In this document: positions 1 through 64,000 of the stretch, one piece after another
Layout of the letters: each line of letters begins with the position of its first letter
Numbering within the stretch: position 1 is the first letter of the stretch
From: Amoebophrya sp. A120
Taxonomy: Eukaryota; Protista; Dinoflagellata
Assembly: GCA_905178155.1 (NCBI GenBank)
Contig: CAJINV010000004.1
Span: forward strand, 1,000,629 to 1,064,628
DNA length: 64,000 nucleotides
Direction: 5' to 3'
Notes under the pieces: generated by a model
Seen by the model: the letters and a program-made list of their open reading frames with translations, nothing else
The model's database searches: none
Told to the model about the DNA's origin: nothing
Made by a program: the position numbers and the translations under genes

Positions 1-3000
1 CGCCCTTGCTCCAATGAGACGTTCTCGTCTGGGTACAAAACCTTGTCGATCAGCTCCTGCGAAAAGGTATACTTGGAAGAACTCGTCGTCGACGCCGGAT
101 CCGCCACAGCCGCGAGCATTTGCGACGGCAACAGCTGCTGCAACTGCTTTTTCAACACGGGAGCGATCTTTTCAGGTGCTGGAGGGATGAACGGATTTTG
201 AGTGGCTGCATTTTTCGCGGTTGTTGACTTTGACGGTGTGCTAGTAGAGTCCGCGGCATTTTCAAGTGGAGACACTTCTCCTTCTTCAACCTCGTCGTAG
301 TTTTCTTCCACAACCGCGACGCTTCCCAACGCCGCGCTGCGACAACAGCGGATGATCGTCTTCGCTGCGATCCTGATCGGCATCTGGTAGTACTGGGCCA
401 GCTTGTAGACGCCGCTTTTTGAAGAAATAGCACCACCTCCAGTCGTACTACTCGTCCCTTTCGTGGCCGCTGCAGAAGTTGTGGTCCCTCCAGTGGTGGC
501 GCCAGGATTTGTTTTCCGGACTCCCTGAAGTTCGATTCGCGGCGCCATCTCGGTCTGCAGCAGGTTGGAAAACCAAATACCGAATGCAAAAATGTCTGGG
601 TCTGGAAGACAATGCAGGTTTGTCACGCTTGTCTGGCATGACTCTCAAATCTGTGATGCATCAGCAGGAAAAGAGCCTCTTGCCTGTCATGCAAAAACGC
701 AGCTTGTCATGCGAAAAACGAAACACACAACAGCACAAAAAACTTGTCATGCTGGGCTGCATATTGCAGTGCGCCGAGCCACCATTCGCAAACTAGCATC
801 ACAAGTTTCCAGACCCAGACACTTTTGCAATGCATACCAAAGCTGCAGCTGCAACGAGTACAGGCGTTGGCTTTCCACAATCCTCTGAAGATGGAGCTGA
901 TTATAATTTTCCTCTCGTTCAGTAGGCAGATGTTCATGTTCTGAAGCTGACATTTGTGCTGCCGTTAGAAATGCATCATTCAAAACGGCGTCGTCGTGTA
1001 TCCAGTCAAGAGGCGAAATGCCGACCACCTCCTGTCCGTTGTCCAGGTTGCAGCTGCTGCGCTCGGTTTTCTGCAAATCGTGTTCGGATAAAGACTGCAA
1101 CATAGTTTTCAAAAACAGTGCTTGTTGTGATTCAGATTCTAATCGATGCTCGACACCTACTTCGCTCTTCGTTCTTGTTGTACCCATGCCGTCCAGTAGT
1201 TGTTCTCCTGTCAAAGCAGTAGCTCGTGTAGTCGCGGCCCCAGCAGCACCTCCGTGCACAAAACGACCCAAGTGGTTCTTGCCACTACACCGTGCCCACA
1301 AAAAGTTTCCCGGCTTGAAGGTAAATGGCTGGACAGCGCTGAAAAAAGGACGTGGAGGTGGTTCGGAGGACTTATTGTTGCGGCCCTGTTCAAGACCTCC
1401 AGCAGGTCTATTTCGTTCTTTCTCGTCCTCTATTCTGTTTCTCTCCCCGACGCATGATCCCGACCCAGGCAGCAGCTGCAGGAGCTGCCCAATTCGTGAA
1501 GAAGATGTTGTTCCACGGCCGGCCAAATGCTGCATCATGCTGTGTCGGTGTTTCATCCTGCGGTCCATAGGCTGCATGATTTCCTGCAGTGGGAAGTAGC
1601 AGACGCAACACAAAGCCACGAGAAAGACCGGGAAGCTGAGTTGCACAAAGAGACTGGACTTCGTGCCGCGGAGGAACAGGTAGAGCCGGCGCTTGACGAG
1701 AGTTTTTAACAGCTTGAAGGTCCGCAAGTACCGCCGCAAGCGTGGGCTGCGAGTAAAAATCATCGTGAAAAAATTATTAGTGTTCCAGCAGGCAGAGATG
1801 AAATTAAATCGTGGCCACAACCTGCTACGGTGTCGCTGTTGGTGCTGACCATAGTCAATTATATCGGCAAGATTTCTTCCTCCAGCATCACGCTGCGAAG
1901 ATGAAGAAGTCCTCACAGTATGCTCCGTTCTTGTATGAAGATCGTCTTCAGCTTCCGCATCCGCCCGCATGGAGCCCGCCAAGTCGGCGACTGGAAGTTG
2001 TAGCTGCGCCGCAAAAGATTGAAGAGACGTCGCTGGAATCGTAGTCGTGACTCCTGGAGCTAAAATAGCGTTGCCTCTTCCGGCGCTAGAAGAAGCTCCT
2101 CCTGCCCCGCGAAGACCATCCTCTCCGTCTCTTGTGCACAGTTTCAAAAAGACCTGCTCCAAATTGCAGGTCTGCAGGCTGGCTGTTTTCAACACCAAAA
2201 ACCTCCGTGTCTTGGAAATCTGCTGTAGACTGTGCATGCCTTTCAGGATTTTTGCCACCAGGCCATTGTCAAAATTGAAAAACTGGACCGACATCTTATT
2301 GTTGGAAGTAGAACTCGTCCGGCTTGTTCCCCTTTGGTGTTTTTGCTTCTTGTTTCGATTATTTCCTGTCGCGGTTTCCATTTTCTCGGGCGATTTGTTT
2401 GGTGACGAAACGTCTACGTCACCGCCGGAACGACGAGTTTTGGTCGCAAACGACTCCTCGGAGTCTGCTTCAGCTTCCGTAATATCTCCACGAGGTGATC
2501 TTCTTGGCGATGATTCATCTGATGTATCATTTGTAGTCGTGGTGCTGCTTCGTTCTAGCAAGCGGTACAGGATCTCGATGGAGCTCGTCATCGTGATGTA
2601 GTCCTCTCCACTGGGAATTACTGGGTTCAAAGTCAAGCAATTTTTAGAGCTTTCGCTTATGTATCCACCACCGCGCGAAGCCCCCGAAGGCAAAGTCATA
2701 CCACGACCCCGCCGCGGCTCCGCCAACGCACCAACAACGAACTTCGGCCTTTTGCTTTTAGTACTTGACGTAGTTGACGCCGGTTCTTTGGCTGTACCTA
2801 GAACTTCATCTTCGACGCCTACGTGGTCCATTTCGCGCACGTCTTCTTGCTGCCTCACGACCCCTTCGAGCACCATGCTTCCGCTGCTGCTAGAGGATTC
2901 CAAAACCGGGGTCCCTCCCGGGTCATCGAAAGAAGTCTTCCGTCTTTCTTGGGTCGCCTTGGCTGAAGCGCAATGGCCTTCCGCGCTTTCATTCGGAAGA

Positions 3001-6000
3001 TCATGTTGACGAGGTTCAAACGGCCCCGCCGCATTGTTCATCTGTGAAGCGCTGTTAAAGCTGCTAGTGATGTCAACCACAACATTTGCATTTTTTTTTC
3101 GCGCCCGCAGCTTTGTGCAAGCGTACGTGATAGTGATCAACACGGTGTCCGCATCCACCTCCTTCACGACCCTCTCGAAAGAGTGCTGCAGTTTCCTTCT
3201 TGTATTCATATTGGCACGACACCCGGACGCGCCTGCTTTACTACCAGGAGCACCCGCTGCTCCCAGATGAATCCCGCTGCTCGTCGTTGTGGTCGTTGGG
3301 CTCTTGGTCGCTCTTCTGCTGGTTGCGGGCGACGAACTGCGGGAGGTAGAAGTCGCCGTGTTACTGCAACTATCCACGGACAGGAGAGACGACTTCCTCG
3401 ACGCCGCAGCTACAGAAGTTCTGACGCAGTTCCGAAACAACTGACTGGGCGGTAGATTTTCCGCCAGAGGCTCCGCTTCCTCCGCCGTTTCGAATAGGAG
3501 ATCCTCGTGCAGCTGCTCAACACGTCGACTACTTTCGTCGAATGAGGAGGAGGAACTCATGTTACCGTTTGATGCAGGAACTACATCAACGTCGGAAGCA
3601 GCGGCTCCTGCTGCTGGTCCCATCGTCGTAGTACCATCCGCATCTTGCGTGCCGTTCTTGTCGTCTGGTGATGATGGTGGAGGAGCTTCTCTACTTCTAG
3701 AACTACCACACATCAAGTGGGTTGGGGTCTCCCCGGTTGTCGCCGCGGCTAAAAGAGTGTCCATGTACAGTTTATTGTCAGGATCTACAACAACTTCTTT
3801 ATTCTCTGGCAATTGTTGTTCTCCTTGTAGTTCTCCACGAGCCTTATGTTGCGGGGACGACGACGCAGATGAACGATGCTCTCCTGGATGTCGTAAAAGT
3901 TGTGCAGGACCCCCTTCCAACTGCACCTCCGCTCCTGGGCTACAAAGTTCATCTTGTAGACCTCCTTCTACAACATGTTCATCATCTGCTGCTGCTTCTG
4001 CTTCTGCGGCTTCAAATTTTGCCATTTTCTTCTCCATTTCCTTCATCAGGGTGTACTTGTATCCACAAAAAAAGGCCCGCCACCCCCATCCAATTTGTCA
4101 TCGCAAAACATGCATAAACTCTAGTGTCGTGTGTCATGCGAAAAATTGATCATGGGGATGGGTGTTTTGTCCTGGATAACTTGACCGCGGACTCCACTAC
4201 TCGCTTTGTCTCGTTCAGAATCAAAAAGGGGTTCTGCCGCGGGAACTTTTTGTCTTCCTCGAACACGTACTCAAACGAATTTGTGAGCCCGTTCTGGTGG
4301 AAATCCTCCAAGTAAAGATCCACGATCTCCTGGTTGATGTTGATTATGCTTTTCGAAGAAGAAGAAGAAGAAGAAAAGGCCGTTTTATTTTTCGTGTAGT
4401 CCTTCGATGAGTGTTGCTGTTGACGGTCTTGTTCTTGCCCTTCTTTTGATTTTGTTTCATCCGATGTAGTGTTGTTAGTAAGACCTCCTTCTGCATCATC
4501 TTCACGGTCGCCCGCAGCTGAAAAAGAAGAGGAAGCTGCAACGTTGCCCACTGTCTGACTGAAAACAAAGGCAGCATCAGGCGCTGCTTTCTGAAGATCA
4601 GTACTAGCATGATCAGCTGCACCAGCCTCTGCCTCCACTCCACCCACTCTCTCATGCTGGTCGCCCGGGCTAGCGCTAAACTCGGATGCGATTTCAGACT
4701 CGGATGCGACTGGGGCGAGTAAGCAGGAGCGAGGGGAGGATCTATTTCTTGAGCCCCCGCCGTCGATTCGTGCAGCCTGCTCCGGTCCTCGCAGCATATG
4801 CATGCGTCAGGATCGAAATCGACAAAATGATCAAAAAACTTGTGATGCATAAAATCTAGGGCACTGAAGGCCTGTACTGGGGAGCAGGCCAATGAAAGCG
4901 ATTGCGCGCCTGTTTAGGGGTATGCGATGCGCTGCCAGAGTAGCACGACAGGAGCAATCTTCTTTGCCCAAACAGCATGACAGACTGGATTTTGGTGCTG
5001 CCGAAATTTGTCATGCGCCACCTGGAAACTGAGGCTCCGACCGCCATCGATTTTGTGCATCACAAATTTTGCGACTTTGTCGATTTTAATCCTGACACCC
5101 TCATATCGCAGCAATCGTTCGTAGTACGCGGAATTTTCCTCGTATTCCAGGACGAGCTCTATGGCGTTCTCAACTGTTACATTCTCAACTGTTACATGAA
5201 TTTGTAATGCAAGACTAGCGCAGGCGAGAGGGACAACCTTGCGCGTCTTGCATTACAGGTTTCGTGCAGATCATAGTGCTGCTACTTAGCCCTCCGAGAA
5301 TTTGTCATGCGCAGCAGCTCGATCGTCTGGTGAGTCATGGTCATTTTGCATGACAAATCATGTAACAGTTGAGAATGTAACGTTTGAGAACGGCATAAGC
5401 TCGTAACCGCAGTTATGCTGCCGCTTGAGGAAGTCCGCGCTCCCTTCGGCCTTCACCTCTCCCCCGAAGGACATAATCGCGATGTTGTCCCCAAGGGCCT
5501 CGGCCTCGTCAAGAAAGTGCGTCGTGAAGAAAATGGTCCGGTGTTCCTTCATTTTCCGCAGAAACTCCCAAAGTTGGCGCCGGGTGAACGGATCCAGCCC
5601 GCTGGAGGGCTCGTCCAACACCACAAAAACCGGGTCCCCGACGAAGGCCAATCCGATCGACAACCGGCGCTGCATATCCTGTGCAAAAGTATCGCACTCG
5701 AATTGCATGCATTACAAGTCTTGTTCTTAAGGTGAATCAGCATTACAACTGGAACGATAGAAGAAGTGTGTTCATGTTTTGTAATTACAAATTTTCTTTG
5801 CCATGCTGAGGAAATTTGTAATGCATTTATACGCGTACGATACTTTTGCAGTGCATACTGCATCCCGCCGGACAGATTTTTCACTAATGTGTGTCGCTTA
5901 TCCAGCAAATTCAGTTTCTGCAGCATGGTGGTGACGTACTTCCGTTCGCGGATTTTCCGCGCGCGAAGCTCCTCTGAACGCGAGGTCTTGACGTTCAGTG

Positions 6001-9000
6001 TCAAGGCGATCCAGGACAAATTATTGTCCTCGTGGTCCTGCTCTTCGTCCTCATTCTCGTCAGCCACTGCTTCCGGCTCTTGTTCCGCTGCAGATAGCAC
6101 GCGAGGAGCTGGTGTCGTGCCACGAGGATTTGCTGTTGATGTAGTCCGTTGGCCTATTTGTTCTTCTACTGCATTAATGTTCATCTCGCGTGAAGACGCA
6201 ACATGTTGTACTCGATGTGGAACTGCATCTGCCGCGTCTGCAACTACATCATCATGATCTCCAAATAAACTACTATCCTCTCCATCCCGAACAGCATGAT
6301 CTCGGTCCTCCAAAATCTCATCTTCGTCGGCCTCTTCTGACGAGGCTGGAATTTCGAAATTACGCAGTTTCATGAACAGCAAGAAGTGTTCTTCCACGGT
6401 TAAGTACTCGTACAACGCGTTCTCCTGCGGACAAAACCCGATCATCTGCTTCCGCCTCCCCTCCTCAACTGTGTGCCCGTAGATCCGCACGTAAGACCCC
6501 GGAAGAATAAGACCACCTCGTCCACCAAGTGATGAAGAAGTAGCGGCTGATGTAGTAGTTCCGGCGGTCGCAGCGCCTCGTCTACCCCGGCGGGGTCCGC
6601 TCCGTGTAGTCCTAGTCCTCGCAGGGGCCGGGGCAGAAGTAGATATTCTCGTACTACTTGCGGCACTGTAGTCCTCACTTGTTCTCCTATATTGAAGATC
6701 AGAAGTAGGAGAAGAGCGATGCTGCTGCGGTTCTAGTTCTGGCTCCTCTGCTTCGTCCGAGGAAACTGATTCTATTTCGTCCCTCGCTGGTGTCGCAGCG
6801 TCCTCGTTGTCGTACTGTCTCAAATGCCCGGTCAAAACCTTCATGCAGGTACTCTTCCCCGCACCGTTGGGGCCGAGCAGGCAGAAAATTTGGTTACGCT
6901 GCATCCTCAGATTCGTGCCCGCGGAAAGAGCGTAAAAGGCGTCGCCGAATTTCACGCGCAGATTTTCCACAACCACCGCAGGCTGGTGTAGTTGGTGTTG
7001 GGCGAGGGGGTCAATGTCGTCGTCGTGCAACATTTCTACTTCAGAAGCGGCTTCGAAATCATGTGGCTCAGCGTGGTCGACGTCCCCACCGTCTGCCACA
7101 GCTTCCTCTGTTTGGCCCGGCGGATTATTATAGTGACTTCTCTGCGCACCACCAGCCCCGGTCGTCCACCTTCGTGAGGAAAAAGAAGTACTAACTGCGC
7201 CACCACCACGCTCGGAACGTCTACCGCGTCTCCTGGTCGTTGGAACCAGTAGCCCAGTCGTTCTGCTCCTAGAACTTCTTCTACTCCGACGTCGACGCTC
7301 ACGCTGTGTCACCTCCCAACAAAACTGCAGCAAGGCCACCAGGCACCGCAAAACGGGCTTCAGACAGCGCTTGAGCAGCAGATTCGGAACAAAACGGCAG
7401 ATCCGCGTGGTCCACCGCCGGTTTGGGGCTGGGCGTCGGGTGATTCTGTTCCGTGAAGCTGAGGAAAAATCACCTTCGACTTCTTCGTCTTCGTCCAAGA
7501 AAGCTTGGGAACTACCGCGCATCGCCGAGGATCCCATGGATGTTCTTGTTCCCGATAATGTGCTAGAAGTAGCACCATGATGTTCTTCTGAGGCTAACCC
7601 ATTGTTGCCATTGCGTCGTGCTGTCCGGCAGAAACACAGCAAGTTGACGCAGTACCAGAAGCGCCTCGCCAAATCCTGCTTCGCCTTAACCAGAGTAAAG
7701 GACGTGGAGTCCACTAAATACCAAACCGCGAGCAGCAAGACCAACGACTTCAGCAGGGGAGTAAGTGGGTCCTGGTTCATCGGCGATCGGCTGCACGGGT
7801 AGCCGAAGGAGTTGAGAGTAGTCTCGAGCAAGAAACTCATGTAGGCTTCGTGAAATGCCCGGACCGGGAGCGTGAGCAGCAAAAGAAAGCTCCGTTCTAC
7901 GGTGAGGATGAAAGAATAGAAAGGGGACGTCGACGTTGTCCCGTCTTGGGCAACATTCAGCTGAAATAAACCATAGTACCCAGCTGCAGCAGTGCTGCTG
8001 CTGGCTGCCGCTCCTCCGTTGTTGTCTGCAGTCCCGATACCCCCTTGCCAGAAGTACACCTGCAGTGCGTGCCAGAGGAAAGGGACCCCGAAGAGAATGC
8101 AGCTTGCCGTCGACGCAGTGGCGGGCTTGGAGAAGAAGCTGCTCCAAATGTATAACAGTGCACAACTCCCCCTCTCCCTCGTTTGTCATGCAAAATCCCA
8201 AATCCACCCGCTACCTTGTGGCACTCTTTGCATGACAGATTCTTGGAGCCCAATAAACAGTACTACACTAGGCACATGAATTGAATTTGTCATGCAGAGG
8301 CCCCACGCGTGCTGGTGTTTGTGTTGCTGTTCATGCCATACAAACGAGGGGGAGTGGGAGTTGTGGTGCACTCTCATAAAATGTGCGCAAAAACCATTAC
8401 CGTGGCGGAAAAGAAGAACGAAGAGGAAAACAGCTGTGCTACGACGGCGAGATTCTGGAGGAAAATCGAGGACCCACTACTAGGTGGTGCCACGAACAAG
8501 ACCCAGCCGAGCGCGACGGCAGTGCTGAAGCAGAAACAGCTGATACAGATCAAAGCGATGCTGTGCAGGAAAAAGGACAAATCCGAAACCCCGATGGTGC
8601 GCATGGTTTCTCGCATTTGCTTTTCGACGATCTGTCCGTTCACCGTCAGGAAAAAGGGGATGAAAAGCGGAAGGAGGTTGATATCCACAAAAAAACAACC
8701 ATGATCCCCATCCAATTTGTCATGCAAAACATATATGAAGTCCTGTGTTTGTCATGCAGAAAATGGATATAAGATGGTCATGGTTGTTTTTTCCTGGAAG
8801 ATAGATCACACAGAGGAAGCCCAGCTCCACTTCCTTCTCGAGCTTGTAGGGATTCACGTACAGGGAACGCAGGGAATTATCAAATGTAAAAATGTCTGGG
8901 TCTGGAAAAATCCAACTTGTCATGCTAAATCTGAATCATGTAAAAATCTGTGTTGCATGATTACCAAAAGCTCCCCACTTTTGACCTAATCGAGAGGCAG

Positions 9001-10579
9001 TTTCTCATGCAGGATAGGCATTAGAAAGGTCTCGCAATATTTGTCATGCTATGTCCTACATACCAGACCTCATGAGTCATGGGAAACCTGCATGACAAGT
9101 CAGGCACTCTTCCAGACCCAGACATTTTTACACTTGATAGGAATTCGTGATTTGCAACTCGGGGAAGGGCACGAAGCTGACAGGAAGAGAATTTGCGCTC
9201 CTAGAAGTTGCTCGAAGACCGCCGGCTGCAACAACGACCAGTTCTGATATCCCCTCTGCCACCGACCGCAATTCGAGAATCGGCTTCATTTTCTCTCGAA
9301 AAAAACGCACGCACGGGCTGAACCTGGCGGCGTCGTAAGAGGCTGCAGTGCCTGGACTACTTGCACGAGGACTTTGGCTTCTCAGTCTTCCTCCGACTCC
9401 GCAGCCCGAGTAGTCCGTGGACACAAAAACACTGTCGTTGTCTTCATCGGCCAGCCGGATTTTTGTGTAGTAGTGGTCCTCCGTATGTTGATTATTATAT
9501 CCGGGCCGCTCCAGGTCGTAGTTCCTGTTATACAACAACTCGTCCACATGTTGATGATGAGAACTAAGGGCATCATACAGATCCTGGTCGCTGGTTCTCT
9601 TCAGAGCTCGAATGTACAGGGACACAACTAAATTCTCCGCAGCATGATCATCTTCACGACGTCCTTTTTTTGCGCCAGCGTCAGGAGATGAGGTCAACAT
9701 AGAAGACTTTGCCGCGGTCTTCATTCCCGGCGACGAGTCCTCGGGTATAGAAGTGCCTCCACGAAACTCGATTTTTATCACCCCGCACAGGTCACGTGGC
9801 TTGAAGCGGCTGTAGCCGCCGGTTCTTACTACAGTGCGTTCTTTTGAAGAGAGAAGATCATCCTCTGCAGGAGCAGCGGTCTTTGCAACGATCTTCGCAG
9901 TTGTAGTTGAAGCACCACCACCGGTTGCCGCGTCAACATCGGTCGTCGTAACCTCGACCCGAAAAAGCGTGGAGGCGCCGAATCGAACCAGAGCGGCCTT
10001 TTTCTTGCCCGTCGGGCCTTTGGTGGGCGGATGTCGTATGGTCGTCGTGGCAAAAGTAGTGCTGGCTTTCGAAAATTCAAAAGGTCGTCCAGAAACCGCG
10101 TCCACGATTTGGCTCCAGGTTTCGTCGTCCGTAATAACACCGACAGAAGTGCAGACTCTGCTACTTGGAAACGAGTCCCGCATCCCCAATTGGACACCTC
10201 CAACAAGCATCTCCTGGTTATAAGAATTCTCGTTGCCATCAAGGAGTAGAGGCCCAACCTTGCCGGCCAGGTCGCCCAACACACCGCTGAAAGAGGGAAG
10301 AACAAACCTCGGGACGAACGTAGAGGGAGCTGTTTCATCCGTACGAGGGCCGCGTGTCGTTCGCCCATTATACGAAGCATTTTCCCTTTCCGTTCCTCCA
10401 TTTTCCGTGTACAAACTGGTCTGATAGCCCCCAAAAAACAAGTACGAGAACAGGCAAACTAGCAACGGCGCCGCGAGGTATTCGACGAAGGTTTTCGTTT
10501 GGTGCCGCTTCTGGTAACGGCGGGTTTTCCACAATAGACCGCCGACCTGGGCGTATAAGAGCGGCGGGAAGAGCTGCAT
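1..10579 (-). CDS. ABCA-subfamily ABC transporter (multi-exon, runs off the left edge)
   Basis: N-terminus [15 protein letters not shown]; Walker [12 protein letters not shown]; [18 protein letters not shown]; signature LSGGMQ|[31 protein letters not shown]; [13 protein letters not shown]; second TMD start [14 protein letters not shown]. The ORF pieces join in frame after removing 8 TIR elements, and the frame stays open to position 1. Confidence 0.93.
578..836. mobile_element. Introner-like TIR element, family A
   Basis: TIR tgcaaaaatgtctgggtctggaa / ttccagacccagacacttttgca; direct repeat ccaaa (573-577, 837-841); removal gives LW|FSNLLQ. Confidence 0.92.
4060..4178. mobile_element. Introner-like TIR element, family D
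   Basis: tatcca...tggata ends; direct repeat acttg; removal joins AVK|YTLMKE. Confidence 0.88.
4797..5105. mobile_element. Introner-like TIR element, family F (8-bp direct repeat)
   Basis: TIR gtcaggatcgaaatcgacaaa / tttgtcgattttaatcctgac; direct repeat tcgcagca (4789-4796, 5106-5113); removal gives ERLLR|GPEQ. Confidence 0.9.
5160..5397. mobile_element. Introner-like TIR element, family B
   Basis: TIR tatggcgttctcaactgttacattctcaactgttacatga; direct repeat agctc; removal gives CGYEL|VLEY. Confidence 0.93.
5675..5857. mobile_element. Introner-like TIR element, family C
   Basis: TIR tgcaaaagtatcg / cgatacttttgca; direct repeat ctgca; splits the ABC signature LSGGMQ|RRLSIG. Confidence 0.93.
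8151..8378. mobile_element. Introner-like TIR element, family E
   Basis: TIR agtgcacaactccccctctccctcgtttg / caaacgagggggagtgggagttgtggtgcact; direct repeat aaatg; removal gives AHI|WSSFFSKP. Confidence 0.9.
8682..8803. mobile_element. Introner-like TIR element, family D (degenerate right end)
   Basis: Similar to 4060-4178; aaaaaacaaccatga / tcatggttgtttttt inverted repeat; probable join LCVI|NLLPLF; exact ends uncertain. Confidence 0.75.
8878..9139. mobile_element. Introner-like TIR element, family A (A2 interior)
   Basis: Family A TIR; direct repeat ggaat; removal gives ITNS|LRSLY; interior resembles 30438-30698. Confidence 0.92.
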
Positions 10580-11615
10580 ATTTTGATCTGTCGCGTTTCC
10601 CCGCGGCCCATACAGACTTGCACTTCCACGTAGTTCATGAAATAACCTGATTCAGCAGGTCGTCAAAGGACAAAAAATGACGACCCATAAATCAACTACT
10701 AGTACTTACTACACTTCTGACCCCTGTTGATACAGTAAGTAGCCATAATGATGTTCTGCGCAGAGGCTGAACATTAGACGGAGCAAGATGGAAATGCTAA
10801 TATTCGCTAAATAAAATGTCATCAATCAGAAGCGAGCTACCGGTGAATGATGTACTTTTGGCAGTAAGAATTATGGAGCTAGGTGTGAGTTGACCACTTG
10901 AAACAAGAAATTGATGTTGCCAGGTGGCATCAAAAGATCCACATGATCTTTCGAGGCCATAAAGAACGAGAATAAAGTCACAAACTTTCCAACGACCATC
11001 ACCATGTAGTTCTTCATCAAGCGAGAGCCCGTGGCTGACAACTTCTTTAAAGCAGAAGAAAACAACACCGAGATTTATCTTGAAGATCGTAGCGTGATTA
11101 AGATTATGCATGGTCTCGTGAATAAAGAACCAATGTGTCGTATCTGATGATCTAGTACAAGAACCGCCTGCATCAACACGAAGATCTTGTTCCACAAGTA
11201 GCTTCTCCTCTTTCATCTGTCATCGTGACCCCAAGCAGGAGATCCTGGATTTTTCTGGAAAGCAGGCACAACAACGGACATCAATTACACGGGAACAAAT
11301 CGCAAATAACAAGAAGACACGACGTAGAACGGTGTGAAGACTATGAGAATGAGTAGACTGTTTTTTATTTCGTGAGCGTGACGTCGTCTTGTCGTCCTGC
11401 TGCAACCACCCTGCGGCTTTCCGCAAGGAAGCTGCCGATCTTCCTCCTCGTGGGTTTTTTGTTCTCGTGCAAAGCGAATGGTTCTGTGGCTCGAAGCGGA
11501 AACATGTTAAGTAATCCTCATGCTTCGTCAGGAAACGACGAGGTTAATACCCGACGAAATGTTATGATATGACTATGAGACTATGTTATTATCATGTGAA
11601 AACTCGTTAGCTTGG

Positions 11616-14600
11616 CTAACTTATCAATTTTTTTGCCAAAGCGAAGGTAGAGTCCAAGACACTCGAAATAGCACCCTGAACGACACCCCCGGCAGTGGTG
11701 CTAGTAGTGGAGTCTGTATTCTCGACGTGTGAAGCAGATATTGATGTCGTTCCCGCTTGCGAAGTGGGTTTTCTTCTACCTTTTAACTCGGAATCCCAAT
11801 TCTCGAACCACCCGCAATCGTCCTCGAAACCCGATTTTGTTACATTTCTGCATTGACCGCAGTAATTTTTTCTGTTCCGAGACGTTCTTGATGTTGACCT
11901 AGAAGTGCCACTGCCATTAGCATTATGCACACGAAAATATCGTACTGTTAGTAGAAGTCGCATCTTCGTTACTTCTTACAAATTTATTTCTGAAAAGAAA
12001 AAATGTAATTTGTCATGCATTTTTGGATATAGAGGACGGCAGAACTGTCATGCTGTGTCGCAATTATGAGTACGAGTACGATACTGTTGCACAGGATAAT
12101 CTTCGTCTGCGAGTGACGATTTCCATTTTCGAAATTTTCCCTTGCTAGAAGTCCTGCTTGCCGCACTACCAGGAGATCCTTGATCGTTGTCACGGTCGTA
12201 CTGAATATCGAACTCGTAGTTGTCGTTTGGATTGTCGATGTTGCTGCATTATCCACTGCAAAAGTTGTAGAGTCACACATACAACTAGTAAGAATATTGT
12301 GGCAAATTCGCGTTCCATTCGCTCTTCTTCGGCATCAAAAATTACAGAAATTATATGTAGTGCAAATGCTGCTTTTTTTAATAGTGTCATGCAAAAAGTA
12401 GAGAAATACTGCAGGAATTCATTTTACAAGTGCGAAAATATTACTTGTCTTGCATCGAGGATATGCATTCCTCAAAGCAGGTCTCGCAGCTCATGGCCGT
12501 GGAGAACTGCTCGCAGTTCTGCAGTTTGTGGTTCATGTAGCGGTTTATGTTGCGGATTCCACTGTCGCCCGTGCCCTTCACACCGTCTAACGTGGATCCG
12601 ACGTCCAGCAAGAGGTCTTTGCTTTTCAGCAAAGACTCGCTCTCCGTATACGCCTCGGCAGCGATTACCTTCACCCAGGGCCCTCCCGCGAGAAAGAAGG
12701 TCACCGTCTCCTGCGGGAATCGTGCACCTTGTGGGGATCGTGATCATCATTTTTTGTACGTTTTTTCTGCTATTTTTTCCGGCCGCATCGTGCACAAGAA
12801 CTCAAGTTGTTTTTCTTCTTTCTAGTGTGTCTCTATCAAACGATGCAGACACCAACACGAATTACTCGCTAGTGCACAATTATATGCAAATATAATAAGT
12901 AAATCGAAATCCACAAGTCAAGAAGAAAATAAAAACCGTCAGAACAAATGAAGGAGCATTGATCAAGTACTCTGTTCCTGCATCTGCTGTTTCACTCGTT
13001 GCTTGACCGCAAAGGAGCATATTTCCGTCTCGGACGGTTTTGGTGCCTCGATGAAGCCGACTTTGGTGGGCAGCCAGTGGCAGGAGAGCGCTCGGAGGTG
13101 CGGCGCCCCGACCAGGACCACTGGGCGGTTGGCGACCTGCAGCATGCTGCGCAGCGGGTCTTGTGGCTTGTCCAGGTTAAACAGGTGGTAAATCTCCGCG
13201 GACCACAGGCCCTGCCAGGGAATGGACCGAGATTTATCCTGTGCAAAAGTATCGTACAGTACTCGTATTGCAATCATGCATTACAAATTTTTTAGGAAAT
13301 CCGCATGCGGATTCTCATGCTGAAAATTTGTAGTGCATTTATACGAGTACGATACTTTTGCAATGCATAAGATTCGCCAGTCGACGAAAAGGAGAGTGCG
13401 GTCGCTCCCGTCTGCAGCGTCACGAGGCCTGCCGCGCCCTGTTCATCCTCGGCAGCTGCGCCCGGCATAACTATAGGCGCGGCCGTGCTGGAGGACGTGA
13501 GGGACGCGAGCAGTTCGCTAGTCCGCAGATCCAGAAAGTCGGAAACAATCTCGTCGGAGTACAAGTCCAGGCGGTCGCGAAACAGCTTCACCATTTCCTT
13601 ACTGAAGGTACTGTCGCGCGTGGCCTCAATCGAGGGGTCCGCGTGCGTCACCCAGGCTTCCCGGCAGAAGTGCCAGTTCGAAAAGGAGAAGTGCAGGTTG
13701 GGCAAATTTATGCGCGCGAGGTTGCTCACTTCGTCCTGCAGGCAGGACCCGCGGTTCAGATCCGTGTTTTGGAGGAACTCAGGCACCTGGCTCGCCGGGA
13801 AAAACATCGGCCACGGCTCATCCGGACCGATCAGGCGTGGCTTCAAAAGCCCCATTTCCGTATCCCCGTACCGGAACTGCGCAAAGCTGTTGGGCACCAC
13901 CCGCAGACTGTTGTCCATAAAGTTGTCAAAGTACTGCTGCAAAACCTGGAAGTACGTGGTCCCGGGCGTGGTCAGCTTCTCAAACTTGGGGGGCAACGGA
14001 CACCAGTTGTCGAACAGCCAGTTCGCGGGATTTTCTTCCGGATCTGGTTGATCGTGGGGGTACAGCTTTTGTTCGATATCCTTCAGCGCCGCTTCGTGCA
14101 GTTTCACGGTGAAAGGATTCGGGGGCTTGATTTGCTTTGCGATTCGATTCGGATTTTTCCGCATCGTAGCCGCACCAGTTTTCGCTGCCGCGTCTTCACT
14201 AGTAGCTTGTAATGATGATGTGGAATCTGTACTACCATTACTACCCTCTTCAGGCAAGAATTGTTCCTGAACGCTAGTACCTCTTCTACCACCTCCCCCG
14301 GAAGATGCCGATGCGTTTTCTTGGTCCGCCGCGAATTGGTTCGCTTCGACTGCGGCTCTGTCGTTGGAGGTGGCACTGTTGAAAACTACATTGCTTGTCG
14401 TTCTGGTCAGCGTCGTGATGAAGTTTGTGGCTTCAACGAAGTGAGAAAAGTTCGCCAGCAAAACAAAAAAGACCACGAAATAGCCGCGCGCGAGGAAGAA
14501 GAAATTGAAATGATGCAGCTGCCACCTCCGGAGAAGTTTGCTCCAAGTTTTGCTTTTTGAGACGTGCGCCTCCTTGTTTCTCGTCCACCTTTGTGATCCG

Positions 14601-16380
14601 ATCGACATCCAGGCCTGTGCTTGGAGGAATGCCAACACATCAAGCAGGCCGCGCATGCCCTTGTGATCTTCTTTGGCCTGCTGCTCAGTTTCTGCGAAAT
14701 AAGCCCTTGGCCGCCAGAAGTAGTAACTGACCGATCGAGAAGAAGACCTAGAAGATGTTGCTTCAGGAGTTGTACTTTCAACACTTCTTGTTGTAGCAGG
14801 TGCATTTTTGATACCACATCGAGGTCCACCTCGTAAGACACAAGACGTACTTCTTGCTTTATTTGGTGTTCCATTCCTGCGCCTTCTATTACATCGTATT
14901 TTCTTCTTTCCTTGATCATGCCGCTTCTTTTCAACATCCGACAGTGCTTTCACTGCACTTCTTGATGCAGCCACTTCTTCGTGCAGTTCCTGCGTTCGAA
15001 TACAGTTTCTTGTGTTGTCTTCTTCTACGACTTTGGTCGTCGTCGTCGTGCTCGCGTCGTGTAGTAGTTGTACCCGTGGCATGAAGTTGTAGATCTTCGC
15101 CCGGTCGCCGTGTTTTTTTCCTACGGTCTCGAGGCCCGGTCGCCGTGTTTTTTTCCTAGATCTTCGCCCGGTCGCCCTCGTCGTCGTGTATGAGGAGGAC
15201 AACGTACCCAAGAGGCAACTCACCCATGGGGGATCAAAAAAAAAGTTTCAATTAGTGCCGGACTGGCCGGCAAAATACCTATATAAAATAGTTAATTGCA
15301 ATAGCTAGGTGATTAAGTAGTTAGATAAGACGTTTTTTAGGGGTTGTAGGGTGCTAGATCGCCAAGTCCAGCTCCACGGATTCGCCTCGGAACCCTAGCA
15401 AAAAACCGAGGAAGCGCCCCATGGTGTGGCGTCTGTCTACTGCCCGCGCTTTCCATTGTGCGTGGCCTGTGGGAGATTTGGCGCAGCTAGCCGCATCCAG
15501 CGGATGGCTGACGACAAGCCGGCACGGTAGACACAAAAAGCCGCGCGCCCTGGTTATGAGAGAAGGCGGAGCAGCGTGCCATCGGCTGCCGAGGGGGGTT
15601 TCGCCAAAAAGCACCCGCAAGCCAAGTGCAACATGGCCCGCAGGCCGCGGCCTGCAGGGCCGCAGGCGAGAGGCGGGGGCGCGAGGGGGGGCCGCGGGAG
15701 GGGGTCCACACAGGGCCTCCCATAGGGCATATTTTTACCCCTAGCCCCGACGCTGTGGTCGTTTTGTCCCTTGCCAAAAAGGGGGCATCTCGGAGGGGCA
15801 TCGCGGACGGGGATCCCGGACTCTCGTGTTGTCCTTTGTGAGGTCAATCTGCCCAGGTAGGAACACAACGAAGCCGGGGCACTTTGGGTAGCCTCACAAA
15901 ATGGCTCCCAAGCTCGGCGGAAAGTGGCAGCAAGGCACAAACAAAACACAGAAAACGGCGGCAAGGTGCGACACGGCCGTCGCAACTACGTCGTCCTGCT
16001 GCCTTGCCACAGAAGGCTGGCCGCCGATCCTCTGCCCCCTGCGAACCTTCGTGCCCTATCTGCGCCAGGCCCTCGTGTGCAGTATCCCGGCGCCCCTGCG
16101 TGGAGACAACCGAGGCGAAGCCGTGGAGCTGGATATCGGCGATCTAGCACCCTACAACCCTTTGAAAGCGTCTACTTTACATAGCTAATTCACATAAGGC
16201 AAGCTAGTGTATTTTAACTAGCGAAATTACTTATGTTCAATTCGTTTACTGTGAAAAAAAAAAAAATTATCCCCTTGGGTGCGTTGCCTGTTGGGCACGT
16301 TGTCCTCCTCATATCGTGCTCGCGTCGTGTAGTAGTTGTACCCGTGGCATGAAGTTGTACATCCTTGCCCCCGCTTTCAT
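11616..16380 (-). CDS. Putative membrane-anchored GT-D-fold (DUF1792-like) glycosyltransferase, multi-exon
   Basis: Motifs FAQFRYGDTE, VVLVGAPHL, FFLAGGPWVKV and LLDVGSTLD resemble the GT-D family; hydrophobic segment GYFVVFFVLLANF. Frame traced through TIR elements 15189-16313, 13235-13369 and 11924-12098 and GT-AG introns 12728-12970 and 12244-12444. Start is at 16380 (MKAGARMYNF) or 15082 (MPRVQ). Confidence 0.65.
11924..12098. mobile_element. Degenerate introner-like element, family C (reverse orientation)
   Basis: tatgcacacgaaaatatcgtac ... gtacgatactgttgcacaggata; flanks agcat/atctt (3 of 5 match); removal gives SLADED|NGSGTS. Confidence 0.7.
13235..13369. mobile_element. Introner-like TIR element, family C
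   Basis: tatcctgtgcaaaagtatcg ... cgatacttttgcaatgcata; direct repeat agatt; removal gives TGES|RSIPW. Confidence 0.92.
15090..15177. repeat. Short local tandem duplications (gcccggtcgccgtgtttttttccta)
   Basis: Two full copies plus a partial copy visible directly. Confidence 0.8.
15189..16313. mobile_element. Long (1125 bp) TAT...ATA TIR element with GC-rich interior
   Basis: Outer TIR tatgaggaggacaacgtacccaagaggcaac / gttgcctgttgggcacgttgtcctcctcata; inner IR ~15328-15390 / ~16110-16173; direct repeat tcgtg; removal keeps the upstream frame (HDAST|TTRATG). Confidence 0.9.
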
Positions 16381-17286
16381 TTTTCACTCTTGTCAACAAG
16401 ACACGACTATTTGACTTCTAAAAAACATTTCCGATTTACTTTTGTCCGCCTCTAGAACTTCTCCTGGAACAAATGCCTGATGGATCACTCAGTAGCAGAG
16501 GCAGAGAAGTAACTAGGGTGAAGTTGGATGTGTGACAACAGTAAATCAGGAAAAAAAAAACTTCTATTTTCAATTTGACTCAATTATACAATTACTGCGT
16601 TGGAAGTGTACCGATTTGATGGTTGAGCAGTATTTTCGCCAAATCGCCACTCCTTCCGCAAGTACCAATTTTCTTTTTCTCAATTTGACTCTGTTTGCGA
16701 CGACATTTGACTTTGATTCTGATTTCATTGTGACAAAAAAGCCCGATGTTGATCATCGTTTTCACTTTTTTCTGAAGAACTTTTTTCTTACTTTTTGACA
16801 CGCTCTTAGGAGTTGAAACTTTCTCTTCAGCTTGGCAAGAAAATCTAAGTATTCAACCAGTGCGACGCTTTCAATATAAAAGTAAAAAAACAAAAAAAAT
16901 CCGCGCGAGCTCCCTTTTTTTCGTTTTTCAACCTGTTTTAATAGCCTTCTGATGGGTTGCAAGACCGAGGCGCGAACAAGCAGATTATCTCGATAAGACT
17001 TTCAAAAAATAAATAAAAAATCCCCGCTGTCGTTCTGTTTGATGCGAACTTCTGTCAATAACAATATCAACTGCGCTGAGTGCGTTGCCAATGACTAGGT
17101 TCATCATTTCATCGTGACTAAGGCGTGTTCATAGGCGAAGTGGCGAAGCATGTTGGGTAGAGAGGCTACTGATCAACTAGAAGACCACTCGTGACGATCA
17201 TCTGCAGATACATAAATACAGAGAGATTTTAATATTGTGTCGTGACAACAAAACTTAAACTTTGCGAGAAAAACCCATTGAACAAG

Positions 17287-17515
17287 ATGACTACTACATC
17301 AATCACCTCGGTCTCGCCCCCCATTCGCCGCACGGAGATGCCGTTTCTTCTGCCGAAGCCGACCCGGATTTTTCTCCTGGCGTTTTTCTGCTACGTGCAG
17401 CTGCTTTGCTCTATGGTGCTGAACGGGTTCTTCACAATCGTCAAGCAGGTTGCAGCGTTCTACGGGGTGTCCGTTCAGCTCGTGAATCTTATGGGGACGA
17501 TTGTGTATCTCTATC
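17287..17515 (+). pseudogene. Orphan N-terminal fragment of an MFS (FLVCR/SLC49-like) transporter
   Basis: RIFLLAFFCYVQLLCSMVLNGFFTIVKQVAAFYGVSVQLVNLMGTIVY resembles TM1-TM2 of FLVCR-type MFS; no continuation visible before the repeat array. Confidence 0.55.
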
Positions 17516-17629
17516 GACCGCAAACATGTCTTCAGTGTGGGAACAGACCATTGCACTGCTGCATAGACAGGGTGCGGATTTTAGAGTTTGTTCCATGTCG
17601 TGCATTCGCGCGGATTGTTTCTGTTCGAG

Positions 17630-20600
17630 ACGTGCTCGCGTCGTGTAGTAGTTGTACCCGTGGCATGAAGTTCCTGTAGATCCTCGTCCGGTCGTCGTTG
17701 TTTAGTATCCTTCCCCTCGACCTCCAGAAGGTCGTGGTGTCCTCGCCTACGTCGACGTTCTTGTACTGCGGCGGTTTACGTTCTTTGCTCTGGACGGAGG
17801 TGGAGGTCGTGTCACTTTTCATCATTATCATCCTCATTGTACAGAGGATCCGGAGTTATCCGGAGTCTTCAATCTGCTAGAGGTAGCTAGTGGTAATATT
17901 TTGTTGCAATTATGTTCAATAAACGTGGTCCTTGACAACCTGGTATTAAGTCAGAATGCTACCCGAGGACAGGTTCATCCCTACCGTACCTTGCTGATGC
18001 TGCCCCGGTCGTGCAGCCACAATGCTGAAGGTCTTCAACTCCAAACTGAAGAACTAAAGGACTAACACGACATGCAATACCAAAGCTAAAAAGCATGACC
18101 AACACCAAGGCGGGACCGTCGAACAGGAACAAGGACGGACTGGTAACCGCTCACGGTCAGAAAATCAGAGAAAAAAAACAGAACAAAAGCGCTCGTCTAC
18201 AACTCACTTGCCTCCTGTGTGTCCTCCCTCATGGCCCCGCTCACGGAAGGATGCAAATTTAATATAGTAGTTTTTGAGAGATGCAATCGGAATCTTTTGT
18301 AGTTTTGCCACTCGTCGTGGGGGTCCATGCGCATTCAGTCATGTTCATCGCCCCAACATCGCTATCACACACGATATCTGTTCTTCCATTTTGTTTCGTA
18401 GCCCTCCTAATGATATGGTTGTGGTCCTCCTCCTCTCCGTGAAACTTATAGTTCTTCAGCTTCGCAAACCTGCAGTTGCCGCGAAAAGATCAAAAACTAG
18501 CTTCCTGACAAGAAAAACAAAGAGGACGAAGTCTACTTCTTCCCGTTGATTCAACATCAGGAGCGGGCCGCGAGGCAATCCCGGAACATAAGAACGCCTG
18601 AGCTGAACAGACAGCTACAATCTGACCATGCGTCAACTGGACAAGGAAACAAGTGAATAATTTATGGCGCATCATCTTTATGATTGTAAAAAGGGGGGTC
18701 CTACGCCGAGGCTGTTACATTGTTGCACGGATGTCTGTGACTGCTCTACTTGTTAACTATAACATTAAAAGTAAAAAGCAAAAAGATGATGTTTCAAAAT
18801 GTATTGAGAAGCACAGGGGGGAAGGCATCGTCGAAAAAGTGGAAAGGCCATTGCTTAAGGTTAAGCTAGAAATAGAAAACGGAAATAAAATAAAAAGAAA
18901 AGAAGTACGTACAAGAGGAGTTCGCGGGAATGACAACGATCGTGTAGTAGTTGTACCCGTGGCATGAAGTTCCTGTAGATCCTCGTCCGGTCGTCGTTGT
19001 TTAGTATCCTTCCCCTCGACCTCCAGAAGGTCGTGGTGTCCTCGCCTACGTCGACGTTCTTGTACTGCGGCGGTTTACGTTCTTTGCTCTGGACGGAGGT
19101 GGAGGTCGTGTCACTTTTCATCATTATCATCCTCATTGTACAGAGGATCCGGAGTTATCCGGAGTCTTCAATCTGCTAGAGGTAGCTAGTGGTAATATTT
19201 TGTTGCAATTATGTTCAATAAACGTGGTCCTTGACAACCTGGTATTAAGTCAGAATGCTACCCGAGGACAGGTTCATCCCTACCGTACCTTGCTGATGCT
19301 GCCCCGGTCGTGCAGCCACAATGCTGAAGGTCTTCAACTCCAAACTGAAGAACTAAAGGACTAACACGACATGCAATACCAAAGCTAAAAAGCATGACCA
19401 ACACCAAGGCGGGACCGTCGAACAGGAACAAGGACGGACTGGTAACCGCTCACGGTCAGAAAATCAGAGAAAAAAAACAGAACAAAAGCGCTCGTCTACA
19501 ACTCACTTGCCTCCTGTGTGTCCTCCCTCATGGCCCCGCTCACGGAAGGATGCAAATTTAATATAGTAGTTTTTGAGAGATGCAATCGGAATCTTTTGTA
19601 GTTTTGCCACTCGTCGTGGGGGTCCATGCGCATTCAGTCATGTTCATCGCCCCAACATCGCTATCACACACGATATCTGTTCTTCCATTTTGTTTCGTAG
19701 CCCTCCTAATGATATGGTTGTGGTCCTCCTCCTCTCCGTGAAACTTATAGTTCTTCAGCTTCGCAAACCTGCAGTTGCCGCGAAAAGATCAAAAACTAGC
19801 TTCCTGACAAGAAAAACAAAGAGGACGAAGTCTACTTCTTCCCGTTGATTCAACATCAGGAGCGGGCCGCGAGGCAATCCCGGAACATAAGAACGCCTGA
19901 GCTGAACAGACAGCTACAATCTGACCATGCGTCAACTGGACAAGGAAACAAGTGAATAATTTATGGCGCATCATCTTTATGATTGTAAAAAGGGGGGTCC
20001 TACGCCGAGGCTGTTACATTGTTGCACGGATGTCTGTGACTGCTCTACTTGTTAACTATAACATTAAAAGTAAAAAGCAAAAAGATGATGTTTCAAAATG
20101 TATTGAGAAGCACAGGGGGGAAGGCATCGTCGAAAAAGTGGAAAGGCCATTGCTTAAGGTTAAGCAGCGTCGTGTAGTAGTTGTACCCGTGGCATGAAGT
20201 TGTACATCTTCGCCCGGTCGCCGTAGTTCATCCTTGCCCCCGGCCAGAAGGTCGTGTCCTCGCGGCCTATGTCGTTGTGCTGCGAGGGCCTACGTTCTTT
20301 GCTCTGGACGGACGAGGTGGAGGCAGTGTCAATTTTCATCATTATCATCTTCATGGTACAGATGATCCTGAGCTGTACCGGATTCAATCTGCTAGAGGTA
20401 GCTAGTGGTAATATTTTGTTGCAATTATGTTCAATAAACGTGGTCCTTAACAGCCTGGTATTAAGTCAGAATGCTGCCCGAGGACAGGTTCATCCCTACC
20501 GTTGTACCTTGCTGCCCTCGTCGTGCAGCTACAATGCTGAAGGTCTTCAACTCCAAACGGAAGAACCAAGTAAAGGCCTAACACGACATGATGCAATACC

Positions 20601-21446
20601 AAAGCTAAAAAGCATGACCAACACCAAGGCGGGACCGTCGAACAGGAACAAGGACGGACTGGCAGCCGCTCACGCTCAGAAAATCAAAAAAAAAAACTGA
20701 TAAAAAGCGCTCGTCCATACCTTGCTTCCTCCCTCATGGCCCCGCTCATGGAAGGATGTAAATCAATAAGTAGTTTTTGAGAGATGCAATCGGAATCTTT
20801 TGTAGTTTTGCCACTCGTCGTGGGGGTCCATGCGCATTCAGTCATGTTCATCGCCCCAACATCGCTATCACGCACGACATCCTGTTCTTTCGTTTTGTTT
20901 CTGTAGCCCTCCTACTGATGTGGTTGTGGTCCTCTCCGTGAAACTTATAGTTCTTCAGCTTCGCAAACCTGCAGTTGCCGCGAAAAGATCAAAAACTAGC
21001 TTCCTGACAAGAAAAACAAAGAGGACGAAGTCTACTTCTTCCCGTTGATTCAACATCAGGAGCGGGCCGCGAGGCAATCCCCGAACACGAGAACGCCTGA
21101 GCTGAGCAGACAGCTACAATCTGACCATGCGTCAACTGGACAAGGAAGTGAATAATTAATGGCGCATCATCTTTATGATTGTAAAAAGGGGGGTCCTACG
21201 CCGAGGCTGTTACATTGTTGCACGGATGTCTGTGACTGCTCTTGTTAACTTAACATTGAAAGAAAAGATATGCGTGTTGAAAGAAACAAATAAGTAGGTG
21301 CAACCGACGCCAAAGAAGCAAGAAGGTGAAGCACAGGTGGGAAGGCATCGTCGAAAAAGTAGAAAGGCCATTGCTTATGCTTAAGATAGAAAACGGAATA
21401 AGAAAAAAAATACGTACAAGAGGAGTTCGTTGGAATGACAACGATC
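17630..21446. repeat. Tandem array of three ~1.3-kb units
   Basis: Unit 1 (~17630-18939) and unit 2 (18940-20165) look identical at an offset of 1299; unit 3 (~20167-21446) is diverged. Each begins with tcgtgtagtagttgtacccgtggcatgaagtt. Confidence 0.95.
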
Positions 21447-21844
21447 CCCCGGGGTGGGGACTTACGTATAATGGCACTGGGGGCGACCCTGGAAGAAACA
21501 AAAAAAAATGAAGAAACGCAAAAATCGCGCAAACACGACTCACGCGACAGGGTACTTAACGCAAAGACAAGAGGGATTTAAAAAGCAGGCGAAAAATGGC
21601 TCAATGCCTTGCGGTCTGGAGGGCCTTTTGCAGGCGTTTCGCATCGCAGAAACAGAAACTAGAGCTTTAGCTTTACAGATACATACGTGGGCCGCAAGCA
21701 TGACATCAAGAAGTTGGATTTTTTCTATAGGACTAGCAGCGATCTGGAGGAAGATGTTGAAGATCTCCCCTTATTTATTACATTTTGATTTTTCCTCTTC
21801 TGTAGTTTTTTTCTCGCATCTTCAGGATCTTCTTCTCCGCCAAA

Positions 21845-24800
21845 TCAACAGCATGATCCGTTTCCTGCGTCTTCTTCTGTCGTGTTTGATGCGTTCGTCC
21901 CATTGCTGTGTCCCCCCACAACCACGGGCGTTCCATCTATGAGAGTGCACAACTGCCCCTCCCCTCCGCCTCATTCGATGAAGGGCATTGTTACAGAAGC
22001 GCTGCCGGAGGCGACGGCTCAGCTTCTGCATGACAAGTCTACAACGCAGCAGGATATCTGTAGTACTTTTATCTTGGCAGGGGCAGGTCCGGAACCTGTC
22101 ATGCAACACGAAGTGCGAGTGCCATTGGGCAAAGAAACAGTCGGGTTAGTATTCGTAAAAAAATCTTGCATGACAAATGAGGTGAAGCAGTGGAAGTTGT
22201 GCACAAGACCACCTCCCATACTGCACGCGGACTGATCTGCCGTCAGGGTGAACCCCGCGTCGCACATTTCACAAATGCACTTCCCCAGCGTTTCGCTGTA
22301 CTGCGGGACGCCATTGCGGCACAAACAGATCTGGTCACTGGTCGCCGCGTCCTTGAGCGGCGCCACTTTCGCGGCGAGCGGCAAGTCTGAAACGAAAAAT
22401 TTGTACTTGGCGGGTTCGTCCACATAGGTGGCCGCCGAAACGCAGCCGCAGTTCTTTTTGTAGTACTCGATCCCGGGCTCGTTGATTTTGCTGTCGCTTT
22501 GGAGCAGCTCGCGAAGCTTTTTCGCCGCGTTTTTCTTCTCAGGTTCGTCCGCGGAAGAACTGAAAGAAAACTCGTTATCTTGCAGGTAGCTCCCGATGCT
22601 GCCGATGCGGTGGGTCCGCTCAAAGAACGCACAAAAGTCCTTCTTCGCGTCCTTGGGACTGAAGTACAGATTCGCAATTCCCACCGCGTCCGGGTCGCGC
22701 GCGGCGGTCTGGGAGAGGCGGTAGTCGCAGAAAAATTTGCTCGTGTCCTCGGCTTTGGTCAGGTCCACGATAGTTTCCGGTAAGTCCGCGAACCGGTTCT
22801 TCACGCACCGCCCGGTCGCGCTGTAGTAGGTTGTGCTCCGCAGGGGCAGAAACTTTTTCTGCCGGATATCAATCTGCTTCTGAGTGGTTTCCACGTGGTC
22901 CGCACGACAGATCAGCTGGTAGTCCGGCGAAATACAATTTTCCACATCTTTGTACTGTGCGTCGTAGTCAAACACGAAGCCTGCCCCAATCAAACTGCGC
23001 GTGTCCCCGAGCCGGTAGTGAGCGGAAAAGGGAGCGTGTGTGTCACTGGGAACAGTGGTAGCGGTTTTTAGCGAGCAAGACAGCGGGATCTCCTTCCCCA
23101 AGGTTTCCTCCTGGCACATGAGGCCATCGGCCTTCTCGGCGATGGTCACATTTTTGCTGCTGTTCGTGGCCGCGGGATCATTTTTTGCTGCCCCCCCTTG
23201 CAGGAGGTCCGCGAACAGCTTACCGACCTTCTCGCACTCCTTGGCGGTGCTCGCGACCTTGGCTTCGTCGCGCTCAGACCAGTCGACCAAAGGGCCCACG
23301 GGGTCATACCACCAACCCGTCTCTTGACCCTGCCAGTCGCGCGGCAACGACCTGCCCCCGATTCGGCCCGAATCGCTGCAAGACTTCGCGCCGGGTTGGG
23401 TCAAAAAGTAGGACTGGGCCACCCGGCTCGTTTCCGCGTTCGCCGGGGAAGGAAAAAGGCGGGCCTGGTAGGCAGCGTGATCACCCAAATGCCCGGTCAC
23501 GCGGTCGTTCAGCGGCGTGGCAACGTAGTCCTCGGGCAAGAGGCCAAAGTTTTCGAGCACCTTTTTCTCGTTCGTGACGGCGGCCCGGAATTCAATCTGG
23601 TTCTCGGAAACGGAGAGTAGCGTTGTGGACACAAACAGTTCCTCCACTTCCGTAAAGTCGTACGTCGTGCAGGTTCCCGTGGGCTCGCGCTCGGAAGTCG
23701 CCGCGTCACTGTTAGGGGGGTTAGCCGGGAGCAGCTCCTCCCCCGCATCTCGGTCCAGCCGCCACTGCCACGCGGCGCAGTCCACGCTGTCGTCGCAGCT
23801 CTTCTCGCACGCACGCTCGCCCTCCCACCGTGCGACCGCGCGGCTGCTGCCAGCGGCGGTGGCCGCGGCGCCCGGGTAGACCAGCACCGGGGCGCCGGGG
23901 GGGATCGCAATAGATGTGCCCAACGCTGCTGGGGCCGGATCGCTCACCACCTCTACCGTGCCGTCGTCTTTCACTTTCTTCCTCGCTTGCAGATCGAAAA
24001 ACAGCGAAGCAGGGAGGGGCTCGAGGCAGGTGTGCTGCTCCTCAGCCGTCCCGTCGTCCGCCTTTGCCCGCTGCGCGCGCGGGGCCCGAACCTTGAGCGG
24101 TTGCTGGGAGCACTCGCACTGCACGTAACAGTTTGTGTGTTGCGCGTTGACATGTTCGTGAATGGCTGTGCGTATGTCTTTGTATGGACTGTACTTTTGT
24201 CCGGGGTCTCGACGTACCTCGAAGTTGTCGTGGCCCCGCGGGCCATAATCTTTCAACCAGCCGCCGCCCCCGGCGCCAGTTTTCGCGTCGCCGCAGTGGT
24301 TCAGACGGTTGTAGTACGGGCAGTTTTCCACGTAGTAGTGCGTTGTTTTGTCATCCTCAACTCGTGCGCGCGCCAGTTCGAGGTCAGCCGCGGTGGCGTT
24401 GAGGAGCATCGCGTAGCTCGACTCATCCAAAGCCGGACTGCTCGGCACCTCGGCGCCGTTCACCCCTTCCGTAGCACTTTTCTCCTTCCAGGCCTGAAAA
24501 TTGTCCTTTAACCGGCGGTAGTCACAGGGAACCGCGGACGCGGTTTCACCGTCATTCACGAAGCCTTCGTAGGGAATGTGAAACAGTTTCCTGGTCGCGT
24601 ACTCGTTCAGCCCATCGGTTTGGATTTTCTCCGTAATGTTGGCGTCGGGCAAGTCCGGAAATTCCTGGCGCAAACTCTGCTCCAACGCGTTCTGCCGCGC
24701 GTCGCGTTTCGCCGCGTGTTCCTCCAGGTCCGCAGTCGTCAGTCGGCGCCGAATCACGTCAAAGCTTTTAGCATTCCATTTTTCTTCTTCTACAAATGTC

Positions 24801-25783
24801 AAGTCCCGCGCTTCCTGCACGCAAAAGCCGCTCGCACCCTGTTTCGCATTCGCGGCCGAAATTTTCTCGAACTCGTTCTCGACATCAACGTCGTCTCCGT
24901 ACTGCTGCCACACGGGCACGGAGACCAGGAGGTGGGTTTTGTCTTCGATGTCTGCGTAAGCAAAGTGCCGGCAGTGCGCCACCTTGGCCGGGTCCTCGTT
25001 GGAGCCGCCAAGGAGGGACGTGGTGGCTTCACCGGTTGTCAGGAACTCCCACGCGGCACAGGTGTCTGTTTCTGCGCAAGAACTTTTGCACTTGCCCTCG
25101 CAGTCTTCAGCAGTGCAGGTCTCGGCGAAAGCGGCCGGATCGGCTGGTACCGTGTGGGGAATCAGGCCGTACGTGAAAAACCGCCAGTTTGCGATGGTCT
25201 CGAGGCACTGGCGCCCGAAAAGTCCTTCGTCTTTCAAAAGCTCGTAGTAAACCAGTGTAGTGGTCGAGGTTTCGGTCGTGCTGGTTGATGTTCGGCGTTG
25301 GTGCAGGTGCTCCTGCAATTGGAGTTCCGAAAGCGCCGGCGCGCCTCCACCCCCAGAGGCCGGAGCGGAAGCCGCGGTCGAAAGAGTTGCAGAGGGCAGG
25401 AACTTGGATGAATGTGCGACGTTGTCGTCTTTGTGTTGCTGGTGAGGTGGACGATGATCAACAAGAACAGTTTTTTTCATCTTCTTGTTCATCTTCCCGG
25501 TTTTTGTAGTAACAGGTGCTCCTGGGTTCTTCTTTTGTAAAGAAAGCGCACCCGCGTGACGCAGATTCGTAACGCTGACGGTGAGAAACACAGAAGAAGT
25601 TCTTGCACCAAACAGGAGACTTCTTTTCTTTTTGCCCGCCATAGAGGTTGAAAGTTCTCCTGCTGGTGACATCATCTTCGCGGTCTCGGCAACGTGAACA
25701 TCAACTTTGCTTGTTCCCGGCCTGTTGAATAACTGTGCCTGTTCTGCTCGTACTAGTTCCGGCGACGTGATACTGAACAACAT
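21845..25783 (-). CDS. Large cysteine-rich, probably secreted or surface protein with PAN/Apple-like modules
   Basis: CKSSCAETDTCAAWEF and CEKSCDDSVDCAAWQW (PAN/Apple-like); C-terminal CLC...CICEMCDAGF..C; last exon recovered after removing 21938-22208 (GGG|TPVVVG...GSCC*). Start codon uncertain (25783 or 25642). Confidence 0.7.
21938..22208. mobile_element. Introner-like TIR element, family E (degenerate)
   Basis: tatgagagtgcacaact ... agttgtgcac; flanks ccatc/ccacc. Confidence 0.75.
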
Positions 25784-27480
25784 TTTGACGAATAATTTTA
25801 TCTTCCCGTCTATTGTTCTAAATTGTTGGACTTCTACTACGACCACTTCCGATTCAAATTCTATCCTAGGAGGAGACCACAGGAGCGAGGTCAGGAGACA
25901 CAAATTTCAAAATTTTGGGATGTGAGAATTATCTTCTGATTCTAGAGCTACAACTGAGTGGTGCGCCAGGGTTGTGGCTGTGGGTACACGTAGTTCTACG
26001 TAGTAAACCTGAAGTTGATCGTATTTAATACTTTTTACGACCAAAAAAATCACGAAGCTGTTCCGTCGCAAAAATTCTTCAGCATCAGCCACCATGGACC
26101 AAGAAGACAAATTCAGCAAAATTTCGGTACATAGAAGTCGCAAGATAAGGGAATAAAGAAACAGAATTCCTTCGCACACGAAATGAGTCAAGAAATGGAC
26201 GAAGGGAACGGGACGACAACAGAATGATTTCGACGATAATACGGTCAACAAGAACGAAAACGGTGCAATGATTTCAGAAGTTGGATTTCCTTCCGAATTC
26301 TTGAATGCAAGCAAACACGAGGACTACAGCGCGACATGCTAGAAGAACGATCTCTTTATTGTAGTTACGATGAAGAAGAAGAAGATGTTGATTGTGTAGT
26401 TCGTTGCAAGAGCAGTGCTTGTGTTACAATAAGGACGGTGGATCGATCAACACAAAGTACTACTTTTGTTTTTCTATCGTCCTACGAAAAGTACTACACT
26501 GGTTGATGTCCTAGCGCTAAGGCTCCTTCGGCTTTTGTTCTTCCCGGGGGTCGTCTTCCCCAGGAGAAGGAGGAGCGAAGACGAAGCATTTCGCTGTACG
26601 CGGGCGAGCGCGACCGCGAGGCTTTCAAATTACATGTTTTTGTCCATCATGTGTATGTTTCGTCATTTTAATTTGGAATTCTTTGTACATTTTTTCTTCT
26701 TTATCAATCATCCCCAAAATATTGTTGAATTTAGTAGTCCTAATTTTCATGTAGTTGAACCATTCGTGCGACAGTGGAGTCGACCTGTTCATCATCAGCC
26801 GTCGAAATTGGCTGAGTTCTTGACGAGAACCTGCATTTGCAACTGCATACTGAGGAAGAGAAACATCATGTGTAGTTCTTTGCGTGGAACTGGATAAAAT
26901 GATGTACTTTACATATGGTATCTGTTTTTCTTGGAAAGGAGTCTAGCCGTCGACCATCAGCTTTGCTGATACAACTAGTACGCCCAGCACATCATTGTCA
27001 TTCATCGTCAACCGCAAAAAACAGCTGACTTGTAGGGGGCATGCTAATCGGCAAAATCTGGATAATTGTGCATCTTCTTGCTGCAGTTTCTCTTTTTCTT
27101 TTATGCTACAAAAATGGTGGAAAAAAAATGTTCATTGCTGCACGAGCTAAGTGAAAAATAACAAAGACATGAACTATCGACTCGGACTCCCAGTCTGTAC
27201 CGGCTCCTTTCGTGTTAGTCATTTTACTGACTCCTGATCTGTGCCGTTGCCGCGGTGTGTGACCACGTCCTCCTGGTCCTGCTCATACCGAAGGCAAATT
27301 TAACATCCGCCCTTCATCATGTGATGTAGTTCTTGTGCTATTTGCTATCGTCTCGGAAACAAAAAATTATGACAGACCGCAACGGAAACTATTTTTTCTT
27401 TTACAACAAAGACAAACCACGTGCAGCTGAATATCTGTTATTAATTGAGACGCACGACTTTACTTGTTCACCTCCGGCCT

Positions 27481-30400
27481 CTAAAACTGGTGCTTGTTTG
27501 TCGCGCCGATCCAATCATTGCTGGCTTCCCAGCTCATACTTGCCCGGGTCAAGCTGGTTCCCCGAGGTCGCGGCTGCGGCTGTGACAGCTGCTCCTGTGG
27601 GGGCCGCGCGGCGGCGGCGCCACGAGAAGAAGTCTTGCTCCGAGAGAAGGTAGAGGAGAACTGGGACACAAAACTTGTGAGGATGTTGCTGGAACCAGCG
27701 GGTTTTTTTACACCATGAAGATTACTCGGAGAGTGCGCCGTCGCTGACGGCACCGTCCGGCTGTCGTTCGTAATGTGTAGTTCTCGCGACGCTGCCGGGT
27801 AATCATGCTGGCTTTGCTGAAGAATGTTGTGTGGATGCAGCTCGTTTGTCTCTGTTGAAATGCGAAGAAGATGATCAACACCTTGGTGCAAACAGTTGTT
27901 CGGAACAACTTCGTCTTTTCTTGCGTCTACTTCTCCAAGCGGCTTTGCAATCAAATCATTCTTGCCACGAGCAGGTGCTGGATGAATTGTTACTTGCTGC
28001 GAGGACTCCTGATGTGCAAGATTCTGATCTTTTGGATTCTGATTCTGCTCAGAAGTCGAGGGCAGCTGCTGCCCGCATGTTGCTGCTGGTGTTGTAGCAG
28101 CTTCTGTCGCCCTGCTCTGGGCTTCATGTCCTGCTCGGGGAGATCTTCTACTCGCTAGTACTTCACCAGAAGCAGCTTCACCACCTGCTACCACGCCCGA
28201 GGACACGCCCGTGTGTACAACTAGTTCCTGACTTCGCGTTATTTTCCGGGGCGCTGACTTCGAAACCCGACGCTCCCGCCTCATGAATTCGCCAGTTGTG
28301 TTTTTTAGCAAGTTGTTTGTCGGGTCGTGGGGCGGAGTGACTGGAAGGAGTTGCTTCAAATTTTCCTCGCTCATCCGCGCATAGTGCTGACCCTGCTCTC
28401 GACGTCCTTGCTGGTTTTGGCCGACGTTGTTGCGGCTGTCCCGGTTTGATGTCTCAGCCCCTCCGAAAACTTCGATCGCTTCCTGCAGTTGCAAGGCGAA
28501 GTCGTTGGAGGGTCCGCCGGCGCCACCGAACAAATTGGAAGTCCTCATCCGCCCGTGGTGGTCCATCTCGCCTACCGTACAGCTGGACGAGCTGCTGCCG
28601 TTGAAAATATTGTTCGTCGCGTTGTTCCCCCGACTTGCAGAGGTCGTGGTCGTTGAGAATCGGTTGTAGAAGGAGGAAGTCGGTAAAAAAATGCCGCTTT
28701 TCTTTCTCCCATACATGCCCGTCATGTCCTCCATCGCGTACTGCTCTCGCACGTATTTCAAAGCCTTCTTCACGAAGAAAAAGTGGAAAAACAGCGTGTA
28801 GAGCCCGTACAGCGCAAACGCCATGGTCACTTCGTGCTGGTAGGAAAGCTGGAAGTAAATGCGGATGCAGGTCAGCACAATGGTCGCCATGCAGCAGGTC
28901 AGGGAGGCCATGGTGTACACGTCTAACATCGTCATGTAGGCAACCTTGTTAAGAATTTGAATTATTTTTAGACACGTGGACGTGTCGTGTACGTGCTTAT
29001 ACTTATTTCTATTTCTCGCTGGATATAATCACAACTTCTACTCAACATCATTAGCTATATATCGGAACCGGAAGGCAACATAGGCATCTTCACTCGTGCA
29101 CAACTTGGTGAGTCAACGCAATGAATCTTCAAACCTCGAAAATAAGACCACGACAAATGATTTCTATATTTTGTAGTACAACGGGCATTTAATACTAGAA
29201 TCAGAGCAGATGATCATCTCAATAGTGATTGTTAAGTACCTTCGGTAAGCTTCCGCTCATGTAGCTCTTGAAGCTGACGATGGTGAGGAGCGCGAGAAGA
29301 GCGATTTCGATCGAGTCGTAGGGGTTTCGGGCTGGCCCATCCTCCTCGAAATATCCTGTGCAAAAGTATCGCACTCGTACAAAAACAAATGCAAGTCTTG
29401 CATTACAAATCTTGTTTCCAAGGCAAATCTGCAATACGAATTTGATTTCTCATGCTGAGGAAATTATTTGTAATGCATTTATACGAGTACGATACTTTTG
29501 CAATACATACGAAACCCTCCCAGACAAAACCGGAAAACGCCAGCGTCGTCACCAGGAAGAGAATGGCAAAGAAGTTCCAAATGTACCTGCAGTTCGTTTT
29601 GAGAGTTAGATGATGATACTTGTTCGTCATAATTGTCTTGAAGAGTAACTTGTTCGTCATAATTGCAAAACCAAAAGAACCGGCTGAAAGACTGCAACTG
29701 CATATACAACATTTTTAAGTAAATAAAAACTCTACCACATCCACAGCCTTCGCACTTCGACGTGTACCAAAATCCGGTCGCCGTAGACGGGGTGGCATTC
29801 CCGGTGCACCCGAAAGGAGCCGGGTATCAGCGCCCAGTCGGGGTCCTTCCAACTGATCTCGAGCGCCGATACCGCCCGCGCCATGTGGTCGCGCTCCACG
29901 ATGATGTCCCAATTCAAACCGGTCTGGGGCAGGTTGAACAGAACCAGGCGCAACTCCTGCCGGTCGAACGGAAAGGCCTGCAAGTCGAACTGCGTCCGAC
30001 ACTTGGAGGTGAGCATCTGCGTCCGGGCGATCGTCGCAGAACTGCTTGTCGTGGAGACAGGCCCGCGGGTCCTGGTAGAAGCTCTTGAGCCGCTGTGTTC
30101 TTGGTAGCAGTTGTAATCCTTAGAAAAGTTCTTGCAGTTCATTCTGGAACTAGTACTGTCCCCCTGCTGCTGTGCTCTTTCGTGCGCATCACGATCTTCA
30201 GCTTTATTAAGAACCACATTCCTTTCGCGCGCTATGTTTCCCCGTGCTGCTTGATCATCAGCTGCACGGGTTTGTGGTTGATGTTCTCCTTGCCCCTCCG
30301 GCGTCGCAAGATGTTGTTGCTCAGGTTGCGAACAAGAAGAAACTTCTACCGGTGCTGGAACAACTTCTACACCAGCAGCTTCTCTTTCGAGCATTTCGGC

Positions 30401-33400
30401 CGTCCAGGAGGTCCAAAAAATGCGGAGGTCGATGCTGTATGGATTGCAAAAGTGTCTGGGTCTGGAAGGCGGCAACTTGTCATGGTAAATCTGAAGCATG
30501 CAAAAATCTGTGTTGCATGAGTGCCAAAAGCTGTCCACTTTTGACCAAGTTGGACGGGAGTTTCTCATGCAGCATAGGCATGGCAGAGACCTCGCAGAGT
30601 CTGTCATGCTAAGTCCCGCATTCCAGACCTCATGGGTCATGGAAAATCTGCATGACAAGTTTAAACTTTTCCAGACCCAGACATTTTTGCACTTGATATG
30701 CTGTTTTTGTGCACGAATTTCGGCAAGGGGAACAGTAGCTTTTCTTCCTCCACGTACTGATCTTTCATCACGACACCGCTGCTGCAGTTTTTATTCGTCG
30801 CGGAAGATGAGGAGCCACCCTGGTTCGACCACCCGTTGATATTTGTATTTTCGTTTTTGAAATTTTCCTCGCTATTGCTGTTTTCATTCATCCGATTCAG
30901 CCGGTCGTTCGAGTTGGAGTTCGAATTACTGTTATTCGTCGTTGTTCTTTCCCCCGCCGTGTTGGTGTTCGTCCCTCTCTGCTCGTTGTAAAACCTGTTG
31001 TTGCCTCCCTGATTATTTTCGCCGTGGAGCTGCTGTCCAGCAGGAGCACCACTCCCATTACTATTCTTGAAAATACGTCTGCGCCGGAACTCGTTGTATC
31101 TGGTTGTCCTTTCCTCGTGCTCATCGTCTCCCTCCACCGTCTATGCAGTGCAAATATGTCTGGGTCTGGAAACCTGTGATGCAGATTTCCTGCTAATTGC
31201 AACGCTTGCCATGAATGACAAGTTTTTGAAACGCTTTCTGATGTCTATCACGCATCACAAAGTGCGTTTTCGCATGACAAAGGAAGCGGCTCTTCTGCTG
31301 CTCGCGCAACACAGATTTTCTAGGAATGCAAGACACGCATTACAAATTCCACTTTTCCAGACCCAGACATATTTGCAGTTGATACCGTCGGCACGTCTTG
31401 CTCATTCGCCGCGCGACTCGACGGCTGAGAGGTGGTCCGCGGATCTTGGTGATTGTGATTGTTTTCCTCTTCTACTTGCCAGTTTTGCTCTTCTCGAAGA
31501 TGATCCTGGTGCTGTTGTGATGTGAGCTGGCTGCCACTTGTAAAATTTCTGCTTGTTGCTGCTCCTGCAGCCAAACTGGTGTTCGTAGGGTAGAAGTTCT
31601 TGTGGTCATAATTTGATGCAGCTTGTCCGCCCCTCTCAGTGGCCGCTCTACCCCCTCCAGCTCGGGAATTATTCGAGTTACTGAATGGGTCGGACGGACT
31701 GCTCCCGTGCAGGGCCTGCTCCGTGCTGGAGCGGGTGCGGTTCAGCTGCATAATTGCGCGCGTGAAGAAGTTGGACCCTTGCATAAAATTCTTTTCGTTG
31801 CAGCTTTCGTTGCTGTCGTTTTGGTTTTGTTCACTATTATTGTTCATCTTGCCGCTTGTATTTTCCTGGTGCGGAAGATTTCCCCGCTCCTCCGAATGCT
31901 GGTTTTTTGTGTGGCCTTCTTCGTTATGGTTGATGTCTTCACCAATCTGAACTACGCGGTTACTAGAGCTACAGCTTGTTTGATGTCGATCACCCCGATT
32001 CTTGCTGACCACCACGACGACCGGTGTGCTGCTTATGGCGTTCTCAAACGTTTACATTCTCAACTGTTACATGATTTGTCATGCAGAATTGCCTTCAGAA
32101 TCGACACCATCAAGCTGCTTCGCATGACAAATTTGCAGAGGACCAAGCAGGCTAATAATCGGTGCCAAATCTGTCATGCAAGACGGGCAAGATCCCACCT
32201 ATCACTTTTGCCATTCTTGCATCACAAAGTCACGCAACAGTTGAGAATATAACAGTTGAGAACGCCATACTGGTCGTGTTCCCCGTTTGATGGTCATGGT
32301 CTTCACCATGGTCAACATTTCCTCCCCCACTAGGCGTGGAAGTAGTCGCCCGGTGGTGATCCGGACTGGTACTTGAGGGCTGCGAATCCAGCTGGACGTC
32401 CGGCCTGTCGTAAATGCTCGAAGACCGCGAGTTGTGGCCATCTTGGCTACTGGAAGCAAGGCTGCTTGTCTGCGCACGTGGTACACCACCCCGCGTTTCC
32501 ACCGAAAGTCCGCGGTTCCGCTGCGCCACTGAAGCGGAGGACGCTGTGCCGTGGTATTTGATGATGGCTTAGGGAATTTTTTGAAATTCAGCTTTACAAG
32601 CATGTGAAAACCGGATTTTCATACTTGTTCTACAGGTAGTTCTAGCACACTATGCGTCCTGCTCCATCGGAGTTGTCCTTCTTGCAAAGTCAGAATCAAA
32701 TCGAACAATGAATCGTATAAAAAACTTATACCGTTTGTCTTCACCGAAAAGCGCTCGATTTCCCGGGTACTTGCGGAAATGGCACCAGCGTCCGCCTCCT
32801 CCGACGCCCCGTGCTGCTCGTCCAGGAGCGCCGGGGTCCTGGTTTTATTTGCGGCAGCATTTTTGCTGCTCTGCAGCTGCACGAGCTGCTCCCCGCTACT
32901 GGACGTTTGGTCCTCACGCGAAGAGTTGTAATTCTTCAAGTTGGTCGGATTCCCGCCCGTAGTTCGTCCTCCGGTGCTGTTGTCATGTTTCCCACTGGTC
33001 GTAGTTGCAGGATTACTGCCGCTCTTTGATGCACCAGCTGTAGTTTCGGCTCCTGCGCCACTTGTAGAGTTGTCAGCTGCACTTGATGCAGACGTCGAGA
33101 ACTTTCCCTTCGTCTTCAACTGCCATTCTGCCAGCGGAATCTCCGCTTCTAAGTCAATACGGTATGTGCAGGTGAAGGTTTCTTCACACGGGTCGATGTT
33201 ATAAAAGGTGAAAGGCGTCACACTCACCCAGCACTTCCGCTTCTGGTTCGCGTCGGCGTTGCTGCAACTGCTGAACTATCCTGTGCAAAAGTATCGCACT
33301 CGTATTGCAATCATGCATTACGAATTTTTTTCCTAAGGTAAATCTGCATTACAAATTTTATTTCTCACGCTGAGGAAATTTGTCATGCATTTATACGAGT

Positions 33401-35247
33401 TCGAGTACGATACTTTTGCAGTTCATATAAACACCTGGTTGCCGATCACTTGGCGCCGGATATAGCTGCTGCTTGCGGATTTTTTTGTTGATGTTCCACC
33501 GCTTGACCTAACTACTTCGCCCTGGTCGTGTGCCTGTCGTGAACACGTCCCAGGTGCGGAAGTATTTTTGCCCGTATTAACCAAGTGCATCATCTTCTTT
33601 TTTGCAGTTCTTGCATCTTCCGAGTTCTTATCCGGTGCTCCTGGGGAGCCTTCGTTGTAATCGTCTTGTAGCAATAAAGTCGTTGCAGCAGCTCTGTTCA
33701 TCATGTCGTCAGTTGTGGGAGGCGAGTCCGGAGGATTGTTTTGCAAGCTCAATGTGTGCTGGTCCCTGTTCAGCATAGTACCAGCGGTCATGTGATTTTT
33801 ACTATCGTAGTTATCGCCTTTTTTCCTAGTATAGTCCTGCTTTTTTATCGTCCCTTCATCTGCGTCTTCACAGTTTCGCGGCGCCAGGAACAAATGCTGC
33901 ATCTTCCTGGGAACAAGTGTAGTTAATCCGAGCGGTACCAGTCGACCCACTGCTGAACTTGCAGGGCCAGGGCCCCCGCTATCTGCAGCAGCGAGTGCAG
34001 CTCGCGGTGGTGAGGAAAGCTGCGCCAGCGGTCCACCCGTACTAGTAGCGAAGATGACTCCACTAGTACAAGAACCAGCTGCTCCGCTTTGGTCCGCTTG
34101 TAGTTCCTTTGGTGGAGGACCACTTGTACTAGGAACGACTTGTTCAAGATTGTGTTCGAAGGGCACCACGGCCTGCTTGCTCGGAGGCGCACCTCCAGCA
34201 GAGGAGAAGCGCGTGGAAGTAGAAGCTCGTGGTCTGGTCCTTGTGCAGCCCACACTTCTTCCAGCTCCGACGAGAATCCCCCGACCACTCCTGCCGCCTG
34301 AAGGAGCCGAGTTCTTGCTCGTGGTAGCTTCTGTTGCAGCACCCCCGCTAACGGTAGCCTTGTTGCTGGAAAAGTTCCGGCTGGTGGTGATCGATAAGCT
34401 GCGGCCAGAAGAAATCAGACTCTGCGTATTCATATGCATCGCAAATATGTCTGGGTCTGGATGAATTCGAATGTGTGATGCGAAGTGTACATCATGACAA
34501 AATCTGTCATGCCTGGCTAGCAAAAGGCCCCAGCTGCTGGTTCTTGTTACCGAACAAAGAGGGGATTTGTCACGCGGATTAGAAGGCATTAGGGTACCTT
34601 CTCAAAATCTGTGATGCTAGCGCTTGCATGCCAGACGATCTGGGTCAGGCAAAAACTGCATGACAGATCTCGCATTCTTCCAGAAGACCCAGCCCTATTC
34701 ACACTTGATAGTTCACCGTGACCTCCCGCGACGTTTCGTGGTCGATTATATTAGAGCCATTTCTTGGAGTTCCTGAAGCTGCAGCTGCACCTCCTCCCGC
34801 AGTATTAAAGATGGAGGTTGGGGCGGGTACGGAGAGTAAATTTTGTTGGTAGAAGCTGGCCCTTGCGGCATCATCATGATCATACGTAGTAGCCGTATAA
34901 TTTTTAAAGTGATTTGTTAACGCCCCTTGATGTACTAGCTGGTGAGTAAGGGTATAATCCGAGTTGTTAGTATGCTCAGACGTAGCCGCGGAGGAGGTTG
35001 TAGTTGCAGAGTTGATATGCGGTTGTAAAAAGACCTGGTGGTCTTGTATGTCAAACTCCGCTCCCCTTGAATGAGGGCGGGACACACTCCGCGAGTGCTC
35101 CTGGTGCGAAATATTTCGTATCGTTGAATACGACGGCACCGATGGGATCACGGGCGGCGGCTGCAAAGCAGGCTTATGCAGTCCCGGGGCCCCGCTGGCC
35201 GTGGCCGCTTTATCGGCTTCTAGATTGGAGTTGGAGAAAGGCTGCAT
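27481..35247 (-). CDS. Pentameric ligand-gated ion channel (Cys-loop superfamily, Pro-loop/Cys-less type) with long low-complexity insertions
   Basis: NIDPCEETFTCTYRIDLE, FDLQAFPFDRQEL, VEVRRLWMWYIWN-TM1, LLALLTIVSFK...LPKVAYMTMLDVY-TM3. Contains 6 TIR elements, GT-AG introns 28945-29239 and 29587-29735, and one short unresolved intron ~32569-32622. Confidence 0.88.
29352..29509. mobile_element. Introner-like TIR element, family C
   Basis: Direct repeat cgaaa; removal gives WEGF|EEDG. Confidence 0.92.
30438..30698. mobile_element. Introner-like TIR element, family A (A2)
   Basis: Direct repeat tgctg; removal gives HKNS|IDLRIF. Confidence 0.93.
31142..31384. mobile_element. Introner-like TIR element, family A
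   Basis: Direct repeat ccgtc; removal gives VPT|VEGDD. Confidence 0.92.
32034..32269. mobile_element. Introner-like TIR element, family B
   Basis: tatggcgttctcaa ... ttgagaacgccata; flanks ctgct/ctggt. Confidence 0.92.
33277..33427. mobile_element. Introner-like TIR element, family C
   Basis: Flanks tgaac/taaac; removal gives NQVF|SSCSN. Confidence 0.9.
34433..34710. mobile_element. Introner-like TIR element, family A (degenerate right TIR)
   Basis: Flanks attca/gttca; removal gives VTVN|TQSL. Confidence 0.85.
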
Positions 35248-37366
35248 TAGAGCAGGTAAAAAATAAAGATGTGAAAGGCAAAAAGTAAAAAATGAAAAAG
35301 AGAGCAGTGCATTGCACAAAAATGCGAAATCACTCGATATTCTTGTTCTTCTACTTAAGCACCTGAAGATAAAGTAGGTCCGGGGATTTCTCTTCTTGGC
35401 GGGAGTCAGAGTCACTATGTTTCGCAGGAAAGGACTTTTTCTCGAAAAGCGAAACGTTAGCTCATGCCGTAAATACGGACACCGGACTGGTCAAAAGCAA
35501 AAACTTCTCTAAAAAAGAAACAGGAAGTCGTACACGTACTACTCACGGTTTTTCACTATATTAAGCAAAAGTAAAGTTCTTCATACAGTGGTAAACGTAA
35601 AAGATAATCTCCTTATAGTATGCTGGAGGGAGACCAATAAGCACGGCATCTTACACATTGACATTTGTATGATTTGAATTTGTAGATATTTGCATTATTC
35701 CGGAGACTACTGCAACATGAAGATAGCGATTGAGTAAGTGTGAGACATTGTTTTCAAAAATCCGCAAAAAAGCGCCGGTGGTAACTCCATGCGGTTGTAG
35801 GTAGACCAAGCAGCAGCTTTCGGGAAAAAATGAAGAGCAGGACGCAACAAGGACTCTGTACACCAGCTTCGAAGCCTTGTATAGGTTTCCCTCTCAACAT
35901 AAAAACATACCTGTGCACTTTTATCATAAAAATTGCTCCTCCTGTGTGTACCTATCACACCAGGCAGAAGCCCCCAACAACTAGACTAATGTCAGAGTCA
36001 ACATGTTCGTGAGTGATAGATAGATACAGCTAAAATACCGTAAAGTATAAATAGAAATTGAAACTCTGTTTCGGATTAGTTTTGTGTTTAAGACGCTACA
36101 TAGCTAGCGTTAGCGACAATGTGGTCGTATACCGTCTTAGTGCTACTACTCGTCCAGTACAATTACAAGAAAGCGTACTATTCGGACTTAAACAATGCCG
36201 GCGAAAGCCGTGCTCTCAAAAGATAGTGCACTAGTGCAATATCAATCACGATTTTTTGATTTTTGTCGCTGTAGTAGTGCCGACGTTTTGTATCTGCAAA
36301 AGGGCATAACAATTCGCGCCAGTATGGCACATCACCCTGGGCTGCACCAGTCGGAACTTTTTGTATTAAGATTTGAGTACACTCACGGGCAACAGCAGGG
36401 TAAGTACCTACCAAACCTCGCGAACCGAAAGACAACAGATAGATACAAAGTCGAAGAAAAAGACAAATTTGAAACGATTTTGATTCGATGCTGACCTAAA
36501 GTAGCCTCGAGCGGAGCAGCACAATAACAATTATCATCTTCACATATAAATAAATCTACTTTGCCGCTTTGCAGTTTTGTTGACGGCAGAAGGGCCCGCC
36601 CATGGGGAACAAGGAAAGCACATCACAGCAGGGGGGGACGATGACACGTCGTCGAGCCATACTTTGCTGGTGTAGTCGACTCAACGTCAACATCGACCGA
36701 TTTTGCAACGCATTATTTGTGCCCTCAACGAGAATGTCAGCGTCACGTGCCTACTCAACAGAAGCTGTGGAAGCTTCCACGCTCACGCACCTGCTGTGCT
36801 ATGTCTAGTTGTTCTCTCCGTGTTTCTTTGTTTCCCCTAGACCTAGTGACAGTTCTTTTATATAATTGCTTTCAAATTTTGAATGCCATCGGGGTGCTTT
36901 GTTTGGCCCACTCTCTGAAGCAACGAACGAAGGACGCAGTTGTGAAGAGAAAAATACAGGCCGTCGTGCCGAAAAGAGACAAACAGAAGCTAAAAAACTG
37001 AAGCTTCCCTTTCTGGCGCTTGTCGAACAAAGCATGACAGCACACTTGAAGAGTTCTTCGGCGTGCAATTCCGGCTCAGAGGTCGCAACGGAAATCCACG
37101 AAAGCCAAGCCTCGCAGCGATTTGTTTTTTGCAAAGGAAGATCATCTTCATCTCGAGCGAAAAAGAAAAGCGATTTTTATTTTTCGCCAGTCATCTCAAG
37201 AACGTGATAGATTCTACATCGTCTACAGACCACAAAAATTATGTCGCAGCTTTCACTTTCTAGTACTTCATCTTGCCAAAAATTCAGTAGGGACCGCAAA
37301 ATTCTTCAACACGTGAGTCGTAGAAACGCACGTACATCAGCAAATCTGGTGCACGGTATCATACCC

Positions 37367-38710
37367 TCATTCCATGTCTTCCCGATTTAAAAAGCAGTTG
37401 ATGCCGTACTTGACGACTCCCTTCCCCCGTACCGGCTCCCCAGCGTGCACCATGGCCAAATCCGCTTTTTCCGGATCCGCTTCCAGCACATTGCTCCACA
37501 GCAAAGCGCATCCCTTCTTCGGCGCAATATGAATGCCAAGTTCTGGAAAAATGGTGTGCCCGCCATAATCTTGTTCCGGTTCTTCTGCTGTCTTTTTACT
37601 TCTGATAGTACTGTCCTCGCCCAGCGACGAGAGGTGAAGATCTTCATCAGCTAGAACAACGGGAGGATCGCTCTCTTCTGCAGCTTCTGCTTCTGTTTGT
37701 CCTCCATCCCGTTCTTGTGCCCCGCCCTCGCAAGCCTTCGCATTCCTCGCAGACGAAGAAGTTGGTGGAGTCACTTCATCTCCTGTGTACTCGCCTTCAC
37801 CTTTTCTCGTCCTCCCCAGGTCGTTGAGGTAAACAAACACCGTTTTGGGCCGAAACCCACCGTCGTGGTGCTCATTGAAGAACTCCCCCTCCTTGTATTT
37901 CACCATATTCAGGTCCTCCACTTTCCTCACGCTAGTTCCGCACACCGCAGCCACGCGCCGCATCACCGTGCGGACCGGGTCGTCAAGAAGCAACTTTTGC
38001 AATACAGCGGTGGACGAGGCACTACAGGCACTGGTTGTAGTACTACTCGTACTTCTCGGGGGTGACCATCTAGGCAAGCTGCACGACATGCTGGTCCTGT
38101 TTTCGCTGTGGCGGTTGCCGTCCGCGTCAAATTCCGCGTCGTAGTGCGTGGACTTGGAGGTGAAGGACCGCGTCCAACCGATTTCGTCTGCGAGGGCGAG
38201 GAGGTACTCGATTTCTTCGTCAGAGACGAAATTGGGGATCGTGTAAATCCGGTTTTCGAACAACGGGATGATGCGCAAGACCTTCTCGACGATTTTGGTC
38301 GTTGTGGTGGAAGTTGTTGTAGTCGGGACATCGATTTCCTCTTCCTCTTTCTCGACAGACAGCGGTTGGATTGGATCGCGTCGTGTGTTCGTCGAGAGTT
38401 TTTGGTGCGGGTCGTGGGGATCACCACTGGAGATCGTCGTCGTGGTGATCATTTTCAGTTCGCTGGGGCGGTCGATGCCATCTACAGGGCCGTGGCTCCG
38501 GTGCTGCTTGTTCCCTGCAGCGTCGTTATCCTGAGCGGGAGCGGTGCAAGAAGTGGATTTGTCGTGCGGAGAACCTGCTGCACGACATGACTTCGAGTTC
38601 GACATCGACTCGCCTTCATTATTATTTGGTGGCTCAGCCCTGCGTGCCGCCGCGCGTAGAAATACCTCGCCGCAGGCCGAGTCGGCTTTACCAATAGGAG
38701 TGGCCGTCAT
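37367..38710 (-). CDS. Prolyl 4-hydroxylase-like 2OG-Fe(II) oxygenase
   Basis: IPNFVSDEE, RTSMS, KYKEGEFFNEHHDG...TVFVYLND, GGHTIFP, PKKGCALLWSN, HAGEPV...K. Single exon; first ATG at 38710. Confidence 0.9.
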   Translation of the reverse strand: MTATPIGKADSACGEVFLRAAARRAEPPNNNEGESMSNSKSCRAAGSPHDKSTSCTAPAQDNDAAGNKQHRSHGPVDGIDRPSELKMITTTTISSGDPHDPHQKLSTNTRRDPIQPLSVEKEEEEIDVPTTTTSTTTTKIVEKVLRIIPLFENRIYTIPNFVSDEEIEYLLALADEIGWTRSFTSKSTHYDAEFDADGNRHSENRTSMSCSLPRWSPPRSTSSTTTSACSASSTAVLQKLLLDDPVRTVMRRVAAVCGTSVRKVEDLNMVKYKEGEFFNEHHDGGFRPKTVFVYLNDLGRTRKGEGEYTGDEVTPPTSSSARNAKACEGGAQERDGGQTEAEAAEESDPPVVLADEDLHLSSLGEDSTIRSKKTAEEPEQDYGGHTIFPELGIHIAPKKGCALLWSNVLEADPEKADLAMVHAGEPVRGKGVVKYGINCFLNREDME

Positions 38711-41305
38711 TTTATTCAAGACCGGAGGATCAGCAGCTGGATGCGCGTTGGGGTGCGTGGATGTCCTCCCTTTTTGAGCGAACTCGAACACGCGCTCCTC
38801 GGCCAGAATGAGTCACAACTTTTGCTTTCAGAGCAATTGCAGGAAACAACTAGGAAAACGCCACACGACCTCTACTTCAATCGCAATCCTACAAAGATGG
38901 CACTAAAATTTGCAAGAGTTGCATGCTTCATGACGAGTGTTGGTCTTTGTTTGTAGGAAAAGCTTACCCTCACACAACAAAAAAGGGCGTCCAAGCGAAC
39001 AGATACTACCTGGCGCAAGCCGTAGAATGTTACAACCGCAAGCACATGCAGGGCATACCGTCCGCGCCACGCGCAAAGGGTGTCAAAAAAGTTCTGCGCC
39101 AAGCGGACGGCCCCAATCGGAATCGATTCCTTCGGCATGAGGAAAGGCCGGGCCGAGAAGACGGCAACAACGAGCTTCGCGCACGCACGGAAGACAGCAA
39201 AACCAAATGACCGGGCACGGTATGCGGATAGAACAACCTCAACAGGGCAAGGGCAGCGCGCCGGCGGGCTAGTCTGCCACCTGGCAAAGCGCGCCAGTGT
39301 AACCACACTTACCTACAAAAACCCAGCCGCCGGGGGTGTATTAGGGCTAGGGGGGCTGCGCGCAACGACACATACACACAACGGCGGCGGGGCCAACGCG
39401 GCGGAGGGAGGGACCAGGGGGGGCTGGGCCGGCCTACGCCCACACAGGGCCGGCGGGCCCCCAATGGGGCCACTCAGGCTAGCGCGGGCGCTCGGTCGGC
39501 CCCAAGCAACAAGTGCCCTCCCAGGGTGGGCAGCCGGGGCGGCCGGCGATCGAAGCGCCGCGCGCGCAGGCAGCGCGCGGAAGCCGGGCGCAAGGCCACG
39601 GCCGCCCGGCTTTGGCTCGCGGCCTTGCGGGCATTGCGCCGCGCCCCGCTGCCGCGCGCGCGCCGAGCCAGTGCCGGGCGAATGCGCCACGCCGCCGGCC
39701 GGGTGTGGGGCCCGAGCCAACCTATCCGGGCGCGGATTGCCGGGCGCCCGTCCGTGTCTTCTCTGTAGTCGGCTGGGGGGCTTTCGATCGCCGGGGCCCT
39801 CGAGCGCGTCGGCGATGCCCATGGCGCGATCCGCCTTATCCTTGCGTCTTTCCGGCAGCCCGGGCGGCCCTTGCCGGCTCCGGAATTGCCCGCGCGGGCG
39901 CCCCCTCTGGAAGAAAAGCGCCAGCAGGAAGCGGGGCACGGGCATGCATGCTGCTGGGCGGTCCGGCGCCCGCCCCGGAAATAAAACGGAAAGCCCACGG
40001 CGCGGGAGCGCGCCGCCCTCCCCTTTGGTTTCTTTTATTTTGGCGGCGCGTGGCCCGCTTGGGCCGCTGAACTTCGACAGGCCGCCCAAGGGGCACTGCA
40101 ACGCGCGAAGGCACCGCGCGCCTCCTTGCAAACCGCCGCCGGGTTCGGTCTGCGAGTTTCACCTTCGCCACTTCTGTCCGCCGCTTCGCTTCATCAGACC
40201 CGGCGGCCCCCACACCATACGGGGGCGCAGTGGGGAAATCACGGGCCCTACCTATCCACCCCATGCAGCGGGGCCATGCGAAGGGGGCGCGCCCCTTGGT
40301 CGCCTAGCCTGGCCCCCTGGTTGCAGACCAGCGGGGCCATTGCTGTCGTGGGCCTCCGGGGGCTGGATCTTGCGCTGGCCGACAAGTCGCGGGCGGCGCC
40401 GGGGCAGCTCGGCGCCCTGCGCGAGGGAAGACGAAAAGCTTCAGGCGCGTGTCGTCCTTCCAAAATGGCGCCGGGCACGGCTGCACCCAAAGCGTGCCCG
40501 AAATGCGTCCAATTCTCGCGGCGCCCTTTGTTGTACAGGGCGAGCGCCGCCGGGCTGTACGAACTGAATTGGCCAGCCCACTTCTCCCCAATCAGTCCCT
40601 CGACCCAGGCCGCGAACTCCCTGAACTTTCGTCCTTTCGCCTTCTGTTCCTCCTTGTCCTTAGCGTGCCCCTTCCAGGACTGTTTGACTTTGATCATTGT
40701 TTTGGAACATCAAACAAAGACAAACACAAAGTGCCTGCAATGTACAAAGCGCCACATCTTCAAGCCGAAGCTGCACAGGGACCAAGCCAGGCGCTTGCCT
40801 TCTTCTCGGAACACATGCGATCATCATGGTAGCAGATCGCAGCTGGAGTAACGAGAAAAAATCGTGCCGCAAAGAGCCACACAGAGCGCGAAACCGTGGC
40901 CTCTCTGTCTCTGATTCGCGAGCACATAGCTCGCATTCTTTTTGACGAGAAATCTGAGGCAAATTGTTTGCGTCGAGACATTCACACTCATCCCCGAGGA
41001 GCTCGGGACATCCCTAAGTTTTGCCAAAATTAAAGTTAAAAGTTTCTCATCAGTACGTGTATGTGTGTCACCTGTCGGTGATCTGAACCACATCTCCATC
41101 GTCTTGTTCTTTTGCAAGATGAACCTCTTCACCGACAGAAGTAAGTGTGCGATCAGCTCCACCAGTAATTTTCTTCTGCTCCTTCTACGTGTTTCAGGTT
41201 CTTCCTGACTCCACCTCCACCAGCTCCCCCACGTCTTTGAAGATTCTAACTATTTATATGTGACCGTGTCCAGCTTCTGCTCCTCGCAATTTTCCGAATT
41301 TTCTT

Positions 41306-41940
41306 TCAGTACCGTCCCCCGCGATGGTAGTTATCCGACCCGCCACCGCGATCGCCCCCGCGTCCACGGCCTCGACTGCGGCTGTCCCGGCGGCGACGCT
41401 CCCGGTCGCGGTCCCGACCGCGGCTCCGGCTGTCCCGACCCCGCCCGCGCCCCCGCCCGCGGGAACGAGAACTGAAGTTGTATTGGAAAAATTGCTGCAC
41501 GGAGGGTCACCACTACGTACATGACTGCTAAAAATGCATCACAAATAAATTCGTCTTCTTATCCTCGTTCTTAGTGAAACAAGAACCAAGTACCGGTCCC
41601 TGCCCCGTCCCCCGCCGCGGCGGTCCCGGGAGTCTCCCCTGCGCGGGTTGTGGCGGCGCTGGGCGTAGGAGGAGATTTCGCACCGCAAGCCCTTCCCGTT
41701 GTCCACCGCAAAGTCCACCTGCAACCCGTGGGCCTCCTTGATGGCCGCTTTCGCGTCCGCCGGGTCCCGGAAGGTGCAGAACGCAAACCCCGGGGGGTTC
41801 TGCGCGACCCAGACGGAAAGCACCTCGCCGTACTTTTTCATCACGTCTTCCACGTCCTCTTCCCGGACGTCTTTTTGAATATTCCCGATGAAAATCTTCC
41901 CACCATTCTTCTCCGACTCGATGGCCTCTTTGACACTCAT
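41306..41940 (-). CDS. SR-family splicing factor (RRM + RS/RG domain, SRSF3/7-like)
   Basis: KIFIGNI (RNP2), VWVAQNPPGFAFCTF (RNP1 of SRp20/9G8 type), RS-rich tail; GT-AG intron 41472-41593. Confidence 0.9.
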
Positions 41941-42714
41941 CTTGTTGGCCGGGTTTTTTTGAATGAATTTATACTAGCTATTTCTGCGTTCTTGTCGGTC
42001 GTGAGTGTGGTTGGAAGTTTATTTTGTGCGAGGCAAAAGTGTTGAAATTGCTGCGGTACTTACGATTTCAGGAAATCAACGGAAACCCAAATCGCGGGTG
42101 GGACTTGTTGTGAAATACACGACGAGTTCTTTTCTATTTGTAGTACTTTTCGAAGAGACGAGCATAGGCACTATATATCTGATCTCGATCTTTTTTGAGG
42201 AACTGGTTTCTTTTTTCCGAGAGTTGGAAACAATATTAAGTACCGCCTGACAGGAGACCGCCCGTTCGGAAATGGAAAGAGCGAGAGTGCGCTGCATGAA
42301 GATGCTAGAAAGAAGAAACATGTGTAGTCGCCGCTTGTTTCCTCGCTGGAAATAAAATCATGAAAATAAGGTGATCTCCGTAAAGCAATCTGGATCGCAA
42401 GAAGAGACGCGGCATGTAGATGTTCTAAGTGAGATCTTCTTTGTTCTAAGTAGCCGCTCTTGCTTTTTTCAGTAATATCGCAGAACGAAAGATCTCACCT
42501 CTTTGAAGAAGAAAAGGGGCGAGACTTTTTATCGATGACATGACAAATGCACTACAACTGAGATCGTCATCCAGCAGTCCTCCCTTATGGCCCGCAGCTG
42601 TTGACAAATACCTTGGTTTATTTAGCTGTGCAGGTGGCGAACGACTCTTCGAGTTTTTCTTTTTTCTACCAGCTATTTTTGTAATGTACAACTCTCAATG
42701 CTCCTTCTAGGCCG

Positions 42715-45700
42715 CTATGACTCCTTTGCAGTACTACCTTTATCAGCTGCAGTGGCAGAGTTTATTCCAGTTCCAGGTGTAGCTGCGCTCGACATGAGAA
42801 TTTCTTCCTTTTTCTCTTGCCACTCTTTCTCAATGTCGTACAAAAACTGCCGCCCGATAGTCGCCGTAGAAGTTGTGCCCCCGCTGCCGCACTGAAGAGC
42901 GCTAGTACAAGAACCCTTCGGACTGTTCGCCCTGCTACCCCCACGAGAGGAAGCACCCCCACCAGGACCACCGGTAATTGTATCTTTGTAGGCAAAATGC
43001 TCGGCCAAAGCAGCGACCTCCTTCTTCCTCTCCTCAATATCCTGCTCAACCACTGACAAATCCTCCGGCGAGAGCTTGAAATTCTCCAGATCGAGCTCCC
43101 ACTCCGTGCGAGATTTCGGTCGGGGCTTGTTTGTCTTTGATGGTGCAGGAGCTCGATGTTGTGATGGTGCAGCAGGAGCTCCTCTGATGCTACTTGTACT
43201 AGTCGAGACAGGATCAGGATGTAGCTTAGAAGCGCCCGGTTCTAGAGAAGCTGTTCTCTTCGTGCCTCGTGGAATTTTGGAGGAAGTTGATTTGCTGGTT
43301 GCGGCGTTCTTTCCTACAGCTGCGGCTTCTTCCGTTGCTCGAATCATGATTCCTGCCGACAAGCAACCGGGTAATTGTTCCTCTTTTTGTTTTTCATCGC
43401 CGCCGCGTGGCGTAGTGCTACTGTCTCTCGAACACGTCGAAGTAGCTCTTGCCGCTTTTTTGTTGTTCAAAAAGAAACCGCCGGGGGACGGTCGTTCCCT
43501 CGGAAGATTTAGATTTTCATTTTTCACGCTCGCCTTGCTATTCTTCGCCGAAGATGATGCTGAACTTTTTTTCGGCAGAGGCAAGATCTTCCGCACACCG
43601 ACTGGCTGCGAAAGACTCGTGGCGTTCGCTAGCAGGTCTTGCTGTTGCCTCTCTGATATGTATGCGTTGATTTTGTCCACCTGGGCGATTTTCATGGAAA
43701 GGTCGCTGTGATCTTGCACACCAGCTTCTAGTACAGAAGAAGTTCTACCTCCGGCTGGTGCTGAAGAACCCTCTTCACCAACTGTTTCTACAGGAGGAAG
43801 GGTAGGAGTTCGTGACGCTGAATCAACAAGAACTTCTGCGCCTCCCGCTGCAGAAGGAGCTGCAGCTGCCGCAGGAGTATCTTGTTCTTTCGACCTGGCA
43901 GGTGGTCCCCCACGAGAAGGACCAGTCGTTCCCAAACTCGGACTCCTACTCCGGCTTCTACTTCTGGATGATTTGGTACTCGTCCCACCTACTTTTAACG
44001 CTGCGGACGGTGATTCCCGGGCAAAGTCGCGCGCGTATTTGTCGACCAGAATTTTCTCCACCCCGGACTCGAGCTCCATGCCCGCGTCTTCCCCCTCCGC
44101 AATGCCGAGTCGCTCAATCTCGGAGAACCGTTTTTGCTTCTCGAAGTACTCCTCGCGGACTTTCTGAAGTTCCTTAATTTTCAGCAGGAGGTCCTCGTTG
44201 TTGTCGTTTGTCAGGAGGTCATCAATTGGATTCTTTTTGGATCCCGATCGACTGCGTCGCGAGGCAATGGAAGTGTGGTCCCGTGGACTGCTCAGCCGCG
44301 GACTCCAGGTGGCGGACCCAGACTTCCCTTGCGGTTCCGGTGTCACAAGGTTCCGCGTGGGCGAGGGGATGATATTCACAGTGATTTTGTTTTTCGCCGG
44401 AAGTAGAGCCTGCTGCTGTCGTGAAGAAGGTTCTTGTCCTGGAGAAGAAGATGGTTCTTGTTTCTCAAGTCCATCAGCTGAAGTAGTTCTTGCGGCACCT
44501 AGCCGTACAACTGGTGGCACAGGTGGCGAAGCAGCTGTCGTTCGTCCTCCAGCTGCAATAGTACTCCCTGGAGCCGTCAACAAGCCGTACGAAGATGACG
44601 ATCCCGCGGTCTTCGTCGCAGTAGTAGAGGAAGCAGGTTCCGGCGGAAGAAGCGGAGGCTTTTTGACCTCCTTGATCAACAGCTGCGCAGAAGGAGCGAC
44701 TGTATGGCGCTCTCAAACGTTACATTCTCAACTGTTACACGAATCTGTGATGCAAGAGCAGCAAAAGTGAAAGCGGGAAGATTGTGCTTGCGCGTTTTGC
44801 ATTACAAATTCAGGCTGTTTCGCCCTTCAAAAATTTGTCATGCTGAGCACCTTGATCAAGTAGAGGTTGATGGCAATTTTGCATGAGAAATCGTGTAACA
44901 GTTGAGAATGTAACATTTGAGAACTCCATAGACTGCAGCGCTCGCTTGTAGTTGTTTCCGGTACTGTACTGCCTCTTCCAGTTGCTGGGCTGGCGTCTGC
45001 GCTTTATTGTTCGACAGCCTCTCTGGACTCGCAACACTGCTGTCGAAGCTCGTGCTGAGCAGGCCGAAACGGGGCAAGCGATAGGAGGTGTCGTCTTGCT
45101 TTGAAAGGTGCTGTTGCGGAGGTGACAACCCCGCAAGGGAGGCTTTATTTGTAGAAGAGCCCGGCACTGTTGTTTCATCCTTTGTGGAGCTCGGAGGAGC
45201 TGCTTCCGAATTATAGCTGTTCTTATCGTTATCACCCCCTCCAGCTCCCCCGTCAGAAAAATACAGCCGTGACGAAGTCCTAACCGCAGACGTGCGACTC
45301 ATGCTCTCCGCGACGGAAACTCGGGCCTTCTCAAGTGATTCCTCGACAACTATTTCGCCGACGACAAAATCGGCATGACTGGAGAGCTGGTGCTCCTCGC
45401 CAGGATTGTCTTCTTGAGTCTGATGTTCCTCGGCAGCTTTCGATCCAGCAGTACCGGGGAGAAACGAAGCTGCAGGAGAAGCCGTTTTTATCGCTCCGGC
45501 CTGCTGCGCCGAAGAGGAAGCAATGTTGACCTCCTCGTCGAAAAGAATCGGAGACAACACGTCGATGGAATCTTGCGCATTCACAATCTCCAGTGTTTGC
45601 GTTTTTTGAGGCGAGAAGGAAGTAGAACCTGATGTTGCTCCTGACGTGTCTTGTTTCTTCACGACAGCAGCAGAACCTTCTACTGTTCCGTTCGTTGTAC

Positions 45701-47273
45701 TACTAGAGCCTTCTAGTACTTGATGCTGTGCACCAGAAGGCGTGGACGACGATGCTAAGATCTCCAGCAGCGGTTCTTCAAGTTTTACAGAAGACACCCT
45801 CGCTTTATTCGCAGAAAGTTTTTCCCCTGCTGCTGCGTCATGATCAACTGCTGGCTCAACATCCTTTGGCAAAAAAGACGACGAGGACTCTACTCCGGCA
45901 GCACTTGTCGTCTGTTCCCCGCCAGTTCGGGTCGTGCCCGGAGCGGCAGGTGCAGCAGGTTCTGCATAATTCATCACATTCGCACTAGCAACAGGCGTCA
46001 GTTCTCGCAGCCGTTGGTCGTTCAAGTCCAGGTAGACTCCCTTCAGCAATTGCAGCCACAAAAACCGAAACTGGTCGACAGTTGAAAACAAATTATCTTC
46101 TGGTGCTGCGCCACGTGGTCGTACACCGGAAATTGCCGCTGTCTGTGGTGTGCTGTAGTACGAGGAACCAGGAGCAGCTGCATCACCGCCGACCGCAGCA
46201 CTTGTACCAACAGATAGATGTCGTCCGCTTTTCTGTTTCATCGATTCCAAAATTTCCTCCGTGGATAGGGCGTGGTTGCGCAGAAGCCCCGTCACCGGGT
46301 CAAGAACATTCTGCAATAGCTGTAGATGCCGCTCAAAGGTGAAGAAAAGTGTTCGCTCGTCGTGATCTTCGACTTGTTGTGATACAGCCATCGCCGGCAC
46401 GTGGTTAATATTTCTCGACGATGCTGGCGAGGAAGACACTGCTGGTGCTGCTGCTGCTGTACTAGCAGTCTGTGCAGAAGAAGCTCTCGATGCACTTCTC
46501 GCTTTGGTGACAATGTCGGTGAAAAACTTGACCATGCACTTTCTAAACGCTTGGACGCGCAGAGTTTTGGTAGTAGAGAAGATGGCACTGGCAGCACGAC
46601 CTCCTGCTTCGTTATTTCCTGCTTTTATCATTTTCTGCACCTCTTTTTGAAAAACCGTGAAAAGTCCGTCGACAATGTCATCGACCGCAGCCCCGGTGAT
46701 GGTTTTCAAATTTGAAGCGGTCAGAATTTTGTGCAGCAACTCCAGGATTTGATCTGTTATGCTCCTGGCTCCGAAGTTCAAGTTCTGCGAGGTAGACCTT
46801 CCATAATTTATTGTCGCGGAGGACGTCGAGGTAGCTTTCGCAGATTTTTCTTCAAAATCCTTCTGTAATTCCTGTTTCTTTTCTTCGCAAATTGTATCCA
46901 GTTCGTCAAACTGCTTTCTCAGCTGTTCCTCCACTTCCTTTTCCTGGTTCTCCTTCCGCTTCTCTGCCAATTCCCACAGCTGCTTGATTTGTTCCTTCAA
47001 GTTCTTTTCCAGCTCCCGTAAATTTTGCTCCAGCCAAGTATCGATTTGCGCTTCGCGGCTTTTCTGCTGGAGTTGCAGGTTCTCTCTCGTTTGGTAGAAC
47101 TGAAAACCATGATCGGTTCTCAACTGGTGGCCGGGATGTAGTTGTAGAGGGGGCGTCTGGCGGAGACGCAACTTCGCAGGCGAGTTGCTGCGGGATGATG
47201 TGGAAGAAATTCGTGGCGGCCGGAGAAGCGATGCCGCTTGCGGAGCTGGAGGTTGTGCTGGCTGCTGATACAT
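42715..47273 (-). CDS. Large low-complexity/coiled-coil protein of unknown function
   Basis: ORFs of 805 and 654 aa join in frame across 44703-44930 (SAAV|APSAQLLIKE); coiled-coil near the N-terminus. Confidence 0.8.
44703..44930. mobile_element. Introner-like TIR element, family B
   Basis: Direct repeat gactg; family B TIR. Confidence 0.93.
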
Positions 47274-48514
47274 TTTCTGTCCTCTTGAACTTACCAGAAA
47301 AGTGACAGGAGTGGTTTCTGACTCTGACGGGCAGGGATTAGCGCAAAAACCATCATAAGACTACAAGAACTCTTGCTCTACTTCTCACCAGGCACTTTGC
47401 TCGTACTCTCGTTTTTATTCACCACGCTCGACAGATCCATGAATGCAGATCTTCATCATCGTCCCACGTTTCTAGTCGAGCAGGAATGCTCCTCACACCG
47501 CATGCGAAGATCTTCTTCCTCAGAGATCCTAGTTTTGGCAGATCGTATAATTCGCAGCATGATTGGCCAAACCGCTCTCTGCTGGTGTTTCCGAGCAGCT
47601 TCGCTGCAAGAACTCTGCGCGCGCTCTTCACAAGAAGCTGCAACTCCTTCTTGGTCATCATCAACAGCAGCGTGATCATAAACTAACTTTATCTCTCACA
47701 ACTTCTCTGCAGGAGCCCTTCCAAAACCCACACCACGTGCAATTCCAAACGACGCCCTCAGCTGGCACGAAAAGAACGGTTGCAACGCCGCACGAAGAAC
47801 ATGTGCCATGAGTTTGCTATCAGAGTGTCGCAGCTTCTTCATCTTTTTTGGGCTCGGTTGGTACAGCAGGGGGCGAGTTCTCATTTACGTTTTGCTTTTG
47901 TTTTCATTGCAAGCTCAACAGTCACCTTCATATCATACTCTTTCGAAGTGGGACAAGCCGCTCGGATGAAATAATGTCAGCTCTTTTTAGACTGGTACAT
48001 CAGCAAGCAACGCAGCTGTGTCTATTCCTATTCATTTTAATCCGATTCCGAGGTAATTATTTTCCACAATCATCAATTGTCAGCCATACGAAATGAATAC
48101 GTGTACTAGTATCTCCATCTGTTGTTCATTTGAAACCTATTCGAGAAGTGCCTCGGCATCTTCCCGCGGTAATTGATATCGAGGTACTGACTAAGTGAAG
48201 CAACTTTTTTACGATGGGCATTTAGAACTACTTACTTGGGCGAAAGAACTATTGAAAGAATCTGGCGGACGCTGTTGAAGCGTGGCGACCGCATCGGATT
48301 ATCATTATTATACAACAGTAGCACAAGATTACGCAGGGTGTATTTCTGGTATCTGAATCAATGGCTCTACTCTTACTTTGCAAGGACGCAGCTATTCGAA
48401 GCGCGTTAATCAGAAGATCACAGCCCAGGCGGGGTTTGACGACCGTCACACCGTGGCTTCATCTTTCGTCTCATAAATTCACATAAGTAGCTACTTAAGT
48501 ATGCGTCCGCCCCT

Positions 48515-51500
48515 TCAACGAAAATCCCAGAACACGTCGGGAATGGCAATTCTTTGCCGAATGTAAGAACTTTTTGACTTGGTGTTGCTTATTTCCATAG
48601 TACCAATCGGCTCGTTGGAACTTCCGGTCAAAGAGGACAGAAACTCCTCCTCCACGGAGCTGTGCGAATGCTGGATAAAGTCGTTCTCGATGTTTTCCCG
48701 TTCCCGCGACGCCTCTTGCAGCGAATCCGCGTCTATGGCGTTCTCAACTGTTACATTCTCAACTGTTACATGAATTTGTGATGCAAAAATGGCAAAACTG
48801 AAAGGGGGAAGATAGCGCCTTTTGCATGACAGATTTGGCACAGATTCTCAGCCTGTTTGGGCCTTCCAGAATTTGTCATGCGCAGCAGCTTGATCGCGTC
48901 GAATCTGATTGGAGTTTTGCATGACAAATCATGTAACAGTTGAGAATGTAACGTTTGAGAACGCCATAGCGTCGTCGTTGAGGTTGCTGTTGGTAGAAGC
49001 AGGGTCACCACCAGCAGCTTCGGAGGAAGTCATTGACGTGGGGTTTTGATGTTGTCTTTTTGCATTTCCATTTCCTCCACTTCTCTTCTTCACTTTCACA
49101 AACCTCGGCTCGGAATTTGCGTTCCTTATCACCTCTTTCTTCTCTCTTTCATCCGCGGGAGACGTCTGCAAATCGACATCCGCGTCGTTCGCCTTTGTTC
49201 TGCGGTATTGGAGCTGGTTCAGGTTTATACCGGAGCTGAAGGGGCCGAAGATGGCATTATGATCTTCTTCTTCTTGATCTGGGTCTTCTTCCTTCTTCCG
49301 TTTGCGGGAGCGGTATGGCGTTCTCAAATGTTACACTCATCTCAACTGTTTTTAATGCAAGAACGGCAACAGTGAAAGGGGGAAGACTGCGCCTTTTGCA
49401 TTACAGATTTGGCGCAGATTTAGATGCTGTTTAGCCCTTCGGAGATTTGTCATGCGAAGCAGCTTCGTCGTGGCGATCTTGCTGGTAAATTTGCATGACA
49501 AGTCATGTACTAACAGTTGAGAATGTAACGTCTGAGAGTCCCATAATCGGGTATCGCTCGTTGGGCTGTCCTGCAGGTACTCGTGCTCATGGGAGAAGTG
49601 GATCCACTGCTTTTCCCGCTTACTGTGATCATTGTCGTAACTGTAGGCCACGCCCTGGTTCTTCGCGATGCCCATCAACGGGATGCCTGTGGCCTCGGGG
49701 AGACGGAGGGCGGGAACGATAGTGTGAGGCTGGGTTTTGGAGGTTTTTTTGCCCTGATTGGAAGTCGTTGATGTGCTGTTGCATAAGAAGTTACTGGCAC
49801 CTCCGCCTGTTGAGGGACCACCTTGCTCGTCGTGCTGGTCTTCTGATGTTGTTGTAACCGGACCTTTATTTTTTCGCGGGTCCTGGTGCCCCTGCTTTGT
49901 CTGCTCTTTGCTCGAGCCCTTGCTGCTAGTTGTATTGGCGGTCGTTTTCTCATGCGGTTGCGGTCTGGACCGCTGCTCCCGCTGACCGTGTTTAATATTG
50001 TCCTTCTGGTGCGCCCCGGCGCCCTCCACAGGTGCACCAGCTCCTGCTGCGCCAGACGGTCGCTTGCTGCTGGAAGCTGAAGCACCACTACTGGCATGTT
50101 GACCTTTTGCAGCTCCTTTCATCCCCGCATGATGATCCGATGAACCAACGACCCCAGCGCCAGTTGATGTTTCCGTTTTCTTGTGTCGCGCCGGCGGGGC
50201 CGACTGCGGTCTCGATGTTGGACCACCAGTACTAGCGACTACTTTGCCACCTTTACTGCTCTTATTTCCGGAAATCTCAGCTGGCTGCTCCTGGTTAAAT
50301 CCCTGACTCGCTCGAACTTTCGCTGCAGACTGGGGGCGAATAGAAGCCGATTGCGGGCGGCCAGATATTTTGGTTTTTGCGCCACCACCACTTGCTTTTG
50401 CTTTATTACTCCCAGTATGGATTGCAAAAGTGTCTGGGTCTGGAAGATTGCTGAGGTTTGTGATGCTGTGTCTGCTTGACACAGAAGGTGTGCCATGCAA
50501 GACCTAGCATCACAGGTTTTGAGACGGTTTCGCAATGCTTAATCCGCATGACAAACGCCTTCATTCGGCGACAGGAACAGGAGCTCCCTTTGCTGTCTAA
50601 GCATGACAGATCTTTGTGTGATCCAAGTATGCATCACAAGATCGCATCCTTCCAGACCCAGACCTTTTTGCACTTGATACCCAGTCTTCACTTTGTCGCC
50701 AGAGATCATCTCGTCCGGATTATGGCGCTCTCAAACGTTACATTCTCAACTGTTACATGAATTTGTCATGCAAAAGTGCCTTCAGCCAGCAGATGATCGA
50801 GCGGCTTCGCATGACAAATTTCGGAAGGGCTAAACAGCATCGAAGTCTGCGGCTGCGCCAAACTTGTAATGCAAAAGGCGCAATCTTCCTCCTTTCACTT
50901 TTGCCAGTCTTGCATTGCAAATTCATGTAACAGTTGAGAATGTAGCACTTGAGACCTCCATACGGATCCAACCCGGCTTCGACCACGACTTCTCGATTTC
51001 GCTGCAGCCACTGCAGCGCGGACCTTCGCTTTCGCTTCAACTTCCGATGCAAGGCCTCCGCATACTCGTGCATCTGGTGCTGCCGTTCCGCCCACTCGAT
51101 TTCCTCCCCGACGGGTCGGTTTTTGGGCCACGCCTGGCCGTGCGCGAAGCCGTCGTAGGGCGCTGGGTGGCCCACGGTTTTCCAAGCGTGATTTTTCAAT
51201 TTGTCCGGCGAGGTAAGGTTTTCGTAGTACTTAGCGAAGTTCTTGTTGGTCATCTTCGAGGATAATTTGGACGGACTGCGGAAGTTTTTTGATGTTGAAC
51301 ATGTTGTAGTTCTATAATCACGTTGAAGATCTTGATCGCCATCTTCTGTTCTTCGTGTGGCATCATACTGCAGCTTCGCAATGTGACTTTTCAAAGCTTC
51401 CTCTGCCTGTTCGCAATCCTCTAGCGCGCTCATCATCTGTTCGACCGCTTCTAGATGATCACTTGTTGCCGCTGTGCCGTCTTCTATCATGTTTTCCACT

Positions 51501-54500
51501 TGCTGAAGACTGACTTTATTCTCTGTCATAGAGTGCGACGGAACGAGGAGCTGCAGCTTCTGCTTTTTGTTCCTGGTCTTCATATGGTCGTTATTTGGGT
51601 CGTTTGCGTTATTTCCATTTTGGGTTTGCCTGATGGTAGTACCAGCATTGTTCCTGTTCTTGCTTTTACTCGACGCCGGCCCTTTCTGTTTGTTTCGGGC
51701 AACAGGACCACGTTCTTGCACGCCGACCATATTTTTCTCCTCCTCTCCCGCCCTCGGTTTGATTTCCTTCATCAAACTAAAAGTATTGTCCCAGGGCGGC
51801 CGGTCCGTGATGCGGTTGGCCGTGATCGCCGAGAAGGCCTTTTTCATCGGCTTTCCTCCGGAAGATGTTGGATCAAAATCATCACCGTGGTCGTGGTCCT
51901 CACCAGCTGCGCTAGAATTATCCGCCTCCAGCCGCCACCTCGCATCAAGCACTGTCCGCTTTTTCTGATTCGCGAGCCGCGTTTCCAAGGGCAGCTTCGA
52001 GGGGGAGTATGAATTGCAAATAAAGTAACGCTGTACTAGTATAAATTGCAATACAAATTGGCTCAGCATTACAAATTGAATTTGTCATGCGGATTTGCCT
52101 TAGGAACTAGATTTGTCATGCATAAATGCAAAAATTAGTACGAGTACGATACTTTTGCACATGATAGGGAGGACTCCTTGCGGATGTCCGGCGTGTCCAG
52201 CGGCGAGGGCTGAAAGTGGGAAAACAGGTTCTGGAAGTTCCAGTCCGGAGGGCGGGGCGTGGTAGGGGAGATTTCTAATTCTAGGTGTTTAGTGTTTATT
52301 TCGTCATGCTGTAGCTGGCCCCTCTTGCTTATTCCCGGCGGCGACGGGGGAAGTGAGGGAGACCTGGAAGGTGACCGAGAACGAGACTTCGCCTCCACAA
52401 GCGTCGCGACTCTCAGGAGCTGGTGGTCCCACGTGTTTGGCTGTTAGTGTCATCAGTTTTGGAAATTTCAAGTCTCATCTACGAGATGGTGAACTTCTTC
52501 GTCGAAACATGATCATCATCACGATCCAAGAATTGTACTTCTGACAGACTCTGCATACATCAACATCCCTTAGAAGATTCCTCTAGACCCTCTTGTTATG
52601 TTTAGATGTAGAAAGCAGCTGAGTGCTATCCGTTGTACGTACCTCCTCTCCTCCAGCTTCCGCACTTTCCAATTTTCTTGCCGCTAGCGAATCGCGCCGC
52701 GCCGGCGCCTTACTGGATGAAGATGATGAAAAACTCGGCCCGGCTGGAACGGTGCTCGCTGATGTAGTAGGCGGTTTCTGCGTGCTAGCAGTGCTCTGGT
52801 GACCACTTTTCGGTAGTTTCGCCGACTGCGGTCGCGTAGAAGATGTAGTAGCTCCACTACTCTTTGTTCCTCCACCTCCACGCCTTTCAAACACTTCCTG
52901 GGACCTGCGCCGCATCTCCAACAGGCGCTCCTCTTCGCTCTGTTTCCTGGTACTAATCCTGATCGTGGTCGCTTCTTGCTCTGCATCATTTGCACCCTCT
53001 TGCTCTTGTTCCGTATCATCATCAAACACTTTTCGCACGGATTTTCTCCTCTCCTGCACCGTTTCGTGGTGCTGTTCAATATCCTGCGCAAAGGTAAAAG
53101 TATCGCACCCGTAGAAGTACTTGCAATCGAATCATGCATGACGAGTCTAACTTTGTGCCCGATCTAGCACGACAAATTGCGTTTTTTTGTTCTAGCAACA
53201 ATTTATGCTAAATGCAACTCATACTCGTACTAGTACTACCACTAAGTGCGATACTTCTTTTGCAAAAATGCATATTCCATCTGCGCGTAAAGTTTCCGTG
53301 CGTTGTCCAAGACACCTTCCAACTCCTCTCTCGTCTCGTCATCCAGTTCGATCTTCTTCCCAAGCGCCTTGCACCGCTCCAGCAGACTGTGTATCACCGG
53401 CGGGTCAGAGCGTTGCGGCTTAAACTCGGAATCGGACTCCTCGGGTGGGGCGGGTCGTTCTTTTTGTTGATCCCGATCCGTAGGAGGTTCTTGCTGCTCG
53501 TGCACCACTGGAGCTGCATCAGCAGCAATCTCAACAGCTGGAACGTGCTGGCTCACTTCTTGCGAAACAGGTCCTTGCTCGTCCATGATTTCCATGGCAG
53601 CTTCTTCCTGCGGTCCTACAGCACCAACTTCTACCTCGGAAGCTCCTGCTGCTCCACGCGGCTCCTCCTGGTCTTCTTCCTCCGCAGCTTCGTGATGACC
53701 GGCACCGCCTGCTTCCGGTGTCTGCGGTTCATTTTCATCAAGATTCATCTCGTCCGCCCCCTCAGCAGTTACTGGCACAGGCCGCTCCTCTTCAGGGCTG
53801 ACGACGTCTTTTTGCACGTTGTACAAATCTTCTGCGTTTTTGCCACCGCCTTTATTTATTTCCGCAGCCCCATGATCCGTCGGGGAGGCGAAGGGCAGGT
53901 CCTTCAGCGTTTTACTGGCTTGCCCTAGATCATCAACAACTCCGCTGCTGGAGTATGTTTTGTCATCGTTCTTGTCGTTGACATCGTCGCGGCTTTTGCT
54001 GTTCATCTCTACTTCCAAACTAATTTCTCCTCCTTCTCCATCTCCATTTCCTCTACCTCCATCATGTCCTTGCTCCTCCGTCACCACGCTGATCGACTTG
54101 GAAGCTGCAAGCTGATCCTGCTCTGAACCACTGTAGTTTTTGTTCTCTTCCTGTTTGTTGTTCTCGTCCTGATTTATTGTTCTCACCGCCAGCGAAGCCG
54201 CCACGTCATACAGAATGCCGTTGACGAAAGAGGAGGAGATCGCGTCTTCGGCGTTTATTGGGTTTTGTACTCCTGCATCAAGAGGTCGTTGATCTTTGCT
54301 TGCTGTTTCCACTTTTTGATTTCGATTAGCTTCAGCTTCATGTTCATCACCAGCCGCATCACTTGTTCCGTGAAGATCCATCCCTCCCGCATCGACATCA
54401 TCTTGATCTTCTTGCTTTCGTTCGTCCGCCTCTCCTGCCTGGTAGAAAGTGAACGGATGTGAATGATGTGAATGTTTCAGCGTAGTGCGCACTAATGGAT

Positions 54501-57500
54501 CTTGCGAAGGATCTACGACCTCGTCGTCGACCACTTCAGAAGATGTGGGCTGTCGCTGCCCCTGTAAAGATTCTGCACCGACAGGGAGAACCTCGCGCTG
54601 CGTAATTTCCATGTTCATTTCCACTTCCACAACTCCATTGTGCGAACTGGAAGTGCAGCTTTCCTCAAACAATTGCTCCTCCTCCCCCGCAAACCCCTCC
54701 TCATGCGGCGACGCCAAGCGCGTCCCGGCCGACGCAGACGTGAAGTCGTCTTCCGCCGCCGTGTTGTGCACTTCAAGCTCGTTGTTGGTCTCGTTTAACA
54801 GATTATTGTCGTCTAGTTCTTCATCCTCAATTGTTTCTTGACCTGCAACTACCGCAGCAGCGTCCACAAGATTGGAGAGAAGACTACTGCCGCTTGATGT
54901 ATTGGAATTGCCACGCTGTCGGTTGTGCAGATGAGCTTCTTCTTCATCGCATTGTACTAGTGTTCTTGCCCGTGCACCACGACCGTGGCTGTCGTCTAGT
55001 CTCTCGTCTTGATGCGCATTGATACTAGACGCACTTGCCTCCTGCTGTCTCATCAAATTGTAATTCGCGGCGGAGCTGGCTGTGGCACTGCTGCTCTCTT
55101 CATCCCCGAGTACTGCGCCGTTGTCACTACCTGAGTCAGCGGCCTCCACTCCATCTACCTCGTCCTGCGGCAGTGGCGGCGTCCGGGGAGTGGAGAATGT
55201 ACTGGTAGCAGGATGAAAACCCTCATATCTGGAGTCCGTGCCGGGAGCAACAATTCCTTCTACTCTAGTAGGATTATTATCATCCGCCGGCGTGCTGGTC
55301 TGCGACAGAACGACTTCTCTGCTGCCATCATGATTCTCGTCCACGACCTCGCAGCTCGACCCGCCCAACAGCGACTCGTTGGCGGTGCCCGAATGGGAGT
55401 GCGAATTACTGTCCACATTCGCGGAGCCCGTGTGCGAGTGGGTAGCGCCGAGGAGGCGCGCGTTGGAGCTGGAATTGTGTAGCGAAGAATTGTCGGAGGA
55501 CGCTACCCGGAAGGAGGAAGAGCTCGAGGAAGAAGAGTTACTGCTCTTCACCCCCTCGCTTTCTCCACTTTTACTCAACTGTTCTTCTTCTACATTATCG
55601 CGTCCTCCTCCAGGCGCGCCTCCATCTGCGCCTGCCTCCGAGAATGAACTTTGACTTTCTTCGCAAGAGGAATTTACCTTCGACATCGACGCTAGAAAAT
55701 GCTGGCCTTCCCGACAGTCATTTACCTGGTGGCGGACCATCCAGTCGTATGCAAGAAAAAAACTGTGTAAGTGTAACTCCGTGTTGCAGACGTTGCAATA
55801 CAGTTACACTTGTCATGCTGGATGTGCATCAGAGCCTATTTTCATGCGTGTTTTCGCGTACCAGCTACGCATGACAGGTTTTCTCTGTCATGCAAAACAA
55901 ATCTGTGATGCTGTTCCTGCAAGAAAGTTACACTTACACACTTTTTTCCTTGGATAAGTCGCGGCTGGGCACTATTACCACCTCGTCGAACCCCTGGGGC
56001 GCTCTGTACACAACCGTGCAGGTATCAAATGCAAAAATGTCTGGGTCTGGAAGATTCTGAGACTTGTCATGCATGTTTTGCATTGGCCAGCATGTCTGTG
56101 ATGCATGCCCTAGCATCACAGATTTTTTGAAGGCTTCGCGATGCCTATTCCGCATGACAAATGGAAATGCCCTCTCCGCGTAGCAAAAATTGCATTCCCT
56201 TTGCTGCTCATGCAATACAGATTTTTTTGGAATCCAAATTCAGCATCACAAGTTGCATTCTTCCAGACCCAGACATTTCTACCTTTGATAGCAGGATTTT
56301 TTCAGCAACTCTTTCTCGAACCTAGGGATCGGGACCGAGAGTTCGGGCTTGTTTTCTCGATCTTTTGACGTCGCGGATTTATTGTTCCTGCCGCCCTCTT
56401 TTGACTTCTTCTTTGTCACTGCCGAGGTGGTGTTGGCTCTCTGCAACGTCGAGGACCCGCTTCTTTGACGATTTGCAGCTACTACCTCTGCATCGGAGGA
56501 GGAAGAGTTTTTATTTATTCCATCAGTCGCATGGGTTGCAGCTCCAAGGGTTTTCGATCTCCGAACCGGTCTGGAGGTAGATGCTGCTGCATGATCCACG
56601 GGATGAAGTAAATCTTCCGGACAGGAGCCCCCGCCGGCCCCGCTTTGCTCCGCGGAATAAACAAGCTCCTGGCCAGCAGCAGAGTTTTTGCTCTGCTGTG
56701 TAGCAGCTTCTGAAGTAGAGGTTGGCTGAGACGAAGAGGACGAAGATTCCATTTCGGACGAAGACTGGTCTTCGCTTCTCGCGTCTTCACCCCGCCCATC
56801 GATTATGGTATAATGATCTACACCGCCAGCACGACGAGCTGCCGTTCTTGTTCCCCCCTGTTTAGAAGGCAGCTTCACATGACTCAGAAACCGGTCCACT
56901 TCGCTCTCGTCGCGGTAATGCTTCAGCAACCCAAGTTCCAGCCCGCTGGCATACTTCGGGTGCCCGGCGTTCGCGGAGGCGAGAAAGCTGCTGGAGGACG
57001 ACTTTATCACGCCGGGCAAAAGCCGAGTGGATGCGCCGGTTCCTGCGGCAGTTACAGAAGAACTCCCGTTCATCTGCAAGAACGTCGGTCCAGCCGGCTG
57101 ATATCAAGTGCAAAAATGTCTGGGTCTGGAAGAATGCATGTTTGTCATGCTCGTCTGGCATGTCTTTAAATCTGTCATGCACGTTACCCAAGAGAGCCAT
57201 TTTTCTGTGGTGCAGGAACGCAGTTTGTCATGCAGAATAGACAACACCTAGAAGCTCAGAAACTTGTCATGCTGAGCCAGCAGCATTTGTGGCCTCATCA
57301 TGAGACGCCACCCAGCATCACAAGTTTCCAGACCCAGACATTTTTACATTTGATAGCTGATGCTGGTCGACGATAACTTTCTTCCGCAATTCCAGGCTGT
57401 TCCCTGCAGCGAGTATCGATTCGTCGTAGACAATGTGGTCTTTGTCCCCGTCTGGGCTGTTGAGAACCACCTGGATACCCCGCGGAGACATCTCAGAACA

Positions 57501-60500
57501 GATCGCTCCTGGTTGGTTCGAACGAGAACAACCGAGCAAGTTGCTATGATTTAGAGCTTTAACACCCGTTAGCATGAGAAGTGGCGAGTTTGTAGTGAAT
57601 TTTGCATGACAAATAGCAGAGGAGACTGCCGGGACATTGTCCCTTTTGCTCTTCTGGGAAGTGGGTTCTGCACACCGCAGAAGTTGTCCAGGCTTATGCG
57701 GCGGGCAGCTGGACATGGCCTGGGCGTCATTCTTTGGCCATGTCTTTTCGTCTTCCTGTGCTTGCAAAAGAGCAAGCACTGCAGCAGCCGCGGCAAAGAC
57801 GCCAAAAACAAGAGCCGCGAAGCACATAAGTGCAGTTTAGGCAAGATGAGGGCGCGGAAGCAAAGGTGAAAGGACCCGGCCGAGAGCTTTGACGCGTCTA
57901 TCCGGCAGGCGCGTGAACTCTCCAGGCCTTATCGGCAGAATATAGAGGCGCTAAGGGCAACAGCGGGCGCCTGTCTTTTCCCCTCGGCCCCACTTCCCAG
58001 GGTCTACTTGTGCGTTTTTTTGAGCACTTTTCTGCGCTAAACTTTGCTTATCACGGTCGAAAAGTGGCGCTCGGTGAATTTTGGGGTGAATTTTGGAAAG
58101 GACGCCGGTGAATTTTGTCCTCCGGCTCTTGTTCAAAATGCGCTGGCGCATGAGAAACTCCGGGTTTTGGGGCTTCCAGAAAGTGTCGCAAAAACAAAAA
58201 GCCTTAAAATTCACCAAGGGAATTCTTGGCCTGGGGGTCACGTCGAATAAGACTTGCTCCGGAGGCAAAAAACACCTGGGGAGTTGTAAGCCGAGCACAG
58301 CAGGCGAAGCAAACTAGTGCCCGCGGCCGAGTCGTGCCTTCCCTTCCACCCGAGGCTACTCCCAGATATCCAATTCCAAACCACAACTCGCGAGAGCGTG
58401 CGCGTTGTACTCGTGCCCCTGTGTTCAGGCGTCGCCCTCCCTTTCGACCATTTCGGAGAGGAACTTCTGAGGTGAGCGCGCAGATGAACAAGAGCCCCAC
58501 GATCCACCTTCTTTGGTTATGCACTACACGGTCCGGCGGGCCCCGTAAGACCGCTTCTTTCGGTGCTGCAAGTGCCACCTGGCACCGAGCAGCCCTTCAC
58601 GCTGCGTGAGCTGCTTGGGATCGTGTCCAGCCCTTTACCACGCAGCGCACTTCTCTTTTGAAGTAAATGCAAGTCATGCAAGACAAATTCACTGCAAATT
58701 CACCCCTCTTATGCTAACGAGCGTCCAAGGCATAAGTTATGATCTTTTCCGTGATGGGTAGAAGTTTTCTTCAATTTTTTCCGGAACTTCCGCTCTTCCT
58801 TTTGCTGCTGGCGGATCTCGCGCGCCGCCTTCCGTCGTTCTTGATTGTAGGCCGAGGAAGACCCGCCGGAATCGTCTTCTAGTGTCGCGCATCAAATGCA
58901 AATATGTCTGGGTCTGGAAGGGTGTAAACTTGTCATGCAGATTTTCATTTTCCATGACCCATGAGGTCAGGAATGCGGAATTTAGCATAACAGACTCTGC
59001 GAGGTGGTCTCTGCCACTGCCATGCCTATCCTGCATGAGAAGCTCCCTCCCAACTTGGTCGAAAGTGGAAAGCTACTTTTGGCACTCATGCAACACAGAT
59101 TTTTGTATGCTTCAGATTTACCATGACAAGTTACCACCTTCCCGACCCAGACATATTTGCAATGCATATCGCGTCGGCAGAAAAGAGGTACTTGAACGAA
59201 ACCGCGTACTCTGTTTTGTTCTCTTCGTTTTCGTTCTCTTCGTTGCTGCTTCCGTGGTAGTTATATGCATTGCAAATATGATGTCTGCATCTGGAACTTG
59301 TGATGCAAGGAAGGGAATAATGAGCACGCTGTAATGCGCTGCCCAGCATGACAAGTTCTTCCGTGGTTCTGGGTTGCGTCATCATCATCATCATCATGTA
59401 GTGGACACTCGCTCCCAGCGCCACAGGTCAAGGATCCCCTCCCCGGGGGGTGGGCGAGGAAGCACTTTCGGCGACCTCAACATACAAAAGCCGAGCGCTA
59501 CCACGGCAAGTCGCCCCAATACAAGTGCCAACCAGTCGGGAGCTACCCACCACACCTGATCAGCACAGCCCGGCCAGCTAGCCGAGCGCGACAGCCCAAC
59601 ATACAGAACGATCCAGGACCCGACCCATTTTACGCCATAAGTTTTTGTTCTCACGGAAGAGACGACGTACCCCTTTGGGCTAAGGGGCGAGACTCTCCCT
59701 TAAGCCGCAACCCCACCCGGACAGGGGAGGCTGGACCATTTGTGCCTTACCTGCGGCACGGACGAAAAAGGCAAGTGCCGCGGACCACAGATGTCAAACC
59801 ATTGGCCAGTTGTTTGTCACTGCTGACTGGCAACCCACCTGGGGCACAGTGACAACTTAAAGGTTTAGTTTGTGCGTGGCAGTCTTAGTGCAACTACTTG
59901 ACTTATTCTGCAACAGAAGCAAAGGGGGAGAGGGGGGGCGGGGGTCTTACGCCAGAGTCGCGACGGGACTTACCTGAACGTAGGGTGCCTGGCAATCCCC
60001 TACTAACCCCATAACCCTTGCGCGCCCGTAACTTCGTCTTCGTCAGCACCGCGGCCAGGAATTTCGACACACCATTTCCAGCATGGCGGCCGCCGTTTGT
60101 ACGAAGTCCCACACGCAACTCCGTGGCCAGAAAGTCCGATACGAATCTTTCACGCCATGTCCATGGCGGCGGTAAGACTGCGCGTCGTGCCTGGTTAGCT
60201 CGTGATAGTCGTGCTGGAGTTGCTCGTGGTAGTCGTGCTGGTGTGCTGCAGTTGCTCGTGGTAGTCGTGCTGGTGTGCTGCAGTTGCTCGTGGTAGTCGT
60301 GCTGGTTAGCGTGACAGCAACTTGAGTGTACTACATAGCGCGGTAGTTCCGAGTCTGGTCGTCGTCGGTGTCCGCACGTTGTTGCCGTTCCTCCGAGTAA
60401 AAGCATGGTCATCTCGATTCGATGGCTGGCACTCCTGATAGTGCTGCTTGACGAGGCCTTGTACAAACGCCGCACCTCCGTGTAGGACACGAGCAGCAAC

Positions 60501-62922
60501 AGAACATACGGCGCTCCGAATGGACCAACAAGTACTACATTTGACCGAGAAGAAAAAGCGCGTCCGTCGCGTAACTTGAACGGCATTTCCGAGCGGAGAG
60601 AACGCGCTCCGAGAACACACCGAGAGCGACATGCGCATCAACCAGTCTCCCGGTACAGACTGCTTATCGATTATCCGGGTAGAGAACACTCTTCAACAAT
60701 CCTCGTCCTGGGTTGGCGCGAGGACGGACAGCACGTGGCGAGAGCCGCGCGCCGCCCTTCCTCCATCTTTATTCCGCTTTTGCATGAGAAACTGCGTTTT
60801 TGCATGACAGGCAAAAGGGGCCCTTCGCGGCCACGCAATACAGAGTCCAACGTCATACCAGACTAGCATGACAAAATTCGAAATCTTCCTGACCCAGACA
60901 TATTTGCAGTTGATAAGTTATCGTGTTGAGGTACTACTACACCAATTTTTCCCCCCGAGGAACTACTGGAGGACTTCGTTCGCTGGTGATTCATCGCTCC
61001 TACGGAGAACGAATCCGGCTCCTGTTCGGCCAAGGCAAATCCACCTGCTAGTGGTGATTTTTGCCCGCTACAACTCTTCGGACTTTGACTGCGTTCCCGG
61101 ATCTTGTGGAATTTTTCCGCGGATTTTGACACTGCCATAGCGAGTTTGATTTCCGCCATGATGTCCTTTTCTCGCCCCTCTTTTACCTCTCTCAAAAGCA
61201 TCTCCGCCATCTCCGGATCCTCTTCCGTATTGAAATCCGGGTACGCGTGACGCAGCATGCGGAGCGACTCGAGTTCTGCCAGGCGCTCCTTTTTCTTTTG
61301 CTCCGCTTCTTTTCTCCTCTTTTCCTCCTCGAGTTCTCTCACTTTTTCCTCGATCCTTTGCTCCACTTTCACCAACTGCTCTTCCAATAACCGCATCTGC
61401 CCTTCCAAGACTCTCGTCTCTTCCCCCTCTTTCTGCTGCGTATTCGCCTCCAGCAAAATGGCGGCTTTTTCCTTCTCGGAAACCAAAGTGCGCGGATCCT
61501 GGGAGTGCAGCGTGTTGGTCTTCTTGCCCCCTGCTGGTAGATCTTCCTGATCTCCAGAAGATTTGTTCTTATTCCCGTGCTATCAAACGTAAAAATGTCT
61601 GGGTCTGGAAGAATGCATGTTTGTCATGCTTGTCGGGCATGACCATTAAATCTGTCATGCACGTCGCCCAAGAGCCGCATTTTTCTGTCATGCGGAGACG
61701 CAATTTGTCATGCAGAATAGGCAACACCTACAAGCTCAGAAATTTGTCATGCTGAGCCAGCACTTGTAGCCTCCTCATGCTACGCTACTCAGCATCACGA
61801 GTTTCCAGACCCAGACATTTTTACGGTTGATACGTGCCCTTTCTGCGGAGAAAAGTAGAACTCGGAAAGGCGTTTCGCTTCGCGACCGGGGGAAAAAGAT
61901 TTGAAAAGCTGCTGGTTTAGCTCGTTGCTCGGATTTTTTGCAGGTTCACTCTTCTTGCTGGACAATAGTTGCGACTGCTGGTGCTGGAGCTGCAACTGCC
62001 GCTGCAATACGTCGAGTTGTGCTGCTTGCTGCTGCTCTACAACTTCCTTCACTGACACTGTGCTACTTCCCTTACAGCTGTTCGCTCTCGTCCTTCTTGT
62101 TACAGGTGACACGCTAGAGCTCGGCCTCTGCGGAAGTAGAGCATCTACTTCAGCCGGCTCCTTATTCCTCCTACTAAACGGCGACGGCGGATATTGGTCA
62201 ATGTTGTCCATTTGCCGCTGAATCTCCTGAATTCGCTGCTGCCGTCTGGAGTCAGTGATATCCACAATTTGCAGCGCTTGGTTCATTATGTTCGTCCCAT
62301 TGGACGTGGAGCCGTTGTTTGTGGTTGCAGCGGCCATGTTGCTTCCGTTTGAACCAGCAGCACCCGCCCTCGACTTACTCGCATTTTTCTGCAAAATAGC
62401 AGCTCCTGCAGCGGAGGAACTGCTACCCTTGCTGCCATTTCTGCTCTTAGAGGGAGGGTTCCTCGTCGCGGAGCTTCCTCTTCCGGCTGCTGCACCGGTC
62501 GTCGTCGTTCCGTTGTTCATCTTCGAGCTCGATCTACTCCTTACAACCGCTCCCGCAGACGCCGGGCGCTGCTTCATTTTCGCTCCGGCAAGGAGCGAAG
62601 ATCCTCGGTCTTTCGCGCTCTCCTCCCAGGTTCTGGCCAGTTTCTCCGGACTTGGGTTGAACGGCGGGAGTCGGACCTGTTCATTGCCTTGCTGCGCAGG
62701 TTGTACGGCACCCCCCGACGGATCTGCTTTGTTGGCCTTTTTCCCCAAATGGATCTGCCCGCCGGACGAAGTCGGCACCCTCGGCCCGGCGGATCGCGGA
62801 CGGAACTTTTTCACATTCTGCTGCAGCACATTCGCCTGCCACTCTGCCTCCGCCTGTCTCTTTTTCCCGGCCAGCCAAATCTCGTGGTCGCACGCCACGT
62901 CCCACGCCGTGCGGGCCGGCAT
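48515..62922 (-). CDS. Giant (~2,900 aa) low-complexity protein with repeated RPxSA motifs, function unknown
   Basis: Frame traced from MPARTAWDVAC (62922) to PDVFWDFR* (48515) through 13 TIR elements and one inferred GT-AG intron (~52441-52588). It could instead be two genes split at 52583. Confidence 0.7.
48734..48968. mobile_element. Introner-like TIR element, family B
   Basis: Direct repeat gcgtc. Confidence 0.93.
49314..49545. mobile_element. Introner-like TIR element, family B
   Basis: Flanks agcgg/atcgg. Confidence 0.88.
50416..50679. mobile_element. Introner-like TIR element, family A
   Basis: Direct repeat cccag. Confidence 0.92.
50721..50962. mobile_element. Introner-like TIR element, family B
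   Basis: Direct repeat cggat; only 41 bp separate it from the previous element. Confidence 0.92.
52008..52166. mobile_element. Introner-like TIR element, family C (reverse orientation)
   Basis: Direct repeat gggag; removal gives KESS|PSKLP. Confidence 0.85.
53080..53274. mobile_element. Introner-like TIR element, family C (degenerate)
   Basis: Flanks ttcaa/ttcca; removal gives QME|QHHET. Confidence 0.82.
55748..55956. mobile_element. Introner-like TIR element, family H
   Basis: TIR aaaaaactgtgtaagtgtaact / agttacacttacacactttttt; direct repeat agtcg; removal gives PSRD|WMVRH. Confidence 0.9.
56023..56290. mobile_element. Introner-like TIR element, family A
   Basis: Direct repeat gcagg; interior resembles 50416-50679. 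Confidence 0.92.
57102..57355. mobile_element. Introner-like TIR element, family A
   Basis: Direct repeat gctga; interior resembles 61581-61832 and 578-836. Confidence 0.92.
57545..58734. mobile_element. Long (~1.19 kb) degenerate TIR element acting as an intron-like insertion
   Basis: cgttagcatgagaagtggcgagtttgtagtgaattttgcatgac is inverted as gtcatgcaagacaaattcactgcaaattcacccctcttatgctaacg; flanking exons join GKDHN|LLGCS; exact ends uncertain. Confidence 0.7.
58890..59168. mobile_element. Introner-like TIR element, family A (A2, reverse orientation)
   Basis: Direct repeat tcgcg; left end is CAT instead of TAT; interior is the reverse complement of the 30438-30698 type. Confidence 0.9.
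59363..60756. mobile_element. Nested insertion of unknown class (possibly a non-autonomous retroelement)
   Basis: Flanked by cttcc (59358-59362, 60757-60761); (cat)n tract near the left end; no TIR seen. Confidence 0.6.
60199..60305. repeat. Minisatellite (~33-bp unit gttgctcgtggtagtcgtgctggtgtgctgca)
   Basis: 3-4 copies visible directly. Confidence 0.85.
61581..61832. mobile_element. Introner-like TIR element, family A
   Basis: Direct repeat cgtgc; removal gives KGH|GNKNK. Confidence 0.92.
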
Positions 62923-64000
62923 AATTTCTACTGATGTGCGCGCTTTATTGTTGCACCTGGTCCAGCGGCAGGAAGTGGAGCGAGTAGTGACAGAAGTTGT
63001 CCCAACCACGCACGGAAAAGAGCTACGCTCCGAAGCCGAACAACGTGTCATGAACACAAAAAATTTATGCATCTCATAGTTCCAATTTTCAAACCAAGAT
63101 TGGTATAAAAGTTCGCTGCCGGGGTGAGATATGATTTCTTTACGCCATGATTCTAGACACATGATACGAAATTTGGTGTAACACGACCTTCCACGAGGGC
63201 CGACAAGAGACGAATGAAACGAAGTTCGCGCACGAGCAATAAAGGAAGACGAAAGGAAAAACAAACGCTCACTCTCTCAAGCAACATTGAAACTGTCTTC
63301 TGCCACAACCCTCTGTCTCTTCAAGACTTCTGAAATGATGTACGACTCGAATTGCGAGTAGAAATTGCAGCACAAGGTCGAGCTTGTCCTCGTCAGTGCA
63401 GAGCAGCGGAATCGCCAGTAGCCGACCACGATCGAAAATACGACTAGCACCAGGAACGGTCTGAAGCTCCTTACGGATTGAAATACTGTTGCAACACAAC
63501 ATCTGGGTTCTTTGCGCAACACATGAAATTTTCGTACAACTAGTCGTCGTAGTGTACTCGTAATTCCTTTTCAGATGTAACAAGAAGTAGCAGTACTAGG
63601 TATGGACCAGGGCTTTCAGAAGTTGCTGCAAGTGAAAGTGTATTCCTATTGGTATTAAGCTGCACATTCATAAGGGAGGTCTAAGCCTCTAACACCTGTA
63701 CGTCGCTATCTGCATGCACGTGCTGGCACTTTTTTCCACGAACGCGAAACAACCTAAACAAAGACGCTCGATCAATGAGCATAGAGTTTAGCTCGTGTTC
63801 GTGTTCCTCTTCCTCTGCGAGAGAAAACAACATGTGTGCTCGCCTCTGGGTGGGCAAGGAGGCGTATGCTAAGATATGTTTACAAACGCACGACATCTAG
63901 TCCAAGGTTCTCAGTTATTCGTACACTGGGTGCTGATGTTCTTGCAGCTGCGCCTTTTTCTGGTCGTGAGCCACTTTTGTCATGATCCAATCTCAGGTTA

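What the first reader, a model, noticed from the sequence alone, without database searches (positions are those of the whole stretch)
578..61832. One excision grammar across 32 insertions: [5-bp direct repeat]-TAT...TIR...ATA-[5-bp direct repeat], no GT-AG
Seen: 32 elements from at least 8 families with different TIRs interrupt six genes. Nearly all start with TAT(G/C), end with (C/G)ATA, and lie between 5-bp direct repeats. Removing the element plus one repeat restores the frame, even inside the ABC signature, so the genes look functional. Established: non-canonical introns with IR/DR structure (introners) are reported in Amoebophrya. Inference: termini shared by unrelated families point to one mobilising and removal machinery. 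TAT ends with a 5-bp TSD do not match any DNA-transposon superfamily I recognise.
Basis: partly seen in the sequence, partly recalled or inferred. Interest (0 to 1): 0.85.

Follow-up and report, generated by a model that had tools for sequence, protein, structure and literature searches.

The report
Transposon introns removed without GT-AG
These are already-published jumping-gene introns of the algal parasite Amoebophrya: RNA contigs show three of them removed together with exactly five extra bases and without the usual GT-AG signals, likely by a second splicing system that measures from the element's own ends.

Summary
In detail: 32 TAT…ATA inverted-repeat elements in six minus-strand genes. 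Only removal of element plus 5 nt restores the frames. RNA-like contigs skip three elements plus 5 nt, and a GT-AG intron, in one transcript; DNA contigs keep them. In loci from a near-identical strain, 258 of 356 elements have an exact 5-bp repeat. The object is published: Farhat 2021 (PMC7789003) gives A120 introners with TAT ends and 3-5 nt repeats; Gozashti 2025 lists one family as '5-bp TSD, TA/TA termini'. TA..TA ends match IS3EU/GingerRoot (6-bp TSD), so the claim that no superfamily fits is overstated. Not found in print in my searches: the repeat is 5 bp across families; the upstream copy stays in the mRNA (three junctions); all larger families lie in both orientations; GT-AG registers occur at chance rate (15 of 267, 13.9 expected); families share an internal 9-mer; neither a perfect repeat nor a strong hairpin is needed. 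Best reading: MITEs removed by an end-anchored ruler, as in Euglena. No transposase or splicing enzyme was found.

The parts
578..836 (.). element, family A, TAC variant at left end, exact 5-bp repeat; ABCA gene
4060..4178 (.). element, family D; ABCA gene
4797..5105 (.). element, family E, flanked by an 8-bp repeat; ABCA gene
5160..5397 (.). element, family C; ABCA gene
5675..5857 (.). element, family B-type ends, inside the ABC signature motif
8151..8378 (.). element, family F; ABCA gene
8682..8803 (.). element, family D, repeat with 2 mismatches; ABCA gene
8878..9139 (.). element, family A; ABCA gene
1..10579 (-). host gene 1: ABCA-type transporter, runs off the left end; 2939 open codons after removal of 8 elements
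11919..12098 (-). element 11924-12098 (family B) plus the left 5 nt, skipped in RNA-like contigs; repeat degenerate (3 of 5), upstream copy kept
12245..12463 (-). element 12250-12463 plus 5 nt, skipped in RNA-like contigs, kept in a DNA contig; poor hairpin
12728..12970 (-). canonical GT-AG intron skipped in the same contigs (marks them as spliced RNA)
13230..13369 (-). element 13235-13369 (family B) plus 5 nt, skipped in RNA-like contigs
15189..16313 (.). 1125-bp element, exact repeat, no protein of recognisable kind seen; not spanned by RNA contigs laid
11340..16390 (-). host gene 2, unknown function, 951 open codons after splicing; expressed in X8/X9
21938..22220 (.). element with family F-like ends and decayed repeat (1 of 5); near the end of a Cys-rich gene
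29352..29509 (.). element, family B-type ends; host gene 4
30438..30698 (.). element, family A; host gene 4
31142..31384 (.). element, family A, opposite orientation to 30438; host gene 4
32034..32269 (.). element, family C, one repeat mismatch; host gene 4
33277..33427 (.). element, family B, one repeat mismatch; host gene 4
34433..34710 (.). element, family A, one repeat mismatch; host gene 4
44703..44930 (.). element, family C; host gene 5 (1450 open codons after removal)
48734..48968 (.). element, family C; host gene 6
49314..49545 (.). element, family C, one repeat mismatch; host gene 6
50416..50679 (.). element, family A; host gene 6
50721..50962 (.). element, family C; host gene 6
52008..52166 (.). 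element, family B, weak hairpin; host gene 6
53080..53274 (.). element with family B-like ends, one repeat mismatch; host gene 6
55748..55956 (.). element, family G; host gene 6
56023..56290 (.). element, family A; host gene 6
57102..57355 (.). element, family A; host gene 6
57545..58741 (.). probable 33rd element (TAT..ATG, decayed repeat); frame fits element+5 nt, but an inner end at 58734 with 0, 3 or 6 nt fits too: unresolved
58890..59168 (.). element, family A, CAT variant at left end; host gene 6
59264..60915 (.). 1652-bp composite element with family A-type ends and nested foreign DNA; host gene 6
61581..61832 (.). element, family A; host gene 6

Best explanation
These insertions are short inverted-repeat elements with TAT…ATA ends and a 5-base flanking repeat; RNA-like contigs show three of them removed with exactly five extra bases and no GT-AG, and they are likely non-autonomous DNA transposons that a second, end-anchored RNA splicing system likely cuts out. 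Insertion (inferred): an integrase-type DDE transposase of the IS3EU/GingerRoot/Ginger neighbourhood binds the shared ends and the internal TTGT[CG]ATGC repeats and integrates with a 5-nt stagger, in either orientation and at any sequence. Removal (shown for 3 junctions, inferred for the rest): element plus 5 nt leaves the pre-mRNA. Geometry (shown at one RNA junction, supported by orthologues at two more): the upstream repeat copy stays exonic, so the 5' cut lies at or one base before the first U and the 3' cut 5 or 4 nt past the last A. Because both ends carry the same signal in inverted form, both orientations work. The ruler cancels the target duplication, which makes coding-region insertions nearly neutral. 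Catalyst (inferred): a pathway separate from GT-AG splicing, as proposed for Euglena nonconventional introns.
For: RNA-like contigs of X8 and X9 (one sample) skip 11919-12098, 12245-12463, 13230-13369 and a GT-AG intron with no other letters; DNA contig X3 record 8 runs through 12250-12463. At 11924 the copies differ at positions 2 and 4 and the RNA keeps the upstream copy. In L043 the upstream copies give K (33 of 118 homologues, including the three closest; H not among the seven commonest residues) and G (116 of 118; E 1). Exact 5-bp repeat in 258 of 356 elements found without a repeat filter, one mismatch in 48; exact repeats of 3, 4, 6, 7, 8 or 9 bp in at most 5. The nine families with 8 or more members lie 59:69, 16:14, 11:6, 6:8, 6:5, 6:5, 5:4, 4:4, 5:3 relative to the transcript (267 of 355 with strand assigned). 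No base bias in the repeat; GT-AG in any register 15 of 267, 13.9±3.3 expected. No branch-like polarity of the internal motif (234 vs 213). Changes of the first T: 6 at intron 3' ends, 0 at 5' ends among 19 variant-end elements with confident strand (p 0.02-0.03, post hoc), so removal looks polar. Introns at conserved positions stay 98.6% canonical (PMC7789003), so the ordinary pathway has not relaxed. Euglena precedent: N3CDG…CH'G-N5-6 code (PMC12501133).
Against: No transposase, endonuclease or ligase was found; no genome was available and no long element with such an ORF appeared in about 0.7 Mb. Farhat found no transposase in A120. Only 3 junctions have RNA support, from assembled contigs of one sample guessed to be RNA; contigs hide minor forms. 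In the -1 register the donor reads N-U-A, like the GTA of most canonical introns seen here, and U1 was not found in A120/A25 but is present in the canonical-intron strain Kv, which fits a changed spliceosome as well. The probable element 57545-58741 would have CAT at its 5' end, against the first-T rule. Raw RNA reads of X5 and X7 hold element sequence joined to flanks from outside the window, so some copies are retained in RNA. TSD is 5 bp, not the 6 bp usual for IS3EU/GingerRoot.
Confidence: 0.52

Rival explanations
1. Same elements and same ruler, but the catalyst is the host's U1-less U2-type spliceosome: it reads N|UA as donor (cut one base before TAT) and picks the acceptor by distance from the ATA end.
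For: Most canonical introns seen here start GTA; first T constrained only at 5' ends; the RNA junction at 11924 allows this register; U1 not found in A120/A25, present in Kv; A25 ends start TTA, also N-T-A; Fritillaria precedent and the review's reading (PMC11282704).
Against: No enrichment of G at +1 or AG at the end; no branch-like motif polarity, CTRAY 16 vs 21 mirror; old introns remain canonical; U12 snRNAs absent and TATCCTT 0 of 267.
Confidence: 0.36
2. The junctions are made by slipping between the direct repeats: reverse-transcriptase template switching across hairpins (an artefact, recalled) or a repeat-guided recombination-like event.
For: 27 of 30 short elements fold better than shuffles (z -2 or lower); 23 of 32 have exact repeats; mismatches lean to third codon positions, 44 of 72.
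Against: Two of the three RNA-verified elements fold no better than shuffles and one has a 3-of-5 repeat; six genes keep long frames that need the removal; the third-position excess does not pass the one-copy-free null (p 0.09).
Confidence: 0.05
3. The elements are excised from DNA during development, like ciliate IESs (recalled), and the RNA comes from rearranged genes.
For: Symmetric ends and a strand-symmetric internal motif suit a DNA enzyme; element+5 nt is the exact reverse of integration.
Against: DNA contigs keep the elements and show no precise skips among the joints listed (15 rows shown per call); the 5'/3' polarity follows the transcript; no separate germline nucleus is known in this parasite (recalled).
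Confidence: 0.04
4. The genes are broken, or are spliced at cryptic GT-AG sites near the element ends.
For: 15 of 267 elements have a GT-AG register; the ABC gene had no RNA cover in the runs laid.
Against: The three RNA junctions have no GT-AG register; the 15 match chance; frames are intact.
Confidence: 0.02

Closest known systems
Amoebophrya A120 introner elements (Farhat et al. 2021, PMC7789003)
   Same: TAT + 7 nt + AAA ends, direct repeats (5 bp in Fig. S19 legend), about 240 nt, many families, RNA-supported, no GT-AG. A gene beside the same families in L043 is about 99% identical to a protein named A120. These are the same elements.
   Different: The paper gives repeats of 3-5 nt and an unknown border. 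Here the repeat is 5 bp, the upstream copy is exonic, both orientations occur and a 9-mer is shared. Its figures could not be seen.
A120 introner family 38 (Gozashti et al. 2025, PMC12130899)
   Same: TIR element, '5-bp TSD, TA/TA Termini', integrase-like ORF homology, labelled Ginger in the dataset.
   Different: Noted for one 810-bp family; in the 38 of 58 A120 rows read, other families have automated TSD calls of 2-6 or none and are read as co-opting splice sites.
IS3EU/GingerRoot DNA transposons (PMC10045372, PMC6839031, PMC12730594)
   Same: TA..TA termini (TAYGG..CCRTA in one group), TIRs, no target sequence preference; TAC variant ends occur here too.
   Different: 6-bp TSD, not 5; no transposase found here; not reported as introns in the passages read.
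Euglena nonconventional introns (PMC12501133, PMC11282704)
   Same: MITE-like origin, TSD-like repeats, no GT-AG, complementary end triplets with fixed spacers to the junctions, coexisting with GT-AG introns.
   Different: Code N3CDG…CH'G-N5-6|R against N0-1 TAT…ATA-N4-5 with no purine rule; unrelated lineage; circular products not tested here.
Fritillaria non-canonical introns and Physarum U12 introners (PMC11282704 section 6)
   Same: Transposon-derived introns with TIR and TSD, handled by a changed spliceosome.
   Different: They keep specific terminal dinucleotides or U12 signals; here the junction bases are random.

Membership tests
A120 introner elements | IR starts TAT, 7 variable nt, then 3 or more A | tested here: met
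   A at positions 11-13 in 81-91% of 380 elements
A120 introner elements | direct repeat of 3-5 nt at the borders | tested here: met
   5 bp exact in 258 of 356
A120 introner elements | removed from RNA at non-canonical sites | tested here: met
   3 of 3 elements inside the spliced contigs
A120 introner elements | repeated families, genome-wide | tested here: met
   28,590 DNA contigs laid on 20 kb, with loose ends at element termini; 34 clusters among 267
IS3EU/GingerRoot | TA..TA termini with TIRs | tested here: met
IS3EU/GingerRoot | 6-bp TSD | tested here: not met
   exact 6-bp repeat in 0 of 356
IS3EU/GingerRoot | integrase-related DDE transposase in an autonomous copy | tested here: inconclusive
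Ginger1/Ginger2 | TG..CA termini | tested here: not met
   TAT..ATA; definition
Ginger1/Ginger2 | 4- or 5-bp TSD (Ginger2) | tested here: met
   5 bp; definition
U2-type GT-AG intron | GT/GC donor and AG acceptor in some register | tested here: not met
   GT-AG 15, GY-AG 20 of 267, chance level; none at the 3 RNA junctions
U2-type GT-AG intron | branch point and lariat | not testable with these tools
   no motif polarity; lariats need RNA experiments
U12-type intron | RTATCCTT donor and CCTTAAC branch (recalled consensus) | tested here: not met
   TATCCTT 0 and CTTAAC 0 of 267; minor snRNAs reported absent
Euglena nonconventional intron | CAG/CTG code with N3 and N5-6 spacers | tested here: not met
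   ends are TAT/ATA with spacers 0-1 and 4-5; works alike, not a member
Euglena nonconventional intron | excised as full-length circles | not testable with these tools
   no raw reads covered the host genes

The most novel reading that the evidence does not exclude
Amoebophrya A120 has a second, spliceosome-independent pre-mRNA splicing machine, possibly derived from the transposase, that reads the TAT/ATA ends and removes element plus exactly 5 nt in either orientation. It would undo at RNA level every insertion of an undescribed TA..TA, 5-bp-TSD integrase-type transposon superfamily, and would be an independent origin of the Euglena-type code.
Probability: 0.35. Interest if true: 0.88.

Novelty: already known. 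Interest (0 to 1): 0.47.

Why it matters
The elements are published, but how tens of thousands of non-GT-AG introns are removed in Amoebophrya is still open, and Farhat et al. left the border undefined. The window and related loci sharpen it into a testable code: fixed 5-bp duplication, upstream copy kept, either orientation, no junction sequence, no need for a perfect repeat or strong hairpin. Degenerate repeats are natural markers that existing RNA-seq can read to tell a cut at TAT from a spliceosome-like cut one base earlier. If the pathway is non-spliceosomal it would be a second origin of such splicing and a sequence-independent, scarless intron.

Tried and rejected
Run search: no RNA holder listed. 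Raw RNA reads X5-X7 laid on 44001-64000 did not cover the host genes. X3 and X4 behaved as low-depth DNA; X8 and X9 did not cover the ABC gene. Viral contigs had 0 matches to the family A end. Two protein searches with ABC exons did not return an annotated protein of this gene, so the 8-bp repeat at 4797 and the mismatch at 8682 stay untested. No stop codon told the registers apart in degenerate repeats. The idea that both repeat copies are under coding constraint looked possible in 98 elements (21 of 30 third positions) but was not significant in 267 (44 of 72, p 0.09): dropped. The internal motif as branch point: no polarity, dropped. U12 membership rejected. 27346-27538 (weak TIR, near a gene end) was left out as probably chance. 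88 of 355 elements had no strand call and were left out of orientation counts; 1 of 29 window calls (8682) had the wrong strand. 33 of 356 with 3 or more repeat mismatches were dropped. Pfam named only the ABC and 2OG-Fe(II) exons among 18; PDB gave nothing for gene 4. Three look-ups in earlier findings returned nothing.

Full report
Observation. An unbiased scan for terminal inverted repeats found that 18 of 39 pairs with an exact 5-bp flanking repeat read TAT..ATA, with no such class at other repeat lengths. Twenty shuffled windows gave 5 elements and none with the repeat, against 24 and 16. Removing each element plus 5 nt gives one frame of 2939 codons in the ABC gene, with the signature intact; other amounts give at most 1246. 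Six further segments behave the same way. A probable 33rd element lies at 57545-58741.

RNA. Contigs of X8 and X9 (one sample, RNA by the tool's guess) cover only the gene at 11.3-14.5 kb of the 14.5 kb laid, with no other letters, and skip four pieces: 180, 219 and 140 nt, each an element plus 5, and a 243-nt GT-AG intron. A DNA contig of X3 runs through the 12250 element. None of the three element junctions has a GT-AG register. At 11924 the two repeat copies differ at positions 2 and 4, and the contigs keep the upstream copy. The intron therefore starts at TAT or one base earlier and ends 5 or 4 nt after ATA. Raw reads X5-X7 did not cover host genes in 44-64 kb, but some held element sequence joined to other flanks, so not every copy is always removed.

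Beyond the window. No genome was held. A pattern from one family's end fetched 168 overlapping loci, 645 kb; this over-represents that family. One gene there is about 99% identical to a protein named Amoebophrya sp. A120. Of 285 TIR pairs with an exact 5-bp repeat, 255 are TAT..ATA. Of 356 TAT..ATA elements found without a repeat filter, 258 have an exact 5-bp repeat and 48 one mismatch; an exact 6-bp repeat occurs in none. Strand and frame could be assigned for 267 of 355 elements. All nine families with 8 or more members lie in both orientations in about equal numbers. The repeat has no base bias, and GT-AG registers occur in 15, with 13.9 expected. At two degenerate junctions in L043 the upstream copy gives the residue found in orthologues: K in the three closest, and G in 116 of 118. 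The motif TTGT[CG]ATGC occurs in 300 of 355 elements; in the window 54 times in 10.8 kb of elements and once in the other 53.2 kb. It shows no strand polarity, which suits a DNA-binding site better than a branch point. 27 of 30 short window elements fold well, but two of the three RNA-verified ones do not. Among 25 elements with a variant end, 19 had a confident strand: the first T was changed 6 times at 3' ends and never at 5' ends. This is post hoc and small, and 57545-58741 may be a counter-example. No long element with a transposase-like frame appeared.

Mechanism. Shown: the anatomy, the frame rule, and removal of element plus 5 nt at three junctions. Inferred: non-autonomous transposons moved by an integrase-type DDE enzyme with a 5-nt stagger. 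Inferred: removal from pre-mRNA by a ruler anchored on the element ends, which works in both orientations because the ends are symmetric, and which cancels the duplication. I put the catalyst at 0.52 for a pathway separate from GT-AG splicing (no trace of G or AG preference, no branch polarity, old introns still canonical, Euglena precedent) and 0.36 for a U1-less spliceosome reading N|UA (canonical donors here are mostly GTA, first-T polarity, U1 not found). Template switching, DNA excision and cryptic sites share the rest.

Known work, and what I saw of it. PMC7789003: abstract, sections 10, 11, 12, 16, 32, passages and supplement legends. It reports TAT-starting IRs, 3-5 nt repeats, 29,850 elements in 1954 families, no transposase in A120, no U1, and an unknown border; its figures S19-S25 could not be seen and may show more. 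PMC12130899: passages, and 38 of 58 A120 rows of one dataset; two supplement files were not searched. Family 38 is listed with '5-bp TSD, TA/TA Termini'. PMC10045372, PMC12730594, PMC6839031: passages on IS3EU/GingerRoot, TA..TA ends and 6-bp TSD. PMC12005148: passages. PMC11282704: section 6 and passages. PMC12501133: abstract and discussion. The U12 consensus, ciliate IES and template-switching points are recalled. I did not find the universal 5 bp, the kept upstream copy, the two orientations or the shared 9-mer in searches or text look-ups; most subscription journals are not searched.

Verdict. Real and already known as A120 introners. Not a member of IS3EU/GingerRoot (TSD fails), of GT-AG or U12 introns, or of Euglena introns, though it works like the last. 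The added rules make the open question of the splicing mechanism testable with existing RNA-seq. Interest 0.47.

Noticed in passing
window 4797-5105: Flanked by an 8-bp repeat rather than 5; a ruler would add one codon, repeat guidance would not. A natural test case.
   Followed up: partly
window 59380-59570 and L035 8364-8551: The same 188-bp piece (96% alike) with a (CAT)n run is nested inside two different introners; looks like the tail of a non-LTR element.
   Followed up: partly
window 17631-21446: About three tandem copies of a 1.2-1.3 kb unit, each starting with a sequence also repeated in the coding start of gene 2 (15046-15115, 16271-16370).
   Followed up: no
window 39000-40850: GC-rich stretch (about 60%) with long overlapping open frames on both strands and no Pfam match; possibly another mobile element.
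   Followed up: partly
window 27500-35400 (minus): Host gene 4 has motifs recalled as typical of pentameric ligand-gated ion channels; Pfam and PDB gave no match for the exons tried.
   Followed up: partly
window 37367-38812 (minus): Single-exon 2OG-Fe(II) oxygenase (prolyl hydroxylase-like) without elements.
   Followed up: no
window 41300-41940 (minus): Small RRM and zinc-knuckle (SR-like, by recalled motifs) gene; its canonical intron holds the only copy of the internal 9-mer outside elements (41536), perhaps a decayed element.
   Followed up: no
L019 390-15818: 20 elements in 16 kb, over twice the window's density.
   Followed up: no
window 12728-12970, L043 introns: Canonical introns mostly start GTA and have A-rich 3' ends without a pyrimidine tract.
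   Followed up: partly
all loci: Phase of the cut after the upstream repeat is uneven: 125, 84 and 58 of 267; unexplained, may reflect target choice or frame-calling bias.
   Followed up: no

Follow-up and report, generated by a model that had tools for sequence, protein, structure and literature searches.

The window, the whole 64-kb stretch of the Amoebophrya A120 genome analysed here, contains 33 elements that start with TAT, end with ATA and total 10.6 kb. Three of nine host frames matched Pfam families (ABC_tran, 2OG-FeII_Oxy_3 and, weakly, PAN_4). Excision of the element at 578–836 restores an open reading frame at 3–10651, and excision of the 1,190-bp element at 57545–58734 together with six flanking nucleotides yields a single frame of 3,020 amino acids over 13 elements. 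The 5-bp target duplication is perfect in 24 of the 33 elements. Two canonical GT-AG introns on the minus strand, 12726–12968 (whose cut could also be placed 2 nt to the right) and 52441–52642, were defined by RNA contigs and served as motif-free controls. The candidate pairs 34–392, 3563–4055, 27346–27538, 54804–56217 and 33426–34710 were dropped as chance or duplicates, as were cross-copy pairings and inner registers from the end scans.

A short word, TGTnATGC, and its reverse complement, GCATnACA, recur in these elements. A first-pass annotation had reported the word on both strands of the elements and as looking scarce in exons, and had suggested k-mer counts against shuffled sequence and GT-AG introns. 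The window holds 57 exact matches to the former and 46 to the latter (103, positions 652 to 61752), with C at the variable base in 64, G in 21, A in 15 and T in 3, whereas 100 shuffles gave a mean of 7.24 and a maximum of 15. The elements contain 98 of the 103, against 2.8 expected from shuffled elements and 3.3 from a second-order Markov model; the other 53.4 kb hold 5, against 5.3 expected. At least one exact copy is present in 31 of the 33 elements; 53080–53274 has only degenerate copies and 15189–16313 has none. Twenty-eight of the elements came from scans made without the motif, while those at 8682, 11924, 21938 and 57545, and the exact ends of the one at 58890, were bounded around motif clusters, which accounts for 10 of the 98 matches. 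The enrichment of the word in TAT…ATA elements is thus confirmed as real and not due to chance, and both observations of the annotation stand. The consensus of the motif is AAA-YY-TGT-V-ATGC-W.

The elements were sorted by their ends into types whose letters (A–J) were set in the present analysis and may differ from the family letters of the annotation. Type A elements lie at 578–836 (sites 621+, 652+, 685+, 705+, 745+, 796-), 8878–9139 (8918+, 8949+, 9003+, 9042+, 9090-), 30438–30698 (30509+, 30563+, 30602+, 30650-), 31142–31384 (31175+, 31252-, 31272-, 31306-, 31337-), 34433–34710 (34474+, 34505+, 34568+, 34610+, 34658-, with a terminal match at 34436-), 50416–50679 (five sites; RNA joint 50410–50680), 56023–56290 (six sites), 57102–57355 (five sites), 58890–59168 (58931+, 59033-, 59090- plus a terminal match) and 61581–61832 (five sites; an RNA piece ends at 61575). 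The type A element at 59264–60915 is interrupted by a nested insertion, about 940 bp long, and has sites near both ends only; an RNA piece resumes at 60916. Type B elements are found at 5675–5857 (5709-, 5740-, 5817+), 13235–13369 (13278-, 13329+; RNA joint 13229–13370), 29352–29509 (29400-, 29448+, 29469+), 33277–33427 (33315-, 33346-, 33381+) and 52008–52166 (four sites; RNA joint 52002–52167), with old copies at 11924–12098 (antisense sites 12011+ and 12046+; RNA joint 11918–12099) and 53080–53274 (degenerate sense sites 53136- and 53167-, 31 bp apart; RNA joint 53074–53275). Type C is represented at 5160–5397 (5203+, 5250-, 5303+, 5348-), 32034–32269 (32077+, 32122-, 32172+, 32219-), 44703–44930 (four sites; RNA joint 44697–44931), 48734–48968 (four sites; RNA joint 48728–48969), 49314–49545 (three sites; RNA joint 49308–49546) and 50721–50962 (four sites; RNA joint 50715–50963). 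Type D occurs at 4060–4178, with one exact site (4132+) and a damaged second, and at 8682–8803 (8718+ and 8750+, 32 bp apart); type E at 55748–55956 (55811+, 55869-, 55886+, 55904+); type F at 8151–8378 (8184+, 8230-, 8288+, 8320+) and as an old copy at 21938–22220 (22028-, 22097+, 22168-); and type H at 4797–5105 (4841+, 4975-, 5009+, 5057-). An old element of uncertain type with decayed ends lies at 12250–12463 (antisense sites 12385+ and 12446+; RNA joint 12244–12464). The 57545–58734 element, in whose ends the annotation had also seen the motif, bears a single exact copy (57604-) along with three variant sites (57572-, 32 bp away, 58148- and, near the right end, 58678-). Element G (15189–16313), the motif-free one, is 1,125 bp long and runs from TAT to ATA; its inverted repeats measure 43 bp and its 5-bp duplication is perfect. 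Exact sites are kept despite decayed duplications in the old copies at 4797, 8682, 11924 and 21938.

These miniature transposons match the introner elements already published for Amoebophrya. Those of A120 are described, in the parts of two reports available to us (PMC7789003; PMC12130899), as non-canonical introns of about 240 nt with splice sites starting NT, inverted repeats of TAT, seven variable bases and at least three A, and direct repeats of 3–5 nt; the window elements show the same TAT-N7-A ends, 5-bp repeats and non-GT-AG removal. Departures from TAT-N7-A(3+) ends are seen in types C, F, H and G. In the same partial texts most A120 families are tabled as "TIR DNA / Unknown", and neither an internal shared motif nor a spacing rule is described, figures aside. 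No description of the motif was found in the literature searched, and among the matches listed by a literature text search for TGTCATGC none was about these elements.

A further 158 loci (374 kb) gave 286 elements found without use of the motif, compared with 2 in shuffled loci. At least one exact copy is present in 280 of the 286, which hold 885 copies against 24–31 expected, and the motif ranks first among gapped words of the same shape in each of nine end types. In the end profile of this set, which is rich in type A and for which TAT was imposed by the scan, A stands at 0.88–0.93 in positions 11–13, fitting TAT-N7-AAA.

The annotation had called the motif family-independent, which proved only partly right. 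The word tops the ranking in nine end types with different inner repeats, and motif-masked interiors can be aligned (z of at least 4) in only 3 of 134 cross-family pairs. The families themselves, however, are not independent, since all have TAT ends and a 5-bp duplication, most have an outer TAT-N7-AAAA, and a 31-bp two-site module is weakly alike across them (0.366 versus 0.306 shuffled). Such sharing would be expected of a neutral relic, whereby a single ancestor bearing repeated subterminal units gave rise to all families and the word is functionless today. The failure of interiors to align speaks against this, as does the behaviour of the motif within families: changes per site in motif columns relative to other interior columns amount to 0.24 on internal and 0.46 on terminal branches, and column conservation is 0.92–0.99, about equal to that of the terminal repeats, compared with 0.72–0.95 for the interior. 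The relic reading, which we hold to be very unlikely, is largely refuted by this contrast. The data support the motif as a shared, conserved cis-element, as the annotation had proposed. Its constraint is looser on terminal than on internal branches, as is that of the inner terminal repeat, for which the same ratio goes from 0.20 to 0.56. With mismatches in the duplication as a gauge of decay after insertion, change in the motif goes from 0.069 to 0.084–0.087, in the terminal repeat from 0.057 to 0.086–0.089 and in the interior from 0.225 to 0.226–0.236.

The sites are also placed non-randomly. Of 18 subfamilies, 14 contain two same-direction sites separated by 30–33 bp, against a mean of 3.4 and a maximum of 10 in 2000 random placements; such pairs are present in 7 of 9 end types. 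At a period of 10.5 bp the Rayleigh R is 0.46 for same-direction and 0.55 for head-to-head pairs, values reached by none of 3000 random placements; a period of about 16 bp fits same-direction pairs equally (R 0.56) and tail-to-tail pairs better. The 30–33 bp spacing is maintained despite strong +3 insertion pressure, and these spacers show no significant depletion of indels (ratio 0.82, p=0.22). In types A, B, C and E the terminal 14 bp themselves score as motif in register 1 (3, 4, -1 and -4 versus about -9.5 shuffled), a likeness that is weak in types I and J and absent in D, F and H. The first inward site lies 30–31, 38–42 or 53–54 bp from this terminal pseudo-site in 25 of 27 ends and at 34 and 58 in the other two (family-level p=0.045).

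The annotation had offered either a splicing factor or a transposase as the reader of the motif. Removal from RNA was followed in "RNA?" contigs of one study, whose runs also skip both GT-AG introns. Ten element joints are listed in these contigs and three more come from contig edges; the ends are non-GT-AG, the stretch skipped is the element plus 5 nt, and removal is precise. The gene at 1–10651 has no exon cover in three RNA contig runs, which places its eight elements, both type D copies included, outside the splicing evidence; two raw RNA read sets, apparently from another strain, placed only 13 and 2 reads on the window. The elements at 11924 and 12250 are removed with antisense sites only, and that at 53080 with two degenerate sense sites. 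Element G appears to be spliced without any motif: we infer its removal from where contigs end in two samples of a single study, with RNA contigs from three runs stopping at 15183 and continuing for 24 letters as the joined form predicts. The G joint itself is not among the matches listed, and a polymorphism of G between cultures is conceivable; a DNA contig edge at 15075 is compatible with the filled site only.

Nor do the sites behave asymmetrically. No bias of orientation relative to the host gene was detected in any of 18 subfamilies, with a strand classifier that was wrong on 3 of 29 called window elements. Changes number 110/3501 at sense and 128/3445 at antisense sites (p=0.21), and 38/1331 at 5'-proximal and 45/1334 at 3'-proximal sites (p=0.50); 5' and 3' sites are kept better than middle ones (0.057 and 0.060 versus 0.090). 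Such end symmetry is as expected of a DNA site. Because strand and 5'/3' asymmetry are lacking, antisense-only elements are spliced and a motif-free element apparently is too, the splicing-factor alternative is unsupported. Splicing does not appear to need the motif, and the tests favour the transposase-site alternative.

An RNA-level splicing signal working in both orientations, by acting as a two-way branch point, by binding an Rbfox-like protein or by forming stems between opposite copies, nonetheless has points in its favour. TnAY is present on both strands, nearly every element has a site 36–50 nt from each end, and predicted pairing is higher for motif bases than for other interior bases. 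RNA folding predictions did not discriminate. No U1 snRNA has been detected in these genomes, making a new splicing signal plausible. Profile matches occur at 0.84/kb in predicted GT-AG introns, a small excess over the background of 0.35/kb, and one such intron ending at 41593 (81 or 122 nt, by prediction only) has a strong site at 41536. The density in element sequence, by comparison, is 16.9/kb; 74 of the 87 predicted GT-AG introns, a noisy set, are without a match and 13 have one, and both RNA-confirmed introns (445 nt) contain none. The putative branch A near the 3' end shows no better preservation, changing in 8/154 cases, than its mirror column (8/155) or the 5' end (7/151). Type I has five sites in one direction and no predicted motif-motif pairing. 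Helical-type spacing, moreover, is not expected of single-stranded RNA sites. Rbfox recognizes the splicing element UGCAUG, and TGCATG can appear when the n=C variant is read in reverse; beyond this likeness the analogy drawn by the annotation fails, as TGCATG is present in only 269 of 1330 sites, always on the strand opposite the TGT reading, and the sites are free of strand-specific constraint. Together with the equivalence of sense and antisense sites and the apparent splicing of G, these data make an RNA signal quite improbable.

We therefore favour, with a probability of about 0.6, a reading in which the motif forms a subterminal array of double-stranded DNA binding sites for a Ginger-like transposase; we infer the transposase step, since no such protein was found. 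In the proposed model, an integrase-like (Ginger/IS3EU-type) transposase, or a DNA-binding partner, would bind both the degenerate copy that the terminal 14 bp represent and 2–7 internal copies lying 3–5 helical turns inward, and the array of bound sites would build a paired-end complex. Copies keeping sites and spacing would propagate, so that the word survives while the spacers diverge, and families would share the motif through descent from, and likely movement by, one transposase lineage. Splicing, for its part, would read the ends of the element and not the internal word, with the donor at N|TAT and the acceptor 4–5 nt beyond ATA, ends that both orientations of the element would supply.

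Precedents exist. According to the portion of PMC1636448 consulted, there are subterminal repeats that are bound by transposase and reproduce part of the terminal repeat. In Emigrant/Lemi1 (the same portion) and piggyBac/piggyBat (PMC11707139), short motifs are repeated inside both ends in mixed orientation, as here, the subterminal repeats resemble part of the terminal repeat, and their arrangement matters. As in a subterminal array, the motif lies near both ends and is conserved like the terminal repeats. The present case differs in that one word, whose binding is putative, is common to nine end types whose inner repeats differ and fills the whole 110–320 bp element with a preference for 30–33 bp, and in that the elements are introns. 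The TA..TA termini are shared with IS3EU/GingerRoot (PMC10045372, PMC12730594, PMC6839031), and type C ends (TATGG..CCATA) fit TAYGG..CCRTA of that group; duplications there are 6 bp, compared with 5 bp here, and the frames scanned in the window yielded no transposase. A120 family 38, with "TA/TA termini, 5-bp TSD" as in the present elements, has integrase-like reading frames and is classed as Ginger in the part seen of PMC12130899 (supplement file 8).

The search for the protein gave no Pfam family in 11 frames from the elements at 57.5 kb (4 frames scanned) and 59.3 kb and the GC-rich region at 39–40.7 kb. In the accessible part of their text (PMC7789003), Farhat et al. report finding no transposase in A120 and speak against a general mobilisation by transposase. 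Viral contigs contained no match to the end patterns of types A and B; with the two-site pattern 120 stretches were obtained there, and the 80 listed, each with a single match, were taken as chance. Element G counts against the transposase-array reading: as it is young, multicopy and motif-free, the motif is not needed for every such TAT…ATA element to move. Further points against it are the equally good period of about 16 bp, the indel frequency in the spacers, the missing terminal likeness in types D, F and H, the persisting constraint of motif columns on terminal branches, and the old copies whose sites stayed exact after their duplications decayed.

A host DNA-binding protein, either a bending or chromatin factor aiding mobilisation or a DNA mark recruiting excision factors during transcription, would fit every DNA-level result equally well and would explain the sharing across different inner repeats, the lack of a detected transposase and the constraint that persists on terminal branches, at 0.46. 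As in sites of dimeric DNA-binding proteins, the sequence is pseudo-palindromic (TTG-N5-CA), and the word resembles C/EBP-ATF and Sox-Oct words, a candidate likeness. A general host-factor site, however, would not be at chance outside the elements, the motif is similar to the terminal 14 bp, to which a transposase has to bind, and G appears spliced in its absence. We regard this alternative as unlikely. A broader proposal, to which we attach little probability, is that the helically phased sites carry a DNA-bound array of a domesticated transposase or host factor, which would serve both to mobilise the elements and to mark introns, recruiting U1-less splicing co-transcriptionally. It would predict the strand symmetry seen, meets its main difficulty in the one motif-free element, G, and, if true, would cover about two thirds of the genome's non-canonical introns.

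About 30,000 introner elements populate Amoebophrya A120-type genomes, and no family-specific signal was found in them, as far as the available text of PMC7789003 relates. The shared word bears on what moves these elements and on what signals their splicing. With its spacing rule it provides a pull-down bait for the missing protein and a marker for old or autonomous copies, and it allows a clean mutational separation of mobility from splicing signals, while the splicing problem is narrowed to the element ends. If the bound protein should also prove to recruit splicing, introns would be defined on the DNA.

Exact copies of the motif TGTnATGC / GCATnACA occur 103 times in the window, compared with 7.24 expected by chance from shuffling. 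Thirty-three elements, TAT...ATA miniature transposons with a 5-bp target duplication, occupy 10.6 kb and contain 98 matches versus 2.8–3.3 expected (the control is an approximate shuffle that can end early; a Markov control and a separate shuffle agree), while the remaining 53.4 kb contains 5 versus 5.3 expected. Window elements were located by motif-ignoring scans for TAT...ATA ends with 5-bp duplications, and five more were bounded manually around motif clusters. A larger sample came from one metagenome scan with an end of type A (our end types are labelled A–J), which yielded at least 158 loci (374 kb once merged) enriched for that type. In these loci, 286 elements were detected without using the motif (shuffled loci yield 2); they carry 885 exact copies versus 24–31 expected, with at least one copy in 280, and the motif word ranks first in each of nine end types. 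The full profile, AAA-YY-TGT-V-ATGC-W, describes 1,330 sites in 316 elements, mostly 3–6 per element, with TGTnTTGC or TCTCATGC as frequent second-site variants. Profile sites reach 16.9 per kb in element sequence, 0.35 elsewhere and 0.84 in 87 noisy predicted GT-AG introns, bearing out the enrichment claimed by the first-pass annotation.

The elements share the anatomy of A120 introner elements, as described in the portions consulted of PMC7789003 and PMC12130899. Excising each element with one duplication copy reopens long minus-strand frames in the window, including one of 2,963 aa spanning 8 elements and one of 3,020 aa spanning 13, given that the 57.5-kb element (57545–58734, 1,190 bp) is taken with 6 flanking nt; frames of at least 450 aa host 32 of the 33 elements. 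Two further features were observed. A nested insertion of about 940 bp (59398–60337), following a CAT repeat, has short inverted ends (TGTAGT...ACTACA) and no Pfam match in four frames; a 188-bp piece of it recurs at 96% identity inside another element in metagenome locus L033. A GC-rich block (61–70%) at about 39000–40700 lacks the motif, and no terminal repeats or matches to the loci or Pfam were found in it.

The motif had been called family-independent, which is true only in part. Inner repeats differ between families, and when motifs are masked, the interiors of 18 subfamily consensuses, which cover 265 of the 313 elements no longer than 400 bp, align in just 3 of 134 cross-family pairs. 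All families share the TAT start and the 5-bp duplication, and most share TAT-N7-AAAA. Together with the weak cross-family likeness of a two-site 31-bp module (0.366 versus 0.306), this points to one old superfamily whose interiors have diverged. Column conservation is 0.92–0.99 in the motif, 0.84–0.97 in terminal repeats and 0.72–0.95 in other interior sequence. In trees built for the 14 subfamilies that have at least four copies, change rates relative to the interior were 0.24 on internal and 0.46 on terminal branches for the motif, and 0.20 and 0.56 for the inner terminal repeat (type A ends are inflated by locus selection). Copies with damaged duplications show more motif changes; against our reading, exact sites persist in several old copies. 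That the motif is a neutral relic seems improbable.

The motif forms a conserved, end-symmetric, spaced array. Across nine end types, exact sites never begin in the outermost 25 nt. The terminal 14 bp scores as a degenerate motif in types A, B, C and E, and in 25 of 27 ends this pseudo-site lies 30–31, 38–42 or 53–54 bp from the first inward site. Of the 18 subfamilies, 14 have a same-direction pair 30–33 bp apart, or three helical turns (random placement gave a mean of 3.4 and at most 10 in 2000 placements); head-to-head pairs in five types cluster at 43–48, and those in type E at 57. In both classes a 10.5-bp period outdoes all 3,000 random placements; since a period of about 16 bp fits same-direction pairs equally well, helical phasing is suggested but not proven. 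Purging of spacer indels was not significant (p=0.22), and the modal spacing persists despite strong +3 insertion pressure.

Private insertions of at least 2 nt in element interiors (loci and window) are multiples of 3 in 100 of 140 cases (p=5e-20), although these are introns; deletions are in 3 of 17. The XY-n-XY form, which duplicates 2 nt and adds a random base, accounts for 66 of 78 three-nt insertions (27% expected), and 10 of 20 six-nt insertions duplicate 5 or 6 nt. This bias suggests that staggered breaks are repaired by fill-in. The 5+1 class may represent excision footprints, and the bias could drive in-frame inflation of this organism's proteins. Indels of 3 and 6 nt are also common between tandem copies at 18941–21400.

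Contigs from runs X3, X4 and X6, guessed to be RNA and representing two samples of one study, omit exactly the element plus 5 nt at 10 joints among those listed, as well as two GT-AG introns. Where the duplication copies differ, at 11924, 49314 and 53080 (11919–12098, 49309–49545 and 53075–53274), it is the copy lying upstream in the transcript that stays in the RNA. This puts the donor at TAT or slightly ahead of it, to within 1 nt at 11924 and 49314 and to within 3 nt at 53080. Common splice sites in the published A120 table begin NT, consistent with this placement (PMC7789003, in the part consulted).

The proposal that the motif serves a splicing factor fared poorly. Among 196 elements with an assigned host strand (about 10% error by window check), no subfamily showed orientation bias, sense and antisense sites decayed alike (p=0.21), and one-sided site sets were antisense-only in 17 elements and sense-only in 14. 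Two elements whose sites are all antisense, 11924 and 12250, are spliced. Because TnAY occurs on both strands, a two-way branch point was tested in 157 elements; 3' and 5' sites were equally kept, as were the putative branch A and the column mirroring it. In favor of an RNA signal, and against our reading, a strong site lies at 41536 in a predicted GT-AG intron (41472/41513–41593) of a short gene, SR protein-like by eye, with no Pfam match. We consider an RNA signal unlikely.

Element G (15189–16313, 1,125 bp) has no motif site, even at a relaxed threshold. RNA contigs from three runs break at 15183 followed by 24 further letters, and the adjoining contig terminates at 15069, edges predicted for the joined form if contigs overlap by 30 letters; a DNA contig edge at 15075 is predicted by the filled site alone. 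Read from these edges, G would be removed from RNA; it may also be polymorphic between cultures. Its copies are few and near-identical (DNA depth about 3–7 times single copy), and it has a second internal inverted repeat (15312–15363 / 16138–16189); it may represent a young family that uses a different transposase. Nearby, a unit of about 1.2 kb is present in three tandem copies (about 17630–21400), each opening with the repeat that also flanks G. Position 16358 is C in one X4 RNA contig and T in the window and DNA run X1, reflecting editing, a paralogue or error.

We propose that a protein would bind the array as double-stranded DNA, most likely an integrase-like transposase of the TA-ended, 5-bp-duplication group; we assign the transposase array a probability of about 0.6. 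A host DNA factor site is a less probable reading, though ahead of an RNA signal. The motif bears a putative likeness to Rbfox, C/EBP-ATF and Sox-Oct words. In the parts consulted, a published A120 family with TA ends and a 5-bp duplication has integrase-like frames (PMC12130899), and transposases binding subterminal sequences that copy a portion of the terminal repeat have precedent in Emigrant/Lemi1 (PMC1636448) and piggyBac-type ends (PMC11707139). Pfam searches of 11 frames from the 57.5-kb element, the 59.3-kb element and the GC-rich block, and scans of viral contigs with terminal-repeat patterns of types A and B, found no integrase-like transposase, and the genome paper, in the part consulted, reports none in A120 (PMC7789003).

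No account of the motif was found in the portions consulted of PMC7789003, PMC12130899, PMC11282704, PMC9860276, PMC10045372, PMC12730594, PMC1636448, PMC4455052, PMC11707139, PMC6839031 and PMC11453091; Farhat Fig. 3, S19 and S25, or Roy et al. 2023, could show one. The motif is a real cis-feature, apparently undescribed, within a known class of elements, and we read it as a form of subterminal repeat array. It matters because it offers a handle on the mover of these elements and redirects the question of splicing toward their ends.
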